Shown: piece after piece, positions 1 to 64,000 of the stretch
Numbering within the stretch: the first letter of the stretch is position 1
How the letters are laid out: every line of letters begins with the position of its first letter
Source of the DNA: Vicinamibacteria bacterium
GTDB taxonomy: Bacteria > Acidobacteriota > Vicinamibacteria > Marinacidobacterales > Marinacidobacteraceae
Assembly (NCBI GenBank): GCA_963422395.1
Contig: OY729431.1
Coordinates: 2,080,001-2,144,000 of the forward strand
Length of the DNA stretch: 64,000 bases
Reading direction: 5' to 3'
Translations under genes and position numbers: made by a program
Notes under the pieces: model-generated
Told to the model about the DNA's origin: nothing
Database searches by the model: none
The model's input: the letters and a program-made list of their open reading frames with translations, nothing else

Positions 1-1
1 C

Positions 2-1507
2 TTCGATCCGCCGCCGACGCTCTCCGGCGGGATCCCGATCGGCAACGGTTTCGGCAGCCTTGTCGGGAGGGAAGTCGGGAGGGAAGTCGGGAGGGAAGTC
101 GGCAGCGGACCCGGCATTCGGGAAGGTATCCGGAACGGCTTGGAGACCGGGACCGGGGAGATCGGGATCGGGGTGGGCGGCGGGCAGCTCCTCCCGATCC
201 GCACTCCGGTGGCGGCGAGCGGTCTCGATCCCGAAGCGCACCGGGTGCTCGTCCCGCTCTTCCGGCAGCTCGGCATGGAGATCTCGCCCGGCGGCTTCGC
301 TGCGGCGCGGGTCCCGGGCGCTCCCTCGCAGTCCGCGCCGGACAGCACTCCGCTCGGCGCCGGCAGCCCGGTGGGCGCCACGCTGATCGGCGGCGATCTC
401 GTCTTCATGGCCAGTGGCACGGTGACCCATGTGGACGAGGCGACCGGCGAGGTCTATGCCTTCGGCCATCCCTTCACCGGCCTCGGCTCGGTCTCGATCC
501 CGATGCAGGAGGCGCGGGTCCAGGCCGCGGTCGCCTCGCTTTCGGGCTCCTTCCGGCTGGCGGGCGCCGGGGCTCCCCTCGGGGTCTGGCGGCAGGATCG
601 CGCCACCGGGATCCGCGGCCGGCTCGGAGACCGTGCCCGGACGATCCCGATGCGGATCGAGGTTCGGGGCAGCCGGGGCGGAATGCGGGAGTACTCGCTC
701 GAACTAGTGGATCACGACCTGCTGAGCCCCGCCCTGGCCTTCACCGGGTTGATTTCGATCCTGACCCAGGAGGAGCGCCCCGCCGGAACCCAGACCATCC
801 GGCTGGCGGCGCGTATCGGCCTCGAAAGCGGCCGGACGCTGCCCGTCGAGGATGTCTTCGCGACGGGCAGCGCGCCAGGAGGCCTCGGGCCGGCGATCTC
901 CCCGGCAGCGGCGCTCGTCGCCGCGCCCGTCGCGCTGCTGCTCGGCAATCCGGTGGAACGGATCCCGGTCCGCAGCATCGAAGTGCAGGTGACGGCCAGC
1001 GAGGAAGCCCGCAGCTCCCGCCTCAGTCGCGCCTGGATGCGTTCTTCGCGCGTTCGCGCCGGGGAAGCCGCCATCTTGCGGATCGCGGTCCGGGACTTTC
1101 GGGGCGCGGAACGGATCCGCGAGATCGAGGTTCCGATACCGGCGAGCGCAGCCGGACAGCGACTGCAGGTGCTCGTGGCCGACGCCTCGACCGTAACCGC
1201 CGCCGACCGGCGGGGAGGCCTCTCCACCATCCCCACCCGGGTGGAGCAGATCTTCCGCGCGATCGCCGAGCACCGCCGGCAGAGCCGACTCTATGTACGG
1301 CTCGTGGGCGGGGGCCGGGGTGCCGCCCTGGTCGGCGGCGAGTACCTCCCCTCGCTGCCGCCGAGCGTCCGGTCGGTGCTCTCCCGCGATTCCTCCGGAG
1401 GATTCACCCGCTCGCTGTCGGCCTCCGTGCTCTGGGAAGGGCAGCTGGACTTCGACGCCGCGGTCGCCGGGGCCCGCCAGCTGGCACTCGAGGTGGAACC
1501 CCGGTGA
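2..1507 (+). CDS. SpoIVB-like peptidase S55 family protein (5' truncated by window)
   Basis: The frame is open from position 2. Motifs ASGTVTHVD, VYAFGHPF and QDRATGIRG are typical of S55/SpoIVB-domain proteins. The stop overlaps the next start (GTGA). Confidence 0.75.
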   Translation, partial: FDPPPTLSGGIPIGNGFGSLVGREVGREVGREVGSGPGIREGIRNGLETGTGEIGIGVGGGQLLPIRTPVAASGLDPEAHRVLVPLFRQLGMEISPGGFAAARVPGAPSQSAPDSTPLGAGSPVGATLIGGDLVFMASGTVTHVDEATGEVYAFGHPFTGLGSVSIPMQEARVQAAVASLSGSFRLAGAGAPLGVWRQDRATGIRGRLGDRARTIPMRIEVRGSRGGMREYSLELVDHDLLSPALAFTGLISILTQEERPAGTQTIRLAARIGLESGRTLPVEDVFATGSAPGGLGPAISPAAALVAAPVALLLGNPVERIPVRSIEVQVTASEEARSSRLSRAWMRSSRVRAGEAAILRIAVRDFRGAERIREIEVPIPASAAGQRLQVLVADASTVTAADRRGGLSTIPTRVEQIFRAIAEHRRQSRLYVRLVGGGRGAALVGGEYLPSLPPSVRSVLSRDSSGGFTRSLSASVLWEGQLDFDAAVAGARQLALEVEPR

Positions 1508-3708
1508 GCCTCCACCGCGCCGCTCTAGCGGTCACCGTCGGCGCCCTGGCGCTCGTTTGCGGCCTGGCGGTCGGCGGCGGACGTGATTTCTGGCGCTTCG
1601 AGACCGCCGCAGACTTCCTCGCCGGGGAGAGCGACGGAGTCAGCATCGGCGCGTCCGGCCAGATCCGTCTGGCTCCGCTTCTGCGCAGCCTCCACGAGTC
1701 GGACCGCCCGTTCGTCTGGTCGGTCGCGGACGACGGAGCCGGGGGGGTGATCGCCGGGAGCGGCGCCGGCGGGCAGCTGGTCCGGATACGCGGGGAGGCG
1801 GCCGAAGTCCTCGCGGACACCGGCGGAGCGGGGATTCACGCGGTCGCAACCGCTGCTGACGGGACGATCTACTTCGCCGCCTCGCCGAACGGGAGCGTGC
1901 AGCGCATCCTGCCGAGCGGAGAACGGGCCGTCCACTTCGAACCCGAAGCCCGCTACCTCTGGGCGATCGCACCCGAACCCGGGGGCAGCATCCTGGTCGC
2001 CACCGGAATGCCGGCCGCGCTGCATCGGGTGCAGCCCTCGGGTGAGGCGGAGACGATCTTCACGACCCGGGAGGAGAACATCACCGCGCTCCACCGATCC
2101 GACGATGGGACGATCCATCTCGGCACCGAACCCTCCGGAATCGTCTTCCGAATCTCCTCGGACAGCGGCGCGATGGCGCTCTACGAAACTCCCCAGGAGG
2201 AGATCCGCGGGCTCGCGGTGAACGCGGCCGGCGAGGTGTTCGCCGCCGCGGTGGCCGAGTCGCCGGACCCGGGCACGGCGGCGGGGGCAGGATCTCCCGC
2301 GCTTCCGCAAGCGCCCGGCTCCCTCGCCGGCGTCGCCACCGCGACCTCGTTCCGGGTTCTGGAGCAGGCAGCTGCCGGTCCCGCCGCCGCCTCGCGGCCC
2401 GCGGCGAACGGGAGGGGCTCCGGGCGTCGGAACGCGCTCTACCGCATCGCCCCGAGCGGCGCGGCGGAAGTGATCTGGGAGTCCTCGACCGACCGGCCGC
2501 TGTCGCTCGCGATGCTCCGCGACGAGCGGTTGCTGCTCGGAACCGGCGACCGCGGCCGGCTCTATCGGATCACCCGCGACGGCGAAGCGACCCTGCTGCT
2601 CCGGGCGGATTCGGAACAGATCACCGCGGCGGTCTCGACGGGCGGCCGAACGCTGCTCGGCACCTCGAATCCGGGAAGGGTGCTCGAGGTCGCGGAGACG
2701 CACCGCACCGAAGGCCGATATCTCTCCCGCGTGCTCGACGCCGGCGGTGCGGCGCGCTTCGGCCGCATCTCGTGGGAGGCCCGGGTGCCTCCCGGCACCG
2801 CCCTGCTCCTCGAAACCCGCAGCGGCAACTCGGAAGACCCCGACGAAACCTGGAGCGACTGGCTCCCGGCGGAGGCCGACGCCGCGAACCCGAGCCCGGA
2901 CGCCCGTTTTCTGCAGTGGCGCGCGGTCCTGCGCTCGGACGGGGAAGCCTCGCCCGAGCTCAGGTCCCTGGAATCCGCCTACCTTCCGGTGAACCTCGCA
3001 CCGCGGGTGACCGGGATCACCCTCCATCCACCGGGACGCGCCTTCGAACAGCCCCTGAACACCGCTTCACCACAGCTTCGCGGGATGGACCCCCAGCCAG
3101 AGGCGACCGAGGCCGCCCGGCAGGGCCAACCCGGCGGCGGCCTGCCTCCGGCGAGCGGACGCATTCTCTACCGCCACGGAGTCCGCACCGCGACTTTCGA
3201 GGCCTCCGATCCGAACCGAGACCGCCTCCGCTTCCGGGTCTCCTACCGCCGTTTCGGCGAGGTCGCCTGGCAGCTGCTTCGCGAGGGGCTCCGCGAGGCG
3301 ATCGTCGCCTGGGACACCTCGCAGCTGCCCGACGGACGCTATGAACTGCGCGTCGAGGCCGAAGACACTCCGGACAACCCGCCGGGAGATGCCCTCGCCG
3401 GAAACCGCATCAGCCGGCCGTTCCCGATAGACAACACCCCGCCCACCATTTCCGGGCTCACCGCCTCGGCCGACGGGAGAATCCGGTTCACCGCCGCCGA
3501 CGCCGGAAGTCCGATCCGCCGAGCCTCGATCTTCGTGGACGGTGGTCCGGCCCGCGTCGTGCGGCCCGGTGACGGCATCGCGGATTCGCTGCGTGAAGAC
3601 TACGACGCCCGCATCGGGGATCTTCCGCCGAACGCAGTATCGGTGGTGGTGCGGGTCGAAGACGATCTCGGGAACTGGGTTGCGGGGGAGACCGCCGTCG
3701 GGCGCTGA
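1504..3708 (+). CDS. Secreted beta-propeller (WD40/SMP-30-like) protein with C-terminal Ig/FN3-like region
   Basis: Signal peptide and repeated GxIYxGT-like blades. C-terminal WDTSQLPDGRYELRVEAED and DNTPP motifs. Coupled to the S55 gene. Confidence 0.65.
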   Translation: MSLHRAALAVTVGALALVCGLAVGGGRDFWRFETAADFLAGESDGVSIGASGQIRLAPLLRSLHESDRPFVWSVADDGAGGVIAGSGAGGQLVRIRGEAAEVLADTGGAGIHAVATAADGTIYFAASPNGSVQRILPSGERAVHFEPEARYLWAIAPEPGGSILVATGMPAALHRVQPSGEAETIFTTREENITALHRSDDGTIHLGTEPSGIVFRISSDSGAMALYETPQEEIRGLAVNAAGEVFAAAVAESPDPGTAAGAGSPALPQAPGSLAGVATATSFRVLEQAAAGPAAASRPAANGRGSGRRNALYRIAPSGAAEVIWESSTDRPLSLAMLRDERLLLGTGDRGRLYRITRDGEATLLLRADSEQITAAVSTGGRTLLGTSNPGRVLEVAETHRTEGRYLSRVLDAGGAARFGRISWEARVPPGTALLLETRSGNSEDPDETWSDWLPAEADAANPSPDARFLQWRAVLRSDGEASPELRSLESAYLPVNLAPRVTGITLHPPGRAFEQPLNTASPQLRGMDPQPEATEAARQGQPGGGLPPASGRILYRHGVRTATFEASDPNRDRLRFRVSYRRFGEVAWQLLREGLREAIVAWDTSQLPDGRYELRVEAEDTPDNPPGDALAGNRISRPFPIDNTPPTISGLTASADGRIRFTAADAGSPIRRASIFVDGGPARVVRPGDGIADSLREDYDARIGDLPPNAVSVVVRVEDDLGNWVAGETAVGR

Positions 3709-4440
3709 CCGAGGGGGCGGGCCCCGGCGGCTTGCGGTCTTCGCTCGGGTGCCGGTCCCGGGCTCGGTCAAGACCCGGCTGGTACCGCGGCTCTCGCCCG
3801 CGGGCGCCGCCGCACTCTGCCGGGCCATGACCGAAGACCTGCTCGAGCGTCTCGCCGTCGGATTTCGGGAGAGGACGGCGGGAGCGCCCGCTCTCGAACT
3901 GCGCTGCGATGGCGGGCGAGAGCCCGCTTCGCTCGAGATCCCGCCGGAGTGGAAGGTCGAACCGCAGGGTTCCGGCAACCTCGGTGAGCGCCTCGTCCGC
4001 GCCGCCCGGGCCGCGGCCCGGATGGGGTGGAAGCGTTGGTGATCGTCGGCTCGGACGCCCCGCTGCTTCCACGGTCCCGGATCGAGGCGGCGTTCGACAC
4101 CCTCCGCAGCCGCGAAGCGGTCGCCGCCCCCGCCGAGGACGGCGGCTATGTCCTCATCGGCGTAGCACCAGCGCGCGTTCGCGCCGCCCGCCTCGACCGG
4201 CTCTTCTCCGGCATCCCTTGGGGAACGGACGAAGTCCTCGAAGCCACTCGCGCCCAGGCCGCGGCAGCGGCGCCGCCGATCGATCTCGCCGAACTGCCTG
4301 GCTTCTGGGATGTGGACCGCCCGGAGGATCTCGCCCGCCTCCACCGCGAAATCGCCGCGCTTGCCGCTCCGGACCGCCCCCGCCGCCTCGCCGAGCTGCT
4401 CCGACGCCTGCCTCCCGCGGAAGAGGCGAAGCCGGAGTGA
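3680..4440 (+). pseudogene. DUF2064/TIGR04282-family glycosyltransferase-like protein, frameshifted near 4015-4025
   Basis: The N-half (LAVFARVPVPGSVKTRL, QGSGNLGERL) is in one frame. The C-half (VIVGSDAP, PAEDGGYVLIG, IPWGT, DVDRPEDL) is in another. One extra base would restore a single ORF. Start approximate. Confidence 0.75.
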
Positions 4441-4476
4441 AGCACCGTCGCCGTTCCTCTCTTCCCGTCGATTTCG

Positions 4477-7458
4477 TCAGCGGGCGGCGGCGAGGGTGGC
4501 GGCGGCGGCTTCGAGCCGGGCCCGCAGGAGCTCGAAACGGCGGCGGTGCACCGAGGTGGGCGGTTCGAGGGTTCCCTGCCGCACCTCGTCACCGGTGAAC
4601 TCGCCGTAGAGACGGCCGAGGCGGGAGAGAGGCGAAGGGTTGCGGAAGCCTCCCCCGGGTCGCAGTTCCCGGAGCGCCTCGCGCGCCGACTCCGGCAATC
4701 CGTCCAGGGAAGGGGCGGCGGCCGCCGCGCGGCAGGCGCGCCCGATCGCGTCGTACACCTCGGCGAGGAAGGCGGCCCGCTCCCGGTAGGCAGCCTCGCT
4801 GACCGTCACCGACGGATCGAGTCGGACTTCGAGCGGCACGGTGAGCGCCCCGGCTGCCGTTTCGAGGCGGACCTCGTAGGCACCGGTCACGACCCGCGGC
4901 GCCCGCGCCCCGCAGACCCCGGATCCCGCGCCGTTTTCCGGACCGGCGGCCCCATCCCGGAGATCCGAGCGGAGATCCCAGACGATCCGCTGGAAGCCAG
5001 GCCGTGCCTCGAGGGGCAAGCGGGCCACCGCGGCGCCTTTTCCATCCCGAACTTCCACCGCCGCCGGCGGGTCGTCCCCGCCGGGCAGAAAGACGGTGAG
5101 GAGCGCTCCCCGCAGCGGATTTTCTCCGGCGTAGCGGGCCTGCGCCTCGTAGCTTTCGTGTTTCCAGGGCAGGAACAGATACGCGGGCCGCGGCTCGAAG
5201 AGCTCGGGGACGGCGGCTTCGGGATCGTGCCAGGCGAGCGGGGCGCTGTCGTCGAGGATGTAGAGCGACCGACCGTGGGTTCCGAACACCAGATCGCGTT
5301 CGCGCGGGTGGATCTCGATGTCGTCCACCGGCACCCGGGGCAGCCCGCCTCCCACGCGCATCCAGGACCGCCCCCGATCGAAGGACCAGAAGGCCCCCAC
5401 CTCCGAGCCCGCAATCAGGAAATTCTCGCCGAGCGGGTGCTCCACGATTTCGTTCACCCAGCCTCGCGGCAGCCCGGCACCGATGGCCGTGAAGCTCGCT
5501 CCCCGGTCCTCCGAGACGAAGACCCAGGGGGCGAAGTCCCCGAGGTGATGTCGATCCACCGCCACATAGAGCCGATCTTCGGCGTGGGCCGAGGGAGTGA
5601 CCCTGCTGATCGTCGCCCGGCGGGCTTCGATGGGCAGCTCGGCTTCGAGGAACACCCAGGTCTCGCCGTCGTCGTCCGAGCGCGCGAGCCGACCGTCATC
5701 CGAGCCGACATAGAGGAGGCCCGGCGCCAGCGGCGATTCGGCGAGGGTGGTGAGGGTGCCCCAGTGGCTCACTCCGTCGTGCATCGAGAGCATCCCCTCG
5801 GCCGGTAGCACTCCGAGGATCGGCAGCTCGCTGCGGTCCTCGCGGAGCGTCAGGTCGCGGGTCGCCCGCCACTCGCTGCCCAGATCCTCGGACAGGAACA
5901 GCCGGTTGCCGCCGAAATAGACCCGGCCCGGCCGGTGCGGAGACACCCCCACCGGCGAGAGCCAGTGGAAGCGGTACCCGTCCTCCCCCTCCTCGGGAAA
6001 CGGCCGCACCGGAGTCCGGTTGCCGGTCGCCGTGTCGATGCGGACGAGGTTCCCGTTCTGTGAAGAGGTCAGCGCGATCCCGGGTTCTGCCGCGACCGCT
6101 TCCTGATCCATACCGTCGCCGAAGTTCGTCTGCCGCCAGTCGCTGTTGAGGATGCCGGCCTGATTGCGGGTGGCCGAGGGACCGACCCAGGAATGGGTGT
6201 CCTGCGCCCCGCCGTAGATGTTGTACGGGAACTCCAGGTCGAGCGAGATCGCATAGAACTGGGCCAGCGGGAGGTTGTTCATCTTCCGCCACGAGCGGCC
6301 CCGATCCCAGGACTCGTGGATCCCGCCGTCATTTCCCAGCAGCAGGTGGGAGCCGGCAGCGGGATCCACCCACAGCGCGTGATGATCGCCATGCACGCCG
6401 ATGTCGTAGGTCGGCGTCATGTCCCGGTTTTCGCGGAAGGTGCGGCCCCCGTCGTCCGAGAGGTGCAGCTGGGACCCCAGCACATAGACCCGTCGGGGGT
6501 CGCTCGGGTCCACTTCGATGTGCGAGTAGTACATGGGGCGCGGATTCAGATCGGAGATGCGTTCCCAGGAGGCGCCCCGGTCCCGCGACCGCCAGACCCC
6601 GGACTCGGTGGCGTGCTCGACCAGAGCGAACACGCTGAGCGGGTCGGACTCGGCGATTTCGAGCCCGATCCGGCCGATCGGCCCTTCCGGCAGCCCGCCG
6701 CCGAGCCGCTCCCAGGTATCACCCCCGTCCTGGCTGCGGAAGATCCCCCCTTCGGGGCCTCCACCGTTGAAACCCCAGGGCGTCCGCCGCCGGGTGTAGG
6801 CGGCGGCATAGAGGAGCGCCGGATTCCGCGGATCCATTTCGAGATCCACCACTCCGGTGTCGCCGGATATCTCGAGCACCTGCTCCCAGCGGGCGCCGCC
6901 GTCGTCGGTGCGGAAGACACCGCGCTGTCCTCCCGAACGCCAAAGCGGCCCGAGCGCCGCCACGAAGGCGCGCAGGGGCCGGTGGGGGTCCACCACGATC
7001 CGGCCGATGTGTTCGCTCTCGTCGAGGCCCGTGTGGCGAAACGAGTCGCCGCCGTCGAACGAGAGGTACACCCCGTCGCCGAACGACGAACTCTGCCGGT
7101 TCGCCGGCTCTCCCGTTCCCACCCAGACCGTCGCCGGATCCGAGGGCGAAAGCGCCACCGCTCCGATCGAGGTGGTGCCGTAGTGATCGAAAAGCGGATC
7201 CCAGCGCACCCCGCCCGTCCGGGTGCGGAAAAGTCCGCCCGAAGCGGTCGCGACATAGAACTCCCAGGGACGGCCGGGCACCACCGCCAGATCGGAGATC
7301 CGCCCCGCCATCACCGCCGGTCCGATGGAGCGCAGCGACAGATCGTCCATCACCGGCGGACGGTTCGATCCTTGAGCGGCGGCCGGAGCGGCGGCTCCGA
7401 AGATCGGCGCCGCAACGAGCAGGAGTCGAGATGCGGCGGCAAGAACGCGGTGGGTCAT
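4477..7458 (-). CDS. VPS10/sortilin-like BNR (Asp-box) repeat protein, secreted glycosyl hydrolase-like
   Basis: Signal peptide, RSIGP..MAGRISD N-terminal motif, many SxDGGxTW repeats, LVFGTHGRS motif. Confidence 0.85.
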   Translation of the reverse strand: MTHRVLAAASRLLLVAAPIFGAAAPAAAQGSNRPPVMDDLSLRSIGPAVMAGRISDLAVVPGRPWEFYVATASGGLFRTRTGGVRWDPLFDHYGTTSIGAVALSPSDPATVWVGTGEPANRQSSSFGDGVYLSFDGGDSFRHTGLDESEHIGRIVVDPHRPLRAFVAALGPLWRSGGQRGVFRTDDGGARWEQVLEISGDTGVVDLEMDPRNPALLYAAAYTRRRTPWGFNGGGPEGGIFRSQDGGDTWERLGGGLPEGPIGRIGLEIAESDPLSVFALVEHATESGVWRSRDRGASWERISDLNPRPMYYSHIEVDPSDPRRVYVLGSQLHLSDDGGRTFRENRDMTPTYDIGVHGDHHALWVDPAAGSHLLLGNDGGIHESWDRGRSWRKMNNLPLAQFYAISLDLEFPYNIYGGAQDTHSWVGPSATRNQAGILNSDWRQTNFGDGMDQEAVAAEPGIALTSSQNGNLVRIDTATGNRTPVRPFPEEGEDGYRFHWLSPVGVSPHRPGRVYFGGNRLFLSEDLGSEWRATRDLTLREDRSELPILGVLPAEGMLSMHDGVSHWGTLTTLAESPLAPGLLYVGSDDGRLARSDDDGETWVFLEAELPIEARRATISRVTPSAHAEDRLYVAVDRHHLGDFAPWVFVSEDRGASFTAIGAGLPRGWVNEIVEHPLGENFLIAGSEVGAFWSFDRGRSWMRVGGGLPRVPVDDIEIHPRERDLVFGTHGRSLYILDDSAPLAWHDPEAAVPELFEPRPAYLFLPWKHESYEAQARYAGENPLRGALLTVFLPGGDDPPAAVEVRDGKGAAVARLPLEARPGFQRIVWDLRSDLRDGAAGPENGAGSGVCGARAPRVVTGAYEVRLETAAGALTVPLEVRLDPSVTVSEAAYRERAAFLAEVYDAIGRACRAAAAAPSLDGLPESAREALRELRPGGGFRNPSPLSRLGRLYGEFTGDEVRQGTLEPPTSVHRRRFELLRARLEAAAATLAAAR

Positions 7459-7558
7459 GGCGGTTCTCCCTGGGCGCCGGATTATCAGGGGTTCCCCCGC
7501 ACCCCTTCCCCTCTATCCCGGCAAGCCCGCGTTCGGTGAAGCCCGCGTTCCCGCCACG

Positions 7559-8563
7559 CTATCCGATCCCGTAGCGCTGGAGCTTCTGCCAAAGCCCCTG
7601 TCGGGAAATCCCGAGCTCCTTCGCCGCCCGCGCCCGACTGCCCGCGGCGCGGCCGAGCGCCCGCAGGATCAGGAGCCGCTCGAACGCCGCCCGGGCGGCA
7701 GCCAGCCGTCGGATTTCGAGCACCGCGAGCAGCGGGTCGGACCCCTGGGCGTCGTCCTCTGCGTCCGCGCCGGGAGCCCGCAGCACCGGAAGCACCTCCG
7801 GTTCGATCCGCGGCGCGCCCGGACCACGCAACAGGGCGCCGGCGAGCACCGACTCGAGTTCCCGGACATTGCCCGGCCAGTCGTGGCGAAGGAGTCTTTC
7901 GAGCGCTGCCGGCGTGAGGCGCGGCTCCGCGACCCGGTAGCGGCGGGCCAACCGGGTGAGGATCGCTGCGGCGAGCTCCGGCAGCTCGTCCTTCCGTTGG
8001 CGCAGCGGCGGCAGCAGCAGACGCAACACCCGCAGCCGGTAGAAGAGATCGGCGCGGAACTGTCCGACCGCAACCAGTTCTCCGAGGGGGCGGTGGGTCG
8101 CGGCGAGCAGCCGGAAATCGGAACGCCGCACACGAGCCTCCCCTACCCTGCGGAACTCGCTCTCCTGCAGCGCTCGGAGCAGCAGCGACTGACCGCGCGC
8201 AGAGAGATCCCCCACCTCGTCGAGAAAGAGCGTGCCCCCGTCCGCTGCTTCGAGGAGCCCGGCACGGGCCGTTTCGGCTCCGGTGAACGCACCCCGCGCG
8301 TGCCCGAAGAACTCGGCCTCGAGTAGTCCGTCGGGAACCGCAGCGCAGTTGACCGCGATCAGCGCGCGGGTTCGCCGAAGGCTCCGGTCGTGCAGATAGC
8401 GGGCGAGCAACTCCTTGCCCGAACCGGTCTCGCCCTCGATCAGCACTGGAACATCGAAAGGGGCGATGCGCCCGGCGTCGGCGAGCAGCGCCCGCATCGC
8501 CGCCGAGCGGGCGACGATGGGGGGAGCCGCGGCGCCGCTAGCCGCGTTCGCGGACGACCGCAC
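7559..8563 (-). CDS. Sigma-54-dependent activator (AAA+ and Fis HTH, no N-terminal sensor)
   Basis: Walker A GETGSGKE, GAFTGA loop, Walker B LFLDEV, FRADLFYRL, WPGNVREL, C-terminal HTH (AAKELGISRQGLWQKL). Confidence 0.9.
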   Translation of the reverse strand: MRSSANAASGAAAPPIVARSAAMRALLADAGRIAPFDVPVLIEGETGSGKELLARYLHDRSLRRTRALIAVNCAAVPDGLLEAEFFGHARGAFTGAETARAGLLEAADGGTLFLDEVGDLSARGQSLLLRALQESEFRRVGEARVRRSDFRLLAATHRPLGELVAVGQFRADLFYRLRVLRLLLPPLRQRKDELPELAAAILTRLARRYRVAEPRLTPAALERLLRHDWPGNVRELESVLAGALLRGPGAPRIEPEVLPVLRAPGADAEDDAQGSDPLLAVLEIRRLAAARAAFERLLILRALGRAAGSRARAAKELGISRQGLWQKLQRYGIG

Positions 8564-11021
8564 CGTGGTTCGCCTTCAGGCGTTTCAGGATCGTCCGGCG
8601 GATCTTGGCGATGTCGCGCTCCCCGAGCGTACGGTTGGGAGCCTGGTAGCGGACCGTGATGCCGAGCGACCGCTTCCCCGAGGCCGCAGCTCCCGGCGGT
8701 GTCTCGTCGAAGCGGTAGTCGTCGAAGACCCGCGCCTCGACGACCAGCGGATGGGAAAGCGCGTCGCGCACGAGATCCTGCGCCAGGACTTGCGGGCCGA
8801 CCAGAAAAGCGAAATCCTCTGCCGCCGCCGGATGGCGGGGCAAGGGAACCGCAGCCGTCGGGGCGGCGATCCCGGGGAGCGAAACCAGCCGGGAGAGATC
8901 CAGCTCCCACGAGAACACCTCGCGCTTCACCCCGAAGGCGGCCGCCGCCTCGGGATGGATCTGTCCGATGACCCCGACCGCGGTCTCGCCGATCGTGATC
9001 CGCGCGGTCCGGCCGACGACGAACCCCGCGAACTGCGCCGGCCGAAAGGACGCATCGAGGCCGAAGCCGGACAGCACTCGTTCCAGCGCGGCTTTGGCGT
9101 CGAAGAAATCGAGGCTCTCCCCGGTCGGGCTTCCGAAGCGATCTACCCGAGCGCCGACCACCAGCCCCGCCGCCCCTTCCGGTTCCTCGAAACCCTCGCC
9201 GTCCCTCGCCGCCGGGAAGTAGCACTTGCCCACCTCGAACAGGCGGACCGCGTGCTCCCTGCGGTCCAGGTTGCGGGCCGCGGCGCGGAGCAGGCCGGGG
9301 CGGAGCGAAGTGCGGAGGGTGTCGCGGGCCTCCCCGAGCGGATTTCGGACCCGCAGGGCGGGAACGGCCCCGGCGGCCTCTCCCGATCCGCTCGCCGCTC
9401 CGACGGCAGCTCCGACGGCAGCTCCGACAGCTGGCCCGATAGCTGCCAGGTCGGATGCGGAGACCAGCGAGTAGGTCTGGACCTCGAAGAGGCCCGCGTC
9501 TGCCGCCAAATCCCGGAGCCGCTCCCGCAGCTCGCGGGCCGGCACCGGCGGATGGCGCGGAATCGCACCGGCGAGCGGGGTCGCCGGCAGGTCGTCGTAT
9601 CCCGTGATCCGAGCCACCTCCTCCACGAGGTCATCGGCCACTCGGATGTCCCGCCGCCAATAGGGCACGCGCACCGTGAGGGTGTCCTCCGCTTCTTTCG
9701 CGACCTCGAACCCGAGGCCGCCGAGCGCGGAACGAACCGCTTCGGGCGGTGTCTCCATGCCGAGCACCTGCGCGATCCGGGAGCGGCGGAGGCGGATCTG
9801 CGGCGCGGGCTCGGGCGCCGGCCAGGCATCGAGGGTCCCGGCAGCCACCCGCCCACCAGCATGTTCCGCGAGCAGGCGGCACACCCGCGCCGAAGCGATC
9901 GGCGGCAGTTCCGGCGGCAGGCCCCAGGCGAAGCGGCGGGCGGCGTCGGACAGCAGATCGAAGGCGCGCGCAGTGCGGCGCACCCCGGCAGGGGCGAAGT
10001 TCGCGACCTCGAGCAGCACCTTCCGGGTCTTCGCGGTGATCTCGGTATCGAGCCCGCCCATCACCCCCGCGAGCGCGATGGGCCCCGAGGGGTCGGCGAT
10101 CACCAACCGCTCCGGGTCCAGGGCGCGGGACCTGCCGTCGAGAGTGGTGAGCGTCTCTCCGACGCGGGCGCGTCGGACGATGATGCGGTGGTCTTCGACC
10201 CCGTCGTAGTCGAAGGCGTGGACCGGCTGGCCGAGCTCCAGCATCACATAGTTCGTGATGTCCACCAGGTTGTTGATGCTGCGCATCCCCGCCGCACTCA
10301 ACCGCTCCTGCATCCACTGCGGTGCGGGCGCGACTTCGACATCCTCGATCAGGGCGAGGGTGAACCGCCGGCAGAGGTCCGGATCTTCGATTTCCAGCGA
10401 AGCGCGGCCCGCGATCTCCAGCGCGGAGCGCTCCACGCGGGTCTCGGGCAGGGTGAGCGGCGAACCGGTGAGGGCGGCGACCTCGCGCGCCACCCCGAGG
10501 ATCGAGAGCGCGTCGGCGCGGTTCGGGGTCAGGTCGAAGACGAACACCCGGTCACCCAGAACCTCCCGCAGCGGCGTCCCGGGAGGGCGCTCGGTGTCGA
10601 GCACCAGAATCCCGGCGTGCTCGTCCGAGAGGCCGAGCTCCGCCTCCGAACACACCATCCCGCCGGACTCCACTCCCCGGATCCGCGACTTTTTCAGGGC
10701 CCGGGGCTTCCCGCTCCGCGGATCGATCAGCACCGCCCCCTCGGAGGCGAACGCGATGTCCTGGCCCGGCGCGACATCGGGCGCACCGCAGACCACGGTC
10801 TGCCGCTCGCCCCCCCTGTCCACGGTTACGAGGACCAGCCGGTCGGCATCCGGGTGCGGGCGGACCTCGAGCACCCGGGCGACGACCACCCGCTCCCAAG
10901 TCCCGCCGACCTGCTCGATGTCGATGACTTCGAGACCGGCCAGCGTGAGCCGGCGGGCCAGCGCTTCGATGTCTTCCGGCAGCGGCGTCAGGCTGGCGAG
11001 CCAGCTCAGGGGGACGCGCAT
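8538..11021 (-). CDS. pheT: Phenylalanine--tRNA ligase beta subunit
   Basis: HPDADRL, VVCGAP, TPNRADALS, NNLVDITNYVMLE, DLVEEVARITGY, LRTSLRPGLL and C-terminal FDX-ACB motifs. Confidence 0.97.
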   Translation of the reverse strand: MRVPLSWLASLTPLPEDIEALARRLTLAGLEVIDIEQVGGTWERVVVARVLEVRPHPDADRLVLVTVDRGGERQTVVCGAPDVAPGQDIAFASEGAVLIDPRSGKPRALKKSRIRGVESGGMVCSEAELGLSDEHAGILVLDTERPPGTPLREVLGDRVFVFDLTPNRADALSILGVAREVAALTGSPLTLPETRVERSALEIAGRASLEIEDPDLCRRFTLALIEDVEVAPAPQWMQERLSAAGMRSINNLVDITNYVMLELGQPVHAFDYDGVEDHRIIVRRARVGETLTTLDGRSRALDPERLVIADPSGPIALAGVMGGLDTEITAKTRKVLLEVANFAPAGVRRTARAFDLLSDAARRFAWGLPPELPPIASARVCRLLAEHAGGRVAAGTLDAWPAPEPAPQIRLRRSRIAQVLGMETPPEAVRSALGGLGFEVAKEAEDTLTVRVPYWRRDIRVADDLVEEVARITGYDDLPATPLAGAIPRHPPVPARELRERLRDLAADAGLFEVQTYSLVSASDLAAIGPAVGAAVGAAVGAASGSGEAAGAVPALRVRNPLGEARDTLRTSLRPGLLRAAARNLDRREHAVRLFEVGKCYFPAARDGEGFEEPEGAAGLVVGARVDRFGSPTGESLDFFDAKAALERVLSGFGLDASFRPAQFAGFVVGRTARITIGETAVGVIGQIHPEAAAAFGVKREVFSWELDLSRLVSLPGIAAPTAAVPLPRHPAAAEDFAFLVGPQVLAQDLVRDALSHPLVVEARVFDDYRFDETPPGAAASGKRSLGITVRYQAPNRTLGERDIAKIRRTILKRLKANHGAVVRERG

Positions 11022-11049
11022 GGCCCGCTGCTCCTCCGAATCCGTCTGC

Positions 11050-12102
11050 TCAGAACTGGCGGAGAAAGCGAAGGTCGTTTTCGTAGAAGCGGCGAATGTC
11101 CCGAATGCCGTGCCGCAGCATCGCGATGCGCTCCACGCCGAGCCCTGCCGCGAAGCCGGTGTACTCCTCGGAGTCGTATCCCATGCGGGTGAGGATTTCC
11201 GGGTGCACCATGCCGGCGCCGAGGATCTCGATCCAACCGCCCGGACTGCTGATCGACACCTCCACTCCCGGCTCGACGAACGGGAAGTAGTCGCAGCGGA
11301 ACCGAATCTCCCGCTCCTCGCCGAAGAGGCGGCGGGCGAACTCGTAGAGCGTTCCCTTGAGGTGGGCGAGCGTGAGCCCCCGGTCCACCGCCAGCACCTC
11401 GGTCTGGGTGATCATCCATTCGTGCGTCGCGTCGGTCGCCTCGTTCCGGTAGGTCCGCCCGGGGGCGATGAGCCGGATCGGCGGCTCATGCCGCTCCAGG
11501 TAGCGGATCTGGTTCGGTGAGGTGTGGGTGCGCAGCAGGAGCGGCTGAGCTCGGGAGTCGACGGCGTCCAGGTAGAAGGTGTCCATCGCATCCCGCGCCG
11601 GGTGGTCCGCGGGAATCCGCAGCGCCTCGAAGTTGTAGTACTCGGTCTCGATCTCGGGGCCCTCGATCACATGGAAGCCCATGGAAGCGAACGCGGAGAC
11701 GATCGCCCGCTCGGTCCGGGTGATCGGATGGAGCCCCCCCCGGGGAAGCGGATACCCCGGCAGGCTGACATCGAGGGGAGCGAGGCCTTCGGTCCGCGCT
11801 GTTTCGAGGGCGGCCAGCTTCTGCTCGAGCGCTGCTTCGAACCGCGCCTTCGCCTCGTTCAGAAAACGACCGGCAGCGGCTCTCGCCGCGGGTTGGCGCG
11901 TTCCGAGGGAACGGAGCGCGCGAACCAGCGGCGATCTGCGCCCCAGGTTGGCAGTGCGCCAGGCATCGACGGCCCGCTCGTCGTCGAGGCGGTCGAGCGC
12001 CGCGATCGCGTCATCGACCTCATCGGGGGAAAGCAGGGATTCGGTAGGGGAAGCGGTCACGAACGCACTCGACCCGTGCCGGCAGGGCACTCCCGATCCC
12101 AT
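11050..12102 (-). CDS. pheS: Phenylalanine--tRNA ligase alpha subunit
   Basis: GLHP, NFEALRIPADHPAR, LLRTHTS, YFPFVEP, EILGAGMVHP, GLGVERIAM, FYENDLRFLRQF. Exact start uncertain. Confidence 0.96.
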   Translation of the reverse strand: MGSGVPCRHGSSAFVTASPTESLLSPDEVDDAIAALDRLDDERAVDAWRTANLGRRSPLVRALRSLGTRQPAARAAAGRFLNEAKARFEAALEQKLAALETARTEGLAPLDVSLPGYPLPRGGLHPITRTERAIVSAFASMGFHVIEGPEIETEYYNFEALRIPADHPARDAMDTFYLDAVDSRAQPLLLRTHTSPNQIRYLERHEPPIRLIAPGRTYRNEATDATHEWMITQTEVLAVDRGLTLAHLKGTLYEFARRLFGEEREIRFRCDYFPFVEPGVEVSISSPGGWIEILGAGMVHPEILTRMGYDSEEYTGFAAGLGVERIAMLRHGIRDIRRFYENDLRFLRQF

Positions 12103-12220
12103 CTCCTTCTCATCTCTTCACTAGATCTCATCCCTGGTCTCGACCGGAGTATCCGGGACCGGCGCCATGGTACTTCGGATCGGTGCGGCTCTACCGGATC
12201 CCGGGGAACGGTACCCGCCT

Positions 12221-12249
12221 TTGACAGAAGGGCCCTGCGACGGTAGAAT
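12221..12249 (+). promoter_or_regulatory. Sigma-70 promoter of tRNA-fMet
   Basis: TTGACA (12221-12226), 17-bp spacer, TAGAAT (12244-12249), ending 25 bp upstream of the tRNA. Confidence 0.85.
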
Positions 12250-12274
12250 CCTGAGTTAGCTTCATAGTGATGGA

Positions 12275-12352
<78 letters not shown>

Positions 12353-12456
12353 GCGTCAGCACCGATCGACTTCGACCCGGTGCGGCACGCTCTTCCGATT
12401 TCTCGCTGCCGGAGGCGTTCGTCCGGGGTTGCCAGGTAGATACGTACCGTCGGAGT

Positions 12457-13506
12457 ATGGGCTCGCACCGCTTCATCCACCGGCTGTTGAGCTTCCACCT
12501 CCATCGCGCCGTCAACCGCTGGTCCCTCAGCGCGGTGTTGATCGGAGGGGCAGCGGTCCTCGGTACCGGAACCCTCGGCTTCATGTGGATCGAATCGTGG
12601 GGAGCGTTCGACTCGTTCTACATGACGGTCATCACCCTTTCCACCGTCGGCTTCGGCGAGGTGCGGCCGCTGTCGGAGGTCGGGCGCCTGTTCGCGGTGT
12701 TCCTGATCCTGGGCGGCGTCGCCACCGTGGGATTCGCGGTCAGCGCTCTCGGAGAGCGGATCGCCGAGGCGCCGAAGCGGCGCCTGGAAGCGAGGATTCG
12801 CCGGATGAAAGACCACACCATCGTGTGCGGATACGGGCGGATCGCCCGCCCGGTAGTCGCCGGTCTGAGCTCCCTCGACCGCCCCCTGTGCGTGATCGAG
12901 CGGTCTCGGGAAAAGGTCGAGGAAGCCACGCGGGCAGGAGCCTTCGTCCTCGAAGGCGACGCCACTGCCGAGGAAGTTCTGGAACGGGCCGGAGTCCGGC
13001 GTGCGGCGGTAGTGGCGGCGCTGCTCCCGAGCGACGGAGACAATCTTTCGATCGCGATGACCGCGACGGGTCTGCAACCCGGAATTCGGGTCATCGCCCG
13101 CTCGGAAGAAGAGCGCTCGCGGGCCAACCTGGAACGCGCCGGCGCCCGAGCCGAGGATGTGGTTTCGCCGTACCGGACGGCCGGAAGGGCAGTGCTGCGA
13201 AACCTGTGCAGTCCGGAGACCGCCCGTCTGTTCCGCAGCCTGGTCGAGACCACTCCCGGAGCCTTCGACACCGGAGAACTTTCGGTGACCGGGGACTCTG
13301 GGCTCGCGGGGCAGTCGCTGGCCGAGACCGCGATCGGCGCCGGGCGGAATGTGCTCGTGCTCGCAGTCCAACGCCGCGGCGGGGCCATGACGGCCGCCCC
13401 CCGCGGCAACTTGACGCTCCGGCCGGGAGATGTGCTGTACCTGTTCGGCCATCCCGACGACCTCCGCGCGGTCGGCGCCCACCGAGACACTTCCCAAACT
13501 GCGTAA
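12457..13506 (+). CDS. Two-TM potassium channel with RCK (TrkA-N/C) domains
   Basis: TLSTVGFG filter, IVCGYGRI Rossmann motif, GDAT motif, RCK-C (LAGQSLAE...LRPGDVLYLFG). Confidence 0.9.
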   Translation: MGSHRFIHRLLSFHLHRAVNRWSLSAVLIGGAAVLGTGTLGFMWIESWGAFDSFYMTVITLSTVGFGEVRPLSEVGRLFAVFLILGGVATVGFAVSALGERIAEAPKRRLEARIRRMKDHTIVCGYGRIARPVVAGLSSLDRPLCVIERSREKVEEATRAGAFVLEGDATAEEVLERAGVRRAAVVAALLPSDGDNLSIAMTATGLQPGIRVIARSEEERSRANLERAGARAEDVVSPYRTAGRAVLRNLCSPETARLFRSLVETTPGAFDTGELSVTGDSGLAGQSLAETAIGAGRNVLVLAVQRRGGAMTAAPRGNLTLRPGDVLYLFGHPDDLRAVGAHRDTSQTA

Positions 13507-13551
13507 CCGTCGAGGAGACAGCCGAGGCCGCCGCACTGTGTCCCCCGGCAG

Positions 13552-13623
13552 AGCCGGCGAGTGGATTCGAACCACCGACCTGCTGATTACGAATCAGCTG
13601 CTCTACCCCTGAGCTACACCGGC
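13552..13623 (-). tRNA. tRNA-Thr(CGT)
   Basis: Reverse complement is GCCGGTGTAGCTCAGGGGTAGAGCAGCTGATTCGTAATCAGCAGGTCGGTGGTTCGAATCCACTCGCCGGCT. Anticodon CGT; CCA not encoded. Confidence 0.95.
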
Positions 13624-13732
13624 TACCCCTCGAATCGCCCCCCGGACCCGGACGTCCGGCGGCACCTCTCGATACCGAAGCGGCCCGAATGGTAACCGGC
13701 GAACGGCTCCCCCGGAGTCAGGTCAGGTCAGG

Positions 13733-14443
13733 TCAGGGGCGCAGCCCGAAGCGGAAGACCACTCCGAGGGTGAGCGAGGAAACGGTGGAGCCGTCAGGCG
13801 TGCCCTCGGTGAAATACAGCATCTCGTCCCCGCCGGGATACCGCGCGTAGCGGTAGTCGAAGGCCGCGGCGAGCGGCAATCGGGGGAAAGGCACCTTGAT
13901 CCCACCGCCGACGACGAAGGCGCCGGAGCGGAAGGGATCGGAGCCCTCCACTTCGGAAGATCTCCAGACATGACCGATCGTCCCGTAGGGAGTCATCGCG
14001 GCGAGCGGCAGCTGCGCCACCACCGCGACCGTCGTTTCCCGGCTTTCCTGGATCAACGGCTCCGCAAACACCGTCACTCCGCCTTCCTCATCGGCCACCG
14101 AGAGCTCGAACTCGGTCCTCGTGCGGGTGAAGCCGGCCTCGACCCCGAGATACCGGTTCAGGAAAAGGACGCCGCGGCCGCCGCGGTGTTCGCCGAACCC
14201 CACATCCTCCACTCTCGCCGAGACCGTCTGGAAGATGTTCCGGGAGAATCCGAGCGTCTGGTTTACGAGCTGGCTTCCGATCAGCGCCGAGACTTCGGCG
14301 CGGGCCCAGTCCCCGCCGGGGGAAAACACCGGGCCTGTCCTCCCGCCAGTTTGCCGCGCCGGCAGCGGCGCCGCTATCCCGGCGGCCGGGACCCAAAGGC
14401 CGCAGACGAAGAGCACGGCGGTACCCAGCCGCCCGCAGTTCAC
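13733..14443 (-). CDS. Putative outer-membrane beta-barrel protein
   Basis: Signal peptide, amphipathic strands (LGVEAGF, PYGTIG, VGGGIK, AFDYRY) and a terminal LGVVFRF-like strand. Confidence 0.55.
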   Translation of the reverse strand: MNCGRLGTAVLFVCGLWVPAAGIAAPLPARQTGGRTGPVFSPGGDWARAEVSALIGSQLVNQTLGFSRNIFQTVSARVEDVGFGEHRGGRGVLFLNRYLGVEAGFTRTRTEFELSVADEEGGVTVFAEPLIQESRETTVAVVAQLPLAAMTPYGTIGHVWRSSEVEGSDPFRSGAFVVGGGIKVPFPRLPLAAAFDYRYARYPGGDEMLYFTEGTPDGSTVSSLTLGVVFRFGLRP

Positions 14444-15462
14444 TGCCTGACCTCGATGACGACCTCGATGGCCCGGCCTGGAGAAACGACCACGAGACGG
14501 GGAAGGACCGTGACGGAGAAGTCGATATCCACCTGTTCCGCCTGGAAGAAATAGTGGTGCGCAGAATGCTCCTGCGGCAGCGGATTCACGCGCAACACAT
14601 ACCGGCCGCCCGGCAGGCCGCCTATCTCATAGACCCCGGCGCCGTCCGCCCAGGCGCCGACCAGGTGGTCCAGCGAGGGCTCGTAGGCGACCACATGTGC
14701 GAACCCGACCGGCTCGCCGTCCGCGCGCGTGACGGAGCCGAGGATCCGTCCCGTGTTCGCCGCCGGGCCCGGGTAGAGAACCGACGCTCCGGCGATGTCA
14801 TCGTCGGTCAGCGTCCGCCCGGTGTCCGAGCCGGATCCGAACGAGAAGGGCCACATGACTGCAGAACCGGGAAGAAGCGCCTCGTCGGTATCGCGCCCGA
14901 CATTCGAGTGGCCGAGTCCGAGGAAGTGGCCGCTCTCGTGGACCAACAGCGAGCGGTAGTCCCAGCCGCCCTGACCCGGCGAATCCGTCCAGTCGAATGC
15001 CTGATTCACGAGAATGTCCGATTCGAGGATCTCCCCCGTCTCGAAATCGGTCAGCCAGCTGGTGACCGCCAGCGTCGTCTGCGAAACGCCCAGGGCGGCC
15101 AGGTGTTCCGGCGTCGAGAAGCCCACCGTGTTCGTGATGTCGAAGAAGTTGTAGGGAGGCTGACGGGTCTTGCCCTGATACGAGAGCGAAAGACCGATCT
15201 CCGGCGGCGCCTGCCAGGTGTCGAACGCAGCTCTCGTCTCGGCGACGATCTGCTCGATGGTCATTCCCTCGGTGGATCGATCCGACACCCAGTAGCGGAT
15301 CGGACGCCCGTCGGATGGCCAGACGAACTCCGTCCCCCCCATCAGCTGATAGCCGAAAGCCGGCGCGGGCCCGCCGAAGGGCGTCGCCGAGGCGAAAACC
15401 ACCGCCGCGACCAACCACCGGGCGGCGGCCGCTTCGGGCCTGCTCCGTCCGTTCCGGTTCAT
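14440..15462 (-). CDS. Matrixin (M10-like) metalloprotease with carboxypeptidase-regulatory-like domain
   Basis: HESGHFLGLGH zinc motif, AVMWP Met-turn, LTDDDIAG motif, C-terminal GVYEIGGLPGGRYVL, signal peptide. Confidence 0.85.
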   Translation of the reverse strand: MNRNGRSRPEAAAARWLVAAVVFASATPFGGPAPAFGYQLMGGTEFVWPSDGRPIRYWVSDRSTEGMTIEQIVAETRAAFDTWQAPPEIGLSLSYQGKTRQPPYNFFDITNTVGFSTPEHLAALGVSQTTLAVTSWLTDFETGEILESDILVNQAFDWTDSPGQGGWDYRSLLVHESGHFLGLGHSNVGRDTDEALLPGSAVMWPFSFGSGSDTGRTLTDDDIAGASVLYPGPAANTGRILGSVTRADGEPVGFAHVVAYEPSLDHLVGAWADGAGVYEIGGLPGGRYVLRVNPLPQEHSAHHYFFQAEQVDIDFSVTVLPRLVVVSPGRAIEVVIEVRQ

Positions 15463-16124
15463 CGGTCGAGGGCGGCGAGCGCTTCGCGCACGATCTGCTC
15501 GACTTGCGCGAGCGGGGCGCGTTCTCTGGGCCAGACCTGCCGTGCCGGCACCGAGGCCCCCCCCGGATCCTCCAGCGTCAACCCCGCCAGCGAGCGGTAG
15601 AGAAGGCGCTCTCCGGTCGTTTCGTCGCGCTCGAGGGTGAACTTTCCGGAGGAAAGCCCCAGCACCGATGGAATCCTTCCGGCCCCTCCCTCGGTGAACA
15701 CCAGCACCTCTTCCCCCACCCGGAACGACGGTGCGCCGGCCACCACGAGCCGGTAGCCTCCCGCTTCGCCACCGAGCACCCGGATCGTCAGCAACGAACT
15801 GCCCCGCCCACCCTTCAAGTAGTTCGCGACCGCGATCGTCACGAAGGTCTGGATGCTCGTGCGGCGGGCGTTCAGCTGGCTTTTCACCCCGACGACCTCT
15901 CCGCTGAAGATCTGGTCCGCCGTCAACGCCATCCGGTCGAGCGGCAAATAGAGAACCGTGGACGCCTCGAGCTTCTGCGGCAGCCCGGCGGCGAAGACCC
16001 CGACCAGCGCCCCGAAGATCATCGGGATGACGGGCGGGCGACGGAGCCGGTTTCGTCGGGCGGCACCCCTTCGGAGGAAGGCAGTCGCTAGCGGGCGCGG
16101 CGGGCCCGCAGCAGAGCAGAGCAA
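15459..16124 (-). CDS. Secreted hypothetical protein coupled to the matrixin gene
   Basis: Motifs ADQIFSGEV, VRVLGG-like, GAPSFRVGEEVLVF and GLSSGKF. The stop overlaps the matrixin start. True start probably near 16030. Confidence 0.6.
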   Translation of the reverse strand: MLCSAAGPPRPLATAFLRRGAARRNRLRRPPVIPMIFGALVGVFAAGLPQKLEASTVLYLPLDRMALTADQIFSGEVVGVKSQLNARRTSIQTFVTIAVANYLKGGRGSSLLTIRVLGGEAGGYRLVVAGAPSFRVGEEVLVFTEGGAGRIPSVLGLSSGKFTLERDETTGERLLYRSLAGLTLEDPGGASVPARQVWPRERAPLAQVEQIVREALAALDR

Positions 16125-16166
16125 AGCCCGAAGAAATTAGCAGATGGCGGGACGGTCAGCGGCCAG

Positions 16167-16237
16167 GAGTCTGCGCCGCAGAAAAAGAACGACCACTATA
16201 TGTAGTAGGTCGATTCGTCGACTTTGCCCACCGGCGG
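16167..16237 (+). mobile_element. MITE family C remnant (IS end plus NrdR-box-like palindrome)
   Basis: GAGTCTGCGCCGCAG is identical to the IS end at 57475. About 50 bp align with 48018-48068. Bounded by CCAG and CTAG. Confidence 0.65.
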
Positions 16238-16252
16238 CTAGCATGGAACGGA

Positions 16253-17260
16253 ATGGAGGGGACCGGCACCGTCGTCCGCACCGCGCGCAAGATCGTCGCC
16301 GTACGGATCCACCGGGACCGGCGCCGCGGCGAAGAACGGGTGGTGCTGTGCGCCGTCGGGGGGCGGCTCTTCGAGAGTCCCGAGAGCCGCCACACCGGCC
16401 GCAACGCGGTCGTGGCCGGAGATGAAGTCGCCGTGGAAGGGGTTCCCGAAGACGGCCCCGAACCGGCGCTCGGCCGGATCGCCCGAGTGCTTCCGCGCCG
16501 CAACGAACTGCGGCGGGGCGTCGGCCCGCAAGAGCGTCGGGCGACGCGCGTCTTCGCTGCCAACCTGGACCGCTTCCTCATCGTCTCCGCATTTCGGGAG
16601 CCGCCCTACCGGGCCGGCTTCCTCGACCGATCCCTCGTGGTCGCCTACGCCGCCGGTGTCCGGCCGGCGCTCGTCTTCAACAAGCGCGACCTGGCCGACG
16701 AGGCGGACGCCGAACGGCTCTACCGCGAACTCGCCAGCTACCGGAGCCTCGATCTCGACATCCACCTGATGAGCGCTCTTCGCGGAGACGGCATCGAGGA
16801 ATTCCGCTCATGGCTCGCCGGCGGCCGGTCGGTGCTCTTCGGTCATTCGGGGGTCGGCAAGACGGAACTCCTGGCCGCGTTGGGCGTTCCCGGTCGGCGC
16901 CGCGGCAGGCTCGACCGGCGGGGACGGGGACGCCACACGACGACCGGCGCCGAGGTGATCGCGCTGCCCGGCGGCGGCGAGATCGTGGACACTCCGGGAG
17001 TGCGCGCACTCGGCATCGACGGGCTGACCCCCGAGCAGGTGCGGGCCGCCCATCCCGATCTGTCGCGCCATGCCGATGGCTGCCGCTTCTCCGGCTGCTC
17101 CCACCGAACCGAGCCCGGCTGCGCGGTGAAAACGGCGGTCGCCGAGGGAAGGGAGAACGAATCCCGCTACCGAAGCCTCATCCGGCTCACGGCCGAAGCC
17201 GCAGGTCTTGCGGAGGAAACGGCGCCATGGGCAGGAGACCCTTCGGCCGCATCGGAATGA
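16253..17260 (+). CDS. rsgA: Ribosome small subunit-dependent GTPase A
   Basis: Circularly permuted G motifs NKRDL, GHSGVGKT, GRHTTT and DTPGVR, plus the CRFSGCSH..EPGC zinc finger. Confidence 0.93.
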   Translation: MEGTGTVVRTARKIVAVRIHRDRRRGEERVVLCAVGGRLFESPESRHTGRNAVVAGDEVAVEGVPEDGPEPALGRIARVLPRRNELRRGVGPQERRATRVFAANLDRFLIVSAFREPPYRAGFLDRSLVVAYAAGVRPALVFNKRDLADEADAERLYRELASYRSLDLDIHLMSALRGDGIEEFRSWLAGGRSVLFGHSGVGKTELLAALGVPGRRRGRLDRRGRGRHTTTGAEVIALPGGGEIVDTPGVRALGIDGLTPEQVRAAHPDLSRHADGCRFSGCSHRTEPGCAVKTAVAEGRENESRYRSLIRLTAEAAGLAEETAPWAGDPSAASE

Positions 17261-18893
17261 GTCGAGCCACCGCGCGGACCGCCTCCTCGAGACCCTCTCC
17301 GGTCACCGCCGAGACCGCGAGCGCCTCCGCGCCGGCAAGCCGGGCGGGGAGGGCGCTGCGTCCTCGGGGGCGAAGGCGATCCACCTTGTTCAGGAGCACG
17401 ATCCGCGGGATCGCTCCGAGCTCCAGCTCGTCGAGCAGCGTACTCACTGTTTCGGCGCGCGCCTCGAGGCGGGGATCCGCCGCATCCACCACCTGAAGCA
17501 GCAACGCCGCCGCCGAGATCTCTTCGAGAGTGGCGCGAAACGCCTCGATGAGATCTTCGGGAAGGTCGTGGATGAAGCCCACGGTGTCGGCGAGCAGCAC
17601 TTCCCGCTCGACGGGTACCCGCAGCCGCCGACTGACCGGATCGAGGGTCTCGAACATCCGGCTCCCCGCCGCCACCCGACTCTGCGTCAGCCGGTTGAGC
17701 AGCGTGGACTTCCCGGCGTTGGTGTACCCGACCAGCGAGACCACCGGCAGCCCGCGGGCGCCGCGCCGCTTGCGCCGCACCTCGCGCTTCTGCGCCACCC
17801 CCACGAGATCTCGCTGCAGTCGGCCGATCCGCGCGCGGGTCCGCCGCCGGTCCACCTCGAGGCGTGTCTCGCCGGGTCCCCGGCCCCCGATTCCGCCACC
17901 GAGCCGGGAAAGCGATGTGTCGCGCTGTACGAGCCGCGGCAGTCGGTAGCGCAGCTGCGCGAGCTCTACCTGCAGCTTGCCCTCGCGGCTCTGGGCCCGG
18001 CGGGCGAACACATCCAGGATCAGCTGGGTGCGGTCGAGTACCTTGAGGTCGGTCGCCTGGGAGATGTTCCGCGTCTGCGAGGGGCTCAGGTCGCAGGAGA
18101 AGAGGATCAGATCGGCCCCGCGATCGAGGGCGCGGATGACGAGTGCCTCCAGTTTCCCCCGTCCGAGAAGGGTTCGCGGATCGAGCCGGGGACGCCGCTG
18201 GACCACGCTGTCCACCACCACGAGCCCGGCGTCCCGCGCCAACTCTCCCAGTTCGCCGAGGGCATCGTCGAGAGGCGCCTCGCGTTCCCCGACTCCGACC
18301 AGAATGGCCCGTCCCGAGAACCGGCGGCTGGGATGCTCCGGGGCGGCCCGCGCGAAGTCGCGTTCGAGATCGGCGACCAATGCCGCGCAGTCGAGTTCGA
18401 ACCGGCCCGGGGGCGCCGGCTCGAGCAGCTCCCAGGGCGGTTCGTCCGGAGGCCGCTCGACGCCGGGGCGGACCGGGGGCCGGAGATGGGCGGCATGGAC
18501 CAGTCCCGGCAGTCCATCCGCCCCGACGGTGAGCGCCGCCATCAGATCCAGGCGCAGGATCACGAGGTCTGCGAGGTCGTCCCGGGTGAGCGGCTCGTCG
18601 GCGAGGTGGGTGTGCAAGACGCGCAGGCCGCGCAGCCGTTCCCCGGCGATCCGCTGCCGCCGCAGATCGGGAAGCTCGATGCGGTGCGCATCGCCGACCC
18701 CTACCCAGGTGACCGCCCCGCGGCGGTCCACGAGAACCCCCACCTGACGGCGGATGCTCCGGGAGACTCCCGCCAGCCGGCGGGCGAAGTCCTGGGTGAG
18801 CAGCGCCGCCGCCGGCAACCGCCGCTCGGTCAGCCGTTCGAGCGCGCGCCGGTCGCGGGTTTGCAACCCCGCGGTATTCCCCGCGACCCGCAA
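17187..18893 (-). CDS. hflX: GTPase HflX, long form
   Basis: LDRTQLILDVF, EGKLQVELAQL, GGRGPGET, GYTNAGKSTL, DTVGF and NKVD motifs. Confidence 0.95.
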   Translation of the reverse strand: MRVAGNTAGLQTRDRRALERLTERRLPAAALLTQDFARRLAGVSRSIRRQVGVLVDRRGAVTWVGVGDAHRIELPDLRRQRIAGERLRGLRVLHTHLADEPLTRDDLADLVILRLDLMAALTVGADGLPGLVHAAHLRPPVRPGVERPPDEPPWELLEPAPPGRFELDCAALVADLERDFARAAPEHPSRRFSGRAILVGVGEREAPLDDALGELGELARDAGLVVVDSVVQRRPRLDPRTLLGRGKLEALVIRALDRGADLILFSCDLSPSQTRNISQATDLKVLDRTQLILDVFARRAQSREGKLQVELAQLRYRLPRLVQRDTSLSRLGGGIGGRGPGETRLEVDRRRTRARIGRLQRDLVGVAQKREVRRKRRGARGLPVVSLVGYTNAGKSTLLNRLTQSRVAAGSRMFETLDPVSRRLRVPVEREVLLADTVGFIHDLPEDLIEAFRATLEEISAAALLLQVVDAADPRLEARAETVSTLLDELELGAIPRIVLLNKVDRLRPRGRSALPARLAGAEALAVSAVTGEGLEEAVRAVARLIPMRPKGLLPMAPFPPQDLRLRP

Positions 18894-18917
18894 GAAGGGG
18901 GGATCCCCGGGTCCGCG

Positions 18918-20180
18918 TTACCGCGGCGGCGCGCCCCGGGAACGGCTGTCCGCAGCGCTGCCTCGGGGAGGTTGCCCACCCCGTTCCCGTTTCGCGTCGC
19001 GCAGCAGATCCAGTTTGGCACGCGCCGAGATGTAGTTCGGATCGATCTGAATGGCCCGCTCGTACTCTTCCATCGCCTCGTCCTCGTCCCCCATCTTCAT
19101 GAGCGTCTCGCCGAGGAAGAACCGCGCGTCGGCCATCCGCCGATTCTTCGAGAGTGCCTTCCGGAAATATTCGGCTGCCTTCCCGTACTGTCCCTCGTGG
19201 TAGTGGACTACCCCGAGGTGATAGGGCACATAGGCGTTCGAGTCATCGTTGCGCGCCGCCTGCTGGAACTCGAGGATCGCCTCCTCGATGTCCCCGAGGG
19301 TGTAGTAGGCGCTCGCCAGATTGGCGCGAGCCTCGGTGAAGTCCGGCTCGATGTCCAGCGCCAGCTGGTACTGCTCGATCGCCTCGTCCACGCGCCCGCG
19401 CCGTTTGAAGGCCACCCCGAGGTTGTTGCGGGCCCGGTTGAAGTTCGGTCGGATCGAAAGCGCGAGCTCGTACATCTCGATCTCCCGCGCCAGCGGATCG
19501 AATCCCCCCTGGTCGGCGAGCGCTTCGGCGAAATAGCCGTACAGGAAACCCTGGTTGTTGTAGAAGTTCGAGATCGCCTCGAAATCGTCGATGATCCTCT
19601 CCCCGGCGTATTCGCGTTCCGGATTCGCGGTGAAGTCCACGACGATCAGGTCGGGGCCGTCCTTGACGCCGCCGGTGATGTGGCCGCTGTTGACGATCAC
19701 CTCGGCTTCCTTGGTCACCTTCTCGATCGTCGTCACATCGACATAGACCGCTTCCACGCCCACCGCGCGCAACATGCCCACGAAGAGATTCGTGTAGGCG
19801 AGGCAGTTGCCCCGCCCCTCGCGGAAGACGCTCCTCGCGGTCTTGTTGGACAGCCAGTCGTAGGAGATGGAGCCCCCGGTGTGCTGCCGGATGGCGCGGA
19901 CGACGGCGCGCATCTTCTCCTTGTCGGTACGCAGATTCTCGGTGACCCGGAACGCGAGTTCGCGAATCTCGTCGTCTATCTCGAACGGGATCTCGACCCG
20001 GGCGAGCATTTCCGGGGTGATCCGGTGATTCAGGTCGGCGCGGATCTCTTCGACCGTCCAAGCCCGTTTGGGCACGGTGCCGCATCCGGCGAGCCCGACC
20101 GCAGCCGCCGGCAGGCACACGGCGATGAGCGGGAAAACCGAGCGGAAGCTACGGAGGCTGCCGAGTTTCGAGGAAATCAC
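18918..20180 (-). CDS. Lipoprotein with transglutaminase-like domain and TPR repeats
   Basis: GTG at 20180 lies 8 nt after TATACT. LAGC lipobox, GNCLAY catalytic Cys motif with downstream GH and VDF, about 5 TPRs. The upstream part of the listed 946-aa ORF is antisense shadow. Confidence 0.8.
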   Translation of the reverse strand: MISSKLGSLRSFRSVFPLIAVCLPAAAVGLAGCGTVPKRAWTVEEIRADLNHRITPEMLARVEIPFEIDDEIRELAFRVTENLRTDKEKMRAVVRAIRQHTGGSISYDWLSNKTARSVFREGRGNCLAYTNLFVGMLRAVGVEAVYVDVTTIEKVTKEAEVIVNSGHITGGVKDGPDLIVVDFTANPEREYAGERIIDDFEAISNFYNNQGFLYGYFAEALADQGGFDPLAREIEMYELALSIRPNFNRARNNLGVAFKRRGRVDEAIEQYQLALDIEPDFTEARANLASAYYTLGDIEEAILEFQQAARNDDSNAYVPYHLGVVHYHEGQYGKAAEYFRKALSKNRRMADARFFLGETLMKMGDEDEAMEEYERAIQIDPNYISARAKLDLLRDAKRERGGQPPRGSAADSRSRGAPPR

Positions 20181-20339
20181 CGGAGCCGAGTATAGCCCGG
20201 CAACCGGTACGGTCCGTTCAGTTGCGGGGGGTCCCGGCCGAGCATATTCTTCGGGCCTGTTTTTCCGGCTGAGCTCGTGGCCGACGGGACCTCCCGGCGG
20301 TGGTTCCACTCCGTAAGCCGGTCCGGAACAGGAGGCCCC

Positions 20340-21965
20340 ATGCCCGACCCACCGCGAACCCTCGCCCTCTTTTCCTCGCTGCCGCAGATGGTTCTTGCCG
20401 CGCTGCTCCTGACCGCGCTCACGGTTCCGGCGCTCGCGCAAGACGATCTGAGCCGTGGCGACCGGCGCTGGCTGGAGGAAGTCGAGCCGATCATGACGGC
20501 GCAGGAGCGCCAGGCGTTCGAGCAGCTTCCGAAGGGCGAGCGCAATCGGTTCAAGGAACATTTCTGGTCGCGGCGCAGCCAGAACCCCCACGATCCGGAT
20601 CGTGCCGAAGACGCCTTCGATGCCTGGCGCAAACAGGCGGACGACCAGTTCGGGCAGCGGGGACAGAAAGGTTCGCGCTCGGACATGGCGCTCGTGATGT
20701 TGCTCTTCGGACCGCCCGACAACCGCGAACAGGTCGGGGGACGGGGTGCCGGCCCGGGCGGCGGAAGGCCGCCGGCGGGCGCGACCGGAAACAATCCGAT
20801 CGGTGAGGGCGGCGGCAGCCCGGGCGCCGGCGGAGGCGGAGGCGGCTCGGGCGGCGGCATGGGGATGGGCGGCCCGAGCGGCGGCATGAAGTTCCTCTAT
20901 GTCCCGAATCCCGACCGCGGTCTTCCCGACGGGCTGACCCTCGAGATGCGCAACACGAACCTCGGGATGCGGCTCGTTCGGAACGACGAGATCGAAGCGG
21001 CGATCGAGCGGGCGCGCCAGCGCCAGATCGTGTGGCCGAGCCAGATCAACTTCAGCCTGAACGCCGAAGGCGAGCTGCCCGATGTGGAGGACCTGTTCGG
21101 ATCCGAAACGAGAGCCCTGCTGGACCCGAACAGCCCCGGCAAGACGATCCTGAACGCGCTTCGGGACGGGGGAGAGACCAGCGAGGCGATCGGGATGTCC
21201 CCCAGTTTCTCGTTCTTCCGCTCGAACGCCGGCGACACCTATGTCGCCGCGGTCTTCGAGCTGGACGCCGAGGCCCTCACCTGGGACGACGGCACCGCTT
21301 CGCTGCAGGTCTTCTACAATGTGGTGGACGCGCTCGGGACCGTGATCGGCTACGACGAGCGCACCGTCGAAGTCGCCAGAGCTGCTGCGGGCGCGCCGGT
21401 CGTGCTCGAAATGCCGATGCAGATGGCGCCCGGCTCCTATTCGATCTTTGCGGGGGTCCTCGACCCGGTAACCGGGGAGCACGGCTCGATCGCGTGGGAG
21501 CTCGACAGCCCCGATTTCTCGAGCGGCGAGTTCATGCTGTCCTCCTTGGCGCTCTTCTCGGACGGCTCGCGGGCCGAGGATTTCACTCCGGCCCCGGGGC
21601 GCGCGCTCCTCGTCGGCGGATTCCATTTCACCCCCCGGATATCCCGCACCTATGGACCGGACAGCGATCTGCGGCTGGTGTTCAACGCCTACGGATACGA
21701 CACCAGCTCCGAGCCGAACCTGAGCTGGCAGATCACCTTCTTCAAGGACGGCGAGCAATACTTGCGCTACAACCCGACGCCGTTCAACCTCGCATCGACC
21801 GATTTGGCGATCGCCATCGTGGATGTCCCTCTCGCGCGGCTTTTCTCCGACGGCCGCCGAGAAAGTTTCGAACCCGGCGAATACACCGCCGAGATCACGG
21901 TGCAGGATGAGGTGGGCAAGCAGGCGTTGACCGAGGTCGTCGAATTCCAGGTCGCGGGCTCCTGA
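20340..21965 (+). CDS. GWxTD-domain-like exported protein
   Basis: GGAGG RBS, signal peptide, WLEEVEPIMT..ER..F, FW.RR, then GSRSDM..V...GPPD (variant of GWxTDRG..Y...GPPD), followed by a Gly-rich insert. Confidence 0.75.
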   Translation: MPDPPRTLALFSSLPQMVLAALLLTALTVPALAQDDLSRGDRRWLEEVEPIMTAQERQAFEQLPKGERNRFKEHFWSRRSQNPHDPDRAEDAFDAWRKQADDQFGQRGQKGSRSDMALVMLLFGPPDNREQVGGRGAGPGGGRPPAGATGNNPIGEGGGSPGAGGGGGGSGGGMGMGGPSGGMKFLYVPNPDRGLPDGLTLEMRNTNLGMRLVRNDEIEAAIERARQRQIVWPSQINFSLNAEGELPDVEDLFGSETRALLDPNSPGKTILNALRDGGETSEAIGMSPSFSFFRSNAGDTYVAAVFELDAEALTWDDGTASLQVFYNVVDALGTVIGYDERTVEVARAAAGAPVVLEMPMQMAPGSYSIFAGVLDPVTGEHGSIAWELDSPDFSSGEFMLSSLALFSDGSRAEDFTPAPGRALLVGGFHFTPRISRTYGPDSDLRLVFNAYGYDTSSEPNLSWQITFFKDGEQYLRYNPTPFNLASTDLAIAIVDVPLARLFSDGRRESFEPGEYTAEITVQDEVGKQALTEVVEFQVAGS

Positions 21966-21997
21966 GTCGCGGGCTCCTGATCCTGCACCGCAGACGG

Positions 21998-22134
21998 GAA
22001 ACGCTTCGCTCTTCGTTGCGAATCAGTCGGAATACGCCCGGTATGCCTCCCGATTCGCGCCTTGTCCGCCAGGCGCCGCCCCCACCGGGAGAACTGGCCC
22101 GTCTCGGTGCTCGCGCCACTTCATCCACGGACTG
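21998..22134 (-). mobile_element. MITE family A, partial copy
   Basis: Reverse complement matches the left end and hairpin of the 54317 element. Followed by CTAC. Confidence 0.8.
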
Positions 22135-22299
22135 CTACCTGCGGTCCTCGCGGGTTCCGGGGCGCTCTTCGTCATCAGCAGCTGCGGCAGGGCCGATCGG
22201 CAGCACGCCCTGCTGTCGGGCGCCGGCAACCTGGCCACGACCCGGGCGGCCGTCGCTCCGGCGGCTCCGGCGGCCGGGGAAGCCGGCGTCCAGGACTCG

Positions 22300-23388
22300 G
22301 TGTACGAGGCGCTCGAAGTGTTCGGAGGCGCCCTGAAGCTGATCCGCGATCAGTATCTCCAGCCGGTCGAAGCCGAAGCGCTCATGGACGGAGCAGTGCG
22401 CGGCATCTTCGATGCGCTCGACCCGGACAGCGCCTACTTGAGCGCCAGTGAGGCCGCCCGCTACCGGAGCCGCACCGAGGCCGAGGGAACGATCGGAATC
22501 GGTCTCCAGAAGCGCTACTACCTCCATGTGGACGATGTCCTGCCGGGATCACCCGCCGCCAGTGCGGGAATCGAACGGGGGGACGCCATCACCACGATCG
22601 CCGGGCGGAACACCCGCGGCCTGCGGATCCCGGTGGCTCATCTGCTGCTGGCCGGGCCGCCCGGCTCGACGGTCGAACTCACGGTACGGAAGACCGCCGA
22701 CGATGCCTCGGACGCTCTCGAGATCCAACGGGCGGTGCTCGCGGATCCACCGGTGGAACACCAGACGGCCGGCGACGGCATCGGACTGCTTCGGATTCGC
22801 CGCTTCCACCAGGAGACCCCCGCGCAGCTCGCCGCGGCGGTCCGAGCGCTCGAGGCCAGCGGAGCTTCGGCGCTCGCCATCGACCTCCGCGGCAGCCGCG
22901 GGGACGGCGCCGGCTGCGAGGCGGGAGCGGCCGCCGCCGGAGTCTTCATGGAGGGAGTGATCGCCCGGCGCATCGGGCGCGACGAGACGGGCGAGGAAAC
23001 CTCGGTGCCGCTCGAGGCCTCGGCGGCCGAAACGATCTTCACCGGTCCCCTCGCCGTCATCGTGAACACGAGCACGGTGTGCCCGGGGGAGGTGCTGGCC
23101 GCCGCGCTCGCGGCGCGCGAGGCAGCGGATGTGGTCGGATCCCGGACTGCAGGGCGCACCGGACTCACGGAACTGATCGAGCTGCCGGAAGGAGATGCCG
23201 TGCTTCTCTCCACCGCGCACATTCGGGGCGTTTCCGGCGAGGACATCCTGGGAGTCGGAGTGCGGCCCACCCTGAACGCCGAGGACCTCGGCATCGAACC
23301 CGGAGACCTGGAAGAGGAAGACTCCCCGCTGGACCTGGCGATTCGGGCCCTGCAACATCGCCGGAGGGCGGCGGAAGACCCCGCCTGA
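22300..23388 (+). CDS. S41/CtpA-like PDZ protease homolog (degenerate active site)
   Basis: LDPDSAYL, GIG, VLPGSPAA..GI..GD.I PDZ, IGLLRI..F, IDLRG and GVRP motifs. The frame stays open upstream through a lipoprotein-like signal near 22130-22185, so the real start is probably earlier. Confidence 0.8.
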   Translation: MYEALEVFGGALKLIRDQYLQPVEAEALMDGAVRGIFDALDPDSAYLSASEAARYRSRTEAEGTIGIGLQKRYYLHVDDVLPGSPAASAGIERGDAITTIAGRNTRGLRIPVAHLLLAGPPGSTVELTVRKTADDASDALEIQRAVLADPPVEHQTAGDGIGLLRIRRFHQETPAQLAAAVRALEASGASALAIDLRGSRGDGAGCEAGAAAAGVFMEGVIARRIGRDETGEETSVPLEASAAETIFTGPLAVIVNTSTVCPGEVLAAALAAREAADVVGSRTAGRTGLTELIELPEGDAVLLSTAHIRGVSGEDILGVGVRPTLNAEDLGIEPGDLEEEDSPLDLAIRALQHRRRAAEDPA

Positions 23389-23457
23389 GCCCGCAGGGCT
23401 CCCCGCTCGGGAAGCTGTGCCGGCCGTGATCCGAGCTTCCAGACCGGCAGACATGCG

Positions 23458-24498
23458 GTGATCAGCAGGCGCCTTCTCCTTCTCGGCATCGTGGCGAGTC
23501 TCGCCGCAACGGCCCTCGGGTTCGGCGCCCGACAGCGGCTTCGCGCCCGGGAACTGAAGGCGGCGCTCTCCTTTCCGTTCGCGGCGTATCGCGGCGAAAT
23601 TCTGCTCCGGGTGGAACGCGGCTCGAACGCGAGGTCCATCGCGGACCGGCTGCAGGCTGCGGGGGTGATCGCCGATCGGGAGACCTTCCGCCGCGGAGCC
23701 GCGGCGCAGAACCTCGGCACGCGGCTCCAGGCAGGGCTCTATCGCTTCGATCTCCCGCTGACTCCGCAGGAGGTCCTGGACCGAATCGCGGCGGGCGAGG
23801 TAGCGACCCGGACGGTGACGCTCCCCGAAGGGCTGGACCTGAGGGATACCGCCCGCAGCCTCGCGGACCAGGGAGCGGGCAGCGCAGCGGAATTGCGGGC
23901 GGTGTTTTCGGACCCGCGCGTGACCGAACGGCTGATCGGAAGCCTCGATCCGCAAGCCGAAACCCTCGAGGGATACCTCTTTCCGAACACCTACCAGCTG
24001 CCTCCCGACGCGCTTCCCGAACGGGTGGCCGCCGTGCTGGTCGGCGCGTTCCGGACCCTGTGGAGCGAGGAGCGGCGAGCCCGGGCGGAAGCGTTCGAGA
24101 GGTCCCTCCGCGAGATCGCAACCCTCGCTTCCATCGTCGAAAAGGAAACCGGCGCTGCCAGCGAACGCGCGAGGATCGCTTCGGTTTTCTGGAACCGGTT
24201 GCGTCTCGGCATGCCCCTCCAGTCCGACCCCACCGTGCTATTCGCCATGCGCCAGGCCGGCGACTATGGGAACGACATCCGCAAGCGCGATCTCGACATC
24301 GCCTCCCCCTACAACACCTATCAGGCCGCAGGGATTCCTCCCGGCCCCATCGCGTCGTTCGGCACCGCTTCCCTCGACGCCGTACTCTCTCCCGAGAGGA
24401 CCGATTTCCTCTATTTCGTGTCCCGCAACGACGGCACCCACGAGTTCAACCGCACCCTCCGCGAACACAACCGCGCAGTGCAGCAGTGGCAGAGATAG
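23458..24498 (+). CDS. mltG: Endolytic transglycosylase MltG
   Basis: TLPEG, LEGYLFPNTY, LASIVEKET, LQSDPTV, SPYNTY, GIPPGPI and LYFVS motifs. Confidence 0.95.
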   Translation: MISRRLLLLGIVASLAATALGFGARQRLRARELKAALSFPFAAYRGEILLRVERGSNARSIADRLQAAGVIADRETFRRGAAAQNLGTRLQAGLYRFDLPLTPQEVLDRIAAGEVATRTVTLPEGLDLRDTARSLADQGAGSAAELRAVFSDPRVTERLIGSLDPQAETLEGYLFPNTYQLPPDALPERVAAVLVGAFRTLWSEERRARAEAFERSLREIATLASIVEKETGAASERARIASVFWNRLRLGMPLQSDPTVLFAMRQAGDYGNDIRKRDLDIASPYNTYQAAGIPPGPIASFGTASLDAVLSPERTDFLYFVSRNDGTHEFNRTLREHNRAVQQWQR

Positions 24499-24505
24499 GG
24501 GTCGA

Positions 24506-24768
24506 GCGGTTCGGGGGCGGGGCGTCAGGATGGCGTCGGGCGTTCTTGGGGGAGGAGGGAGGATGCCCCGCCCCCGAACCGCCCGGCGCTCCGCGCCGCG
24601 AATCGCACTCCTGCCGCTCAGAACCAGTCCCCCAGACTCGATCCGCGGTCAGACCGGATCAGGCGGCAGCGAGTCCGATTCGAAATCACCATTCTGTGAA
24701 CGGGGGTGAACCCCCTTTCACACTTTCCCCCGCTGCGACGCGCCCGAAGCACCGCTTCGGCCGCAACA
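24506..24768 (-). repeat. Structured repeat family B, single copy
   Basis: Reverse-strand homolog of the 50308-51053 unit and co-oriented homolog of 59171-59457. Contains GTGAACGGGGG/CCCCCTTTCAC and CCGAAGC/GCTTCGG hairpins. Fills the convergent mltG/rnhB gap. Confidence 0.8.
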
Positions 24769-24778
24769 TCCTGCCGTT

Positions 24779-25447
24779 TCAGAACAATGTCGGGGCGCCG
24801 CGGAGTTCGCGGAGGACTTCCCAGTTCCAGCTGCGGCGGGTCTCCGGAGGGAGCTCGCCGGTTCGGGCGTGATAGCGGCGGAGGAAGTCCCCAGTGGCAG
24901 CGTTCGTGTAGCCGCCGCCCTGCATCTCGCCGAAATCCGGGCGGTAGCGGTCGGCGATCTCCGAGAAGAGGGTGTCGCGGCGGTCCTTGGCGACGACGCT
25001 CGCTGCAGCGACCGCCGCATGGCGTGACTCGCCGCCGTCCACCGCCTCGAGGCGGGGCCAGTGCAACCGCAGGAGCTCGAACAGCCGGCGGCCGTCGGCG
25101 ACCACCCGACGGATCGGACCGATTCCCCCGCTGATTTCCTCGATGATTTCGGCAGCGGCGCGGCGTTCGAGGACATTCAGATCTCCAGCCTCGGTATAGC
25201 GGTCCACCTCGGCAGCGGAAAACACCCGGACGGCGATCCGCTCGGCGATCCGTTCGATGGGCTCGGCGAGCGCCCGGCGGCGGGTCCGAGCCCGCGCCCC
25301 GGCGCCGAAACCCTTCGAGTCGCGGACTCCCAGCCGGGTGAGGGCGCCGGCCTTCCGGAAGTCGAGCGCTACCCCCGCCACCACCAGCGGCCCGAGCACT
25401 GCTCCCCGCCCAGCCTCGTCGATACCGAGGACGATGCGTGAATCCAC
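24779..25447 (-). CDS. rnhB: Ribonuclease HII
   Basis: GIDEAGRGAVLGPLV, VRDSK, ADG, VAAASVVAK..RD and GGY motifs. GTG start inferred. Confidence 0.9.
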   Translation of the reverse strand: MDSRIVLGIDEAGRGAVLGPLVVAGVALDFRKAGALTRLGVRDSKGFGAGARARTRRRALAEPIERIAERIAVRVFSAAEVDRYTEAGDLNVLERRAAAEIIEEISGGIGPIRRVVADGRRLFELLRLHWPRLEAVDGGESRHAAVAAASVVAKDRRDTLFSEIADRYRPDFGEMQGGGYTNAATGDFLRRYHARTGELPPETRRSWNWEVLRELRGAPTLF

Positions 25448-27017
25448 TCGCTCTCCCTCCCGCTCATCCGGCAGCAGATCGCCGAGTCCCATCCAGGAGT
25501 GCACCGCCGGCGAAGCGGCCCCCAGGAGGGGGCCGGGAATAGAGTTCCCGACCATCTTGCGAGAGCAGCGTGGCGAGGGCCGCTACAACCTGGTGGTCCT
25601 CGGGGCGGGAACCGCAGGGCTGGTGACGGCGGCCGGCACCGCAGGACTCGGAGGCCGGGTCGCGCTCGTGGAAGCCGCCAGGATGGGGGGAGATTGTCTC
25701 AACTTCGGCTGCGTGCCTTCCAAGGCGCTCGTCGCCGCCTCGAAGCGGATCCAGGCGATCCGCAACGCCGAAGCGTACGGACTCGACGCCATGGAACCCC
25801 GCTTCCGGTTCGAGCGCGTCTTCGAACACCTGCGGGAGCGCCGCGCCCGGATCGCCCCGAACGACTCGGTGCAGCGCTTCACCGGGCTCGGAGTGGATGT
25901 CTTCGAGGCCCGCGCCCGCTTCCTCAGCCGACGCGAGGTGGAACTCGACGACGGGACCCGGCTCGCCGGCGCCCACTTCGTGATCGCCACCGGCGCGATG
26001 CCCGAGATCCCGACCATCCCGGGTCTGGACGAGATCCCGTTTCTGACGAACGAGACTTTCTTCGACACCCAGGAGGCCGCCCCGGAGTCGCTGCTGGTGC
26101 TCGGCGGCGGCCCCGTCGGCTGCGAACTCGGCCAGGTGATGCGGCGGCTCGGGGTTCGGGTCACCCTCCTCACCGATCAGGATCGATTGCTGCCGCGCGA
26201 TGATTCGGACGCCTCCCGGGTGCTCCACGAGGTGTTCGCCGAGGAGGGCATCGAGATCGTTACCGAAAGCCGCGTCCGGCGTTTCGCCGAAGTGCCCGGT
26301 GCGGGGATCCGGGCGGAGATCGAGACCCCCCACGGGACGCGCTCTCTCGAAGCGTCGCGGTTGCTCGTCGCCGCCGGACGTTCGCCGAATGTGGAGGACC
26401 TCGGCCTCGACGCTGCAGGGGTCCGATACGACATCCGGAAAGGCGTCCCGGTGGACGCCGCGCTCCGCACGAATATCCGGCACATCTACGCCTGCGGCGA
26501 TGTGGCCAGCCCCTTCCGGTTCACCCACACCGCCGACTACCAGGCCCGCCTGGTGGTGCGGAACATCCTCGTCCCCGCTCCCCTGCCGCGGGCGAGAGCC
26601 GACTACCGCCATGTTCCCTGGGTCACCTTCGTGGATCCGGAGATCGCCCACTTCGGACTCCGCGAGGAGGACGCCCGCGCGCAGGGCATCGCGGTGGATG
26701 TCCACCGGCACGAGAACGACGACCTCGACCGGGCGGTCACCGAGTCCGCCACCCGCGGCTTCGTGAAGGTCGTCACCCGGAAGCGCGGGGACGAAATCCT
26801 GGGCGCCACCGTCTGCGGCCCACGCGCCGGCGAGATCCTCCACGAGATCCTGGTGGCGGCGAAGCACGGCGTCGGCCTCGCCGCCCTCGCCTCGACCATC
26901 CACGCCTATCCCACCTGGTCCCAAGCGGTGCAGCGAGTGGCCGATTCCTACCAGCGAACCCGCCTCACTCCCCGCGTGCGGGCGCTCTTCGAACGGCTCT
27001 ATCGAAGGCGGCGATGA
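25435..27017 (+). CDS. FAD-dependent pyridine nucleotide-disulfide oxidoreductase (MerA/LpdA-like)
   Basis: GAGTAG, GGDCLNFGCVPSK, GGGPVGCE, IYACGDV and IHAYPT motifs. No C-terminal Cys-Cys. Start uncertain. Confidence 0.88.
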
Positions 27018-27709
27018 AGCGGACCTTCGGCATCGGCGCGCTCCTCGTTCTGGTGGCGGCGGCGGCGTTCCTCTGGTTACCCGTCGGGGAGTGGATCGAG
27101 GCGGGGGCCGGGCGCGCCCAGGGGATGGGCGCCTCCGGCATCCTGTTCTTCGCCGCGCTCTACGCGGTCGCCACCGTCTTCGCGATCCCGGGCTCGGCGC
27201 TCACCCTGATCGCCGGAGGCGCTTTCGGTTTCGCCGAAGGAACCCTCGCGGTCTGGACCGGCGCCGTCGCCGGGCTCTCGCTCGCCTTCCTCGCCGCCCG
27301 GCATCTCGCCCGCGACCGGGTAGCCCGCTGGCTCGCCGCCAAGCCGCCCTTCGCCGCAGTGGACCGCGCAGTGGCCGCGGAGGGGGGGAAGATCGTCCTC
27401 CTCACCCGGCTCACCCCGGTCTTCCCCTTCACCCTGCTGAACTACGCCTACGGACTGACCGGAGTGAAGTTCTCCTCCTATCTGTTCGCCTCTGCCGGCG
27501 GCATCCTCCCCGGCACCTCGTTCTACCTCTACCTCGGGAGCAGCGCGGCGCGGACGGTCTCCGGCCAGGCGGAAACTCTCGAACTCCTGCTGCGCCTCGG
27601 CGGTCTGACCGCCTTCTCGCTGGTGACCATCCTGATCACCCGGATCGCCCGGAAGGCGCTTCGGGAAGCGGGCGTGGGGCCGAATGTCGAGTCCGGGGCC
27701 GGGTCCTGA
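27014..27709 (+). CDS. TVP38/TMEM64 (DedA/SNARE-associated) membrane protein
   Basis: IPGSALTLIAG..FG and LTRLTPVFPFTLLNYAYG motifs. ATGA overlap with the reductase gene. Confidence 0.88.
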   Translation: MKRTFGIGALLVLVAAAAFLWLPVGEWIEAGAGRAQGMGASGILFFAALYAVATVFAIPGSALTLIAGGAFGFAEGTLAVWTGAVAGLSLAFLAARHLARDRVARWLAAKPPFAAVDRAVAAEGGKIVLLTRLTPVFPFTLLNYAYGLTGVKFSSYLFASAGGILPGTSFYLYLGSSAARTVSGQAETLELLLRLGGLTAFSLVTILITRIARKALREAGVGPNVESGAGS

Positions 27710-27713
27710 CGCG

Positions 27714-30485
27714 ATGACCCTCGCAAGGCGATCCCTGATCGTCGTCTCGGCGCTCCTGCTCGTCAACGCCGGCTACCTCATCGCGGCCCGCGGAGCGAAC
27801 CTCTTCCACGCCGCGCAGATCCTGCTGCACCCGGTGCTCGGGATCGCGGCGCTGAAACTGGTCTTCTGGTCGTGGAAGGCCCTCGGGCCGGCGCTCCGCC
27901 GCAACCCGCTCCGCCGCTGGTTCCTGGCTTCCGGCGGTCTTTCGGCCCTCACCGGCCTCGGACTCCTGATCTTCGGCTCTTCGCCGGCCACCCGGCCCCT
28001 GCTGGCCCTCCACCTCGCCGCCGCTGCCGGGCTCGCGGCACTGCTCGCCCGCAGGCGCCTCCTGGCCGCGCCGCTGCTGCTCGGCGCGGCGATCGCAGCG
28101 GGAGGATTGGTTCGACCTCTCCTGCCCGACCCGGGGCCGGCGCTGAACGCCGGACTCCCTCCGGCGGAGATGGCCGGCGAAGCGATGGGGGGCGCCGACG
28201 GGCCGTTCTTCCCCTCGGCGGCGGAAACCGGGCACGGCGGGCTCATCCCCGAGGAGTTCTTCCTCGGAAGCGGCGAGTGCGGGCGCTGCCACGGCGACAT
28301 CACCACCCAGTGGAGCGAATCGGCACATCGCTTCTCCTCCTTCGACAATCCCTGGTACCGGCGCTCCATCGAGTACATGCAGAGCGTGGTGGGGGTCACC
28401 CCGTCCAAGTGGTGCGCCGGCTGCCACGACCACGCCGTGCTCTTCAGCGGCCTCATGGACCAGCCGCTGGCCGAGATCGTGGACCGCCCATCGGCGAGCG
28501 CCGGACTCGGCTGCGTCTCCTGCCACGCGATCACCCAGGTGAAGGACACCATGGGAAACGCCGGCTTCGTCATCGAGTACCCCGCGATGCACGACCTCGC
28601 CGTTTCCGAGGACCCGTTGCTGCGGACGCTCCACGACCTCGTGATCCACCTCGACCCCGAACCCCACCGGCAGGCCTTTCTGAAGCCGCTCCACACCGGC
28701 GACAGCTCGGCCTTCTGCTCCACCTGCCACAAGGTGCACCTCGACCGGCCGGTGAACGACTACCGCTGGCTGCGCGGCTTCAACAGCTACGACAACTGGC
28801 AGGCGAGCGGGGTCTCGGGCGAGGGCGCCCGCTCGTTCTACTACCCCGAGACGCCGAAGACCTGCGCCGACTGCCACATGCCGCCGGTGGCGGGAGAGGA
28901 TCCGGCCGCCCGGAACGGACTCCTTCGCTCCCATCGCTTCGCCGCCGCGAACACGGCACTCCCGACCCACTTCGGGCTCGACGAGCAGCTCGAAGCGGTC
29001 CGGGACTTCCTCCGCGCCGGACAGGTGACGGTGGACATCTTCGGCCTCGTACGCGAAGACGAGGGAGAAGCCGCCGGCTCGGAAACGATTCCCGGCGGTG
29101 CGGACCCGCTGGCGCTCGCCTCGACCTTCGCGGTGGGAGAAGAAGCGGCGCCGGCGCCCGGGCGCTACTCCCCTGCGCGGCCGCTCGGCGAGCTGAGCGC
29201 GCCGCTCGACGAAGTCCTCCCCGCTCTGGTGCCCGGCGAAACGGTGCGGGTGGAGGTCGTGGTGCGCACCCGGAATGTGGGGCATTTCTTCCCGAGCGGC
29301 ACGGTGGACGCCCACGATGTCTGGGTGGAGTTCCGCGCCGAGGACGCCGCCGGGCGGCCCTTCTTCTGGAGTGGGTTCACCGGCGAGGACGGCGAAACCT
29401 CGGACGCCGCGGTGGAACCCTCGGCCCACTTCTTCCGCTCGCTCCTGCTCGACGCCCGGGGAAACCCGATCGACAAGCGAAACGCCTGGGCCGCGCGCAG
29501 TGCGCTCTACATCTCCCAGATCCCCCCCGGTGCCGCCCACACGATCCGCTACCGCCTGGAGGTCCCCGACGAGGTCCAGGGGCCGGTGACCCTGACCGCC
29601 CGGCTGAACTACCGGAAGTTCGACTGGCGGCACACCCAGTGGACATTCCGCGGCCAGCTCGGGGAAGGCGAGGTCGCCGCTGCATACGACGATCGCGAAG
29701 TCCGCTTCGACGAAGCGGTAAAAGCCCCCGAGGTGCCGATCGTCGAGATGGCGGCCGCCTCGCTGCAGCTTCCGGTGGCAGTAGCTGCTGCTGCCGCTGC
29801 GGAACCGCCGCCGGGAGACCTCTCCCGGGCGCTCCGCTTCAACGATTACGGCATCGGCATGCTGCTCCAGGGCGATCTCCGGGCGGCGGAGGCAGCGTTT
29901 TCCACCGTGGCCCGGCTCGCTCCCGAATACCCGGACGCCCCGGTCAACCTCGCCCGGGTCCGACTTCGGGAGGGCGATCCCGAGGGTGCCCTGGAGGCGG
30001 TCGAAGCCGCGCTCGCGCTCGCACCCGGCCTGCCCCGGGCACTGTTCTTCCGGGCGATGGCGAAAAAGGCGCTCGGCCGCTACGACGAGGCGCTCGCCGA
30101 CCTCGCGGCGGTACAGCAGATCCATCCGCGGGACCGGGTGGTGAACAACCAGGTGGGCCGGCTGCTGTTCCTGAAACGCGACTACGCCGAAGCGGCGGCG
30201 GCGCTCGAAGAAACGCTCGCCATCGATCCCGAGGATCTCGAAGCCCACTACAACCTGATGCTCGCCTTCCAGGGGCTCGCCGATCCCGAGCGGGCGGCGC
30301 GCCACCGGACGCTCTATCTGCGGTTCAAGGCCGACGAATCCGCCCAGTTCGTAACCGGTGCATACCGGAGGACCCATCCCGAGGACAACAACGAGCGCCT
30401 CGCCATCCACGAACACCGAAACGCGCTTCGCGCCGCCGGGAAGGAATCTCCCGGGGGCGAATTCTCCGAAAACGGATCTCGATGA
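27714..30485 (+). CDS. Membrane-anchored pentaheme c-type cytochrome with C-terminal TPRs
   Basis: N-terminal TM helices, five CxxCH motifs (CGRCH, CAGCH, CVSCH, CSTCH, CADCH), NVGHFFPSG motif, TPR array. Confidence 0.85.
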   Translation: MTLARRSLIVVSALLLVNAGYLIAARGANLFHAAQILLHPVLGIAALKLVFWSWKALGPALRRNPLRRWFLASGGLSALTGLGLLIFGSSPATRPLLALHLAAAAGLAALLARRRLLAAPLLLGAAIAAGGLVRPLLPDPGPALNAGLPPAEMAGEAMGGADGPFFPSAAETGHGGLIPEEFFLGSGECGRCHGDITTQWSESAHRFSSFDNPWYRRSIEYMQSVVGVTPSKWCAGCHDHAVLFSGLMDQPLAEIVDRPSASAGLGCVSCHAITQVKDTMGNAGFVIEYPAMHDLAVSEDPLLRTLHDLVIHLDPEPHRQAFLKPLHTGDSSAFCSTCHKVHLDRPVNDYRWLRGFNSYDNWQASGVSGEGARSFYYPETPKTCADCHMPPVAGEDPAARNGLLRSHRFAAANTALPTHFGLDEQLEAVRDFLRAGQVTVDIFGLVREDEGEAAGSETIPGGADPLALASTFAVGEEAAPAPGRYSPARPLGELSAPLDEVLPALVPGETVRVEVVVRTRNVGHFFPSGTVDAHDVWVEFRAEDAAGRPFFWSGFTGEDGETSDAAVEPSAHFFRSLLLDARGNPIDKRNAWAARSALYISQIPPGAAHTIRYRLEVPDEVQGPVTLTARLNYRKFDWRHTQWTFRGQLGEGEVAAAYDDREVRFDEAVKAPEVPIVEMAAASLQLPVAVAAAAAAEPPPGDLSRALRFNDYGIGMLLQGDLRAAEAAFSTVARLAPEYPDAPVNLARVRLREGDPEGALEAVEAALALAPGLPRALFFRAMAKKALGRYDEALADLAAVQQIHPRDRVVNNQVGRLLFLKRDYAEAAAALEETLAIDPEDLEAHYNLMLAFQGLADPERAARHRTLYLRFKADESAQFVTGAYRRTHPEDNNERLAIHEHRNALRAAGKESPGGEFSENGSR

Positions 30486-30690
30486 CCTCCCGCAGCGGTT
30501 CGGGCCTCTTCGAACGGGCATTTCGCGTCCCCTGCTGAAGACCTCGATTCCAGCTCGCCGGCCACCCGGCGCTGCCTCGGTCGGAGGCCGCCCCGTTCCC
30601 GCAGGTGGACACGAACTCCACCCTCTACTACCCCTGTCTCCCGTGAAGAGCCCGGGGGAGCGTCGTTCCGAGGGAAGTCCGAATTCTGAT

Positions 30691-30699
30691 TGCTAGGAT
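30691..30699 (+). promoter_or_regulatory. Putative extended -10 element TGcTAGGAT
   Basis: TGnTAnnnT in an AT-richer intergenic patch upstream of the ASPIC/UnbV gene. Confidence 0.4.
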
Positions 30700-30740
30700 A
30701 GAAGTCCTGCTGATGGAATTCGCGCGTCGTTTCGGACTCG

Positions 30741-32645
30741 ATGCACGAGTGGAACTCGAAGGAGGATGAGATCGCCTGGCGTAGCAGCCTGTGGATAAAG
30801 TGGCGCGAGCCCCAAGATCGGGGAGGCGCCCGGCGGACGAGGCGCGATTCGGGAGGCATACCGGGAGTATTCCGACGGAATCGCAACGCCGAGCCAAGCG
30901 TTCAGGCGGGGCCCCCACCGGGAGGACTGGGCATCGCCGACCTTTGGCCGTGTGACTTCGTCCTCAGGCTGCTAGCCTTTGACCCGCGCACCGGGACGCT
31001 GTTCGCCGGGGCGCTGTTCGCCGGATTCGCCCTCATCGCCGAAGGCGCGGCGGACGGACCGCGGTTCGTGGAGGTGACCGAGGCCGCCGGCATCCGTTTC
31101 CTCCACGAAAACGGCGCTTTCGGCGACAAGTACCTGCCGGAGACGATGGGCAGCGGAGTCGCCTTCTTCGACGCCGACGGCGACGGCGACCAGGATCTCC
31201 TCTTCGTGAACAGCCGCCGCTGGCCGGATCGCCGCGAGGGCCCCGCCCCCACCGCCGCGCTCTACCGGAACCGAGGCGACGGCACCTTCGAGGACGCCAC
31301 CGCAGGCTCCGGGCTCGACCTCCCGCTCTACGGCATCGGAGCGGCCATCGCCGACTACGACGGCGACGGCGACCAGGATGTCTATCTGGCGGTGCTCGGG
31401 CCCAACCGGCTGCTCGAGAACGACGGCGGCGGGGCGTTTCGGGAAGCGCCGGCATCGGCATCGGTGGCTCACCCCGGCTTTTCCAGCGGGGCGACCTGGT
31501 TCGACGCCGACGCCGACGGCGATCTGGACCTGTTCGTCCTGAACTATGTCGAGTGGTCCATCGAGGCGGACATCTTCTGCGCCCTCGACGGCGTGCACAA
31601 GAGTTACTGCACCCCGGAGTCCTACGACGGAGCGAGCGCCGCGCTCTACCGGAACGACGGTGCGAACGGCTTCACCGACATCACCGAAGCCGCCGGGCTC
31701 TTCGAGCCGCGCGGCAAGGGTCTCGGGGTGGCGGCGTTCGACTTCGACGACGACGGGCTCCCCGACCTCGCGGTCGCCAACGACACCCAACCCAACTACC
31801 TCTATCGGAACCTCGGAGGCGGGCGGTTCGAGGATGTCGGGGTGCTCGCCGGAATCGCCTTCGCCGAGAACGGAGCTGCGCGCGGAGCGATGGGAATCGA
31901 TGCCTCGGACTACGACGGGGACGGCTGGCCGGACCTCGTGATCGGCAACTTCTCGAACGAGATGGTGTCGCTCTACCACAACGAGGGCGTCGGTTTCTTC
32001 ATCGACCAGGCGCCGGTGTCCGAGATCGGCCGGAACAGCCTGCTCACCCTGGCCTTCGGCGCGTTCTTCTTCGACTACGACCTCGACGGGCGCCAGGATC
32101 TCTTCCTGGCGAACGGCCATGTCGAGAACGAGATCGCCGGAGTCCAGCAGCGGGTCCGCTACCAGCAGCCCCCGCACCTCTTCCGCAACCGGGGCGGCGG
32201 CCGCTTCGTCGAAGTGACCGCGGACTCCCCCGACCTCGCCCGCCCGATGGTCGGCCGGGGTGCAGCCTTCGCGGACATCGACGGCGACGGCGATCTCGAT
32301 CTCGCGGTGAGCGAAAACGGCGGTGCGGCGCGGCTCTTCCGCAACGAGGGCGGAGAACGGAGCGGGTGGGTTGGTTTCCGGCTGCGCGGGCGGAATTCGA
32401 ACCGCGACGGAATCGGTGCGAAGATCACCATCGCCATCGAGGACCGCGGCATGACCCGTACCGAGACCCGTTTCGTGAAGAGCGCCACTGGATACGCATC
32501 CCAGAACCAGCTCGAAGTGGTGGTCGGCCTCGGCCCTGCCGGCCGAGCCGTCTCCGCCGCCGTGATCTGGCCCTCGGGCGCCCGGAGCGAGATCGAGTCC
32601 CCGGAGCCGCGCCGCATCCTGCTCGTCGAGGAGCCCGGACGATGA
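30741..32645 (+). CDS. CRTAC1/ASPIC-UnbV family protein with FG-GAP (VCBS) repeats
   Basis: Repeated DxDGDGDxDL motifs, LYRN.G.G.F, NRDGIGAKI and GYASQN. The 5' end is interrupted by a family A element. Confidence 0.88.
   Translation: MHEWNSKEDEIAWRSSLWIKWREPQDRGGARRTRRDSGGIPGVFRRNRNAEPSVQAGPPPGGLGIADLWPCDFVLRLLAFDPRTGTLFAGALFAGFALIAEGAADGPRFVEVTEAAGIRFLHENGAFGDKYLPETMGSGVAFFDADGDGDQDLLFVNSRRWPDRREGPAPTAALYRNRGDGTFEDATAGSGLDLPLYGIGAAIADYDGDGDQDVYLAVLGPNRLLENDGGGAFREAPASASVAHPGFSSGATWFDADADGDLDLFVLNYVEWSIEADIFCALDGVHKSYCTPESYDGASAALYRNDGANGFTDITEAAGLFEPRGKGLGVAAFDFDDDGLPDLAVANDTQPNYLYRNLGGGRFEDVGVLAGIAFAENGAARGAMGIDASDYDGDGWPDLVIGNFSNEMVSLYHNEGVGFFIDQAPVSEIGRNSLLTLAFGAFFFDYDLDGRQDLFLANGHVENEIAGVQQRVRYQQPPHLFRNRGGGRFVEVTADSPDLARPMVGRGAAFADIDGDGDLDLAVSENGGAARLFRNEGGERSGWVGFRLRGRNSNRDGIGAKITIAIEDRGMTRTETRFVKSATGYASQNQLEVVVGLGPAGRAVSAAVIWPSGARSEIESPEPRRILLVEEPGR
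30785..30971 (+). mobile_element. MITE family A, full copy (187 bp)
   Basis: TIRs CAGCCTGTGGATAAAGT / ACTTCGTCCTCAGGCTG, flanked by GTAG and CTAG. Confidence 0.85.
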
Positions 32646-34666
32646 GGACGGGAGCCTTTCCGAAGTCGGGGGTGCTCTCGACCGGGACAGGCTTCGGGGC
32701 ACTGCTGGCCCTCTTCGCGGTCTCGGCGGGAGGCGCCGCCCCCCGAGCCCAGACCGCACCGCCGCCGCTCGCCGAGCAGTCGGCGATGATGGTGGGTTCC
32801 GGCGAGTGCCTCCTCTGCCACGAGCCGGCACACGAGGCGTGGACCTCCTCCCGTCACTCCAAGATGGTGCAGCCGGCGATTCCCGGGGCGGTCCTGGGCG
32901 ATTTCTCGGTGGAGCAGCTCACCCTGCGGGGTCAGGACTACCGAGTGCGCCGCACCGGTCCGAAGTACTTCATCACCGAGTCCTTCTTCACCGGCGAGCC
33001 AACCGAGCACTCCGTGGAATACACGCTCGGCAACCGCCGCATCCAGCACTACCTCACCACCCTCGAAGACGGGCGGGTCATCGTGCTGCCGCCGACCTGG
33101 GATGTGCTGCGCCGCCAGTGGTTCCACAACCTGGAGATCGCCGCTCCCGACCAGCGGGAGGGCATCGTTCCCGTCCAGCTCTGGAACAAGAACTGTTTCG
33201 GCTGCCATGTGAGCGACCAGGTCAAGGGCTTCCGCCCGGCCGAGGACCGCTACGACACCACCTGGCTCGACTTCGGCACCACCTGCGAGCGCTGCCACGG
33301 CCCCGGCAGCCGCCATGTGGACAAGTACCGGAACCTCGATGCCTACGGGGACGACCCCGAGACCCACATCGTTCAGCAGACCCGGCTCGACTCCGAGCGG
33401 AACTCCATGGTCTGCGCCCAGTGCCACTCCTTCCGCGACCAGATGGCCTTCGGATTCGCCGCCGGGGACGACTACTTCGATTTCTTCTTCCCGCTGCTGG
33501 AGTACACCCAGGAGCCGTCCGAAGACCCGACCTGGTACCTGGACGGCAAGACCCGGCGCTTCTCCACGAACGCCCTCGGCATCTGGCAGAGCGAGTGCTT
33601 CGTGGTCGGGGGCGCGACCTGCACCGGCTGCCACACCGACCCGCACAGGCCTGACATCGAACGGAACGAACAACTCCAGCCGACGAACAACGCCCTCTGC
33701 ACCGGCTGCCACCCAGCGATCGGTGCGAACCTCGCCGCCCACACCTTCCACGCCGCGGACTCGGCCGGCAGCTCTTGCGTGGAGTGCCACATGCCCCGAA
33801 GCGTGACCAGCATCCGGGCCACGATGCGCGACCACAGCATCTCCATTCCCTCGCCGGCGAACACCGCCCGCTTCGGGATCCCGAACGGGTGCAACGGATG
33901 CCACGCCGCCGAAACCCCCGAGTGGGCGGCGGCGCGCATGGACGAGTGGTGGGGCGGCACTCCGCGCCGCCGGAAGATCGAGCGGCGGGCGGCGGCCTAC
34001 GAGGGAGCGCGGAGGCTTTCCCGGGAAGCTCTCGACGGCCTGCTCGCCATCGCCGCCGACGATGGGGAAGGGCCGGTCAACCGGGCGAACGCCGCCGGCC
34101 ATCTCGGACGGTACCTCGCTGCCCCGGCCACCCGGGACGCCGCTGCTTCGGCGCTGGTCGCCGCCGCTTCGGACCCCCACCCGCTGGTGCGGGCGGTGGC
34201 TTCCCTGAAACTCGGCGAGACCGGCGACCCGAACGCGCCGGCAGTCCGGGAGACACTCCTGGAACGGGTCCAGGACGAACGGCGGACGGTGCGGATGAAC
34301 GCGGCCATCTCCCTGCTGAACCTCGGCGTGCGGGAACTTCCCGGAGAGGCGGGCGGGAGCTTCGAACTCGCGAAGAGGCTCCACGGAATCCGAGGCGGCT
34401 TCTTCGCCGACGACGCTCCGCAGCAGCTGAACCTCGGACGGCTCCATGTGCTCGACGGCAACCCGGCGGCGGCGCAGCGCGCTTTCGAGCAGAGTTACCG
34501 CATCGACCCCGACCAGCCCGGCATCCGCTTCTTCATGGCGGTGACCCGGCTCTCCCAGCAGCGGTTCCCCGAAGCCCGGATGTTGCTTCAGTCGATTCCG
34601 CCGGAGGATCCCTTCGCCCAGGAAGCGGCGAACCTGCTCCGCCAGCTCGACCCTCCCGGAAACTAG
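32642..34666 (+). CDS. Octaheme c-type cytochrome with HEAT and TPR repeats
   Basis: ATG overlaps the upstream stop. Signal peptide, eight CxxCH motifs, HEAT (DPHPLVRAVA) and TPR tail. Confidence 0.85.
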   Translation: MRTGAFPKSGVLSTGTGFGALLALFAVSAGGAAPRAQTAPPPLAEQSAMMVGSGECLLCHEPAHEAWTSSRHSKMVQPAIPGAVLGDFSVEQLTLRGQDYRVRRTGPKYFITESFFTGEPTEHSVEYTLGNRRIQHYLTTLEDGRVIVLPPTWDVLRRQWFHNLEIAAPDQREGIVPVQLWNKNCFGCHVSDQVKGFRPAEDRYDTTWLDFGTTCERCHGPGSRHVDKYRNLDAYGDDPETHIVQQTRLDSERNSMVCAQCHSFRDQMAFGFAAGDDYFDFFFPLLEYTQEPSEDPTWYLDGKTRRFSTNALGIWQSECFVVGGATCTGCHTDPHRPDIERNEQLQPTNNALCTGCHPAIGANLAAHTFHAADSAGSSCVECHMPRSVTSIRATMRDHSISIPSPANTARFGIPNGCNGCHAAETPEWAAARMDEWWGGTPRRRKIERRAAAYEGARRLSREALDGLLAIAADDGEGPVNRANAAGHLGRYLAAPATRDAAASALVAAASDPHPLVRAVASLKLGETGDPNAPAVRETLLERVQDERRTVRMNAAISLLNLGVRELPGEAGGSFELAKRLHGIRGGFFADDAPQQLNLGRLHVLDGNPAAAQRAFEQSYRIDPDQPGIRFFMAVTRLSQQRFPEARMLLQSIPPEDPFAQEAANLLRQLDPPGN

Positions 34667-34818
34667 CTAGCAGGAGTCCGGGAGAGGAAGCGGCGCGAAC
34701 GCGAGCAGAACGGCCAGCCGAGGCTCTACCCCCGGCTGGCTATCCCCCGACCAGGCCCGGGCGGAGCTGGCCGGCCGGCCGGATAGCCGGAGTCGAAACC
34801 GGCCTCACGCGGAGCCGA

Positions 34819-36489
34819 TCAGCGGGGGCGCCGCCCCGGTTTCGGAAAGTCGTGATCGGCAGCGTCCTCGAGGAAGAGCGGCATGGGCGGCGGCGGGAGA
34901 CCCTGCTCGGCGCGAGCGGCGCGAACCGTCTCGCGGACATCGGACAGCAGCTTCCGGGCGTCGTACACGATTCCGTCCTTGACGGTGTAACGGATCGAGC
35001 CGATCCGTTCGGTCCGGCCGGTTTCATGGTTCAGCCGGATCGTGCCGCTGCCGTACAGCACTTTCAGGTTCTGTAACGGGTTTTCTTCGAGCACCACGAA
35101 GTCAGCGAGTTTTTCCTCCTCGACGGACCCCAGCCGATCGTCGAGACCGAGAACTTCGGCTCCGCTCAGCGTGGCGGCCCGGATCACCTCCAGCGGATGG
35201 AATCCGGCCTCCTGCATCAGCTCCAGCTCCTGGACGAAACCGAATCCGTAGAGGTTGAAGGTGTATCCCGAATCACTACCGACCGCCACCCGGCCGCCGC
35301 GGTTCTTGAACTCGTTCACGAAGGCCATCCAGAGGCGGTAGTTCTCCTTCCAGTCGAGTTCTACCTGGGTGGTCCAGTCGAAGAAATAGGACGCATGGTT
35401 CTCGGCGTTGGGCCGGTAGAACTCCCACAGGCTCGGATGGGTATAGACCGAGTGCCATTCGTTCCGCTGCTGGCGCATCAGATCGCGGGTGCCGATGTAG
35501 GCGACCCAGGTCGGATGGATGGAGAAGTCGAGTTCGATCAGCTCGTTCATCACTTCGTTCCAGTGCTCGGAAAACGGCGCCGCCGCCTGCGCCCAGAGCC
35601 GGCCGGCCTCTCCGAAACGGTGGTACTCGTTGTTGTAGTTGTAATCCGCCGGATAGTGCTGGATCCGCCGGTCGGTGAAAAGCGCCTCGGGCAACCCGTA
35701 CCAGTGGGTCATCGAGGTGAGCCCGGCGCGGGCGGTGTCGAGCGCGTTCATCCCCACCACATCGAGTTGCGCGTGGTGGGCGGTGCTGCGGAGCTCCTGG
35801 GTCGATGCTTCGTCGAGCGCGGCGCGGAAGATCCGCGGCTGCGCGCCGAAGAATTTGATCCCGTCGGCGCCCTGTTCCTTGACCCATCGAACCCAGCGGC
35901 GCGCGGCCTCGGGATTCGTCACCGGCTCCTCGCCATCGCGACCGAACACCACGAACGCCTGGATGCGCGGAGAGGTGATCTCGTTGTTCCAGGCACGGCG
36001 CTTGTGGTGGAGGAGCCAGCGGGTGTTGAAGTTCCCGAGGTCGCCGCCGGTGGTGATCCCGTGGCCCATCCAGAGCTTGTGGATGTACTCGGTCGGCACC
36101 CCCTGCCCCGCGCCCTCGTTGTGCTGGTGCAAGTGCATGTCGATGAACCCGGGCAACAGATAGTGGCCGGAGAGGTCCAGCTCGTGGTCTCCCGGCTCTG
36201 CCTTCGGGCGGTCTTCTTCGCGGATCGGGGTCACCGGGGTCCCCACCACCCGGATCGTCCGGATGATGTTCTTCTCGACGATGATGTCCACCGGGCCGTA
36301 CGGCGGCGCGCCGGTGCCGTCGATGACGGTCACCCCCCGCAAGATCAGCCGGTCCCAGGGACCTTCCCCATCGGTGCGGACGGGGACTGGATACGGAATG
36401 TCCTCCTGCGCCGCGAGCGGCGCGGCGAGCACCACCCCCGCGCACAGGGCGACGACCAGTGGAAAGACGCGATTGCTGGGAAAGCTCAT
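34819..36489 (-). CDS. Secreted amidohydrolase family protein
   Basis: VTVIDGTG, LLPGFIDMHLH, GADGIK, AVGSD, VIRAATLSGA and KLADFVVL motifs. Confidence 0.85.
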   Translation of the reverse strand: MSFPSNRVFPLVVALCAGVVLAAPLAAQEDIPYPVPVRTDGEGPWDRLILRGVTVIDGTGAPPYGPVDIIVEKNIIRTIRVVGTPVTPIREEDRPKAEPGDHELDLSGHYLLPGFIDMHLHQHNEGAGQGVPTEYIHKLWMGHGITTGGDLGNFNTRWLLHHKRRAWNNEITSPRIQAFVVFGRDGEEPVTNPEAARRWVRWVKEQGADGIKFFGAQPRIFRAALDEASTQELRSTAHHAQLDVVGMNALDTARAGLTSMTHWYGLPEALFTDRRIQHYPADYNYNNEYHRFGEAGRLWAQAAAPFSEHWNEVMNELIELDFSIHPTWVAYIGTRDLMRQQRNEWHSVYTHPSLWEFYRPNAENHASYFFDWTTQVELDWKENYRLWMAFVNEFKNRGGRVAVGSDSGYTFNLYGFGFVQELELMQEAGFHPLEVIRAATLSGAEVLGLDDRLGSVEEEKLADFVVLEENPLQNLKVLYGSGTIRLNHETGRTERIGSIRYTVKDGIVYDARKLLSDVRETVRAARAEQGLPPPPMPLFLEDAADHDFPKPGRRPR

Positions 36490-36583
36490 GGGGTCAGGAT
36501 CCTCCGAAGCAGGCCAGTATCCCACAGCAGCCCGCGGCCGAGCTCGGAGCGCATCGCGATGCGGGGCCCTTCCCCGCGCCCGC

Positions 36584-37372
36584 TCAACCGGCGATGCGGT
36601 CCAGACGAAGGCGGTGGCGGTCGTCGAAGAGCCGCTTCGAGACCACCCGGACCGCAGCGAGCACTCCGAATCCGGTGCCGGCGGCGATCAGCAGCAGGAT
36701 CAGGATCTGATAGCGGACCGCCTCCCCGACCGGGGCTCCGGCGAGGATCTGCCCGGTCATCATCCCCGGCAGGCTCACCACCCCTGCAGCCGCCATGGCG
36801 TTGAAGATCGGGATCAACCCCGCCCGGACGCTCTCCCGGGTGATTCCGGAAACGGCCTCTTCGCGCGATTCGCCGAGGGCGAGGCGCTGCTCGATCACTT
36901 CCCGGCGGCGCACGACGGATTCGGTGAACCGTTCCATCGAGAGGGACACCCCGTTCATGGTGTTTCCGAGCAGCATTCCGAGGAACGGAATCGCGAACCG
37001 GGGCGCCCACCAGGGTTCGGGCTCGAGCAACACCCACAGCGCGAAGCCCGTGAACAGGAAGGACGAAAGGAACAGGGCCGCCGCCCCCACCAGATACCCC
37101 CAGCGTCCCGCGAGCGGGCGCTCCTGACGGCTCTTCACTTCGTAGGCGGCGACACCGAGCATCGAAAGCGCCAGGAACGCCACCAGGAGCGGCTGTCCGG
37201 AGCCGAACACGAACCGCAGCACGAGTCCCAACAGGAGGAGCTGGGCCACCGAACGCGACGCCAGCCAGAGAAGCTGGCCCGAAACCCCGAACCGCGCGCG
37301 CCAGTTCGCCGCCGCGAGCAAGACGACGCCGGCGGCGGCCGCGGCCAGGTCGCCGTATCCGAGCGAGATCAT
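36584..37372 (-). CDS. fetB: UPF0014 ABC permease (FetB/YbbM-like)
   Basis: AQLLLLG, IPFLGMLLGN, LALG, GVVSLPGMMTGQILAG and AVRYQI motifs. Confidence 0.85.
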   Translation of the reverse strand: MISLGYGDLAAAAAGVVLLAAANWRARFGVSGQLLWLASRSVAQLLLLGLVLRFVFGSGQPLLVAFLALSMLGVAAYEVKSRQERPLAGRWGYLVGAAALFLSSFLFTGFALWVLLEPEPWWAPRFAIPFLGMLLGNTMNGVSLSMERFTESVVRRREVIEQRLALGESREEAVSGITRESVRAGLIPIFNAMAAAGVVSLPGMMTGQILAGAPVGEAVRYQILILLLIAAGTGFGVLAAVRVVSKRLFDDRHRLRLDRIAG

Positions 37373-38001
37373 CCGTGCTGGAACCGGGCGCCGCGGTTCC
37401 CCGCCGCCGCAATCGGACGCAGGACGCCGGCGGGCAGAACCAGCGCCCTGTCGGCCGCCGCAACTTCTTCGGGGGCGTGGGAAATCCACAGAACCGAAGC
37501 GCAGCGCGCCTTCCGGTAGCGTTCGATGCGGCGGACGACGAGCTCGCGGTTCTCCGGGTCGAGGTTCGCGGTGGGTTCGTCGAGAAGAAGCACCCGCGGA
37601 GCCCGGGCGAGAAGCCGCAGCAGCGCGAGGCGCGCCCGCTCACCGGTGGAGAGCAGCGCCGGATCGGCGCCCAGGACCTTCGGCTCGAGGCGCAGCGAAG
37701 CGAGTTCCTCTCCGGAGGGGACGGCGTCCTCCGGAAAATGTCCGGCCACCGTGGCGTTCCAAAAACGCGGCTCTGCCGGGAGCATCCCGGCGAGCCGGCG
37801 CCACGCGGGCGCCGCCATCGAGGCCGCGGACCTGCCCGACCAGGACACCTCGCCTCCGTGCGAATCGAGGTCGGCGAGCGCTCGCAAGAGACGGGTCTTG
37901 CCCGAGCCGGAAGGACCGACCACCGCCAATACCCCGGCTTCGGGTATTTCGAAAGAGAGCGGAGGCAGTCCCGGAACCGTCAGCGCACGGGCAGCGAACA
38001 T
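37369..38001 (-). CDS. ABC ATPase (FetA/YbbL-like)
   Basis: GPSGSGKT, LSTGE, LLLDEPTANLD and WISH motifs. Coupled to the permease. Confidence 0.85.
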   Translation of the reverse strand: MFAARALTVPGLPPLSFEIPEAGVLAVVGPSGSGKTRLLRALADLDSHGGEVSWSGRSAASMAAPAWRRLAGMLPAEPRFWNATVAGHFPEDAVPSGEELASLRLEPKVLGADPALLSTGERARLALLRLLARAPRVLLLDEPTANLDPENRELVVRRIERYRKARCASVLWISHAPEEVAAADRALVLPAGVLRPIAAAGNRGARFQHG

Positions 38002-38290
38002 CCGCCAATTCTGCTGCGTCCGGGCCCCGATTTTCGGCGAAACCGGTCCCGGTCCTCCGAAGCCTCGACCGCTCGCACGCGAAGCGGTTTCCGCCGCCCG
38101 CGCCGACTCTGCCACAATGGGCGGGCGGCGCGGCGCCGAGCCCGGCGGGCGGAAGTCGGCCCGCGCACCATCACCAGGCGGAGTTCGACGACAGAGAAAT
38201 CGGTTTCCGGACTCGCAGACCACGCACGGGCGCGCTTCCCGAGATTTCACCTTCCCGAGGGTCTCGCAGCACCGGCGCCTGGAGGAACAG

Positions 38291-39202
38291 GTGATCTCGG
38301 CGGCGGCTCCACCCGTAGCAACCCTGGCGCGGTGCGCAGCGGCGGGAGTTCTCGCCGGGCTCGCCAGCCTCTTTCCGGGGGTCAGCGCGGGCACGATGAT
38401 CCTCGCTGCCGGGGTGTACCCGCAACTCGTCGGCGCGATCGCGGAGATCCTCTCCGGGAAATTCCGGACGGCGCCGCTCGCCCGGCTCGGGATGACGGCC
38501 GGTTTCGCCCTCATCGCGGTGTTCGCCGTCGCTGGAGCGGCGCGGGACGCGGTGACCGCCTGGCCGCTCGGATTTCTCGCTCTCTTCCTGGGGCTGACCC
38601 TGGGAGGCGCCCCGCTCCTTTGGCGGATGGCGGAAAGCAGAAGACCCGCCTTCGTTCTGGGTGCGGTTCTGGGGGGGCTGGCGGTGATGCTGACGGTGTT
38701 CGCCGCGAACCCGATCCCCCCGGAGACTGCAGAATCCCCGGTCGGCTGGCCGGCGCTCGCCGCCGCGGGGGTGATCTCCGCCTTCGCCATGGTCCTGCCT
38801 GGAATCAGCGGCAGCACCCTCCTCCTGTCGATGGGCATGTACCTGCCGTTTCTGAACGCGGTGGACCGCGTGACCGACGCGCTCACGCTCCGCCCGTGGG
38901 ACCCGCAGGCGATCGGTGCAGCACTGGTGGCGCTCGCCCCATTCCTCATCGGCGCCGCGATCGGCATCGCCGCTGCCTCCCGGCTCATGCGATACTTCCT
39001 CGCGGAGCGTCGGCAGGCGACCCTCGGCGCGCTTTTCGGCCTGCTTCTGGGCGCCTCGGCAGCCCTCTGGCCGTTCCAGAGCCTCGCCGGGGTCCTCTTC
39101 CTGCCGACTGCCGGGCAGGCCGCAGTCGCCGCCGCTGCGGTCGGCGCCGGCTTCGCGTTCACCTTTTTCCTCGGCAGCGGCAGCCGAACGGGCGGCCGCT
39201 GA
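38291..39202 (+). CDS. DUF368 membrane protein
   Basis: GGAGG RBS plus GTG. Duplicated PGVSAGT / PGISGS motifs and multiple TM helices. Confidence 0.8.
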
Positions 39203-39233
39203 TCCCGATCCAGCCCCGAGAAAGGACCCCGAA

Positions 39234-40733
39234 GTGCCAGCAGTCCAAAACGCCACCAGCACCTTCCTGACGACTGGCCAGCCGCTCTTCGGCAAGGCGC
39301 GGGGGCGGGTCGCCGACCTGTCCCCCGAAACGGTGGCCTTCGGCCGCCGCGAGATCGAGCTCGCAGAACACGAGATGCCGGGACTGATCGCGCTCCGGGA
39401 GCGTCATTCCGGAACGCGGCCGCTGGCGGGCGCCCGCATCACCGGATCGCTCCACATGACGATCCAGACTGCGGTGCTCATCGAGACCCTCCTCGACCTC
39501 GGGGCCGAGGTCCGGTGGGCGAGCTGCAACATCTACTCGACGCAGGACCACGCGGCCGCCGCGGTGCTCGCCGGCCGCGGCGGGGATGCGGGAGATCCAC
39601 GCGGCCCCGCGGTCTTCGCCTGGAAGGGAGAGACCCTCGCCGAGTACTGGTGGTGTGCGGCGCAGGCGTTCGACTGGCCGGACGGGCGCGGTCCGAACCT
39701 GATTCTCGACGACGGCGGGGACGCGACCCTGCTGGTCCACTGGGGGCTCGAGTGCGAGCGGGCTGAGGCGGTTCCGACGCCGGAGTCGGCGAAGAACGAA
39801 GAACTCGCGGTCGTCCAGGCGCTGCTCGGCGCCATCGCCGCCGAGCGCCCCGGCTGGTTCGGGGAACTCGCGAGGGGCATCACCGGCGTGACCGAGGAGA
39901 CCACGACCGGAGTCCACCGGCTGGAACGGAGATTCCGCGAGGGATCGCTCCTCTTCCCCGCGATCGATGTCAACGATTCGGTCACGAAGAGCAAGTTCGA
40001 CAATGTGTACGGCATCCGCCACTCCCTGGTGGACGGGATCATGCGCGGCACCGATGTGATGTTGAGCGGCAAGCTGGCCGCAGTGCTCGGCTACGGCGAG
40101 GTCGGCAAAGGCGCGGCGCAGTCGCTCGCCGGGCAGAAGTGCCGGGTGGTCATAACCGAGGTGGATCCGATCTGCGCCTTGCAGGCGCTCATGGATGGGT
40201 TTCAGGTGGTTCGAATCGAGGATGTGGTCGCGGAGGCCGATCTCTTCGTGACCGCCACCGGGAATGTGCGGGTGATCGGCGTCGAACACCTACGGCGGAT
40301 GAAACACAACGCGATCGTCGGCAATGTGGGGCACTTCGACAACGAGATCGACATGGCCGGCCTCGCCGCCGAGCCGGGCATCCGCCGACGGAACATCAAG
40401 CCGCAAGTGGATGCCTGGATCTTCGAGGACGGGCGCCAGCTCCTCGTGCTCTCCGATGGCCGGCTGCTGAATCTCGGCAATGCCACCGGCCATCCCAGCT
40501 TCGTGATGAGTTCCAGTTTCTCGAACCAGGTCCTCGCCCAGATCGAGCTGCATCAGCGCCCCGAGCTCTATCCGCTCGGCGTCCATGTGCTGCCGAAGCA
40601 TCTCGACGAGGAGGTCGCCCGCCTCCACCTCGACAAACTCGGAGCGCGGCTCACGAGGTTGACGCCGGAGCAGTCCGAATACCTCGGCGTCCCGGTGGAC
40701 GGCCCCTACAAGTCCGACAAGTACCGGTACTGA
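39234..40733 (+). CDS. ahcY: Adenosylhomocysteinase
   Basis: [54 protein letters not shown] and [10 protein letters not shown] motifs. Confidence 0.97.
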
Positions 40734-41872
40734 TGGACGAACCGGCGGGACGCGCCGGCGCATCCGGCCCGGCAGACCCCGTGCGGGCTGCCGTCGTCGT
40801 GCTCTCGACGGTGGTCCTGCTCGGCGCCGCCTTCGGAATCGTCTGGCTGCTCTTCCGGTTCGTCGATGCCTTCTCGCCGGTGATCCTGCCGCTCGCAGTG
40901 GGCGGGCTCGCCGCGCTGGTGTTCAAGCCGTGGTTCCACGCCTTCCGGGCCCGCCTCCGGCTCCCTCCCTGGGCGGCGCTCATCGCCGTGAACCTGTCGG
41001 TGGCGGCCGTCCTCACCGGATTCTCCATCGCTTTCGGACGCCTCCTCGCCACGCAGCTGGGCGAGCTCGCCCAGCGCACTCCCGCTTCCCTGGAAGGCGC
41101 CTATGCCTGGGTCGTGGCCGAAACCCCGTCCTTCGTGGACTTCTTCGAGAACCACCCGGTCGGACAGCAACTCCGCGATTTCGCCCTGAGCCAGCGGGCG
41201 ACGCTGCTGCAGGGGCTCGCGCACATCGGCGAACAGGCGGTGGCAGCGAGCGCCGGGATCCTCCGCGGGCTCGGCGCTCTGCTGTCGTGGGCCGTCCTCC
41301 CGGTGTATTTCGGTTTCTTCCTGGTCTGGGATCCATCCCCTGCCGACCCTGCGCGCCTGCTTCCCTTCCTGAAGCCCCGGACTCGGGACACCGTGGTGCG
41401 TCTCGCGAGCGAATTCACGCGCATCCTGGTCGTGTTCTTCCGGGCCCAGTTGGTGGTGGCGTTTCTCCAGGGCCTGATACTCGCGATCGGGTTCACGACG
41501 ATCGGCCTCGACTACGGGTTCGTCATCGGACTGGGCCTGGGCCTGCTGACGATCATTCCCTATCTCGGGACCGCGGTGGGATTTGCAGTCGCAGCACCGC
41601 TCGCCTGGCTCCAGGACGGGGGCGGCCTGGGGCTCGCCGCGCTCACCGTCGGAGTTCTGGCCGCGGTCCAGCTCATCGAGAGCTGGTTCCTGACTCCGAA
41701 GATCATGGGAGGCCAGACCGGACTGCACTGGATGGCGATCCTCGTCGCCGTGCTTTTTTGGGGAAGCGCCCTCGGAGGGTTCACTGGAACCCTGCTCGCG
41801 ATTCCACTGACCGCTTTCGCGGCTTCCGCATGGCGGCTGATCCGCGAGCGCTACCTCGTGGAGGTCGTGTAG
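40733..41872 (+). CDS. AI-2E family transporter
   Basis: Hydrophobic protein with IPYLG, QLIESWFLTPKIMG, GLH and G.LLAIPLTA motifs. TGATG coupling to ahcY. Confidence 0.85.
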   Translation: MDEPAGRAGASGPADPVRAAVVVLSTVVLLGAAFGIVWLLFRFVDAFSPVILPLAVGGLAALVFKPWFHAFRARLRLPPWAALIAVNLSVAAVLTGFSIAFGRLLATQLGELAQRTPASLEGAYAWVVAETPSFVDFFENHPVGQQLRDFALSQRATLLQGLAHIGEQAVAASAGILRGLGALLSWAVLPVYFGFFLVWDPSPADPARLLPFLKPRTRDTVVRLASEFTRILVVFFRAQLVVAFLQGLILAIGFTTIGLDYGFVIGLGLGLLTIIPYLGTAVGFAVAAPLAWLQDGGGLGLAALTVGVLAAVQLIESWFLTPKIMGGQTGLHWMAILVAVLFWGSALGGFTGTLLAIPLTAFAASAWRLIRERYLVEVV

Positions 41873-41912
41873 GAAGGAGGGGCCGGCCCGAGCGGCGGGA
41901 GAGATCTCCGGT

Positions 41913-43268
41913 TCAGCCGAGAACTTCCCTGAGGGCGCCGGCGACCGCGTCCGCGATCTGCTCCAGATCGTCCGTGGTCGAGCACACCGGCGGAGCGCAG
42001 ACGAAGACTTCGCCGCGCATCCGGCTGAACACGCCGCGGTCGTCGATCGCTCGGAGCAGGCGGGGCCCCACCTTTTCGCTCGCCGGAAACAGCGTCCGGC
42101 TCTCACGGTCGGCGACGATCTCGACCCCCGCCATGAGCCCCTTCCCGCGCACCTCGCCGACATGGGGGTGTCCGGCCACTGCCCGGTGGAGGGTTTCGAG
42201 CAGCACCGCGCCCTTCTCGGCAGCTCGGGCAACGAGACCTTCGGCTTCGATGATGCGGAGGGTCTCGAGCGCGACGGCACAGGACACCGGATGGGCGCTA
42301 TAGGTGTACGCGTGCATCCAGACCGGACTTCCACCGTCCCCTCCGCCGTCCAGGGTTTCGGCTACCCGGTCCGAGAGCCCGATCCCCCCGAGCGGGATAT
42401 AGCCCGAGGTGATGCCCTTGGCGAACTGCATGATGTCCGGCTCGATCCCCCAGTGGGTGAGACCGAACATCGAGCCGGTGCGTCCGAATCCGGTGATGAC
42501 TTCGTCGGAGACGAGGAGCACTTCGTACCGATCGCAGATCTCGCGAATCCGGGGGAAGTAGTCGTCGGTGGGGACGATCACTCCCCCCGCCCCCTGGACC
42601 GGCTCGGCGAGGAACATGGCTACGGTGTCCGCGCCTTCCTCGAGAATCGCCGCTTCGAGTTCGTCGGCGGCGGCCTCGCCGCGGGTCTTGCCCGGGAGCG
42701 GATCGTAGAAATACGGATAGGGAGAACCGATGTGCCGGAAGCCCGGAATCCGGGGCTCGAACATGGGCCAGTAGGCGCTGATCCCGGTGGCGCACATCGC
42801 CGCCAGGGTGACCCCGTGGTAACCCCAGATCCGGGAGATGACCTTGGTTTTCTGGGGCTTGCCCTGGACTTTCCAGTAGTAGCGGGCGGTCTTGATGCTG
42901 GAATCGGTGGATTCTCCGCCGCCGGAAGTGAGGAAGAATCGGTTGATGCCGGGATAGGCGATTTCTGCCAGTTTGGCAGCGAGCGCGATCGCCTGGCGGT
43001 TCGAACTGCCCGCATAGCCCGAGGCATAGGCGAGCTCGCGCATCTGGTCGGCCGCCGCCTGCGCCAGTTCGGTGCGCCCGTGTCCGAGGAACACATTCCA
43101 GAGACCGGAAAGGCCGTCCACATATTCCTTCCCGTCGGCATCGAAGAGCCGGGCCCCTTCGCCGCGGACCCAGACATGACCGCCGGCGACCACCTGTTTG
43201 CTGTGGATGGGGTGGATCAGGTGCTCGGCATCGCGCTCGAGCAGGCCCGCTTTGCCGATTTCGGACAT
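41913..43268 (-). CDS. Class III PLP aminotransferase
   Basis: GEGARLFD.DGKEYVDG, YHG, EPVQGAGG, DEVITGFGRTG, AKGITSGY and VRGKGLM motifs. Confidence 0.92.
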   Translation of the reverse strand: MSEIGKAGLLERDAEHLIHPIHSKQVVAGGHVWVRGEGARLFDADGKEYVDGLSGLWNVFLGHGRTELAQAAADQMRELAYASGYAGSSNRQAIALAAKLAEIAYPGINRFFLTSGGGESTDSSIKTARYYWKVQGKPQKTKVISRIWGYHGVTLAAMCATGISAYWPMFEPRIPGFRHIGSPYPYFYDPLPGKTRGEAAADELEAAILEEGADTVAMFLAEPVQGAGGVIVPTDDYFPRIREICDRYEVLLVSDEVITGFGRTGSMFGLTHWGIEPDIMQFAKGITSGYIPLGGIGLSDRVAETLDGGGDGGSPVWMHAYTYSAHPVSCAVALETLRIIEAEGLVARAAEKGAVLLETLHRAVAGHPHVGEVRGKGLMAGVEIVADRESRTLFPASEKVGPRLLRAIDDRGVFSRMRGEVFVCAPPVCSTTDDLEQIADAVAGALREVLG

Positions 43269-43281
43269 TCGCCTTCCTGTT

Positions 43282-44298
43282 TCAGGAGCCGACCCGGCGC
43301 CCCGCCGCCCGATGGCCGACGGCGAGGGCCTCCGGCGAAGTCACGATGAAAACGCGGAATCCCTGCTCGATCCGGGCGGCGATGTCCTCCGGTCCGGCAG
43401 TGATCCCGCAAGGTACCCGGACCTGCTGGCAGGCCGAGAGCACGGTCTGGATGGCCGCTTCCACGGCGTCCCGGTCTCCGCCGTAGGCGCGGCGCAGGTC
43501 GCCGGGTCCGGGGAAGGCCACGCTCACCCCCGGCACGCTCACGATTTCCAGGGCATTCGCGACCCCGACCCGGTCCTCGATGAGCACCATGCTGATCAGT
43601 TCACCCGAGCCGGCGAGGGGCCAGACATCGGCGTGCGCCGCGTAGTCCTCGGCGGACACTCCGAAGACGCGAGCCGCCTCGGGGTCGAAATCGCCCCGCA
43701 GTCCGCCCACTCTCCGAGGCCGCATGGAGGCCACGGCGTACTCCGCTTCGGCAGCGGTTTCCACATGCGGGAAGACGATGGCGTAGGCGCCGGCATCGAG
43801 TCCCGCGGCACTCCGTTCCGCCGCCTGTTCGCGTCCGTCCCGGAGGGGCGGAATCCGCAGCGCGAGGGGATGCGGGTTGGCCGGTCCCCTGCCCTCCGCG
43901 GGAGAGAGCGCCTCTTGGTAGGCAGCCATTTCCGGAATATCGAACGGGCCGGTTTCCATGGAGTAGAAGACGAAGTCGGCCAGGCTCTGCCGTGCCATCT
44001 CCCTGGCGGTCTCGGGCGTCTTCTCCCCGGAGAAGATGCCGAACACGACCTGCCCGTCGGCGAGCAGCGAAGCGATCCGGTTCCATTCGGGACCGGTCGA
44101 AGTTTCCCCGATCGAGGTTCCCCCGGCCGAGGTTCCCCCGGCCGGCGACTCTTCCTCCGGGGCCGCCGCGGCCGCCTTGCGATCTCCCCCCGGAGCGGCG
44201 CCGAAGAGAACTCCCGAAGTCAGGATCAGCACGAGTCCGAGGACCCCGAGCAGCGGCGCTGCCTCGGACAGCGGAGGGAGAAACGACGGATTCCTCAT
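43282..44298 (-). CDS. HpcH/HpaI aldolase/citrate lyase family protein with N-terminal signal
   Basis: LDAGAYAIVFPHVET, LIED..GV.N..EI and GPGDL motifs. Confidence 0.8.
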   Translation of the reverse strand: MRNPSFLPPLSEAAPLLGVLGLVLILTSGVLFGAAPGGDRKAAAAAPEEESPAGGTSAGGTSIGETSTGPEWNRIASLLADGQVVFGIFSGEKTPETAREMARQSLADFVFYSMETGPFDIPEMAAYQEALSPAEGRGPANPHPLALRIPPLRDGREQAAERSAAGLDAGAYAIVFPHVETAAEAEYAVASMRPRRVGGLRGDFDPEAARVFGVSAEDYAAHADVWPLAGSGELISMVLIEDRVGVANALEIVSVPGVSVAFPGPGDLRRAYGGDRDAVEAAIQTVLSACQQVRVPCGITAGPEDIAARIEQGFRVFIVTSPEALAVGHRAAGRRVGS

Positions 44299-44417
44299 GG
44301 AGAGGTCGGCTATCCTAATGGTTGGGGGGCGGAAGGTCCCGCTCCTGCAGTATCCGCCGCGCTCCCGGTTCTCTCCGAAGGTTCCGGGCGCCTCGACAGC
44401 ACCGAGGAATTCCTCCC

Positions 44418-44918
44418 ATGTCCACCGTCACTCTGGGCGGCGCTCCCTTCGCGATCTCGGGCGAAATCCCGCGCGTCGGGAACGCCGCTCCCGAATTCAC
44501 CCTCACCGGGAGCGATCTCGGCGAGGTGTCGCTCGCCGACTACGCCCGAAGGAAATTGGTCCTCAACATCTTTCCGAGCGTGGACACTCCGGTATGCGCC
44601 GCGTCGGTGCGGCGCTTCAACGAAGCTGCCGCCGGCCTCGAAGAGGTCTCGGTCCTTTGCGTCTCGCGCGACCTTCCGTTCGCCCAGAGCCGTTTTTGCG
44701 CGGCCGAGAACATCGAGGGAGTCGCCTGCGCCTCCGAGATGCGCGACCACGCCTTCGGCGAGGCCTACGGCCTCCGCATCACCGAAGGGCCCTTGGCCGG
44801 CCTCTTCGCCCGGGCGGTCGTGGTGGTGGACGGCGACGGAACGGTCCTCCACTCCCAGCTCGTTCCCAAGATCGAGGACGAACCCGATTACGACGCCGTA
44901 CTGGCGGTCTGCGCCTGA
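44418..44918 (+). CDS. tpx: Thiol peroxidase
   Basis: GAGG RBS. NIFPSVDTPVC, SRDLPFAQSRFC and EPDYD motifs. Confidence 0.95.
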   Translation: MSTVTLGGAPFAISGEIPRVGNAAPEFTLTGSDLGEVSLADYARRKLVLNIFPSVDTPVCAASVRRFNEAAAGLEEVSVLCVSRDLPFAQSRFCAAENIEGVACASEMRDHAFGEAYGLRITEGPLAGLFARAVVVVDGDGTVLHSQLVPKIEDEPDYDAVLAVCA

Positions 44919-45013
44919 TCTGCCCTCCGAGCGGCCCCCGCTCCCGAGCAGAAGGTTCCGGGTTGGATTCCGGTCGGGGACCCTCGACCGGGAGCCCCTC
45001 GCTACTCGGCAAT

Positions 45014-45038
45014 GCCGTGTGACTTCGTCCACGGGCTG
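45014..45038 (+). mobile_element. Solo right end of MITE family A
   Basis: GCCGTGTGACTTCGTCCACGGGCTG followed by CTAG; one mismatch to 54807-54831. Confidence 0.75.
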
Positions 45039-45084
45039 CTAGAATTCAGGTGTCGCTTCTTCGTGCGCCCACCCATCTGAGATC

Positions 45085-45756
45085 TTGACCGAAGCGCAGG
45101 AAGGGATCGACGATTCGGCGTCGGCAACGGACCGGAAATCGACCCGCGACGCTGTGCCCGAGAGGGATTTCGAGCAAGGCGAACTGGTTTTCTACCCCCA
45201 GATCGGCCATTGCGATGTGGGAGAAGTGATCAGCGACGATCATACGGGCCTCGACCTGCTCGAACTCACTCCGCAGGAATTCGAGGCTGGCAATCGCATC
45301 CTGGTCCCCTTGGGCCATCTGGCGAACCGAGGCATCCGGCGGGCGGGCGATACCCCGGGGATGATCGAAGAGATTCTCGGCTCCGACTTCGAGCCGACCA
45401 TCGAAGACGCCGCCGAGCGGCTGGATCTGATCACCGCGCAGGAGCGGGAAGGGACCGTCGGGAGCCTCGCTCTGGCCCTGAAGCGGCTTCACCTGCGCCA
45501 CGAGATGAAGACCATCAGCCGTGACGAAGAAAAGCGCCGGGCCCGCATCCGCAAGTGGCTGGTGGTGGAATACATGACCGAGAAGCAGGGAACCCCCGGA
45601 CAGGCACAAGCAGCGATCACTCGCCTCCTGGCCCGGACCATGAACGCCGTCCGGGAGCGGGAGCGGGAAGCGGCGCGCGAGCAGCGTCGCAAGGAACGGG
45701 CCGAGCGCAAGGCCGAGGCGGAACGCCGCACCCGCCGCCGGCAAGGCCGGAACTGA
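45085..45756 (+). CDS. CarD-like transcription factor
   Basis: FEQGELVFYPQIG..V and ILVP....GIR resemble the CarD/TRCF RNAP-interacting domain. Helical C-domain and a charged tail. Confidence 0.6.
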   Translation: MTEAQEGIDDSASATDRKSTRDAVPERDFEQGELVFYPQIGHCDVGEVISDDHTGLDLLELTPQEFEAGNRILVPLGHLANRGIRRAGDTPGMIEEILGSDFEPTIEDAAERLDLITAQEREGTVGSLALALKRLHLRHEMKTISRDEEKRRARIRKWLVVEYMTEKQGTPGQAQAAITRLLARTMNAVREREREAAREQRRKERAERKAEAERRTRRRQGRN

Positions 45757-45824
45757 GCAGGCGGCGAAGCGCCGGTCGCCGCGACTGCCGGAAGCCATCG
45801 GCTGCCAGGCCGCCGCGGACAGAA

Positions 45825-47480
45825 ATGTCGAGCCGCTCGCTCTTCGCCCCGCCGCCGACCCCGCCTCTCGCGGCCCCCGAAGCTTCGCCGCCAGCGCCTG
45901 CTCCACAGGCGATTTCCGTTCCAGCGAAGCCGCGGATCGAGCGAAATCCCGTTCTCCGCACCGGCTCGGCCGAATCCCCCTATACGGTGGCCGGACTCAG
46001 TGAGCAGGTGCGGGAGATTCTCCAAGACGGATTCCCGAGGAGCCTGTGGCTCGAAGGGGAAGTGTCCCAGGCCACCGAGCGAAACGGCCACTGGTACCTG
46101 ACTTTCCGCGAAGAGAAGTCCGTTCTCGAAGCCGTCGCCTGGGCGAGTGATGCCCGGCACTTCCGCTTCGAGCCCCGGCAAGGCGACCGGGTGCGGACTC
46201 TCGGCCGGCTGCGCGCCTATGCGGGGAGGAGCCGCTACCAGCTGCAGATCCGACAGCTGGAACGCGCCGGCATCGGCTTGCTGCTGCAAGAGCTCGTCGA
46301 ACGCGAAAAGCGTCTGGAAGCCGAAGGGCTCTTCGACGACGCGCTGAAGCGCAGAGTCCCCTACCTGCCGCTCCGGATCGGCCTGCTGACTTCGGTGGGG
46401 AGCGACGCCTGGGCGGACTTCATGAAGGCCGCCCGCACCCGTTTCCCCGGCGTGCTGATCCGCGAACACGACACCCCGGTCCAGGGAGAGCGGGCACCCG
46501 CAGCGCTGGCCGCCGGGATCCACACCCTCGGTCGGGAACGCCTCGATGTGATCGTCGTCGCGCGCGGCGGCGGATCGGTCGAGGACCTCCTCCCCTTCAG
46601 CGACGAAGCGGTGGTGCGCGCCGCGGCAGCCTGCCCGGTCCCGCTCGTGAGTGCGATCGGCCACGAACAGGATCGCCCCCTGCTCGATCGGGCCGCCGAC
46701 CGCCGCGTCAGCACGCCCTCGGCGGCGGCGAGGGAGCTTCTTCCCGAGCGAAGCGAGCTGCTCCGTGAAATCGCCGAGCACCGGAGAGAATCCGGGTTCT
46801 CGGCTCGTCAGCGGATCACCGCCGCCAGGCAGCGCCGCAATGCGTTTTCGACCCATCGCGTGATGGCGGCGCTCCCCGCCTGGATACTGGGTGAAACTCG
46901 AAACCGCGCCCTCGATCGTACCGGGGCGCAGCACTGCGCTCACGGTGCGCTGCGGCGGCGCGGGGAGCGCCTCGGCCGCATCCTCCTGCGCATCGAGAAG
47001 AACCACCCGCAGCGGTGGCTCGCGGACCAGCGCACCCAGCTCGGCACGATCAGCGGCCGCCTGGCCGGGCTGTCCCCCTGCAGGGGACCGGAAGCGCGTC
47101 TCGCGGCGCTCCGACCCCGGATCGCGGCCGAGCCGCTTCGTCACTCGGTAGGCTCGCTGAGCGCAGCCGTGGAGGCCGACCGGGCCGGCTTCCGCCGCGC
47201 CGCCGCAGGAAGGATCGAGCGCTGCTGTTCGACCGTCCGCGCTTTGCGCGGCCAGCTCGACGCGCTCGATCCGCGCGCGGTGCTGCAGCGCGGTTACAGT
47301 CTCGTGCTCGATTCCGGCGGCCGGGCGGTGCTCTCCCCTGCGCAGGTCTCGATCGGCGACCGTTTGCGCCTGCTGCTCGGCGAGGGAGAGCTGGGCGCCA
47401 CGGTCGAGAGTATCCGCCGCGAGTCCACGACGGATGGAGCCGGGGCCCCGCCCCGCGAACCGGAGGAAGAGCACCCGTGA
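45825..47480 (+). CDS. xseA: Exodeoxyribonuclease VII large subunit
   Basis: WLEGEVS, GHWYLT, LEAEGLFD, VQG, VARGGGSVEDL, SAIGHEQD, TPSAAA and VLQRGYS motifs. Confidence 0.93.
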   Translation: MSSRSLFAPPPTPPLAAPEASPPAPAPQAISVPAKPRIERNPVLRTGSAESPYTVAGLSEQVREILQDGFPRSLWLEGEVSQATERNGHWYLTFREEKSVLEAVAWASDARHFRFEPRQGDRVRTLGRLRAYAGRSRYQLQIRQLERAGIGLLLQELVEREKRLEAEGLFDDALKRRVPYLPLRIGLLTSVGSDAWADFMKAARTRFPGVLIREHDTPVQGERAPAALAAGIHTLGRERLDVIVVARGGGSVEDLLPFSDEAVVRAAAACPVPLVSAIGHEQDRPLLDRAADRRVSTPSAAARELLPERSELLREIAEHRRESGFSARQRITAARQRRNAFSTHRVMAALPAWILGETRNRALDRTGAQHCAHGALRRRGERLGRILLRIEKNHPQRWLADQRTQLGTISGRLAGLSPCRGPEARLAALRPRIAAEPLRHSVGSLSAAVEADRAGFRRAAAGRIERCCSTVRALRGQLDALDPRAVLQRGYSLVLDSGGRAVLSPAQVSIGDRLRLLLGEGELGATVESIRRESTTDGAGAPPREPEEEHP

Positions 47481-48013
47481 ACGAACACTCCGCTGCCCCC
47501 ACGGAAGCCGACCCCAGCACAAACGCCAGCACAAACGCTGGTCGGGAGCAGACCTTCGAGACGATCGAGGCACAGCTCGAAGCGATCACCGAGAAGCTCG
47601 AGGAGCCGACCGTGCCTCTCGAGGAAAGGCTTCGGTTGCACGCCCGGGCCGTCCGGCTGCACGCAACGCTCGAAGGGAAACTCGACGCCGCCGAGAAGGC
47701 GATCCAGGCGGCAGAGAAGGCCGCCGTCCCGGCCGAGCCGGACGGCGAGCCCTATGAGGCGGTTCGCGACCGGCTGGCCGAGATCGTGAACGCACTCGAA
47801 AACGAGGAACTGCCGCTCGACCGGGTCGTTGCGCTCCATCTCCAGGCAGGCCAGCTGGCGGCGCGGTGCGAAACCATTCTGAAGACCGCCCGGACGCAGC
47901 TCGATGCAGTTGCCGAGCCGCCCTCCGACGGCTCCGAGGAGCCGGATCCGGCCCCCGTCCCTCGCGCGGACCCAGGCTCGGCCGAAGAGTGGGACGATCC
48001 ACCGCCCTTCTAA
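47477..48013 (+). CDS. xseB: Exodeoxyribonuclease VII small subunit, two tandem domains
   Basis: GGAGG RBS and GTGA overlap with xseA. Two copies of the F/YE....L..I...LE....PLE/D pattern. Confidence 0.75.
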   Translation: MNEHSAAPTEADPSTNASTNAGREQTFETIEAQLEAITEKLEEPTVPLEERLRLHARAVRLHATLEGKLDAAEKAIQAAEKAAVPAEPDGEPYEAVRDRLAEIVNALENEELPLDRVVALHLQAGQLAARCETILKTARTQLDAVAEPPSDGSEEPDPAPVPRADPGSAEEWDDPPPF

Positions 48014-48122
48014 CAGCCTGCGCCGCAGAAAACGATGACCCCCATACGGAGCAGGTCGATTCGTCGATGACCACTACATATGGTGGTAGATCGTGCTTGG
48101 AATCGTTCGCCGGCACAGGCTG
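48014..48122 (+). mobile_element. MITE family C, full copy (109 bp)
   Basis: TIRs CAGCCTGCGCCG / CGGCACAGGCTG, flanked by CTAA and CCAG. Shares CTGCGCCGCAGAAA and CATATGGTGGTAG with the IS end at 59116-59155 (reverse strand). Confidence 0.75.
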
Positions 48123-49114
48123 CCAGCCCTTGTCCCCGAGCTCGCCAAGGCTCTCCCTCGACACCTTCTTCGACCGCTCCCTCGGAGCCGAGCAGTGACG
48201 AGCCGCCGCGCGAACTCGACCACTTTCTCGCTTCCTGTGCACAGGAGGTGGAGGCCTTTCTCGATGGTGCGCTGCCGCCGGCGAACGGTGTTTTCGGCTC
48301 GTTGGGCCGGGCCATCCGCTACGCGGCGCTCGGCGGCGGCAAGCGGGTTCGGCCGGCGCTCGCCATGGCCTCGGCGCTCGCCGTCGGCGGGCAGAGGAAG
48401 GATGCGCTCGCCGCCGCCGCCGCAGTGGAGATGATCCACACCTATTCGCTGATCCACGACGACCTGCCGTGCATGGACGACGATGACCTCCGCCGTGGAA
48501 AGCCGACCGTTCATATCCGGTTCGGGGAGGCGATCGCGGTTCTCGCCGGGGATGCGCTCCACACCCTGGCTTTCACGGTGCTTTCGGGGAGTGAAGCACC
48601 GGAAGCGGTGCGCCTCGAATCCGTTCGGCGTCTCGCCGAAGCCGCCGGACCCGCCGGGATGGCAGGAGGGCAGGCGCTCGACATGGAAGCCGAGACCCGC
48701 TCTCCCGGCGCCCGCGGACTGGAATCCATCCATCGCGCGAAGACGGGGGCCCTGTTCGGCGCTTCTACCGCGCTCGGCACCCTCGCCGGCGGCGGCGATC
48801 CGGCGCAGGTGGAAACGGCGGCCCGTTTCGGCGTGGAGCTAGGGCTCGTCTTCCAGATCGTGGATGACCTCCTCGACGAAGAGCAGCCGAGCGCGGCGCT
48901 CGGCAAGGCTTCCGGGAAAGATCGGGCCGCCGGAAAGGCGACCTACCCGGCGATCCACGGACGAGCGGCAGCGCGTGCCGAAGCCTGCCGGCGGGCGGCT
49001 GCAGCGGGCCGGATGCTCGCATCATGGAAAGACCGGGCGGCCGATGCGTCGAGCTGCCGCGGGGTGAGACTGCTCGGGCTGCTGGCCGAGCGCGTGGTGG
49101 CTCGAACCACCTGA
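48080..49114 (+). CDS. ispA: Geranyltranstransferase / FPP synthase
   Basis: GGKRVRP, EMIHTYSLIHDDLPCMDDDDLRRG, GQALD, KTGAL and FQIVDDLLD motifs. Start uncertain. Confidence 0.92.
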   Translation: MVVDRAWNRSPAQAASPCPRARQGSPSTPSSTAPSEPSSDEPPRELDHFLASCAQEVEAFLDGALPPANGVFGSLGRAIRYAALGGGKRVRPALAMASALAVGGQRKDALAAAAAVEMIHTYSLIHDDLPCMDDDDLRRGKPTVHIRFGEAIAVLAGDALHTLAFTVLSGSEAPEAVRLESVRRLAEAAGPAGMAGGQALDMEAETRSPGARGLESIHRAKTGALFGASTALGTLAGGGDPAQVETAARFGVELGLVFQIVDDLLDEEQPSAALGKASGKDRAAGKATYPAIHGRAAARAEACRRAAAAGRMLASWKDRAADASSCRGVRLLGLLAERVVARTT

Positions 49115-49122
49115 TTCCTCCC

Positions 49123-50166
49123 GTGGCCGCGAAGACGACGACCCGTCCCCGCCTCCGGAACCGGGGCGCCGCCTCGGAATCGGGACGCCGCTTCCGCCCG
49201 CCGACTGGACGCCCGCTTCGGATCGGTATCGTCGCCAAGACCACTGCGCCCGAGACCGGGGACACCATGCGCGGACTCACGCGCTGGCTCGAGAGCCGCG
49301 GCGCCCGTCCCGCGCTGGAAGCAGATCTCGCGGAACGGGCGGGCTGGACCGGGGAGTCGTTTCCGCTCCCGGAAGTGGCGAAGGAGCGAGACTTCGCTCT
49401 GGTCCTCGGCGGAGACGGCACCCTGTTGTCGGTGGCGCGCGCGATGGGAATCCACCAGATCCCCATCTTCGGAGTGAACCTCGGAAGCCTCGGCTTCCTG
49501 ACGAACGCGCCGCTCGACCAGCTCTATCCGGGGCTCGAAATGATCCTGGAGGGCGAGGGGGTCCTGGATGGACGATCCACCTTTCGGGCCGCCCTCTTCC
49601 GGGGAGGGGAAGTCGTCCGCGAGGATCTGGCCGTGAACGATGTGGTCATCACCGGAAGCGCCATCGCGCGCGTGATCGAGGTGCGGATCACCAGCAGCCT
49701 GGGATTCGTGGCGACGGTACACGGCGATGGAGTCATCGTGGCGACCCCGACCGGTTCCACCGCCTACAACCTCGGCGCCGGCGGGCCGGTGGTTCACCCG
49801 GCGGTGGATGCCCTCATCCTGGCGCCCATCGTCCCCCTCACCCTGACCCAGCGGCCAGTGGTGTTTCCCGACAACGAAGAGCTCTCTCTGACCCTCAGGG
49901 GTCGAAAACGGCAGGTTCGGGCGACCTTCGACGGTCAGGAGAGCGAGAAGATGGAGCTTGGCGATGTGCTCAGAGTCCGGAAATCGGAAGTGAGGCTCCA
50001 GCTACTCGGCCTGCCGGATCAGAACTACTTCCGGGTCCTGCGCAAGAAGCTGCTCTGGAGCGCGCTGCCTCCCAAGCGGGCGCGTGCGGTCGCGCCCACT
50101 CCCCCCGACCAGGGAAACGAGTCCGGCGTGAAGGTCGGCATCGCTCGCTCGGGTGTCTCTTCATGA
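49123..50166 (+). CDS. nadK: NAD kinase
   Basis: LGGDGTLL, GVNLGSLGFL, VNDVV and DGVIVATPTGSTAYNL motifs. Start approximate. Confidence 0.93.
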   Translation: MAAKTTTRPRLRNRGAASESGRRFRPPTGRPLRIGIVAKTTAPETGDTMRGLTRWLESRGARPALEADLAERAGWTGESFPLPEVAKERDFALVLGGDGTLLSVARAMGIHQIPIFGVNLGSLGFLTNAPLDQLYPGLEMILEGEGVLDGRSTFRAALFRGGEVVREDLAVNDVVITGSAIARVIEVRITSSLGFVATVHGDGVIVATPTGSTAYNLGAGGPVVHPAVDALILAPIVPLTLTQRPVVFPDNEELSLTLRGRKRQVRATFDGQESEKMELGDVLRVRKSEVRLQLLGLPDQNYFRVLRKKLLWSALPPKRARAVAPTPPDQGNESGVKVGIARSGVSS

Positions 50167-50274
50167 ACACCTCTCTCGGGAGTCCGTCTCCCCCAAGCCC
50201 AGTATCCAGAATCGGGAGAGAGGGGGTGTCCCCTTTTCTCAGGAAGTGAGAACTCCCATCCGAATCGCTGTCAG

Positions 50275-50302
50275 CAGCCTGTGGAAGTCGCGCGAGCCCC
50301 AA
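50275..50302 (+). mobile_element. Left end of MITE family A abutting the family B array
   Basis: CAGCCTGTGGAAGTCGCGCGAGCCCCAA versus CAGCCTGTGGATGAAGTGGCGCGAGCCCCAA. Confidence 0.65.
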
Positions 50303-50307
50303 CCCCG

Positions 50308-51053
50308 CCCGAGAGAGCCTCGACCCCCAGTCCGTGGCCTAAAAAACACCTGTTGCGACCGAAGCTCCGCTTCGGGCGCGGCACAGCGGGGGTATGTGTG
50401 AAAGGGGGTCCACCCCCTTTCACAGAATTCGTGACTCGGAATCCGAAATCGCTGCCTCCGGCAGCAGTTCGGATTCCCGGCGCAGAGCGCCGAGCGTTCC
50501 GGGAGCGGGGCGTCCCGCTCTTCCCACGAGAGTGCGAGACGACATCACGCCCCGAGAGAGAGCCTCGACCCTCTCCGTGGCCTAAAAAACACCTGTTGCG
50601 ACCGAAGCTTCGCTTCGGCGCGGCGCAGCGGGGGTATGTGTGAAAGGGGGTAGACCCCCTTTCACAGAATTCGTGACGCAGAATCCGAAATCGCTGCCTC
50701 CAGCAGCAATTCGGATTCCCGGCGCGAAGCGCCGGGCGTTCCGGGAGCGGGGCGTCCCGCTCTTCCCACGAGAGTGCGAGACGACATCACCCCCCGAGAG
50801 AGAGCCTCGACCCCCAGTCCGTGGCCTAAAAAACACCTGTTGCGACCGAAGCTCCGCTTCGGGCGCGGCGCAGCGGGGGTATGTGTGAAAGGGGGTCCAC
50901 CCCCTTTCACAGAATTCGTGACTCGGAATCCGAAATCGCTGCCTCCGGCAGCAGTTCGGATTCCCGGCGCGAAGCGCCGGGCGTTCCGGGAGCGGGGCGT
51001 TCCGCTCTTCCCACGAGAGTGCGAGACGAAATCACGCCCCGCTCCCGGAACGC
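50308..51053 (+). repeat. Tandem array of three ~243-bp structured repeats (family B)
   Basis: Units start at about 50308, 50551 and 50793. They are near-identical, and each has several hairpins. Confidence 0.95.
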
Positions 51054-52133
51054 TCAGTGTTCGAGTCGGTTGACGACCCGGAACACTCCGGGAGTGCTCC
51101 GGGCGATGGACTCGAGGATCCGCGATTCGATGGAGCTGCGCACGACTCCGGTCAGCGCCACCACCCCGCGCGAGACCACGATGTGGATCGGTGGATTCAC
51201 GCGGTTCGCGCGGTCCGAGAATCGCGGGTCCCGGTATATCCGGTAGTACAGGGCGCTCCGGAGGTCCTGGTCGTTGGGGGACAGCGGTAGCACCTCAATC
51301 CGGTTGTCCACGCTTTTCACTCCGAAGACCCGGGCGACCCGGCTCTCGATCTCCGTCTTCTTGAAAGGCTCGGTGACGGCGCCGATGAGCACGATCTCGT
51401 ACGGTTCCTCCATCCCGAAGTTGATGTCGTCGAACACCGTGTAGTACGAGTAGCGCAGGACCGCACGGCGGACACCCTCGACGAGATCCTCCATGCTCTC
51501 CGGCTCGGCGATTTCGAGGTCGGGATCCACTGCAACCACTCCGGCCACCGACTCGGCTCGTTCCACCACCTCGCGCCATTCCCAGGCGTTCGCGACCTGG
51601 CCGGTCAGTCGGACCACGCCTTCGTTCACACTCACGCGGGGATCCTCGGCCTCGAGGTCCGCCGCGGCAATTCCGGCGGCCACCTCAGCGCTCACCGCGG
51701 CATCGGCGCGGGACGCAGTCCCGGGTTCGGCCGCGGGGGGCGGCGAAGCTTCGGCCGCTTCCAACCCCTCTGCCTCCCGGTTCCGAACCGCCGCTTCGCC
51801 CACCTCCGTCTTCCGGTCGCTCGCAGACTCCGACTCCGGATCCGCGGGACCTAGGGGATCGAGCACGACGATTTCGGTTTCGACCGCAGTGACACCCTCC
51901 ACGAAGAGCGCGATCTCGACGACCCGCAAGCGGGTCGCCTCGTCCAGCACTTCGCCGGACAGAATCGCCACGCCGTCGCTCACCTCCACTTCGAAGAGGC
52001 CGACGGCCAGATCGGCCGCTTCGATAGCTTCGGCGATCTCCTCGGTGAGCCGGGTGTCGGACCGGGGCTGCTCCGCAGCGGAAAGGGGAAGCGCCGACAC
52101 GGCGAACAGCAGTAATGGGAACAGGTTGCGCAT
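51054..52133 (-). CDS. Multi-BON-domain protein (about 4 BON domains)
   Basis: Signal peptide and repeated V..GVV.L.G.V ... GV..V.N.L motifs. Confidence 0.85.
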   Translation of the reverse strand: MRNLFPLLLFAVSALPLSAAEQPRSDTRLTEEIAEAIEAADLAVGLFEVEVSDGVAILSGEVLDEATRLRVVEIALFVEGVTAVETEIVVLDPLGPADPESESASDRKTEVGEAAVRNREAEGLEAAEASPPPAAEPGTASRADAAVSAEVAAGIAAADLEAEDPRVSVNEGVVRLTGQVANAWEWREVVERAESVAGVVAVDPDLEIAEPESMEDLVEGVRRAVLRYSYYTVFDDINFGMEEPYEIVLIGAVTEPFKKTEIESRVARVFGVKSVDNRIEVLPLSPNDQDLRSALYYRIYRDPRFSDRANRVNPPIHIVVSRGVVALTGVVRSSIESRILESIARSTPGVFRVVNRLEH

Positions 52134-52260
52134 GATTCTCGACCTCATCGTTTTCGGACTTCTCGAGAAACGCAACTGTCATGCCGCAGCACGACTGCGG
52201 GCAGTCCGTTCCCGGAGCGGCGCGAGCTTCCGGACCGGGGTTCTCCCGGTGGGGCCCCGG

Positions 52261-52382
52261 CTGAACCGCTTCGCTCTTCATTGCAAATCCGTCGGAATAC
52301 GCCCGGTATGCCTCCCGATTCGCGCCTTGTCCGCCGGGGGCCTCCCCGATCTCGGGGCTCGCGCCACTTTATCCACAGGCTG
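52261..52382 (-). mobile_element. MITE family A, partial copy
   Basis: Reverse complement of the left about 120 bp of family A. Ends ATCCACAGGCTG followed by CTAG. Confidence 0.82.
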
Positions 52383-52396
52383 CTAGTCTCGTCCCC

Positions 52397-52885
52397 ATGG
52401 GCGAACGACCCCGCCGCTACTGGCTGATGAAGAGCGAACCCGAGGCCTACAGCCTCGACGACCTCGAGCGGGACAAGACGACTCACTGGGACGGCGTCCG
52501 GAACTTCAAGGCACGCAATCTGATGAAGGACATGGAGATCGGCGACGGAGTGCTCTTCTACCACTCGAACGCCAAACCTCCCGGCATCGCCGGGGTCGCG
52601 CGAGTCTCCCGGAAAGCGTATCCGGACTTCACCCAGTTCGATCCGGACTCGAAGTACCACGACCCGCGCGCCACTCGAAAGAAGCCGTGGTGGTACATGG
52701 TGGACATCGAGTTCGTCTCGCGCTTTCCCGAAGAGATCGCACTGCCGGTGCTCCGCCAGCTGCCCGAGCTCGAAGGCATGGCTCTCCTGAAACGGGGTCA
52801 ACGGCTTTCCGTGCAGCCGGTGACCCCCCAGGAGTGGGCGTTCCTCCTCGATTTCGGCAGGCGCGGCCGAAGCCGCGGCGGCTGA
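52397..52885 (+). CDS. EVE domain protein
   Basis: YWLMKSEP, WDGVRN..ARN, FYHS, AYPD.TQFD and RLSVQPV motifs. Confidence 0.93.
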   Translation: MGERPRRYWLMKSEPEAYSLDDLERDKTTHWDGVRNFKARNLMKDMEIGDGVLFYHSNAKPPGIAGVARVSRKAYPDFTQFDPDSKYHDPRATRKKPWWYMVDIEFVSRFPEEIALPVLRQLPELEGMALLKRGQRLSVQPVTPQEWAFLLDFGRRGRSRGG

Positions 52886-52992
52886 ATTCGGTAGCCCCGC
52901 GGAAACTCTCCGGGCGGCAGGCGGGTCGCCGCGGCGCGTTCACGAGGCCCCTGCCCCGGTACACTTTCCGCTGTTTTCTCTTGGAGGCCTTC

Positions 52993-54297
52993 ATGTTCCC
53001 ACGCGCCGCGCTCACCGCACCGCTCCTCGCCCTCACCGCCGCCTCCGCCGCTGCCCAGGAAGTCGGCGCCTGGGACGACCGCATCCAGGATGCCGTCTCG
53101 CACCATGAGGAACAGTCGGTCGCCTTTCGCCACCAGGTCCACCAGTTCCCCGAACTCGGAAACCGCGAATTCGAGACCGCGCGTCTCGTTGCGGAGCATC
53201 TCCGCGAGCTCGGTTTCGATGAGGTCCGCGAGGGAGTCGCCCACACCGGCGTCGTCGGTGTGTTGCGGGGCGGCAAACCGGGCGCAGTCGTCGCGGTCCG
53301 CGCCGACATGGACGCTCTGCCCGTCACCGAGGACACCGATTTCGAATTCGCTTCCACCGTCAGAACGACATACAACGGTCAGGAAGTCGGGGTCATGCAC
53401 GCCTGCGGGCACGATGTCCACACCGCGGTGCAATACGGAGTCGCCTCGGTGCTCGCCGGAATCCGGGAGGACATTCCCGGAACGATTCTCTTCATCTTCC
53501 AACCCGCCGAAGAAGGCCCCCCGCCGGGCGAAGAGGGAGGCGCCGAGCTCATGGTCCACGAGGGCGTCTTCGACGATCCCCGGCCGCAGGCGATTTTCGG
53601 ACTCCACACCCTGTCCGGACTACCGCTCGGAGTGATCGGGTTCACTCCGGGGCCAGCGCTCGCTGCGGTGGATCACTTCCAGGCGACGATCACCGGCGTG
53701 CAGACCCACGGCGCGCAGCCGCAGGCGGGAGTGGACCCGGTCGTGATGGCGGCGCAGACGATCCTCTCGCTGCAGACCATCGCCTCCCGGAATGTCCACC
53801 CGCTCCAGCCGGTCGTGGTGACCGTAGGCATGGTGAACGGAGGCCAGCGCTTCAACATCATCCCGGAATCCGTTGCGATCGAGGGGACCGTTCGGACCTA
53901 CGACCCCGAAGTGCGTGATCTCGTGGAAAGGCGAATGCACGAGGTGCTCGGCGGAATCACCGCTTCCGGCGGCGGCTCCTACTCCCTGACCTACGACCGC
54001 GGCTCCCCCGCAACGATCAACGATCGGGAGCTCACCGCCGAGAGCATTCTCACGGTCCGGCAGATCGTGGGCGCCGACAACACCCAGGAGCTCGATCCGA
54101 CGATGGGCGGTGAGGACTTCTCCTACTTCGCGAACGAGGTCCCGGGGTTCTTCTACCGGCTCGGGATCCATCGCGAAGGGACCCGGACCGGTCCGCACCA
54201 CTCCCCGTTCTTCCGTGCTGACGACGATTCGGTGGCGATCGGGATGCGGGTGATGTCCAACCTCCTGGTGGATTACCTGCTTCGGAACGCCTCCTGA
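52993..54297 (+). CDS. M20 family amidohydrolase, secreted
   Basis: GGAGG RBS, signal peptide, RADMDALP, MHACGHD, FQPAEE and EDFS motifs. Confidence 0.92.
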   Translation: MFPRAALTAPLLALTAASAAAQEVGAWDDRIQDAVSHHEEQSVAFRHQVHQFPELGNREFETARLVAEHLRELGFDEVREGVAHTGVVGVLRGGKPGAVVAVRADMDALPVTEDTDFEFASTVRTTYNGQEVGVMHACGHDVHTAVQYGVASVLAGIREDIPGTILFIFQPAEEGPPPGEEGGAELMVHEGVFDDPRPQAIFGLHTLSGLPLGVIGFTPGPALAAVDHFQATITGVQTHGAQPQAGVDPVVMAAQTILSLQTIASRNVHPLQPVVVTVGMVNGGQRFNIIPESVAIEGTVRTYDPEVRDLVERRMHEVLGGITASGGGSYSLTYDRGSPATINDRELTAESILTVRQIVGADNTQELDPTMGGEDFSYFANEVPGFFYRLGIHREGTRTGPHHSPFFRADDDSVAIGMRVMSNLLVDYLLRNAS

Positions 54298-54312
54298 CTA
54301 CGGACCGCCGTC

Positions 54313-54835
54313 CTAGCAGCCTGTGGATGAAGTGGCGCGAGCCCCAAGATCGGGGAGGCGCCCGGCTGACAAGGCGCGATTCGGGAGGCATACCGGGTGT
54401 ATTCCGACCGAATCGCAACGCCGAGCCAAGCGTTCAGCCGGGATGCATCGCCGGTCGACGGCCGTGTGACTTCGTCCACAGGCTGCTAACAGCCTGTGGA
54501 TGAAGTGGCGCGAGCCCCAAGATCGGGGAGGCGCCCGGCTGACAAGGCGCGATTCGGGAGGCATACCGGGTGTATTCCGACCGAATCGCAACGCCGAGCC
54601 AAGCGTTCAGCCGGGATGCATCGCCGGTCGACGGCCGTGTGACTTCGTCCACAGGCTGCTAACAGCCTGTGGATGAAGTGGCGCGAGCCCCAAGATCGGG
54701 GAGGCGCCCGGCTGACAAGGCGCGATTCGGGAGGCATACCGGGTGTATTCCGACCGAATCGCAACGCCGAGCGAAGCGTTCAGCCGGGATGCATCGCCGG
54801 TCGACGGCCGTGTGACTTCGTCCACAGGCTGCTAA
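54313..54835 (+). mobile_element. Head-to-tail triple array of MITE family A (3 x 169 bp, 173-bp period)
   Basis: Copies at 54317-54485, 54490-54658 and 54663-54831. 17-bp TIRs CAGCCTGTGGAYGAAGT. Junctions CTAG, CTAA, CTAA, CTAA. Confidence 0.92.
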
Positions 54836-56376
54836 CCCACCACCCGAACCCGCACCCGTCGAGCTCCGCCGGGCAGGTAGGCGAGCGGAAGGTCCTCGCG
54901 CTCGACGGTCTCGAGACTCGACGGATCGGCCCCGGCGGCGACCGCCCGAGACTTCGCTTCACGGGTCGCCGTTTCGAACGCCTCCTGGCGGCTGACTCCG
55001 TGGAACACCCGGTCCACTTCGCCTCCGATTCGGGCGATCGCGGCACCGACGGCATTGGCGACGCCGGCGTGCGGGACCGTGACCGTTTCCGAAATCCCGT
55101 CGAGCTCTGGCGGAACCAGAAACGCGGCTCCTCCAACGGCCACCAGAGGACGCTCGCGGGCGTCGGGTTTCATCCGATCCACCGCCTCGGCGATCCGCCC
55201 TCGAACCGCAGCGGCGAAGCGCCGGACGCTCTCCGCGGGCAACCGGGAGACGCGGCGGGGATCCCCGACCTCGGTCCAACCGGCAGCGACTCCGAAGTCG
55301 GTAGCAGTGGGCGTCTTCCCGCCGAAGACGAGCCCCTGCTCCATCAACCGGAACCCCACACTCTCCGGTCCGATCCGAATTCCGTCCGCTGAAACCAGGC
55401 TCCCGCCGCCGAGTGCGAGCGAGATCAGATCGGGCATCCGGAACAGGGTCCGCACCCCGCCCACTTCCACTTCCCGCGGTGCCTCCCGCGGGAAGCCGCC
55501 GCGCAGGTAGCCCACATCGGTGGTGGTCCCGCCCGCATCCACGACCACCGCATCCGCGGCGCCGGAGAGGAAAGCCGCGCCGGTCATGCTGTTCGTGGGG
55601 CCCGAGGAGAGACTCAGCACCGGGAACTCGCGAGCCGCCGAAGCGCCGGCGATCGTGCCGTCGTTCCTGGAGAGGAACAGCGGTGCGCCCGTGCCCGCCT
55701 TCTCCATCGCTTCGGTGAATCCGGCCGCCGCCCGGCCCGCGAGCGGCCGGAGCGCGGCGTTCAGGAGGCCGGCGTTTTCACGGCCGAGCAGTCCGATTCG
55801 GGAAAGCCGGCGAGACTCGGTGATGGACACCTCCGGGTACTCCTCCCGGAGGATCTCGGCGGCCCGGGCTTCGTGGCTCCCGTCGAGCGGAGAGAACACC
55901 GCGCAAAGCGCGATCTCCCGGATGCCGGCCTTTCGGGTTTCGCGCGCCGCTGCGCGAACCGCAGCCTCGTCGAGCGGGACGATGGGCCTTCCGTCACATT
56001 CATGGCCTCCCTCGACCAGGAAGACCGGCCCGCGGACGCGGCGAGCGAGTCCCGGGGGCCAGTCACAGAACGGAGGGAGGGAGGCGCTCGCCGGAAGCCC
56101 GATCCGAACCGCCGCCACCCGCTCGAGACCCGAACCGGTCAGTACCGCGTTCGTGAAGTGGGTGGTTCCGATCACCACCCGGGCGGCATCGGGTGCCCGG
56201 TCCGCATCTCGGAGAACCCCGCGAAGAGCGGCGGCGATCCCCGCGGTGACATCCTCGGTCGTCCGGGTCTTGACCGCAGCGAGCACTTCGGCTCCGCTCA
56301 TCAGCACGGCATCGGTGTGGGTGCCCCCGACATCCACTCCGACCCGCGGGCGGGGCGGCGGCGAAGCGGTGCTCAC
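54832..56376 (-). CDS. Hydantoinase/oxoprolinase family protein
   Basis: GVDVGGTHTDAV, IGTTHFTNA, SSGPTNSM.GA, DAGGTTTD and ANAVGAA motifs. Confidence 0.9.
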   Translation of the reverse strand: MSTASPPPRPRVGVDVGGTHTDAVLMSGAEVLAAVKTRTTEDVTAGIAAALRGVLRDADRAPDAARVVIGTTHFTNAVLTGSGLERVAAVRIGLPASASLPPFCDWPPGLARRVRGPVFLVEGGHECDGRPIVPLDEAAVRAAARETRKAGIREIALCAVFSPLDGSHEARAAEILREEYPEVSITESRRLSRIGLLGRENAGLLNAALRPLAGRAAAGFTEAMEKAGTGAPLFLSRNDGTIAGASAAREFPVLSLSSGPTNSMTGAAFLSGAADAVVVDAGGTTTDVGYLRGGFPREAPREVEVGGVRTLFRMPDLISLALGGGSLVSADGIRIGPESVGFRLMEQGLVFGGKTPTATDFGVAAGWTEVGDPRRVSRLPAESVRRFAAAVRGRIAEAVDRMKPDARERPLVAVGGAAFLVPPELDGISETVTVPHAGVANAVGAAIARIGGEVDRVFHGVSRQEAFETATREAKSRAVAAGADPSSLETVEREDLPLAYLPGGARRVRVRVVG

Positions 56377-57458
56377 CGGAACAGCGGCTGAAAATCGAAG
56401 TCGAAGCCGAAGGCCCTCGGCCCGACGAGATCGAGCGCTGCCGGGGTCTTGAGCGCTGCCGGAACGTCGAGAGCGATCACCCGCACCCGCTGGCCGTACG
56501 CGATCACTTCGGTCCCGAGCGCCTCTCCGGTCCCGGAGTCCAGAACGCAAAGAATCTCCGGGGTCGTCCCGACGGGCTCGCCGTCACGGAGAGCGACCGC
56601 GAACTCGTTCTGGAAATGGAGATCCATGGTGGCGCCGCGGTCCTCACCGAGCCCCGCGATCCGCGCGGTTCCGCGCAGGAATCCCCGGGTCGTGAGACGC
56701 TCGATATCGGACACTTTCCCGGCGAAGAGCGAAAGTCCGCCCTCCCCGGCGAGCACCGCTTCCACCGGATCCTCGTGCCGCTCACGCGCTCGGCGCAGGG
56801 CCGCGCCGATCCGGAGCGCCCGGGTCACGGACCCCTGGACCGCGAAGTCCTTGACTTCGCGACCAGTCCGCGGAGCCTTCGCGGTGGCGGCGATGGATCC
56901 CACCTCGGTCACCGCAACTCGGCCGAGCCGCTCCTGCCATTTCCAGCTCGCTGCTCGGTCCACGATCACGATGTTGTCCCGGATATCGGCGAGACAGAAC
57001 GGGTAGTTCCTGAGCCCCGCTACTGCGAAGGTGGTCATCTGCGCCTCGGGGAACGCCCGCCCCATGGAGTCGGCATCCACCACGGGAAGCGCGGTCCGCG
57101 CCGCCACCAGGAAACTCTGGAGTGCGTTGGAACCGCCGATCTCGAGCGACATCACCGCCGCGAAGGGCCGACCGAGCCGTTCCGCGAGCACTCGCACCGG
57201 GCGGGCCGCGATCTCGGGATCCGGCAACCGTTCCTCGCCGACGAGTGGAGCCCCCATGGTCGAAACCACCGCCACCAGATGATCGTCGTCGAGTGCCTCC
57301 GACGGGATCAACCGAGGGCGAAATCCACGCTTCGCCTCCTGACGCAGGTTCAGCAGCGAGTGGTATGGATCGCCGCCGCCCCCGGCGCCGAGAATCCAGG
57401 CTCCGGCCGCGAGATCCTCGATCTCGAAGGCATGAAGCTCCCGTTCGCCCGCAAACAC
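56373..57458 (-). CDS. DUF917 family protein
   Basis: LGAGGGGDP, MGAP, EIGG.N, D.MGRAFPE.QM, FQNE and PE.LC.LD motifs. Coupled to the hydantoinase gene. Confidence 0.85.
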   Translation of the reverse strand: MFAGERELHAFEIEDLAAGAWILGAGGGGDPYHSLLNLRQEAKRGFRPRLIPSEALDDDHLVAVVSTMGAPLVGEERLPDPEIAARPVRVLAERLGRPFAAVMSLEIGGSNALQSFLVAARTALPVVDADSMGRAFPEAQMTTFAVAGLRNYPFCLADIRDNIVIVDRAASWKWQERLGRVAVTEVGSIAATAKAPRTGREVKDFAVQGSVTRALRIGAALRRARERHEDPVEAVLAGEGGLSLFAGKVSDIERLTTRGFLRGTARIAGLGEDRGATMDLHFQNEFAVALRDGEPVGTTPEILCVLDSGTGEALGTEVIAYGQRVRVIALDVPAALKTPAALDLVGPRAFGFDFDFQPLFR

Positions 57459-57654
57459 CGGCGAGCGATGCTAGGAGTCTGCGCCGCAGGAAGGTTGGGG
57501 CGGATCGGGGGTTCGGGAGCGCGTGGGAGATTCGGGGGTTCGGGAGCGCGTGATCGGAGTCATGGGGCGGGATCGCGCAGTTTTCGGGCGGGAGGGGAGT
57601 TCGGGAAGGCGCTCCGGAGGGCCATTGGGCGCCAGGGCGGGGCGGGGCAGGCGT

Positions 57655-58980
57655 TTACGCTGCCAGCAACCCCGGGAGCCGTCGCAGGTTCAACGCCAGG
57701 CAGACCAGGTCCCACTCTCCTTGCGCCTTGCGCAGCCCCCGGAAGCTGAACCGCCGGAACCCCATCACCTCCTTGATCCACCCGTGGGGCGCCTCGGACA
57801 GCCACTTCCGCGCCGCGTAGATCTTTCGCCCGGCGTGAGCCGCCAGTTTTTCTCTCATCCGGCGGGTCGCCGGGTGATGCTTCGCGGGAGTGCCCGCCGC
57901 CCGCTTCCGCCCTTCCCGTCCGACGGCGACATACCCGTCTATCCCGCGGGTTTCCAGCAGTGCCAGGTCCCGCTCGTTGCAGTATCCGGCATCAGCCAAC
58001 ACCACCGCCGGCACCGCGCCCAACTCTTCTCGCACCCGGTCCAGCAGCGCCGGCAGCTGCCCCTGGTCGCCCGCATTCGCCGTCAGCTGGTTCGACACCA
58101 CCAGCTGGTTCTCTCCGTCCACCGCCATCTGCGCGTTGTAGCACTGCTGGAACCCCTCGGCGCTCGTCTTCATGATCCGGCTCTCGGGGTCGGTGAAGTT
58201 CCCCTGCGCTTCCGCCTTCGGCTCCCCATGCGCGCGCTGGTAGCGCCGACCGTTCCCCGGACTGTGGGTCTGTCCGGGGACCCGCCCCCGCGCCTCGTCC
58301 CGCGCCCGCTGCTCCGCTTCCAGCTGCACCTTCGCCGCCCGGATCGCCGCCAACCGATCCTCCCGGCGCCGCAGCTCAGCCGGCAACTCGTCGCCGCGCC
58401 GCTCCGCCCCGTGGGCTGCGTCCTCCCGCTCGTCGGTCTCTCCCGCCTGCTCCAAATATCCCGCGATCTCCGCCGCAAGCCGCCGCTCCTCGGCCAGCAT
58501 CCGCCCATAACTCATCGCCTTGCGCTTGCTCGCGTTCGCCCGAACCTTCACCCCGTCCAGCGATAGCCTGCCGAAACGCACCAGCCCGCACTGCCGCGCC
58601 ACCCGCACCACCTCGACGAACAACTCCCGGAAATCCCCCAGATGCCGACGACGAAACTCGCAGATCGTCCGGTGCCTCGGGAAGTTCCTCGCCGCCAGCA
58701 TCCGAAACGCCACGTCCTCTTCCAGCTTCCGCGCAATCCCACGCGACGAAAACACCCCCGTCGCATAAGCGTAGATCAGCACCTTCACCATCATCCGCGG
58801 GTCATACGGCGCGTTCCGCCGCCCGTCCCCCGCATACGGCGCGTAGAACGCAGACAAGTCCAGCTCGTCCACCACATCGCTGATGTGATGCGCCAAATGC
58901 CCCTCCGGAACCCACTGCCGCAGATCCGGCGGCAACAAGAGCAGCTGCCCCGGCTGATACTGACGAAAACGCGTGCCCAT
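57655..58980 (-). CDS. IS1182-family DDE transposase
   Basis: PYDPRMMVKVLIYAY..GVFSSR.I, LDGVKVRANAS, TDPESRIM, YNAQ, LADAGY and E..HG.IK..MGFRRF..RG motifs. ORF intact. Confidence 0.92.
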   Translation of the reverse strand: MGTRFRQYQPGQLLLLPPDLRQWVPEGHLAHHISDVVDELDLSAFYAPYAGDGRRNAPYDPRMMVKVLIYAYATGVFSSRGIARKLEEDVAFRMLAARNFPRHRTICEFRRRHLGDFRELFVEVVRVARQCGLVRFGRLSLDGVKVRANASKRKAMSYGRMLAEERRLAAEIAGYLEQAGETDEREDAAHGAERRGDELPAELRRREDRLAAIRAAKVQLEAEQRARDEARGRVPGQTHSPGNGRRYQRAHGEPKAEAQGNFTDPESRIMKTSAEGFQQCYNAQMAVDGENQLVVSNQLTANAGDQGQLPALLDRVREELGAVPAVVLADAGYCNERDLALLETRGIDGYVAVGREGRKRAAGTPAKHHPATRRMREKLAAHAGRKIYAARKWLSEAPHGWIKEVMGFRRFSFRGLRKAQGEWDLVCLALNLRRLPGLLAA

Positions 58981-59026
58981 CGGAACCATCCCTCCCCGGA
59001 TCCGAGACGCCCTCGCCCCTTTTCCG

Positions 59027-59050
59027 TAAGTGTATGATATAAATGAGTTA
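59027..59050. promoter_or_regulatory. AT-rich imperfect palindrome, overlapping IHF-like sites upstream of transposase
   Basis: TAAGTGTATGATATAAATGAGTTA; each strand matches WATCAANNNNTTR with one mismatch. Confidence 0.4.
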
Positions 59051-59159
59051 TATGCCACGCAACCGTGTCGCCCCCCGGTCCCAACTCCCGAGCAGCCCGA
59101 CCGTCCGCTCGTCGCTACCACCATATGGCCCGCCCCGTTTCTGCGGCGCAGACTGCTAG

Positions 59160-59457
59160 CAGCCAGCTGTGCGATTCGGGGGCGGGGCGTAAAGATCGTG
59201 TTGCGTTTCGAACCCTCTATGGGAAGAGCGGGACGCCCCGCCCCCGAATCGCCCGGCGCTCCGCGCCGCGAATCCGAACTGCTGCCGCTCACGCCCCATC
59301 CCCAGATTCAGTGCGCAACCAAGCTGGATCGGGCGGCAGCGAGTCCGATTCGGTGTCACCAATTCGTGAACGGGGGTGAACCCCCTTTCACACTTTCCCA
59401 CGCTGCGACGCTCCCGAAGCTCCGCTTCGGGCGCAACATGTGTTTTTCCGGCCACGG
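59160..59457 (-). repeat. Structured repeat family B, single copy abutting the IS target site
   Basis: Homologous to 24506-24768 and to the reverse complement of the 50308 unit. Begins CAGCC directly after CTAG. Confidence 0.8.
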
Positions 59458-59588
59458 GCGAAACTCGCAGCTCTCAGGCAGGGCCTGAGGTGGTGCCGCG
59501 AATCCGCCGTGCGGGGTCCCGACCCCCTCCTGGAAGCGAATCCGCTTCTTCCCCCCCTTCGGATAGCCTCCCGACCGGGGTCCGTTTC

Positions 59589-60254
59589 GTGCTCGCCGTT
59601 CACTTCCTCACCATCGGACAGTCGCCGCGCCCGGATTCGGTGCCGGAGATCCTGAGTTTCCTGGGGGTTCACGCGGCCCGTATCCGGGTGATCGAGGCCG
59701 GAGCACTCGACGGACTCTCGCGGGATGAAGTGCGGGTTGGCACTCCCCGCCCCGGGGAGATGCCGCTCGTCTCGCGGCTTCGCGACGGCGAGGAAGTGAT
59801 CCTCGGGGAGCGGTTCGTGGAACAGCGGATCGCAGCTCTGGTGGACCGAGTTCCTGAGGGCGACTTCGCCGCCATCCTCTGCACCGGACCGTTCTCCGGG
59901 ATTCGCGAGCGGCCCGGGCTCTTGAAGGCCGGACCGATCTTCGACGAAGCCCTCCGGGCCGCCTGCCCTCAGGGGGGCACCGTGGGAATGCTCCTTCCAG
60001 AACCGCGGCAGGAGGAGGACGCGCGGCGACGGGTTCCGGCAGACAGCCGTTCGGTGATCGCCGTGGCCTCGCCCTACTCGGATCCGGAAGGAGTGGAGCG
60101 GCTCTCCGAAGAGTTCCGCGAGGCCGACCTCATCGGGCTGAACTGCCTCGGATACTCCGGAGCCCTCGCCCGCCTTCTGGAACGGAAGACCGGGAAACCC
60201 GTCGTTCTGGCGCGGCGGGCGCTGGCCGAAGCCCTGCGGGTCCGCATGGACTGA
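59589..60254 (+). CDS. AroM family protein
   Basis: LTIGQSPRPD, GALDG, LVSRLRDG, ILCTG.F, ASPY and LNCLGY motifs. Start inferred. Confidence 0.82.
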   Translation: MLAVHFLTIGQSPRPDSVPEILSFLGVHAARIRVIEAGALDGLSRDEVRVGTPRPGEMPLVSRLRDGEEVILGERFVEQRIAALVDRVPEGDFAAILCTGPFSGIRERPGLLKAGPIFDEALRAACPQGGTVGMLLPEPRQEEDARRRVPADSRSVIAVASPYSDPEGVERLSEEFREADLIGLNCLGYSGALARLLERKTGKPVVLARRALAEALRVRMD

Positions 60255-60255
60255 G

Positions 60256-61843
60256 ATGATGAAGCGGCGTCATCCGACGCTGCTCGAGCCGGGGGTCCTG
60301 CTCCTCGGAGCCGGGGTCGCTCTCCTCGGCGCGGTGATCGGCATGGAGTTGCTGACGCAGGTGGGGATCACCCCGAACAGTTCGATCATCGCGGCGGTGC
60401 TCGCCATCGCGGTGGGGCGCGTCCCGCTCGCCTTCACCCGCCGCTTTCGGAGCACGGCGCGGCAGAACCTGCTGCAGACGATCATCTCGGCAGCGACCTT
60501 CGGCGGCGCGAACGCCGTGCTGCTGCCGGCCGGGATGGTCTGGCTGTTCGGGCGCCCCGACCTCGTGCCGGTGATGATCTTCGGCGCGGTACTCGGCGCG
60601 CTGCTGGACATCGCGATGCTCTATCGGCTGTTCGGCAGCCGGGCATTCCCCGAGGAGGGGCTCTGGCCGGCAGGAGTCGCCGCCGCGGAATGCCTGCGGG
60701 CCGGTGACGAGGGCGGCAGACGCGCGCGCTGGTTGCTCGCCGGAGGGGCGCTGGGCGCCCTCGGCCGCGCCGTGGGAGTGCCCGCGGACATCGTCGGAGT
60801 GTGCTGGATCGGCAACCAGGCCGCCCTCCTCATGTTCGGGCTCGGACTCCTCGCGCGTGGGTACGCACCGGATCTCTTCGGGCTGGACCTCGCCGCGTTG
60901 CACGCCCCGCACGGAGTCATGATCGGAGCCGGCGCCGTCGCGCTCTGGCAGATGGGGCGCGCGGTGCATGGCCGGCGCGCGGCACGCGAATCGGATGCTG
61001 CGGAACCGCCATCCGCCGCCGAACGGCCACCAGGCCCTTCGGTCTTCGCAGCCGGCTATGCGGGATTCGCTGCCGCCTCCGCGCTCGTTGCTCTTTCGGC
61101 CGGCCTGGCGACCGGGATGGGTGTCCTCGGGCTCCTCGCCTTCGCTGCCTTCGCAGCGGCCGCGGCGCTCATCTCCGAACTGCTGGTCGGAGTGTCGGCG
61201 ATGCACTCGGGATGGTTCCCGGCGTTCGCGACCTCGCTCGTTTTCCTGCTGCTCGGAATGCTGCTCGGGTTCCCGCCGCTGGCGCTGGTCCTGCTCGCGG
61301 GCTTCGCATCCGCCACCGGACCCGCCTTCGCCGACATGGGATACGACCTGAAGGCGGGCTGGATCCTCCGCGGCAGCGGGCGAGACCCCCGACTACGAAC
61401 GGGAAGGCCGACGAGCGCAGCGCGCCGCCGAGGTATTCGGACTGCTCGTCGCCTCCGGGCTCGTGTTGCTGACCTACACGGCGTATTTCGAGGCGGATCT
61501 CTTCCCGCCGTACGCCCGGGTCGCGGCGGCGACCGTCGCCGCCGGGCTCGATCCGACACTTGCGGCAGAGCTCGCGCTCTGGGCGGCACCGGGAGCGCTC
61601 CTCCAATGGCTCGGCGGAGCGAACCGACAGCTGGGAGTGTTGTTCGCCACCGGGCTCCTCATCCTGCATCCCGTCGCGGGATGGACCGCGCTCGCCGCCC
61701 TCCTGCTCCGTCGGATCGTGAGCCTTCGGACCGGGGCCCGGCTGGACGGGACTCGGTTCGTGCTCGCCGGAGGCCTGATCGCCGGAAGCGCTCTCACGAG
61801 CTTCGCCTCGGGCGCCGCTTCCAGCATGTTGCACCGCCGCTGA
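60256..61843 (+). pseudogene. OPT/YSL-family transporter, +1 frameshift at C5 run 61386-61390
   Basis: GITPNSSII, QNLLQT.ISAATFG, AMHSGWFPAFA and ADMGYDLKAGW motifs. Removing one C joins the N-part to the 61463-61843 ORF. Confidence 0.82.
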
Positions 61844-61996
61844 CCGGACGGTTGGCCGGCCGACTGGGGGGGCCATCGCGGCCAACGCGAAAAGCGGTTC
61901 TCCTGTTCCGCGCAGAAGGGTTCTCCCGATCGAATCCCCGGACGGAACGCACCCGTTCGGCCCCGCGCGCCGGAAGACGGCGGTACCATCGGGCCG

Positions 61997-62935
61997 ATGG
62001 TTGGAGGCGGCCGGTTTCGAGGCGGCCAGGCCGTTGCCGCGCTCATCGGGTCCGGCCGGTTCCGGCGAGGGTCGCCCGCGCCCTGGCGATGCCGCTTCCC
62101 GTTCTTCGGATTCTTTTCGGCCGCGCTCGCAGGGTGTGCGGGTCAGCCGGCAGGAGACGGGCCGGGGCCGCTGGTGGTGGCCGCCGATGTGGGGTTCGCC
62201 CCGCACGCGATGATGGCCGCGAACGGCGAAGTGGAAGGCTTCAATGTGGACCTCGCCCGCGAGATCGCCCGGAGTCTCGGCCGCCCGGGATACCGCATCG
62301 TGGACTCCGAGTGGTCGTCCATCTTCTCGGGCCTCTACGCGGGGAAGTTCGAGTTCGTCATCGCCCCCACCACGATCACCGAAGGCCGCGCCCACCGGGT
62401 GCTGCTGAGCGAGGGGTACCTCGACACCGACCCCGTTTTCCTGCGGCGGAGGGACGCCCCCGAGCTCGAAGACCTCGACCAGCTCCGGGGAGAGGAGATC
62501 GCGGTGAACAACGGTTCGGCTTACGACCTCTGGGCCACCGAGAACCGGGAGGCACTCGGATTCGAGGTCCTGCGCTACGGCAAGAACGCAGACGCGGTAC
62601 AGGCGGTGCTCTCGGGCCGCGCCTTCGCCAATCTCGTCGGTGAATCCGTGGCGCTTTGGGCAGTCCGGAAGAACCCGGCGGTGCGCGCCGACTTCCGCAT
62701 CCGCGCGGAGACCGCGTTCGCCATCGCCTTCCGGAACGAGGATCGCGACCTCCGGAACGAGGTCGAGACGATCCTGGAATGCTTGAAGGCGGACGGGACC
62801 CTCGCCCGCATCCACCGGGACTGGCTGGGCGCCGAACCCGCTCCGGGCTCGGCAGCGGTGACCCCGAGGGACGGTTTCGGCCCTCCCGGCCTTCCCGGAT
62901 TCGAGGCGACGCCCGGCCGGAAACCCTGCCGGTGA
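61997..62935 (+). CDS. Polar amino-acid ABC transporter substrate-binding lipoprotein
   Basis: ALAGC lipobox, EGFNVDLA, TITEGR and DGTLARIH..W motifs. Start uncertain. Confidence 0.85.
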   Translation: MVGGGRFRGGQAVAALIGSGRFRRGSPAPWRCRFPFFGFFSAALAGCAGQPAGDGPGPLVVAADVGFAPHAMMAANGEVEGFNVDLAREIARSLGRPGYRIVDSEWSSIFSGLYAGKFEFVIAPTTITEGRAHRVLLSEGYLDTDPVFLRRRDAPELEDLDQLRGEEIAVNNGSAYDLWATENREALGFEVLRYGKNADAVQAVLSGRAFANLVGESVALWAVRKNPAVRADFRIRAETAFAIAFRNEDRDLRNEVETILECLKADGTLARIHRDWLGAEPAPGSAAVTPRDGFGPPGLPGFEATPGRKPCR

Positions 62936-63660
62936 GCCCGGTTCTCGAGCTTCGCGGAGTCGGCAAGAGCTTCGCTGGCGTCCCGGCTCTCCGCGACATC
63001 CAACTGACGGTCGGCGCATCCGAGCTGGTCGCGTTGATCGGCCCTTCCGGCTCCGGCAAGAGCACCCTGCTCCGCTGCTGCAACCGCCTGACGGAACCCG
63101 ACTGCGGCAAGGTCTTCTTCGAGGGGCAGGAAGTGCCAGCGGGAGGCCCGGGACTCGCCCGCATCCGCCGTCGAATGGGCATGGTCTTCCAGGCATTCGA
63201 CCTCTACCCGCACCTGAGCGCATTGGGGAACGCCGCACTCGCCCCCCGCCGGGCGGCGGGTCTGGGGCAGGCCGAAGCGAAGGAAGTCGCCCGGGAAGCG
63301 CTCGGGCGGGTGGGTCTCGGGGATCGGGAGCGCGCGATGCCGCGCGAACTCTCGGGAGGCCAGCAACAGCGGGTGGCCATCGCGCGGGCACTTGCACTCC
63401 GGCCCCGCATCCTGCTCCTCGACGAGCCCACGAGCGCCCTCGACCCCGAACTCGTGAGCAGCGTCCTGCGCGTGATCCGCTCGCTCAAGCAGGATGGCGT
63501 GGCCATGCTGATCGCCACCCACGAAATCGGCTTCGCCCGCGAGGCCGCCGACCGGATCGACTTTCTCGCCGAGGGACGGGTCCTCGAGAGCGGCTCCCCC
63601 GAACGAATGCTGGATCACCCCCGAACCGAGCGGCTGCGGAATTTCCTCCCGCGACTCTGA
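62932..63660 (+). CDS. Amino-acid ABC transporter ATP-binding protein
   Basis: GPSGSGKSTLLRC, GMVFQ, LSGGQQQRVAIARAL and DEPTSALDPE motifs. Confidence 0.93.
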   Translation: MSPVLELRGVGKSFAGVPALRDIQLTVGASELVALIGPSGSGKSTLLRCCNRLTEPDCGKVFFEGQEVPAGGPGLARIRRRMGMVFQAFDLYPHLSALGNAALAPRRAAGLGQAEAKEVAREALGRVGLGDRERAMPRELSGGQQQRVAIARALALRPRILLLDEPTSALDPELVSSVLRVIRSLKQDGVAMLIATHEIGFAREAADRIDFLAEGRVLESGSPERMLDHPRTERLRNFLPRL

Positions 63661-63663
63661 AGG

Positions 63664-64000
63664 GTGCGGATCTTCTTCGACCCCGAGGTTCTCGGGGCGG
63701 CTTGGCCCGCGGTCCGCTCGGGCATCGGGGTCACCCTGGGCCTCGCGCTCGCCTCGATCGCTGCCGGGACCACCCTCGGCATCGGTCTCGCTTCGATCCG
63801 CGCGTTGATCCGAACTGCTCCTCTGCGTCCGATCGGTGCGCTGATCGCCGGGTACGCCGATGTCTTCCGCGCCCTTCCGCCGCTCGTGCTGCTGGTGATC
63901 CTCTATTTCGCCGCACCGTTCGCCGGAATCGAACTGAGCGGCTTCGCCGCCTCGTTCGCCGCCCTGGGGCTTTCGCTCGGCGCTTCCGCCGAGGAGATCT
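63664..64000 (+). CDS. Amino-acid ABC transporter permease (3' truncated)
   Basis: Manual translation gives VRIFFDPEVL...GVTLGLAL...YADVFRALPPLVLLVILYF...AEEI. Confidence 0.85.
   Translation, partial: MRIFFDPEVLGAAWPAVRSGIGVTLGLALASIAAGTTLGIGLASIRALIRTAPLRPIGALIAGYADVFRALPPLVLLVILYFAAPFAGIELSGFAASFAALGLSLGASAEEI

Follow-up and report, generated by a model that had tools for sequence, protein, structure and literature searches.

Element ends abutting -10 boxes of putatively leaderless genes in a Vicinamibacteria genome

Insertions into a core promoter are usually considered harmful, and the known junction promoters mostly activate silent or resistance genes. Among the closest described systems is CREE of Neisseria, a TA-duplicating MITE located mostly 5' of genes, which forms the "Black promoter" across its junction; in CREE the element end is described as providing part of the -10, which the flank completes (PMC2649163). 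The target repeats of CREE are reported to resemble the -10 hexamer, favouring fusion promoters (PMC9330008). Hybrid (fusion) promoters, in which an element end and its flank make up one promoter, are also described for IS1, IS2, IS256, IS982 and further elements (PMC11894529; PMC9330008). IS5 of E. coli, with the target YTAR and a 4-bp duplication, is reported to form a fusion promoter at fucAO (PMC11894529). Leaderless genes of Actinobacteria and Deinococcus-Thermus are characterised by a TANNNT box some 10 nt upstream of the start codon, in high-G+C genomes and with an uninformative middle (PMC3160421).

The junctions described here would add a previously undescribed form to the known transposon fusion promoters. 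With CREE they share a TA-duplicating MITE 5' of genes and a putative junction promoter for which the element supplies the TA part of the -10. CREE gives a -35 and a partial -10, whereas here TGn and TA are contributed, with no -35 at the two junctions scanned; the CREE-type architecture was thus not found, although the junctions would work similarly in principle. The flanking hexamers here are pre-existing native boxes, so that, in contrast to CREE, a promoter is kept and not made. Many genes here also appear to be leaderless, the putative parent transposase is of the IS1182 type and the host is an acidobacterium. As in the IS hybrid promoters, element end and flanking DNA would jointly form one promoter. 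In those cases, however, the -35 comes from the IS end and a -10 at 16–18 nt from the flank, and it is usually silent or resistance genes that are activated, whereas here the insertion lies within the -10 box, TGn is contributed and preservation at housekeeping genes is proposed. IS5 resembles the present elements in that its transposase is of a related superfamily (DDE_Tnp_1 with DUF772) and that CTAG/CTAA targets are preferred, but at fucAO an upstream Crp site activates an internal transposase promoter and there is no junction -10. The TANNNT signature of leaderless genes in Actinobacteria and Deinococcus-Thermus recurs here in a host of the class Vicinamibacteria, with G predominant at box position 3 (75/175 boxes).

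Elements and junctions of the window

Roughly 100 MITEs are present in the genome, together with a number of insertion sequences of the IS1182 family, with ends reading ...CCACAGGCTGC beside a duplicated TA. The MITEs span 175–225 bp, which is too short for transposase coding, and gave 104–111 BLAST matches in 2.9 Mb. They have the properties of this class, being short and present in many copies, with terminal inverted repeats and no transposase; we identified 45 complete end pairs. Insertion occurs at TA, with YTAR as the preferred target and CTAG most of all. As to CTAG, the target named in the original prediction, TA is duplicated, whereas the C before it is ascribable to either element or target, a 4-bp duplication fitting 17 of the 45 complete elements but not the other 28.

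The transposase of the insertion sequence in the window, the 64,000-nt stretch of DNA that was analysed, scored 371.1 bits against NF033551 (cut-off 270), which places it in the IS1182 family, and matched the Pfam families DUF772, DDE_Tnp_1 and DDE_Tnp_1_6. The ends of this element are inverted (CTAG-GAGTCTGCGCCGCAG... and ...CTGCGGCGCAGACTG-CTAG) and flanked by direct repeats, and the genome contains three full-length copies of its type. A 1413-bp element (1313395–1314807 in G000, the genome studied here) has MITE-like termini and an ORF that reaches no more than 117 bits against NF033551, below the cut-off of 270. Intact IS1182 copies and the MITEs have the last 7–8 bases alone in common. 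An IS630/Tc1-mariner affiliation, considered for the TA duplication in CTAG, was rejected, as PF13358 (DDE_3) found no match in G000 while control genomes were matched.

Within the window, TGCTAGNNT matched four times against 0.82 expected by chance, a number reached in 1 of 100 shuffles. The extended -10 sequences that had been reported at 30691, 30970, 45037 and 52381 are all present (Table 1), and three element junctions have the repeat end ...ACTTYRTCCACRGGCTGC + TA in common.

Table 1. Positions of the elements, junctions and neighbouring genes in the window
Feature	Positions	Strand	Remarks
Native TGCTAGGAT	30691..30699	+	sequence alone; no element end upstream
Complete MITE, 189 bp	30784..30972	.	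TA at both flanks (30782-30783, 30973-30974)
Right junction TGCTAGCCT of the 189-bp MITE	30970..30978
Truncated element end, variant family ...ctcggcaatgccgtgtgacttcgtccacgggctgc	44985..45039	+	left limit approximate
Junction TGCTAGAAT	45037..45045	+	39 nt before TTG start of 223-aa protein gene
223-aa protein gene	45085-45756		"CarD-like" in the original prediction
Truncated MITE, only L-type-end half remaining	52240..52383	+	inverted repeat I1, 146 nt, 88%
Junction TGCTAGTCT	52381..52389	+	hexamer TAGTCT at 52384-52389
EVE gene	52397-52885		Pfam EVE, E 4.7e-57
Three head-to-tail MITE copies	54313..54836	.	period 173 bp, 99% alike
S-Me-THD/DUF917 gene	56373-57458	-	GTG start at 57458
Hexamer TAGCAT, native box	57468..57473	-	9 nt before S-Me-THD/DUF917 GTG
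IS1182-family insertion sequence	57475..59155	-	CTAG at both flanks (57471-57474, 59156-59159)
IS1182-family transposase gene	57655-58980	-
Remnant, second repeat family	59160..59457	.	families D6, D14; inverted repeats I5, I13

The native sequence at 30691 is followed by ATG 30713 after 13 nt and by ATG 30741 after 41 nt. The junction at 30970 had been taken for a promoter of the same kind, a claim that our analysis does not uphold. The ORF at 30741–32645 stays open across the MITE, and the target in relatives corresponds to the 3' end of an upstream ORF (...GCCTGGCGTGACCTCTGA; ...AWRDL-stop). The junction falls in the last codons of that ORF and is followed by no start codon at leaderless distance, and is therefore not a promoter hit. 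In the stretch from the stop of the Redoxin gene (44918) to the truncated end at 44985–45039, no left inverted repeat was found, and Pfam and NCBIfam searches named no family for the 223-aa protein.

The truncated MITE in front of the EVE gene separates it from a divergent BON-domain gene (51054–52175, minus strand). In agreement with the original prediction, its junction hexamer is located 7 nt upstream of the EVE ATG and no ribosome-binding site is present, the spacer cgtcccc containing no purine-rich stretch or Shine-Dalgarno sequence. It had also been predicted correctly that, once the insertion sequence is removed, ...GGCTG directly precedes CTAGCAT (minus strand) in front of the S-Me-THD/DUF917 gene; this box is now without TG because the IS end (…GACTCC) directly precedes it. 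The end ...CAGCTGGCTG of the remnant at 59160 adjoined the same CTAG until the insertion sequence came between, and this remnant is related to 24561–24769 and to three tandem copies at 50302–51041. Neighbouring copies in the tandem MITE array have one CTAA in common. Scans of two junctions in the window gave neither a classical -35/-10 pair nor a -35-like hexamer at 16–18 nt, which fits a -35-independent promoter without proving it.

Junction hexamers across the genome and in relatives

Gene starts were obtained with a crude codon-usage caller (2208 genes) that makes no use of TANNNT. TANNNT before these starts peaks at gaps of 6, 7, 8 and 9 nt (31, 39, 33 and 28 genes, respectively) over a background of about 5–8 genes at gaps 16–22, and a control motif is flat. 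The peak is a clear leaderless signature, in line with the proposal of possibly leaderless mRNAs. Our data show that promoters predicted to be leaderless and -35-less are common in Vicinamibacteria, which bears on gene-start annotation there. The commonest of the 175 native boxes is TAGAAT (21), followed by TAGCAT (14), TAGACT (13) and TAGGAT (10).

The contig's first 35.9 kb recur at its end, and removal from the counts was confined to ends whose flanks are identical; the counts comprise 160 non-redundant, non-nested ends. TANNNT follows 32 of the 60 gene-facing ends (called start within 150 nt), against 8/58 other intergenic ends and 3/42 ends facing into genes (11/100 together; Fisher p 9e-9). 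The claim that the elements hit -10 boxes is supported by this difference and by the presence of the hexamers as native sequence in relatives. The genome-wide comparison that had been proposed also gave a positive outcome: T occupies box position 6 at 36/92 TAG-flanked ends versus 200/1249 free CTAG sites (p 5e-7), and a gene start lies at a gap of 6–12 nt in 9/92 versus 18/1249 cases (p 4e-5). Nine element junctions occur at this leaderless gap; by these counts, about a third (9/27) of the leaderless boxes of CTAG type in the genome are formed at element ends. ClpX, SecA, AccD, CTP synthase, RsgA, HisG and ParA are among the proteins encoded behind promoter-side junctions.

The enrichment for T is absent in the two most copy-rich relatives (29/334 ends in G014 and 17/121 in G007, counts that include nested and tandem copies), which argues for retention rather than for an inherent bias towards TANNNT. 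Among 30 TANNNT junctions sampled from five relatives, nine have a start codon within 12 nt followed by at least 260 open codons, three of these ORFs running off the locus.

Empty sites were compared in 18 genomes of the same family, with TGn counted by eye from printed upstream sequences. At orthologous empty sites in related genera the same hexamers are conserved 7–12 nt before the start codon, and native conserved -10 boxes are found in front of the EVE, ParA, ClpX, accD, pyrG, S-Me-THD and deacetylase genes. Extended -10 sequences (TGn + TAnnnT) occur at 27/32 gene-facing TANNNT junctions and are native at the EVE, ParA, accD and pyrG orthologues, where the TGC of the element takes the exact place of the native TGn. 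TGGTAnnnT is found in 11/11 related EVE loci, followed by 7–10 nt and GTG or ATG; TGnTAnnnT in 10/17 ParA loci; and TGn in 16/17 accD and 8/17 pyrG loci, being absent in three of the latter. The HIT-gene set also has TGn, possibly derived from an element. TGn is lacking from the native boxes of ClpX (CTAGAAT), S-Me-THD (in relatives CTAGCAT or TTAGCAT, then 7–10 nt and ATG) and the deacetylase (CATAGAAT), and the deacetylase junction has TAC instead of TGC. The predicted supply of TG by the elements is supported as replacement of a native TGn at EVE, ParA, pyrG and accD, four of the seven native sets. The elements had been expected to preserve or create promoters; the native, conserved boxes support preservation, whereas creation of a new promoter was not seen in a single case. 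Replacement of upstream DNA, also predicted, is evident, for example, at ParA, where the upstream sequence reads TGGTAGCCTtcgccc... in one relative versus TGCTAGCCTtcgaccc... in this genome, and parS, about 25 nt upstream of the box in relatives, has been displaced.

Several -10 boxes were struck independently by different elements. The TA of the ClpX box carries an independent insertion with the other end type in G002, that of the accD box an independent insertion of a different element in G006, and that of the S-Me-THD box was struck twice in this genome, where the later insertion sequence removed TG again and the ORF is intact. Judged from their sequences, promoter-side ends are older and more truncated than others: the partner end is missing at 17/23 promoter-abutting ends versus 55/128 others (p 0.007), and promoter-abutting ends are more diverged inside the element.

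Proposed mechanism and alternative explanations

Based on this, we regard the original prediction as largely right. Our preferred explanation, to which we give a probability of roughly two in three, is that element ends lie in -10 boxes, the promoter core survives and TGn is restored. The anatomy of the junctions, the genome-wide enrichment, the native boxes, the repeated independent hits and the greater age and truncation of promoter-side ends were observed directly, and we infer that transcription would start about 7 nt after the junction hexamers, with TG contributing. The commonest -10 box is TAGNNT, often 6–12 nt before the start of predicted leaderless genes, and its TA would therefore be a frequent landing place. 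As TA is duplicated, the gene-side copy retains the whole hexamer. The terminal TGC of the element, in some cases TGT, would come to occupy -15 to -13, the position of the extended -10 TGn, and all DNA further upstream is swapped for element DNA. Such insertions would be tolerated even before essential genes (clpX, secA, accD, pyrG, rsgA and hisG), and the junctions would persist long after decay of the element because their loss would cost the promoter. The genes behind the junctions, many of them essential, probably stay switched on in this soil-type bacterium.

It is also conceivable, if improbable, that the pattern is a by-product of target choice, with CTAG concentrated in the -10 boxes of this 68% G+C genome, the hexamer sufficing for expression and TG serving transposition only. 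CTAG, with 669 sites in 2.9 Mb, is indeed rare. Conservation of the terminal TG is no higher at gene-facing TANNNT ends (27/32) than at other ends (119/128). Native TAG-type boxes are mostly without TGn (3/75 have it), as are the ClpX, S-Me-THD and deacetylase promoters, and the S-Me-THD gene is intact behind an IS end that gives no TG. These observations on TG also count against our preferred explanation. However, random choice of CTAG does not account for the about threefold higher occupancy of gene-facing CTAGNNT (25/105) over other intergenic CTAG (51/659; p 5e-6). Native TGn conserved across the family also occurs in 4/7 orthologous promoter sets that were resolved (5/8 with HIT), whereas this genome has TGn at 11% of its native boxes (14/125 at gap 6–9); TGn promoters are therefore over-represented among the occupied ones, and the element restores that motif.

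If the downstream genes were transcribed from an element-internal promoter, or by read-through from upstream, the junction hexamer would be irrelevant. Sigma-70-like promoters are described in MITEs such as Correia and MITEAba12 (PMC10969869), and the predominance of the L-type end at junctions 13–24 nt from starts (10 vs 2; binomial p 0.039) could mean that this end contributes more. This explanation would nevertheless yield leaders without a Shine-Dalgarno sequence before genes such as EVE, and the two junction regions scanned gave no -35/-10 pair. Furthermore, the hexamers coincide with conserved native boxes at equal start distance in element-free genomes, and such junctions are formed by either end type and by more than one family of elements. 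We consider this explanation very unlikely, and give still less credence to chance or a gene-calling artefact. The start caller is crude and the TANNNT hexamer short, but the caller is independent of TANNNT, the enrichment stands against free CTAG sites handled identically, the pattern recurs in other genera and base-by-base orthologous comparisons agree.

Under the preferred reading of preserved promoters, a whole element family appears to inhabit the -10 boxes of housekeeping genes while leaving them unbroken. If transcription data agree, neutral insertion into promoters would follow a simple sequence rule, upstream regulatory DNA could be swapped with the core promoter retained, and the junctions would be one possible source of the extended -10 motifs of a phylum that has received little study.

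A further possibility, which we put forward tentatively and regard as rather doubtful, is that the element ends are promoter mimics, GCTGC + TA copying the upstream half of the local extended -10 and the boxes of essential leaderless genes serving as safe havens. Deletion of elements from such boxes would be selected against, and decayed ends would over time have become the TGn of numerous promoters across the family. Native sites resembling the terminal ...GCTGC + TA include GCTGGTA, TCTGCTA and TCTGTTA, and in other genera ...CTG(C/T)TA alone remains before the box at HIT, accD and pyrG.

Short elements probably related to IS1182

Repeat finding and BLAST identified a family of short elements, 175–225 bp in length, with 104–111 matches in the genome under study (G000; 2.908 Mb, 68.4% G+C). 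Two end types are present, ...GCGCCACTTCATCCACAGGCTGC and ...GTGTGACTTYGTCCACAGGCTGC, and a TA lies directly after each. An IS630 parentage was ruled out, as the DDE_3 transposase of that family is absent from G000, and the short elements are therefore probably MITEs of the IS1182/IS5 kind. The IS1182-family insertion sequence in the window is one of three full copies in G000, and a 1413-bp element elsewhere in the genome combines MITE-like termini with a degenerate IS1182-like ORF (117 bits). Two further candidates were discarded: the ORF at 51054–52175 encodes a BON-domain protein and not a transposase, and the region G000 2267370–2268740, considered as a full-length parent element, is repeated at its ends only.

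A search of G000 with a 20-nt pattern, at most 3 positions of which could differ, retrieved 173 element ends, and removal of 5 with identical flanks and 8 abutting another element left 160; the first 35.9 kb of the contig (G000:C1:1–35903) are repeated at its end (2872300–2908270, 98.5–99.4% identity), and of these repeated ends only those with identical flanks were taken out of the counts. This long repeat probably reflects over-assembly of a circular genome or the presence of two variants of the strain, which would give a true size of ~2.87 Mb. The TA is certainly duplicated at insertion; a 4-bp duplication fits 17 of 45 complete copies and does not fit the other 28. Directly after the TA, the 160 ends carried G (92), A (49), C (11) or T (8), which gives a target of about YTAR. 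A literature search for IS1182 target rules returned nothing useful. The same end pattern occurs in five relatives from the same family, and the contrast between 334 (G014) and 121 (G007) copies in two of them and 28, 37 and 7 in the others points to recent bursts in certain branches of this family. Tandem MITE runs like the one in the window were also seen in G007.

Features of the window and their coordinates
Feature	Position	Remarks
Repeated 39-nt stretch	16183–16221; 48029–48067	second copy adjoins the solitary element end
Second repeat family, ~245 bp	24561–24769; 50302–51041; 59160–59457	conserved hairpin (...GTGAAAGGGGGTnnACCCCCTTTCAC...); three tandem copies at 50302–51041, single copies elsewhere
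Motif TGCTAGGAT	30691	native
634-aa ORF	30741–32645	
Complete short element	30784–30972	
Motif TGCTAGCCT	30970	element junction
Short element piece, cut off	right limit 45039	
Motif TGCTAGAAT	45037	element junction
Solitary IS1182-type element end	48011–48020, minus strand	...GCGGCGCAGGCTGTTA
Short element copy, cut off	52240–52383	
Motif TGCTAGTCT	52381	element junction
EVE gene	52397–52885	Pfam, E 4.7e-57
Three tandem MITE copies	54313–54836	99% alike, period 173 bp, flanking CTAA in common
S-Me-THD (formerly DUF917) gene	56373–57458, minus strand	
Native hexamer of S-Me-THD gene	57468–57473	
IS1182-family insertion sequence, 1.68 kb	57475–59155	CTAG on both sides; NF033551 371 bits (cut-off 270)

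Element junctions in the window

According to the original prediction, element ends land on CTAG inside -10 boxes (TANNNT) and supply the TG of an extended -10 motif (TGn), so that promoters of possibly leaderless genes are kept or created. All four motifs on which it was built are present, that at 30691 being real as sequence, and the general pattern TGCTAGNNT was observed 4 times in the window against 0.82 expected, a number reached by 1 of 100 shuffles. The gap of 7 nt (cgtcccc) between TAGTCT and the ATG of the EVE gene was confirmed, and comparison with relatives (see below) fully supports the view that the element entered a native promoter of extended -10, presumably leaderless type. With the IS taken out, the minus strand would, as proposed, read ...GGCTG-CTAGCAT, the box ending 9 nt upstream of the S-Me-THD start codon (GTG). 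This hexamer is a native box that survived two insertions, the first by a member of a different repeat family and the second by the IS; the TG contributed by the first repeat is now lost.

The other two junctions required revision. At 45037, where the junction may have kept or made a promoter, the motif stands, with TAGAAT located 39 nt upstream of a TTG start; the 223-aa product of the gene labelled CarD-like matches no family in Pfam or NCBIfam. In the sole alignable relative the box is TACAAT and lies ~25 nt farther upstream of a common ...ttcaggtgt... stretch. The promoter proposed at 30970 was rejected. Relatives read ...GCCTGGCGTGACCTCTGA at this site, which is the end of the upstream ORF, with the FG-GAP/ASPIC gene starting directly after; the target of the element in G000 reads ...CG-TA-GCCTTTGA, and no in-frame ATG, GTG or TTG follows the junction before 31068. 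The TANNNT at this position is no promoter box. Here the 634-aa ORF extends from what is left of the upstream gene (MHEWNSKEDEIAWR...), stays in frame across the entire MITE and continues into the FG-GAP/ASPIC (CRTAC1-like) gene; its product may now be a fusion protein that includes residues encoded by the MITE, or gene function may be compromised. Contigs of four DNA runs on window positions 44500–59600 break at repeats, and among those shown none bridges an empty site. A search for RNA runs covering window positions 44500–54300 listed none.

Element ends and native -10 boxes across the genome

The gene set used for G000 comprised 2208 genes from a simple, crude codon-usage caller. A T closing TANNNT was found at 43 of all 160 element ends, distributed as 32/60 ends facing a called start up to 150 nt away, 8/58 other intergenic ends and 3/42 ends facing into genes (first group versus the other two pooled, p 9e-9). 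Both genome-wide checks suggested with the original prediction agreed with it: compared with free CTAG sites, counted in both reading directions, ends with TAG more often carried T as the third base after CTAG (36/92 versus 200/1249, p 5e-7) and more often had a called start at a gap of 6–12 nt (9/92 versus 18/1249, p 4e-5). Elements occupied 25 of 105 gene-facing CTAGNNT sites versus 51 of 659 other intergenic CTAG sites (p 5e-6). At junctions 13–24 nt before a start codon the ...GCGCCACTTCATCCAC end was gene-ward in 10 and the ...GTGTGACTTYGTCCAC end in 2 (binomial p 0.039), the two end types being near-equal in number overall (77 versus 70).

TANNNT is most frequent close to called starts, with 31, 39, 33 and 28 genes for gaps of 6, 7, 8 and 9 nt and about 5–8 for gaps of 16–22 nt, and the control motif ATNNNA was flat; a Shine-Dalgarno peak is also present among the called genes. 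Such a leaderless signature is known from high-G+C bacteria, as passages of one study describe (PMC3160421). A box 7 nt upstream of a start codon is thus meaningful in G000. Among 175 native boxes at gaps of 6–12 nt, the commonest hexamers were TAGAAT (21), TAGCAT (14), TAGACT (13) and TAGGAT (10), and 75 carried G at position 3. Because TAG-type boxes are the commonest and the elements seek TA and prefer TAG, the elements meet -10 boxes.

Empty sites were compared in 18 genomes from six other genera of the family, G000 being the only genome of its own genus in the comparison. One unpublished genome, G027, entered a single tally and underlies none of the conclusions. As the relatives carry boxes at these positions, the junction hexamers are, by comparative evidence, native and conserved. 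A native TGn where the element now places TGC was found in 4 of 7 resolved gene sets (5 of 8 counting HIT), based on counts made by eye from upstream sequences of relatives that are kin and thus not independent loci. At the HIT sites of relatives, a clear element end lies behind the box in some and none in others.

Promoter boxes of relatives and the corresponding G000 sites
Gene	Relatives	G000
EVE	TGGTAnnnT + 7–10 nt + GTG/ATG, 11/11 loci	TGC-TA-GTCT + 7 nt + ATG
ParA	TGnTAnnnT in 10/17, one being TGGTAGCCTtcgcccggtctgATG	TGCTAGCCTtcgacccgtcgtcATG
ClpX	tcgCTAGAATgggaagcgcGTG in nearest relative, ggCTACAAT in another genus; without TGn	TGCTAGAATcgagagcgctGTG
accD	TGnTAnnnT 10–12 nt upstream of start, 16/17	element junction
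pyrG	TGGTAAACT, TGCTACCAT or TGTTACGAT in 8/17; 3/17 without TGn	element junction
S-Me-THD	CTAGCAT or TTAGCAT + 7–10 nt + ATG, without TGn	box kept
Polysaccharide deacetylase	CATAGAAT + 7–8 nt + ATG, without TGn	TAC-TAGAAT junction
HIT	...CTG(C/T)TAGnGT 7–9 nt upstream of start, 14/17	element junction

Some boxes were hit more than once. The ClpX box also carries an element in the relative G002, with the opposite end type gene-ward; in the relative G006 a different element occupies the accD box and a similar end the pyrG box, whether from a shared or an independent insertion. At nine of 30 TANNNT junctions sampled in the five relatives, a start codon opening at least 260 codons lies no more than 12 nt downstream, three of these nine reading frames running off the locus. 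In most relatives (loci L062–L078) the palindrome TGTTTCACGTGAAACA, which matches the parS consensus, stands 20–40 nt ahead of the ParA promoter box, and in G000 a MITE separates the two.

Probable retention, a possible role of TG and known junction promoters

That CTAG sites at promoters are occupied more often than other intergenic ones could reflect longer survival of the elements, some attraction to these targets, or both. Of 23 promoter-abutting ends (TANNNT with a start within 60 nt), 17 lacked a partner end, versus 55 of 128 other ends (p 0.007), and their inner element parts are more diverged than those of other ends, in a profile whose last 20 nt are fixed by the end-finding pattern and uninformative; together these observations favour retention. 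Counts of T closing TANNNT in relatives, nested copies included, point the same way, with enrichment in the copy-poor genomes (6/28, 10/37 and 2/7) and none in the copy-rich ones (29/334 and 17/121). As to attraction, a look at the distal flank for a TGnTA preference gave CA at flank positions 2–3 in 19 of 160 ends, a confounded count in which TAGCAT boxes and the ends of adjacent elements account for many. The comparison of gene-side end retention (case A versus case B) was confounded by divergent gene pairs.

A contribution of the TG to these promoters appears likely but unproven, and we would give it about even odds. In its favour, TGn is conserved between genera in the native promoters of EVE, accD, pyrG and ParA, and is over-represented at the occupied promoters (4/7 sets, or 5/8 with HIT) relative to native boxes at gaps of 6–9 nt (14/125). 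Against it, TG is retained in 27/32 promoter ends versus 119/128 others, TGn occurs at only 3/75 native TAG-type boxes, three promoter sets never carried it, and the IS at the S-Me-THD gene took the TG away again.

Promoters at insertion sequence junctions are textbook knowledge, the element providing the -35 and the flanking DNA the -10, as parts of two articles set out (PMC11894529, PMC9330008). The closest known case to the G000 junctions is the Correia element: according to an excerpt on its "Black promoter", the element carries a -35 plus part of a -10, which some insertion sites complete (PMC2649163), and a section of a review likens its TA-type target repeats to the -10 hexamer (PMC9330008). 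Unlike these known junction promoters, the G000 insertions lie inside pre-existing native boxes, their elements supply the TGn extension and not a -35 (a scan of two window junctions detected no -35), and they are linked to presumably leaderless housekeeping genes. Within a limited literature collection we found no description of insertions into -10 boxes at which the element end supplies TGn, and none of these three features described for the host phylum, Acidobacteriota.

Across the 2.9 Mb of G000, TTAA occurs only 57 and ACGT only 561 times, compared with 25632 GATC and 26155 TCGA. This strong avoidance of TTAA and ACGT points to restriction systems or to biased mutation.

Follow-up and report, generated by a model that had tools for sequence, protein, structure and literature searches.

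A gene-less IS1182-derived element between xseB and ispA and its relation to NrdR operators

NrdR, a repressor that senses the levels of the DNA building blocks, is considered to act on ribonucleotide reductase genes exclusively, and it is being discussed as a drug target. Transposon ends can contain sites for host factors; examples are a DnaA box in the outside end of Tn5 and IHF sites in IS10 and IS1.

NrdR operators contain two boxes of 16 bp, each with the key bases C4, A6, A8, T9, T11 and G13; the boxes are separated by a linker of 15-16 bp (or 26-27 bp), positions 4-13 are at least 63% AT, and NrdR requires both boxes (PMC13584703). For E. coli and P. aeruginosa, a recent genome-wide search is reported to have detected box pairs at reductase operons only (bioRxiv 10.1101/2025.03.28.645925). 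The Correia elements of Neisseria are prokaryotic miniature elements (MITEs) that carry an IHF-binding site and promoters, as summarized in a review (PMC10969869).

The element analyzed here, MITE-C, lies between xseB and ispA in a window of 64,000 nucleotides from the genome of a Vicinamibacteria bacterium. Like the Correia elements it is small and gene-less, has inverted repeats and, at some copies, a target duplication, is dispersed between genes and is derived from or mobilized by an insertion sequence (IS); it also has an internal site, here a predicted one, for a host DNA-binding protein that may affect neighboring genes. It differs from them in that this site resembles a two-box operator for the nucleotide-sensing NrdR instead of a nucleoid-protein site or a promoter, in its parent, which belongs to the IS1182 family, and in its low copy number (five full and four half copies, dispersed over 2.9 Mb of genome). 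As in Tn5, IS10 and IS1, a site within a mobile element for a host protein connected with replication or DNA architecture could couple movement to the state of the cell, but the site predicted in MITE-C is central and not terminal. With the NrdR operators of reductase genes, intact copies of the element share two partially palindromic 16-bp boxes that have the six key bases and an AT-rich core and are set apart by 16 bp (PMC13584703, PMC12051234, bioRxiv 10.1101/2025.03.28.645925), and the flanking bases match the operators of its own lineage; unlike these operators it is part of a mobile element and not located at a reductase gene, and the copy in the window has one competent box only. The IS1182-family elements have the terminal repeat GAGTCTGCGCCGCAG, which is found in the window IS and in relatives from several phyla, and the CTAG target, duplicated at some MITE-C copies, in common with MITE-C, whereas MITE-C has no transposase gene, measures 109 bp compared to about 1.7 kb and differs in its interior from what a simple deletion of the IS would leave.

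Structure, copies and parent of the element

The borders of the copy under study were determined by direct reading of the sequence (Table 1), which agrees with the original prediction of a MITE of 109 bp inserted at the xseB stop codon with CTAA as its flank. The element is non-coding, only read-through frames cross it, and its size (below the limit of about 300 bp), inverted repeats, dispersed copies and IS-matching ends are those of a MITE. The terminal inverted repeats match at 11 of 12 positions, and in young copies they extend over about 17 bp. Four additional full copies were found at genome positions 1409894, 55854, 2369308 and 2214960.

Table 1. Features of the xseB-ispA junction and related elements in the window.
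Feature	Position in window	Strand	Evidence or remark
xseA, upstream of xseB	45555-47480		Pfam PF02601
xseB, exonuclease VII small subunit	47468..48013 (start approximate)	+	Pfam PF02609, 81.7 bits, two Exonuc_VII_S stretches
xseB stop codon TAA	48011-48013	+	Sequence reading
Left flank CTAA, presumed left copy of the CTAG target duplication, contains xseB stop	48010..48013	.	Flank comparison
MITE-C, older-subfamily non-autonomous IS1182-type element	48014..48122	+	About 82% identity to young copies
Left terminal inverted repeat CAGCCTGCGCCG	48014..48025	+	18-mer CAGCCTGCGCCGCAGAAA, the same as in the end of an IS copy (genome position 1786192)
Box 1, CCCCCATACGGAGCAG	48039..48054	.	4/6 key NrdR positions; C replaces T9 and G replaces T11
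Linker, GTCGATTCGTCGATGA, 16 bp	48055..48070	.	Contains small ATCGA/TCGAT hairpin
Box 2, CCACTACATATGGTGG	48071..48086	.	6/6 key NrdR positions; contains ATG 48080 and GTG 48083
ispA (polyprenyl synthase) open frame	48080..49114	+	Pfam PF00348, 185.6 bits
Right terminal inverted repeat CAGCCTGTGCCG (reverse-complemented)	48111..48122	-	Sequence reading
Right flank CCAG, presumably mutated CTAG duplication	48123..48126	.	Flank comparison
Left half-copy of MITE-C, one intact box, no partner	16167..16221	+	Between divergent unknown gene and rsgA
IS1182-family insertion sequence, CTAG-flanked	57475..59155	-	Transposase 57658-58989 (-)

The 4-bp duplication is imperfect at this copy, with CTAA on the left and CCAG on the right. 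Altogether, five of the ten flanks of the full copies are CTAG, and the others are CCAG (three) or CTAA (two). CTAG is present on both sides of the copies at 55854 and 2369308 and at all six flanks of the three full IS copies. We propose that MITE-C inserts at the rare tetranucleotide CTAG and that the copy next to xseB would be an old one. Contigs of four out of four runs (from three studies) carry MITE-C at the xseB-ispA site without an empty insertion site being seen, some of these runs being possibly the source of the assembly. The window contains an additional half-copy near 16.2 kb, the first motif of which had been described as a good palindrome. This applies to its intact box (CCACTATATGTAGTAG, 16193-16208); however, only the left half of the element is present there, and the second box is missing.

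The genome encodes three full copies of the IS, each with an intact transposase. The transposase of the window copy passes the NCBIfam model NF033551 with 369.8 bits (cut-off 270) and contains the Pfam domains DDE_Tnp_1 and DUF772. The 18-mer terminus of MITE-C differs by a single base from the end of the window IS (59138-59155) and is identical to that of the IS copy at genome position 1786192; with up to three mismatches allowed it has four matches in the window compared to 0.14 expected. The sequence CATATGGTGGTAG is present without mismatch in MITE-C (48077-48089, + strand) and in the IS (59115-59127, - strand), with an expectation of 0.14 for up to two mismatches, confirming that the element shares sequence with the subterminal region of the IS. 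Both arms of MITE-C can be aligned by eye to IS subterminal sequence if a 2-bp insertion is allowed. The right terminus also has CAGCCTGTG in common with MITE-A, a separate family of 169-173 bp (e.g., 54313-54836) that uses the same target and contains no NrdR-type box. MITE-C had been thought to link the IS to the MITE families, and this link is found in the CTAG target and in 7-18 terminal bases but does not reach beyond them. MITE-C is a gene-less derivative of the IS1182-family IS of this genome.

Searches for the element outside this genome did not yield further copies: it was not found in 40 relatives, the exact 20-mer of the right arm had no match in public genome contigs or in metagenome contigs, and blastn gave no match to MITE-C in plasmids and phages. 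A 20-base pattern of box plus linker matched twice in metagenomes, both times by chance and inside coding sequence.

The box pair and the reductase operator

The genome contains an nrdR gene (170.1 bits, above the cut-off). The encoded protein has the CxxC...CxxC motif and the residues D15 and R17, the equivalents of which touch C4 and G13 in the NrdR protein of S. coelicolor (PMC13584703). The proteins of S. coelicolor and E. coli also bind to heterologous sites (PMC13584703). The single ribonucleotide reductase gene, nrdJ (genome position 2052156), has its own NrdR-type operator upstream (genome positions 2051327-2051373), consisting of ACACAACATGTTGTGC, a linker of 15 bp and GATCTATATGTTGTGC. 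MITE-C copies are not located in the promoter of the ribonucleotide reductase operon.

The two related motifs noticed at a distance of 32 bp, the first one degenerate, proved to be the mirrored arms of the element; each forms a box of 16 bp, and a linker of equal length separates the two. Box 1 of the window copy has four AT pairs at the eight positions between 4 and 13 (50%), reaches a matrix score of 0.3 and is closer to the IS subterminal sequence than to an NrdR box. Box 2 has six of eight (75%) and a score of 20.7, and only this box has the full set of key bases. Both boxes of the young copies are 87.5% AT at these positions. All six key bases are found in both boxes of the pairs at genome positions 1409918 and 2369333, and five plus six in the pair at 55890; in the older subfamily there is just a single box. 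The linker length is 16 bp in all full copies scoring as pairs (48014-48122, 1409894, 55854 and 2369308). The linker sequence of the window copy recurs unchanged in the young copies 1409894 and 2369308, whereas a few of its bases vary in 55854 and 2214960, the latter of which contains insertions and was left out of the pair scoring.

A scan of the genome (2.9 Mb) detected 280 single boxes with all six key bases. Only three six-plus-six pairs with a linker of 15 or 16 bp were present, the nrdJ operator and the two MITE-C pairs at 1409918 and 2369333, and nine other linker lengths gave no such pair. In 24 relatives of the same family zero or one such pair per genome was found (one in 8 of the 24), and the control pattern read backwards gave none. 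Of 25 sites extracted as loci, 12 are located beside a reductase homologue (63-81% identity). To rank the boxes, a matrix was derived from the reductase operators of 12 relatives (48 symmetrized boxes, own genome excluded); the ranking used only the ten positions outside the box selection, the six key positions being fixed by the choice of training sites. MITE-C boxes occupy ranks 1-8 and 11 of the 280, the latter being box 2 of the window copy, and the true nrdJ box 1 is found at rank 9. The pair scores are 46.9, 46.1 and 38.3 for MITE-C, 29.7 for nrdJ and 21.0 for the window copy. Background pairs score at most 11.8 except for three other candidates, and one of ten control spacings reaches 20.

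Judged by sequence, the young-subfamily MITE-C is a double NrdR operator of canonical type, with a score higher than that of any other in the genome. The predicted pair of NrdR-box-like sites thus holds for the family, which shows all published sequence features and outscores the reductase operator, but not for the copy at xseB with its one box.

The interior of MITE-C is a dyad, its arms being the palindromic boxes of 16 bp with 16 bp between them, and we infer that NrdR, as a tetramer carrying dATP and ATP, binds to intact copies. The reading that we favor as fairly probable is that the window copy is an old IS1182-derived MITE-C, that intact copies of the family are predicted targets of NrdR, that this copy is likely not one, and that ispA likely starts at ATG 48080. 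Since NrdR needs both boxes and one arm of the window copy is an IS-like sequence and not a box, binding to this copy is probably absent or weak.

A more far-reaching version, which we hold to be tentative and rather unlikely, is that the predicted binding of the tetramer with dATP and ATP bends intact copies and gates synapsis of the two ends by the transposase, or the transcription of neighbors such as thrS and msrB, by dNTP status, with the second box having been gained in the young, most amplified subfamily because binding aids spread. Two intact copies precede thrS and msrB, at distances of 225 and 79 bp, respectively. The genes adjoining MITE-C copies are thrS, msrB, those for an ECF sigma factor and an amidohydrolase, and ispA; as a group they show no connection to the supply of DNA precursors. 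A scan for sigma-70-type promoters gave no sites around the window copy and the copy at 2369308.

In the literature no paper that connects MITEs with NrdR boxes was found, none among the matches listed concerns such boxes in mobile elements, judging by the listed entries, and publications on IS1182 and MITEs yielded nothing on the subject. In another genome of the phylum, G291, a repeat present in three copies contains a perfect pair of boxes that is not at the reductase gene, which hints that the situation of a mobile operator may recur.

Alternative explanations of the boxes

The alternative that survives best, unlikely as we consider it, is a coincidental likeness to the NrdR box. The dyad would then be no more than the long inverted repeat with which a foldback MITE pairs, with a role as DNA or RNA secondary structure or no role, and without binding of a host regulator. 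The boxes mirror each other as MITE arms would, a related proto-motif is already present in the IS end, and the neighboring genes show no functional theme. Folding of young copies gives hairpins of considerable length, at -50 and -56 kcal/mol (z-scores of -7.2 and -9.4). Five differences in box 1 between the subfamilies also improve the pairing of the arms, so that selection for the hairpin explains them equally well. All MITE-C copies come from one ancestor, and the box match therefore represents one evolutionary event and not nine; in addition, the dyad doubles any palindromic box, so that chance has to supply just a single box at the right distance from the center. We estimate this chance at about 1e-6 to 1e-5 per element, which is small, but the finding was chosen from a very large scan. 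Coincidence does not readily account for a match that extends to the ten positions not used in the search, for a linker of exactly 16 bp, or for MITE-A, which has the same target and no such box. Mirroring is moreover limited to the terminal repeats, the boxes and the center, whereas the segments between repeat and box differ (8 vs 19 bases).

Improbable to a higher degree is that the element at this site works mainly at the RNA level, as a hairpin in the xseA-xseB-ispA message that attenuates or stabilizes it, the boxes being irrelevant. MITE-C is located within the operon and must be co-transcribed, and other MITEs are known to act in this way (review PMC10969869). However, the mRNA strand of the window copy folds weakly (-42.2 kcal/mol, z -2.7, two of 200 shuffles as good), the strong hairpin being confined to the young copies, and the + strand has neither a terminator-like site nor an Rfam match.

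The boxes had also been proposed to be transposase binding sites, and we regard subterminal sites of the IS1182 transposase that are required for mobilization of the MITE as very improbable. The window IS has a box-like sequence, CCATATGGTGGTAG, at offset 27 of its end on the 5' side of the transposase, which is close to the offset in MITE-C, and the left arm of the window copy aligns to this sequence. The motif is, however, found at this one IS end only. Comparison with ends of related IS1182 elements inspected out of a set of 80 loci (transposases 67-73% identical) showed that the 20-bp terminal repeat is conserved, whereas the subterminal sequence is unrelated and contains no six-of-six box within 75 nt. 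In the ends inspected, which come from many phyla, GAGTCTGCGCCGCAG and CTAG are kept and the subterminal box is not. An AT-rich patch at the place of the box often resembles a -10 promoter element in these related ends.

Least credible is the capture of an operator from a reductase promoter with subsequent mobilization between two IS ends: box 1 and the first linker bases match the nrd operator of a same-family relative (locus L110) by eye at 15 of 16 positions (ATGTAGTAGGT(G/C)GATT), but linker identity is just 9 of 16, both arms align to IS sequence as described above, and the one-box older subfamily fits a stepwise origin inside the element.

Other candidates were tried and rejected. These were a riboswitch or known RNA (nothing near threshold in Rfam), capture from the genome's own nrdJ operator (the linkers are unrelated) and a site for the transposase that the whole IS family would share (the inspected IS1182 ends are without the box).

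The ispA junction and its implications

The two potential start codons of ispA within box 2 (Table 1) are the sole in-frame starts. No further in-frame ATG, GTG or TTG is present between the stop codon at 48068-48070 and the conserved ELDHFL stretch, and there is no Shine-Dalgarno sequence ahead of ATG 48080. In relatives, the ATG or GTG of ispA is located 10-25 nt upstream of the xseB stop codon in seven of eight usable cases; three of 12 ispA loci (L131, L137 and L138) were dropped because they were not in the orientation of the query. Insertion into a CTAG holding the xseB stop codon would split such an ancestral xseB-ispA overlap, in which ispA was read in another frame. The new start of ispA is probably ATG 48080.

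For the window copy, this suggests that an insertion into overlapping genes may be tolerated when the element itself supplies a start codon. If the NrdR reading of the intact copies is true, a consensus-grade box pair in a transposable element would be the first route by which the NrdR regulon could spread to unrelated genes, and MITE-C copies would represent natural decoy sites for NrdR. The system is compact and testable, comprising one protein, two nucleotides and a DNA of 109 bp, and it raises the question whether a mobile element can exploit a metabolic sensor of its host or can be tamed by it.

Structure of MITE-C and its relation to IS1182

The original prediction placed a short element with paired motifs at the xseB stop, and reading the sequence confirmed it. 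This copy of MITE-C, a family of gene-less IS1182-type elements, lies between xseB and ispA, ends in inverted repeats (CAGCCTGCGCCG versus CAGCCTGTGCCG on the opposite strand) and is flanked by CTAA and CCAG. A profile search located MITE-C at nine places in the 2.9-Mb genome (68.4% GC), as five full copies and four half copies whose breakpoint is the dyad centre. Three full and three half copies form a young subfamily, 94-98% alike; the xseB-ispA copy is about 82% identical to it and has a particular left-arm sequence that recurs in the half copy at genome 1307493. No common theme was found among the genes neighbouring the other eight copies (see table).

The two 16-bp boxes of the young copies, CCACTATATGTAGTAG and A/CCACTACATATAGTGG, are mutual reverse complements, each nearly palindromic by itself. 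Mirror symmetry in MITE-C is confined to the terminal repeats, the boxes and the centre; from terminal repeat to box there are 8 bases in the left arm and 19 in the right.

The transposase of the window IS scores 369.8 bits on the NCBIfam IS1182 model (cut-off 270) and also matches Pfam DDE_Tnp_1 and DUF772. This IS is present in the genome as three full copies plus fragments, each flanked by CTAG. The 18-base left end of the xseB-ispA copy is one base off the window IS end and equal to the IS end at genome 1786192; in addition, the 13-mer CATATGGTGGTAG matches exactly in this copy and the IS, and CAGCCTGTG is common to its right end and MITE-A, a separate family of 169-173 bp with terminal repeat CAGCCTGTGGAYGAAGT and CTAG or CTAA flanks. 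The ten flanks of full MITE-C copies read CTAG (five), CCAG (three) or CTAA (two). CTAG is 12-fold under-represented in the genome (669 sites, where base composition predicts about 8,484), which helps explain insertions at TAG stop codons and beside earlier insertions. Two MITE-C copies, those at genome 1409894 and 2369308, directly abut MITE-A-like ends; this suggests that with every insertion the rare CTAG target is created anew and can serve the next one.

Several element flanks carry CCAG in place of CTAG, three of them reading CCAGG, and a homologue of Vsr (very-short-patch repair) was found in the genome (50.5 bits); Vsr-type repair may have caused this conversion. One of two further dispersed repeat families adjoins the IS from 59160 onward.

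Coordinates of elements, boxes and candidate operators; pair scores were calculated with the full matrix at linker 15 or 16
Feature	Position	Description	Pair score
xseB	window 47468-48013	identified by Pfam Exonuc_VII_S; stop TAA at 48011-48013	
MITE-C, xseB-ispA copy	window 48014-48122	full, 109 bp; begins directly after the xseB stop	21.0
Box 1 of this copy	window 48039-48054	CCCCCATACGGAGCAG	
Linker of this copy	between box 1 and box 2	16 bp, GTCGATTCGTCGATGA	
Box 2 of this copy	window 48071-48086	CCACTACATATGGTGG	
MITE-C	genome 2369308 (pair 2369333)	full, six+six boxes; between DUF3014 and msrB, 79 bp from msrB	46.9
MITE-C	genome 1409894 (pair 1409918)	full, six+six boxes; 225 bp upstream of thrS	46.1
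MITE-C	genome 55854 (pair 55890)	full, five+six boxes; between TonB-dependent receptor fragment and amidohydrolase gene	38.3
MITE-C	genome 2214960	full; upstream of ECF sigma factor gene	
MITE-C	window 16167-16221 (genome 2096167)	half; between divergent unknown gene and rsgA	
MITE-C	genome 1918431	half; between convergent gene ends (aminotransferase gene, carB)	
MITE-C	genome 54086	half; between convergent gene ends (cupin gene, amidohydrolase gene)	
MITE-C	genome 1307493	half; between LemA and PBP1 genes	
nrdJ operator		upstream of the reductase gene; ACACAACATGTTGTGC, 15 bp, GATCTATATGTTGTGC	29.7
Candidate pair	L150:3001-3049 (genome 1438905)		27.1
Candidate pair	L151:3001-3049 (genome 866563)		26.3
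Candidate pair	L152:3001-3049 (genome 2713165)		25.6
All remaining sites			<=11.8
Tandem repeat array, ~27 bp	L011:1-500 (genome 2050656-2051150)	upstream of the nrdJ operator	
Window IS	window 57475-59155	transposase passes NCBIfam IS1182 model	
MITE-A triple array	window 54313-54836	three head-to-tail copies sharing CTAA	
MITE-A, other copies	window 30781-30975, 52374, 45030		
Dispersed repeat family	window 24561-24769 and 59231-59439	85-95% identity	
Dispersed repeat family	window 21998-22082 and 52263-52347	85-95% identity	
Repeat with pair in G291	L156:130-300 (contig C324)	also at ends of L153 and L154	

Comparison of the boxes with NrdR operators

The genome encodes NrdR, as had been proposed for checking: TIGR00244 gives 170.1 bits, above the cut-off, and the protein shows the zinc-ribbon cysteines, D15 and R17. 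There is one reductase gene. In the part of the source available, NrdR boxes are described as having six highly conserved positions (C4, A6, A8, T9, T11, G13), at least 63% AT between positions 4 and 13, and a linker of 15-16 bp, with 26-27 also tolerated and its sequence free; binding requires both boxes (PMC13584703). A whole-genome scan found 280 single boxes with all six key bases, and just three six+six pairs at linker 15 or 16, namely the nrdJ operator and the MITE-C copies at 1409918 and 2369333; the copy at 55890 has five and six key bases. No six+six pair occurred at nine other linker lengths (10, 14, 17, 20, 25-28 and 30).

Among 24 same-family relatives (including the unpublished G033) the pattern occurs at most once per genome, in eight of them, and never when read backwards. 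At least one pair was present in 121 of 300 further genomes of the phylum (including the unpublished G089), with a maximum of four per genome. When one site per genome was taken (25 loci), 12 adjoined a reductase homologue at 63-81% identity and one more a 27% relative. The 12 reductase-adjacent sites, two of them near-identical kin, yielded a matrix of 48 symmetrised boxes, own genome excluded. Since the choice of sites fixes its six key columns, the ranking of the 280 boxes used just the remaining ten: MITE-C boxes came out at ranks 1-8 and 11, and the true nrdJ boxes 1 and 2 at ranks 9 and 39. One of ten control spacings gave a pair score reaching 20. A matrix scan of MITE-A detected no NrdR-like box. 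At the sequence level, the proposal that these are NrdR-type boxes is strongly supported for the family, making MITE-C a carrier of candidate NrdR operator sites; for the xseB-ispA copy, full function is not supported.

Selection for pairing may also have shaped the boxes. Box 1 differs between the xseB-ispA and young subfamilies at 5 of 16 positions, the linker being identical; all five differences bring the young box nearer the NrdR consensus and also improve its pairing with the other arm, so that the two pressures are indistinguishable from them. Chance is a further conceivable source of the likeness, because the case was selected out of a very extensive scan. If MITE-C and nrdJ are set aside, a single position in the 2.9-Mb genome attains the score of box 2 of the xseB-ispA copy; as there are two to four positions in a dyad element where such a box would suffice, we roughly estimate chance at 1e-6 to 1e-5 per element. 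The earlier alternative that the boxes are transposase binding sites was not supported: across 80 loci of IS1182 relatives (transposases 67-73% identical, in MAGs labelled as several phyla), the distinct ends compared keep GAGTCTGCGCCGCAG and CTAG, but their subterminal sequence is unrelated and lacks a six-of-six box within 75 nt, and the window IS has a box-like motif at one end only, which argues against a family-wide transposase site.

The MAGs carrying these relatives (L022-L101) are labelled Longimicrobiales, Vicinamibacterales, Alphaproteobacteria, Latescibacterota, Chloroflexota and others. The identical 15-20-bp terminal repeats and CTAG flanks, in some genomes in dozens of copies, point to a recent spread across phyla.

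The nrdJ operator is preceded by the tandem repeat array (CCAGCAGC.CCTCCAGAAGCCG.C), which lies inside an open frame, and is separated from the likely reductase start by a leader of about 290 nt (L011:670-1010). Three further candidate pairs score close to it. Each has one canonical box, and in two of the three the other box is built around an ACCGGT core, e.g. CCACAACCGGTTGTGG; one pair occupies the stretch from which the purine-synthesis genes purH and purB diverge, and another is 278 bp upstream of lptF/G. Genome G291 of the same phylum has three identical-sequence copies of a perfect six+six pair, carried by a repeat of about 120-170 bp that adjoins a 125-bp repeat of at least 40 copies ending CAGCCTGCGAAGCAGG. 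Contigs break at the repeat, and the single reductase gene lies elsewhere with a different operator of its own.

The xseB-ispA copy and the meaning of MITE-C

Box 2 of the xseB-ispA copy has all six key bases and 75% AT and agrees with every NrdR feature listed, whereas box 1 has C at position 9, G at position 11 and 50% AT, with a matrix score of 0.3. Because both boxes are required, according to the portion of PMC13584703 available, we expect little or no NrdR binding at this copy. Box 1 of its subfamily resembles the subterminal sequence of the IS more closely (CCATATGG.G versus CCATACGGAG). The mRNA strand folds weakly (-42.2 kcal/mol, z -2.7), compared with -50 and -56 kcal/mol (z -7.2 and -9.4) in young copies.

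Twelve loci were listed for the ispA junction; three not in query orientation were dropped, leaving eight relatives and this genome. In seven of the eight, ispA is read in a frame other than that of xseB and has an in-frame ATG or GTG 10-25 nt before the xseB stop. Judged from this comparison, insertion of MITE-C evidently cut the xseB-ispA overlap in this genome. From the stop at 48068-70 to the conserved ELDHFL stretch, the ispA frame offers just two ATG, GTG or TTG codons, ATG 48080 and GTG 48083. Both are within box 2, and ispA may start there; no Shine-Dalgarno sequence precedes the proposed start. The ATG corresponds to ATA in young copies, so the substitution that makes the 13-mer shared with the IS also makes a start codon. 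In xseB itself, a single reading frame holds two Exonuc_VII_S stretches, so that the small subunit is tandem-duplicated, with a proline-rich tail after them.

Full-text searches combining NrdR with MITE terms found no report among the texts and listed entries covered. In the part of a 2025 preprint available, NrdR box pairs of E. coli and P. aeruginosa are placed at reductase operons only (bioRxiv 10.1101/2025.03.28.645925). MITE-borne signals named in the available part of PMC10969869 include promoters, an IHF site (Correia) and RNase sites. MITE-C resembles such MITEs with host factor sites, its own candidate factor being NrdR, and we file it as a MITE bearing a host factor site for which NrdR is the predicted factor.

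Follow-up and report, generated by a model that had tools for sequence, protein, structure and literature searches.

MITEs linked to IS1182-family insertion sequences are already described as a kind. ISPse1 of Paracoccus seriniphilus, a member of this family, is 1,653 bp in length and carries one transposase gene; its inverted repeats measure 16 nt and its direct repeat 4 bp (PMC3281130). MITEPye1 of Paracoccus yeei is a small non-coding miniature inverted-repeat transposable element (MITE) whose 18-bp terminal repeats resemble those of IS1182-family insertion sequences, with 4-bp direct repeats; it is intergenic, has a predicted stem-loop and is present in 1-3 chromosomal copies (PMC11578231). 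For the window (the whole stretch of 64,000 nucleotides analyzed here), a sequence-only reading had proposed that one intact IS1182-like element drives three families of repeats (A, B and C) as an undescribed system. We found an IS1182-family element in the window, designated IS-W, and a second, IS1182-like lineage elsewhere in the genome, designated IS-X. Like ISPse1, IS-W has a single transposase gene, a length in the ~1.65-kb class, short inverted repeats and a 4-bp duplication; of its near-exclusive CTAG target (68 of 76 homologous loci) there is no mention in the part of PMC3281130 that deals with ISPse1. The relations of family C to IS-W and of family A to IS-X appear to be the same as that of MITEPye1 to IS1182-family elements, as far as the account of MITEPye1 in PMC11578231 goes, whereas family A, with 40 full copies and 213 ends and a spread over a whole bacterial family, contrasts with the few copies given there for MITEPye1. 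What had been put forward as an undescribed system is thus an ordinary case of a described kind, and in the literature on IS1182 elements and MITEs, searched without the host taxon, no description of families A, B and C was found.

The element IS-W and family C

The features of the IS-W locus and of family C are as follows (window positions).
57475-59155, minus strand: IS-W, IS1182-family insertion sequence (1,681 bp; three full genome copies)
57471-57474: CTAG target duplication, left copy (flank sequence and empty-site joint in other strains)
59156-59159: CTAG target duplication, right copy (flank sequence and empty-site joint in other strains)
57475-57491, plus strand: IS-W left terminal inverted repeat GAGTCTGCGCCGCAGGA (same repeat type in 76/80 homologous loci of other genomes)
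59139-59155, minus strand: IS-W right terminal inverted repeat, CAGTCTGCGCCGCAGAA read inward (comparison of ends)
58989 to 57658 (stop 57655-57657), minus strand: IS-W transposase gene, 444 aa, uninterrupted (Pfam and NCBIfam)
48014-48122, plus strand: family C, full copy of a putative MITE, 109 bp (14-17 nt of agreement with the IS-W ends)
16167-16221, plus strand: family C, solo left end (17/17 match to IS-W end)

As had been claimed from the letters, the transposase of IS-W is intact and a CTAG stands on both sides of the element. The 444-aa frame is open and scored 371.1 bits with the NCBIfam IS1182 model NF033551 (cut-off 270), and Pfam matched PF05598 (DUF772, N-terminal), PF01609 (DDE_Tnp_1) and PF13751 (DDE_Tnp_1_6), all above their cut-offs. 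The inverted repeats, described beforehand as perfect, are so over a 14-nt core, while the whole ends are identical at 15 of 17 bases and differ at the outermost base. With its short terminal repeats and 4-bp target duplication, as in ISPse1, IS-W is a genuine intact member of the IS1182 family. Three full copies, whose 444-aa frames are identical, and three partial ones are present in the genome, and identity among the copies is 96.8-99.1%. The empty-site comparison that had been proposed as a check gave an exact result: contigs from three of the four public runs compared (X3, X5 and X7, from two studies) join position 57468 to 59154, skipping 1685 bases (1681 + 4). Since this exact empty site is present in contigs of three other runs, IS-W moved recently, and it is an active or recently mobile element. 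Among 80 homologous loci in metagenome-assembled genomes (MAGs) of several phyla, 76 keep ends of the type GAG(T/C)(C/G)TGCGCCG(C/T)AG; the flanks of these 76 are CTAG/CTAG in 68 and CTAT/CTAT in 2, and the latter indicate that the 4-bp duplication is truly direct. The nearest homologues of the transposase, also in MAGs, have 67-73% protein identity.

Family C was present in the window in the two pieces previously counted, one full copy and one solo end, and in the whole genome as four full copies of 108-115 bp plus solo ends, with no coding capacity. Its ends match those of IS-W at up to 17/17 nt, and it is the only one of the three families that carries them. The four full copies are flanked by CTAG/CTAG, CCAG/CTAG, CTAA/CCAG and CCAG/CTAA, i.e., by identical 4-mers in one case of four. 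Family C is small, non-coding, present in several copies and bounded by terminal repeats that match IS-W, and this end matching supports its assignment as the probable cognate non-autonomous derivative (MITE) of IS-W. IS-W would thus insert at CTAG with a 4-bp duplication, and family C would be its own non-autonomous derivative. For annotation, an active CTAG-specific IS1182-family element plus a small MITE have been defined.

Family A and the IS-X lineage

Family A is represented in the window by nine pieces, in line with the earlier count of about nine.
30785-30971, plus strand: full 187-bp copy, putative MITE of the IS-X lineage and not of IS-W (sequence and end comparison)
54317-54831, plus strand: three tandem copies, 169 bp each, with a single CTAA between (mutual identity 99.4-100%)
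21998-22134, minus strand: truncated copy (repeat comparison)
52240-52382, minus strand: truncated copy (repeat comparison)
44970-45038, plus strand: right-end fragment (repeat comparison)
50275-50303, plus strand: solo tip adjoining a family B array (repeat comparison)
12454-12489: weak piece (repeat comparison)

The pieces of all three families in the window are repeated through the genome far above chance, with up to 78-119 overlapping BLAST matches per piece. Genome-wide, family A comprises 213 recognisable ends and 40 full-length, non-coding copies of 155-215 bp. The flanks are YTAR at most ends (most left flanks read YTAG and most right ones CTAR), and identical 4-mers stand on both sides in 14 of the 40 oriented full-length copies, unlike in the autonomous relatives.

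The full-length copy of IS-X lies at 1.31 Mb of the genome (1313397-1314803), is 1,407 bp long, has CTAA on both sides and encodes a DUF772 domain. The best NCBIfam match of IS-X is IS1182, where the copy of this genome scores 116.9 bits and an intact homologue 162.8 bits, both below the cut-off of 270; IS-X is IS1182-like and is not counted as a member of the IS1182 family. Its ends are CAGCCTGTGGA(A/C)AAAGT, and it duplicates 4 bp at sites centred on TA; this duplication was clean in 9 of the 11 homologous elements inspected. Pfam found both DUF772 and DDE domains in the intact homologue, whereas the copy of this genome is defective, with an N-terminal frameshift and 27 aa missing between the first two catalytic aspartates; five further derivatives here are internally deleted or truncated. 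In all five related genomes examined, homologues of IS-X have open frames of 473-492 aa, in up to 17 copies, and in four of the five the elements are intact, multi-copy and bounded by the same ends. The transposases of IS-W and IS-X are only distantly alike, with 33% identity across a stretch of 98 aa and 23% across one of 172 aa.

When the ends were compared, those of family A matched IS-X of this genome at 14-17 of 20 positions and its homologues in the five related genomes at 13-18 of 20. Against IS-W the agreement was 8-9 of 20, and beyond the shared CAGYCTG tip it fell to 2-4 of 13, which is chance level. Family A is small, non-coding, present in many copies and bounded by terminal repeats that match IS-X, and terminal repeats matching those of IS-W are what it lacks. 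An insertion sequence with better-matching ends does exist, and this is the finding that had been named beforehand as speaking against IS-W as the driver of family A. Family A would be a MITE of IS-X, a second, distantly related IS1182-like lineage; because the only full-length IS-X copy here is defective, family A would now be immobile or reliant on some further transposase. In this genome no functional cognate transposase for family A was found, the sole full-length IS-X being defective, nor was any other DUF772/DDE_Tnp_1 gene with ends matching family A. For annotation, this adds a high-copy MITE family with a probable IS1182-like parent, across a little-studied bacterial family.

Family B and the shared target site

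Family B was found in the window in five units, the number previously claimed.
24499-24769, plus strand: hairpin-mosaic repeat, starting directly after a stop codon, apparently outside the insertion sequence system (repeat comparison)
50302-51058, minus strand: three tandem units of ~245 bp (repeat comparison)
59166-59500, plus strand: unit adjoining IS-W, with fuzzy boundaries (match boundaries)

In the genome, family B has 53 loci with graded boundaries, and its units are modular and partial (~245-300 bp). Across these 53 loci we found neither the fixed termini with inverted repeats nor the target duplications that would be expected of a MITE, and no common flank. One unit had been said to start with CAGCC exactly at the IS-W target; CTAG followed by CAGCC does stand at the right IS-W junction, but it is not the terminus of family B, since positions 59160-59165 are covered by 3-5 of ~70 family B matches and the match boundaries of this unit are spread over 59166-59221 and 59457-59500. 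REP and BIME sequences are extragenic palindromic arrays of enterobacteria, and REP units are much shorter than those of family B. Family B is like them in that hairpin modules are combined in arrays at gene 3' ends (in family B directly after stop codons or the 3' ends of tRNAs), and unlike REP/REPIN in the much greater length of its units and in the missing RAYT gene: no match to the Y1 transposase domain PF01797 was obtained in this genome (93.8% complete, one contig), while the controls matched. Full units were found only in this genome; among 13 genomes of a single related genus, 10 have sub-modules and nothing more. Family B would be a hairpin-rich mosaic repeat tied to neither transposase. 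With Rfam, no family was above threshold for A, B or C in the window; for family B the output consisted only of sub-threshold microRNA- and Y-RNA-like noise.

CTAG stands at 663 places in the genome (G+C 68%), where base composition predicts 8,376, a depletion of about twelve-fold. The IS481 family includes elements that prefer CTAG as target. An IS481-like element of 1,045 bp, with an integrase-like transposase, TGTG...CACA ends and CTAG flanks, abuts family A copies and one IS-W copy; its transposase is of an unrelated type, and it is relevant to IS-W only as a third user of CTAG. At 18 places, two elements meet back to back across a single shared 4-mer, where less than one such junction is expected from the tip counts. 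IS-W, IS-X with family A, and the IS481-like element would land repeatedly side by side and next to gene ends because CTAG/YTAR is depleted, contains TAG/TAA and is duplicated at each insertion. The same regenerating target would thus gather elements of three transposase types at common sites.

Placement at gene boundaries, which had been noted for nearly all pieces, did not exceed what the target sites allow. The flanking TAR was the stop codon of a gene at 27 of the 213 family A ends (13%) and at 12-16% of other YTAR sites, on a gene map made by a crude codon-usage ORF caller (2,147 calls, 87% coverage); gene calling based on GC3 was dropped in favor of this caller, as sense and antisense frames were inseparable. 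The depletion of CTAG, the stop codons within YTAR and the regeneration of the site at each insertion account for the clustering at gene boundaries. The view of the elements as promoter-bearing cassettes gained no support either: in 50200-59600, a scan for sigma-70-type promoters gave no site against 0.5 expected, with a consensus that may not be that of the host. Terminator-like sites in the same interval numbered 5 (5.6 expected). Where CTAG is depleted about twelve-fold, caution is needed, as unrelated elements that target CTAG gather at the same sites and stop codons, so that shared flanks and adjacency can mimic a network run by a single enzyme. What is needed to assign a MITE to its transposase is the sub-terminal repeat sequence rather than tip and target.

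Transposase assignments and other repeats

Overall, we consider it probable that several independent repeat systems (IS-W with family C; IS-X with family A; family B) are co-located through a shared rare, self-regenerating target. The anatomy, end matching, copy census, empty site, target statistics and pile-ups were observed here, and the pairing of transposase with element is our inference. IS-W as the single driver is supported for family C (ends up to 17/17), but not for family A (8-9/20, against 13-18/20 for IS-X) nor for family B, which has no termini, duplication or link to an insertion sequence. The CAGYCTG-like termini and CTAR-like flanks that had been claimed for A and C were indeed seen: the tip (C/G)AG(C/T)CTG and the CTAG target are common to A, C, IS-W and IS-X, so some cross-recognition at the cleavage step is conceivable. 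It is nevertheless improbable that the IS-W transposase, as the sole intact IS1182-type enzyme here, cross-mobilises family A (and perhaps B) besides C through this tip and target. IS-W is intact and recently active, IS-X is defective here and yet the youngest family A copies are 97-98% identical, and at three sites an IS-W end meets a family A end over a single CTAG. However, the ends of A agree with IS-W beyond the 7-nt tip only at chance level, the IS-W end sequence is kept by 76 of 80 homologues from several phyla, which points to specific recognition, family B is without any termini, and one related genome (G007) has family A and IS-X with no IS-W match, while another (G015) has IS-W with no family A match. 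Moreover, the unrelated IS481-like element also abuts family A ends, which indicates that adjacency is a sign of the shared target, not of the enzyme. No claim here depends on a further genome in the comparison, G033, which is flagged as unpublished. The three genomes with the most family A candidates (G014, G021 and G024) carry both insertion sequence types, so co-occurrence there cannot separate the two drivers, and age does not discriminate between them either, since the youngest A copies and the IS-W copies are similar in identity. If IS-W did move family A, one enzyme would act on the MITEs of two IS1182-like lineages with transposases <35% identical.

Unlikely, too, is a family A that is mainly a host-maintained structured element (a regulatory RNA or DNA hairpin), under selection and no longer meaningfully mobile. 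Family A matches are present in 21 of 24 genomes of the same family, with an interior 73-87% identical in other genera, and 15 of these 21 have neither transposase at E <= 1e-30; in addition, the 187-nt copy folds better than 200 of 200 shuffled sequences (z = -3.0). Its terminal inverted repeats are nevertheless of the IS-X type and most ends have YTAR flanks, truncated copies and solo ends are numerous, tandem and nested insertions occur, and median pairwise identity is only 88%, all of which speak against this reading. Very improbable is a composite element in which arrays of family B are cargo bounded by tips of the A/IS-X type. Such tips adjoin family B arrays at 50275 and four further loci, and CAGCC follows CTAG at 59160, but a tip lies within 60 nt at only 5 of the 53 family B loci and on both sides at none; family B usually starts at a stop codon or where a tRNA ends, with the motif TGAGCGGTYCGGG, and its distribution across genomes differs from that of family A. 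Independent systems meeting at a shared target thus remain the preferred reading.

Three other candidates for an autonomous parent were rejected. The 1,045-bp repeat, considered for family A, is IS481-like with its own TGTG...CACA ends. A 1,215-bp IS5-like element (four copies) has ends of the GGAAGGTCTGAT type, which match none of A, B and C. An autonomous element formed by two family A tips around a gene was also considered; paired tips stand 855-2,717 bp apart, and the three pairs inspected enclose housekeeping-like genes and no transposases. One of the genes between paired tips is a 16S rRNA dimethyltransferase-like frame.

IS-W, its empty site and family C

As the sequence-only reading had claimed, the window contains an intact IS1182-family insertion sequence, IS-W, with CTAG at both junctions. 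The transposase frame is uninterrupted, carries the DUF772, DDE_Tnp_1 and DDE_Tnp_1_6 domains, and scored 371.1 bits against the NCBIfam IS1182 equivalog (cut-off 270). The inverted repeats, described as perfect, are so over a 14-nt core, but across the terminal sequences (GAGTCTGCGCCGCAGGA and CAGTCTGCGCCGCAGAA) 15 of 17 positions are identical and the outermost base is mismatched.

Elements and repeats in the window
57475-59155: IS-W, 1,681 bp
57471-57474 and 59156-59159: CTAG immediately outside the IS-W ends
58989 to 57658, minus strand: IS-W transposase frame, 444 aa
57499-57555: direct repeat of about 20 nt (GGGGGTTCGGGAGCGCGTG) in the left sub-terminal part of IS-W
48014-48122: full family C copy
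16167: solo family C end
30785-30971 and 54317-54831: family A copies, among those considered for flanks
24499-24769, 50302-51058 and 59166-59500: family B units
31151-32315: seven copies of a 61-nt coding repeat

The genome carries three full copies of IS-W, whose 444-aa frames are identical, and three partial copies, with 96.8-99.1% identity among them. The three full copies are unequal in length (1,681, 1,694 and 1,716 bp), and contigs of other strains have an 11-12-nt insertion near window 57625-57630, inside IS-W. An empty-site search was conducted by comparing Logan contigs of four public sequencing runs with window 56700-59900. In three of the four runs (X3, X5 and X7, from two studies), contigs joined 57468 to 59154, skipping 1,685 bases, with a positional ambiguity of 6 bases; since the skipped bases correspond exactly to IS-W plus one CTAG, this joint is the empty site. 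The joining contig of X5 had a depth of 107.3, equal to that of the flank, and because the evidence consists of contigs rather than reads it speaks to presence only.

The comparison was extended to 80 loci encoding transposases 67-73% identical to that of IS-W, from metagenome-assembled genomes labelled Longimicrobiales, Vicinamibacterales, Alphaproteobacteria, Latescibacterota and others. An IS-W-type end pair, 1,578-1,887 bp apart, was present in 76 of these loci, flanked by CTAG/CTAG in 68/76 and by CTAT/CTAT in 2/76, indicating from sequence comparison that this transposase clade has stably retained both its end sequence and its CTAG target. Family C has four full copies (108-115 bp) and several solo ends. 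Its termini, (C/G)AG(C/T)CTGCGCCGCAGAA, match the IS-W ends at up to 17 of 17 bases, and the same 4-mer occurs on both flanks at only one of the four full copies. Judged by its ends, family C appears to belong to IS-W, as had been proposed.

An IS1182-type element with dependent miniature inverted-repeat transposable elements (MITEs) is already an established kind of system: two publications describe ISPse1 as a 1,653-bp IS1182-family element whose inverted repeats match at 16/16 and whose direct repeat is 4 bp long (PMC3281130), and MITEPye1 as an intergenic MITE with 18-bp terminal repeats like IS1182-family ends and 4-bp direct repeats (PMC11578231). The novelty lies in the individual elements, in how many copies family A has and how widely it is spread through the bacterial family, and in the accumulation at a depleted target. 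The observation behind the sequence-only reading was confirmed, while its interpretation by a single driver was borne out only in part.

Family A and the IS-X lineage

The window (G000:C1:2080001-2144000) lies within a single contig of 2.908 Mb (68.4% G+C), the first ~36 kb of which (1-35903) recur at its end (2872301-2908270) with 98.5-99.4% identity, probably an unclosed circular assembly overlap; because this doubles repeat counts, positions beyond 2,872,300 were left out of all censuses. A BLAST search with a 169-bp family A reference copy returned 130 segments, 41 of them full-length, and a 17-nt A end pattern with up to three mismatches occurred 213 times in the de-duplicated genome, against about 7 expected by chance (our own arithmetic, uniform composition). 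The median pairwise identity of 40 oriented full-length copies was 88%, with one subgroup at 97-98%, comparable to the IS-W copies. Of 24 same-family genomes, 21 contain A-like DNA. In 20 inspected copies, read in element orientation, the left flank was CTAG in 17 and the right flank CTAA (9) or CTAG (7); identical flanking 4-mers occurred at only 14/40 copies, whereas the autonomous relatives have clean 4-bp duplications.

IS-W had been credited as the probable driver of family A as well. The consensus A ends (CAGCCTGTGGATGAAGTGGC and CAGCCTGTGGACAAAGTCAC) agree with the IS-W ends at 8-9 of 20 positions, and past the common 7-nt tip at 2-4 of 13, where about 3 are expected by chance. A search for further DUF772 genes led to IS-X, an IS1182-like element of 1,407 bp at genome positions 1313397-1314803 with CTAA at either side, whose ends (CAGCCCGTGGACAAA and CAGCCTGTGGAAAAAGT) are like those of A at 14-17 of 20 positions. 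Its frame carries a DUF772 domain, with IS1182 as the top NCBIfam match (116.9 bits, under the cut-off), and the genome contains five internally deleted or truncated copies. Homologues in five relatives (G004, G007, G014, G021 and G024) have open frames of 473-492 aa in up to 17 copies, the single G021 copy having one internal TAG. Their ends (CAGCCTGTGGAAAAAGT or CAGCCTGTGGTGAAA) are like those of A at 13-18 of 20 positions, and nine of 11 homologues inspected showed clean 4-bp duplications (TTAA, TTAG, CTAA, ATAG, TTAC, AATT). An intact homologue reached 162.8 bits against the IS1182 model, with all three Pfam domains present; the IS-W and IS-X transposases are 33% identical across 98 aa and 23% identical across 172 aa.

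IS-X ends therefore fit family A better than IS-W ends do, the finding that the sequence-only reading had itself named as speaking against IS-W, and the end comparison suggests that family A belongs to a lineage other than that of IS-W. The two genomes with discordant content speak for IS-X: A and IS-X occur in G007, with no IS-W match, and IS-W occurs in G015, with no A match. The assignment is weakened by the IS-X copy of this genome, which looks dead: its N-terminal 50 residues lie in a different frame, and the interval from its first to its second catalytic aspartate is 27 residues shorter than in intact homologues, which fits the 81-bp shorter length of the copy. Searches with PF01609 and PF05598 found no further candidate transposase for A. 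Among the 24 same-family genomes the IS-X type was present in six and the IS-W type in five, and 15 of the 21 A-bearing genomes had neither; many of these 15 assemblies are fragmented, but G005, G012, G018 and G022 are in one or two contigs. The three genomes richest in A candidates (G014, G021 and G024) have both types. As relatives' genomes are not independent samples, these presence counts are descriptive only.

Depleted targets, gene ends and pile-ups

CTAG occurs 663 times in the genome where base composition predicts 8,376 (about twelve-fold depleted), and CTAA 233 times where it predicts 3,866; for CTAA and TTAG alike the depletion is about sixteen-fold. Ends of the A or C/IS-W pattern lie immediately next to 86 of the 663 CTAG sites. 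Read toward the element, the flanks of the 213 A ends were CTAG in 70, TTAG in 46 and CTAA in 11. Gene positions were taken from a crude caller based on codon usage (2,147 genes called, 87% coverage). The reported placement at gene boundaries held in that all 13 window loci lie between called genes, several in contact with a stop codon, but it does not exceed what the targets offer: 27/213 A ends (13%) have a flanking TAG/TAA that terminates a gene running into the element, compared with 12% (70/593) at other CTAG sites and 16% at other CTAA and TTAG sites.

Since each insertion duplicates its target, new targets arise at element ends. Eighteen junctions had two element tips facing across a single 4-mer, where fewer than one was expected (our own arithmetic from tip counts): nine joined A/X to A/X tips, five A/X to IS481-like, three W/C to A/X and one W/C to IS481-like. 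The IS481-like element (about 1,045 bp; L002:3195-4243, that is G000:C1:1970860-1971908, and G000:C1:2568683-2569723) is flanked by CTAG and encodes an integrase-type transposase whose coding sequence is divided between two frames; it is present in four full and two partial copies, and adjoins one IS-W copy as well as A copies, with a shared CTAG or CTAA in between. The junction of CTAG with CAGCC beside IS-W fits a pile-up at a regenerated target, although its five bases are assignable to no family.

Family B and other repeats

The same CAGCC had been read as the start of a family B unit exactly at the IS target. For the unit at 59166-59500, match starts range from 59166 to 59221 and match ends from 59457 to 59500, and only 3-5 of about 70 matches include 59160-59164, so this start is not that of the family. 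Some of the 53 B loci are whole units, others sub-modules or tandem arrays with as many as five units. As a rule B opens with the motif TGAGCGGTYCGGG, directly at a stop codon or the 3' end of a tRNA. An A-type tip lies within 60 nt at only 5/53 loci and on both sides at none. Full units were found in this genome only and sub-modules in 10/13 genomes from a single related genus, a distribution unlike that of A. No Rfam family matched B, and no RAYT (Y1 transposase) gene was found in the genome. Family B is a hairpin-rich mosaic repeat separate from the IS system, and it may be a 3'-end or terminator-like element.

The repeats are structured, as had been stated: the B unit folds far better than its shuffled versions (z = -5.6), and family A gave z = -3.0 against shuffles. 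The description of promoter-bearing cassettes found no support in a sigma-70-like promoter scan of 50200-59600, which returned none with 0.5 expected, although the host's consensus may differ. Contigs of X1 and X3 go back 282 bases, from 59500 to 59219, and in contigs of three or four runs 59286-59347/59355 is replaced by other letters, which hints that B copy number and modules vary between strains; these contigs may stem from other B loci.

An IS5-like element (1,215 bp, four copies, one at G000:C1:1960764-1961978) encodes a 329-aa frame with DUF772 and DDE_Tnp_1; its ends, of the GGAAGGTCTGAT type, are unrelated to A, B or C. A 7-kb tandem-repeat tract (L004, G000:C1:516138-523307; self-match offset steps of about 102 bp, units 80-91% identical) has a truncated copy of IS-W and a copy of A next to its start, and is probably a very repetitive large gene. 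The 61-nt repeat at window 31151-32315 is GAC/GGC-rich, spaced at 150-237 nt and lies in an open frame, which we presume from its looks to encode a calcium-binding FG-GAP/VCBS-type repeat protein.
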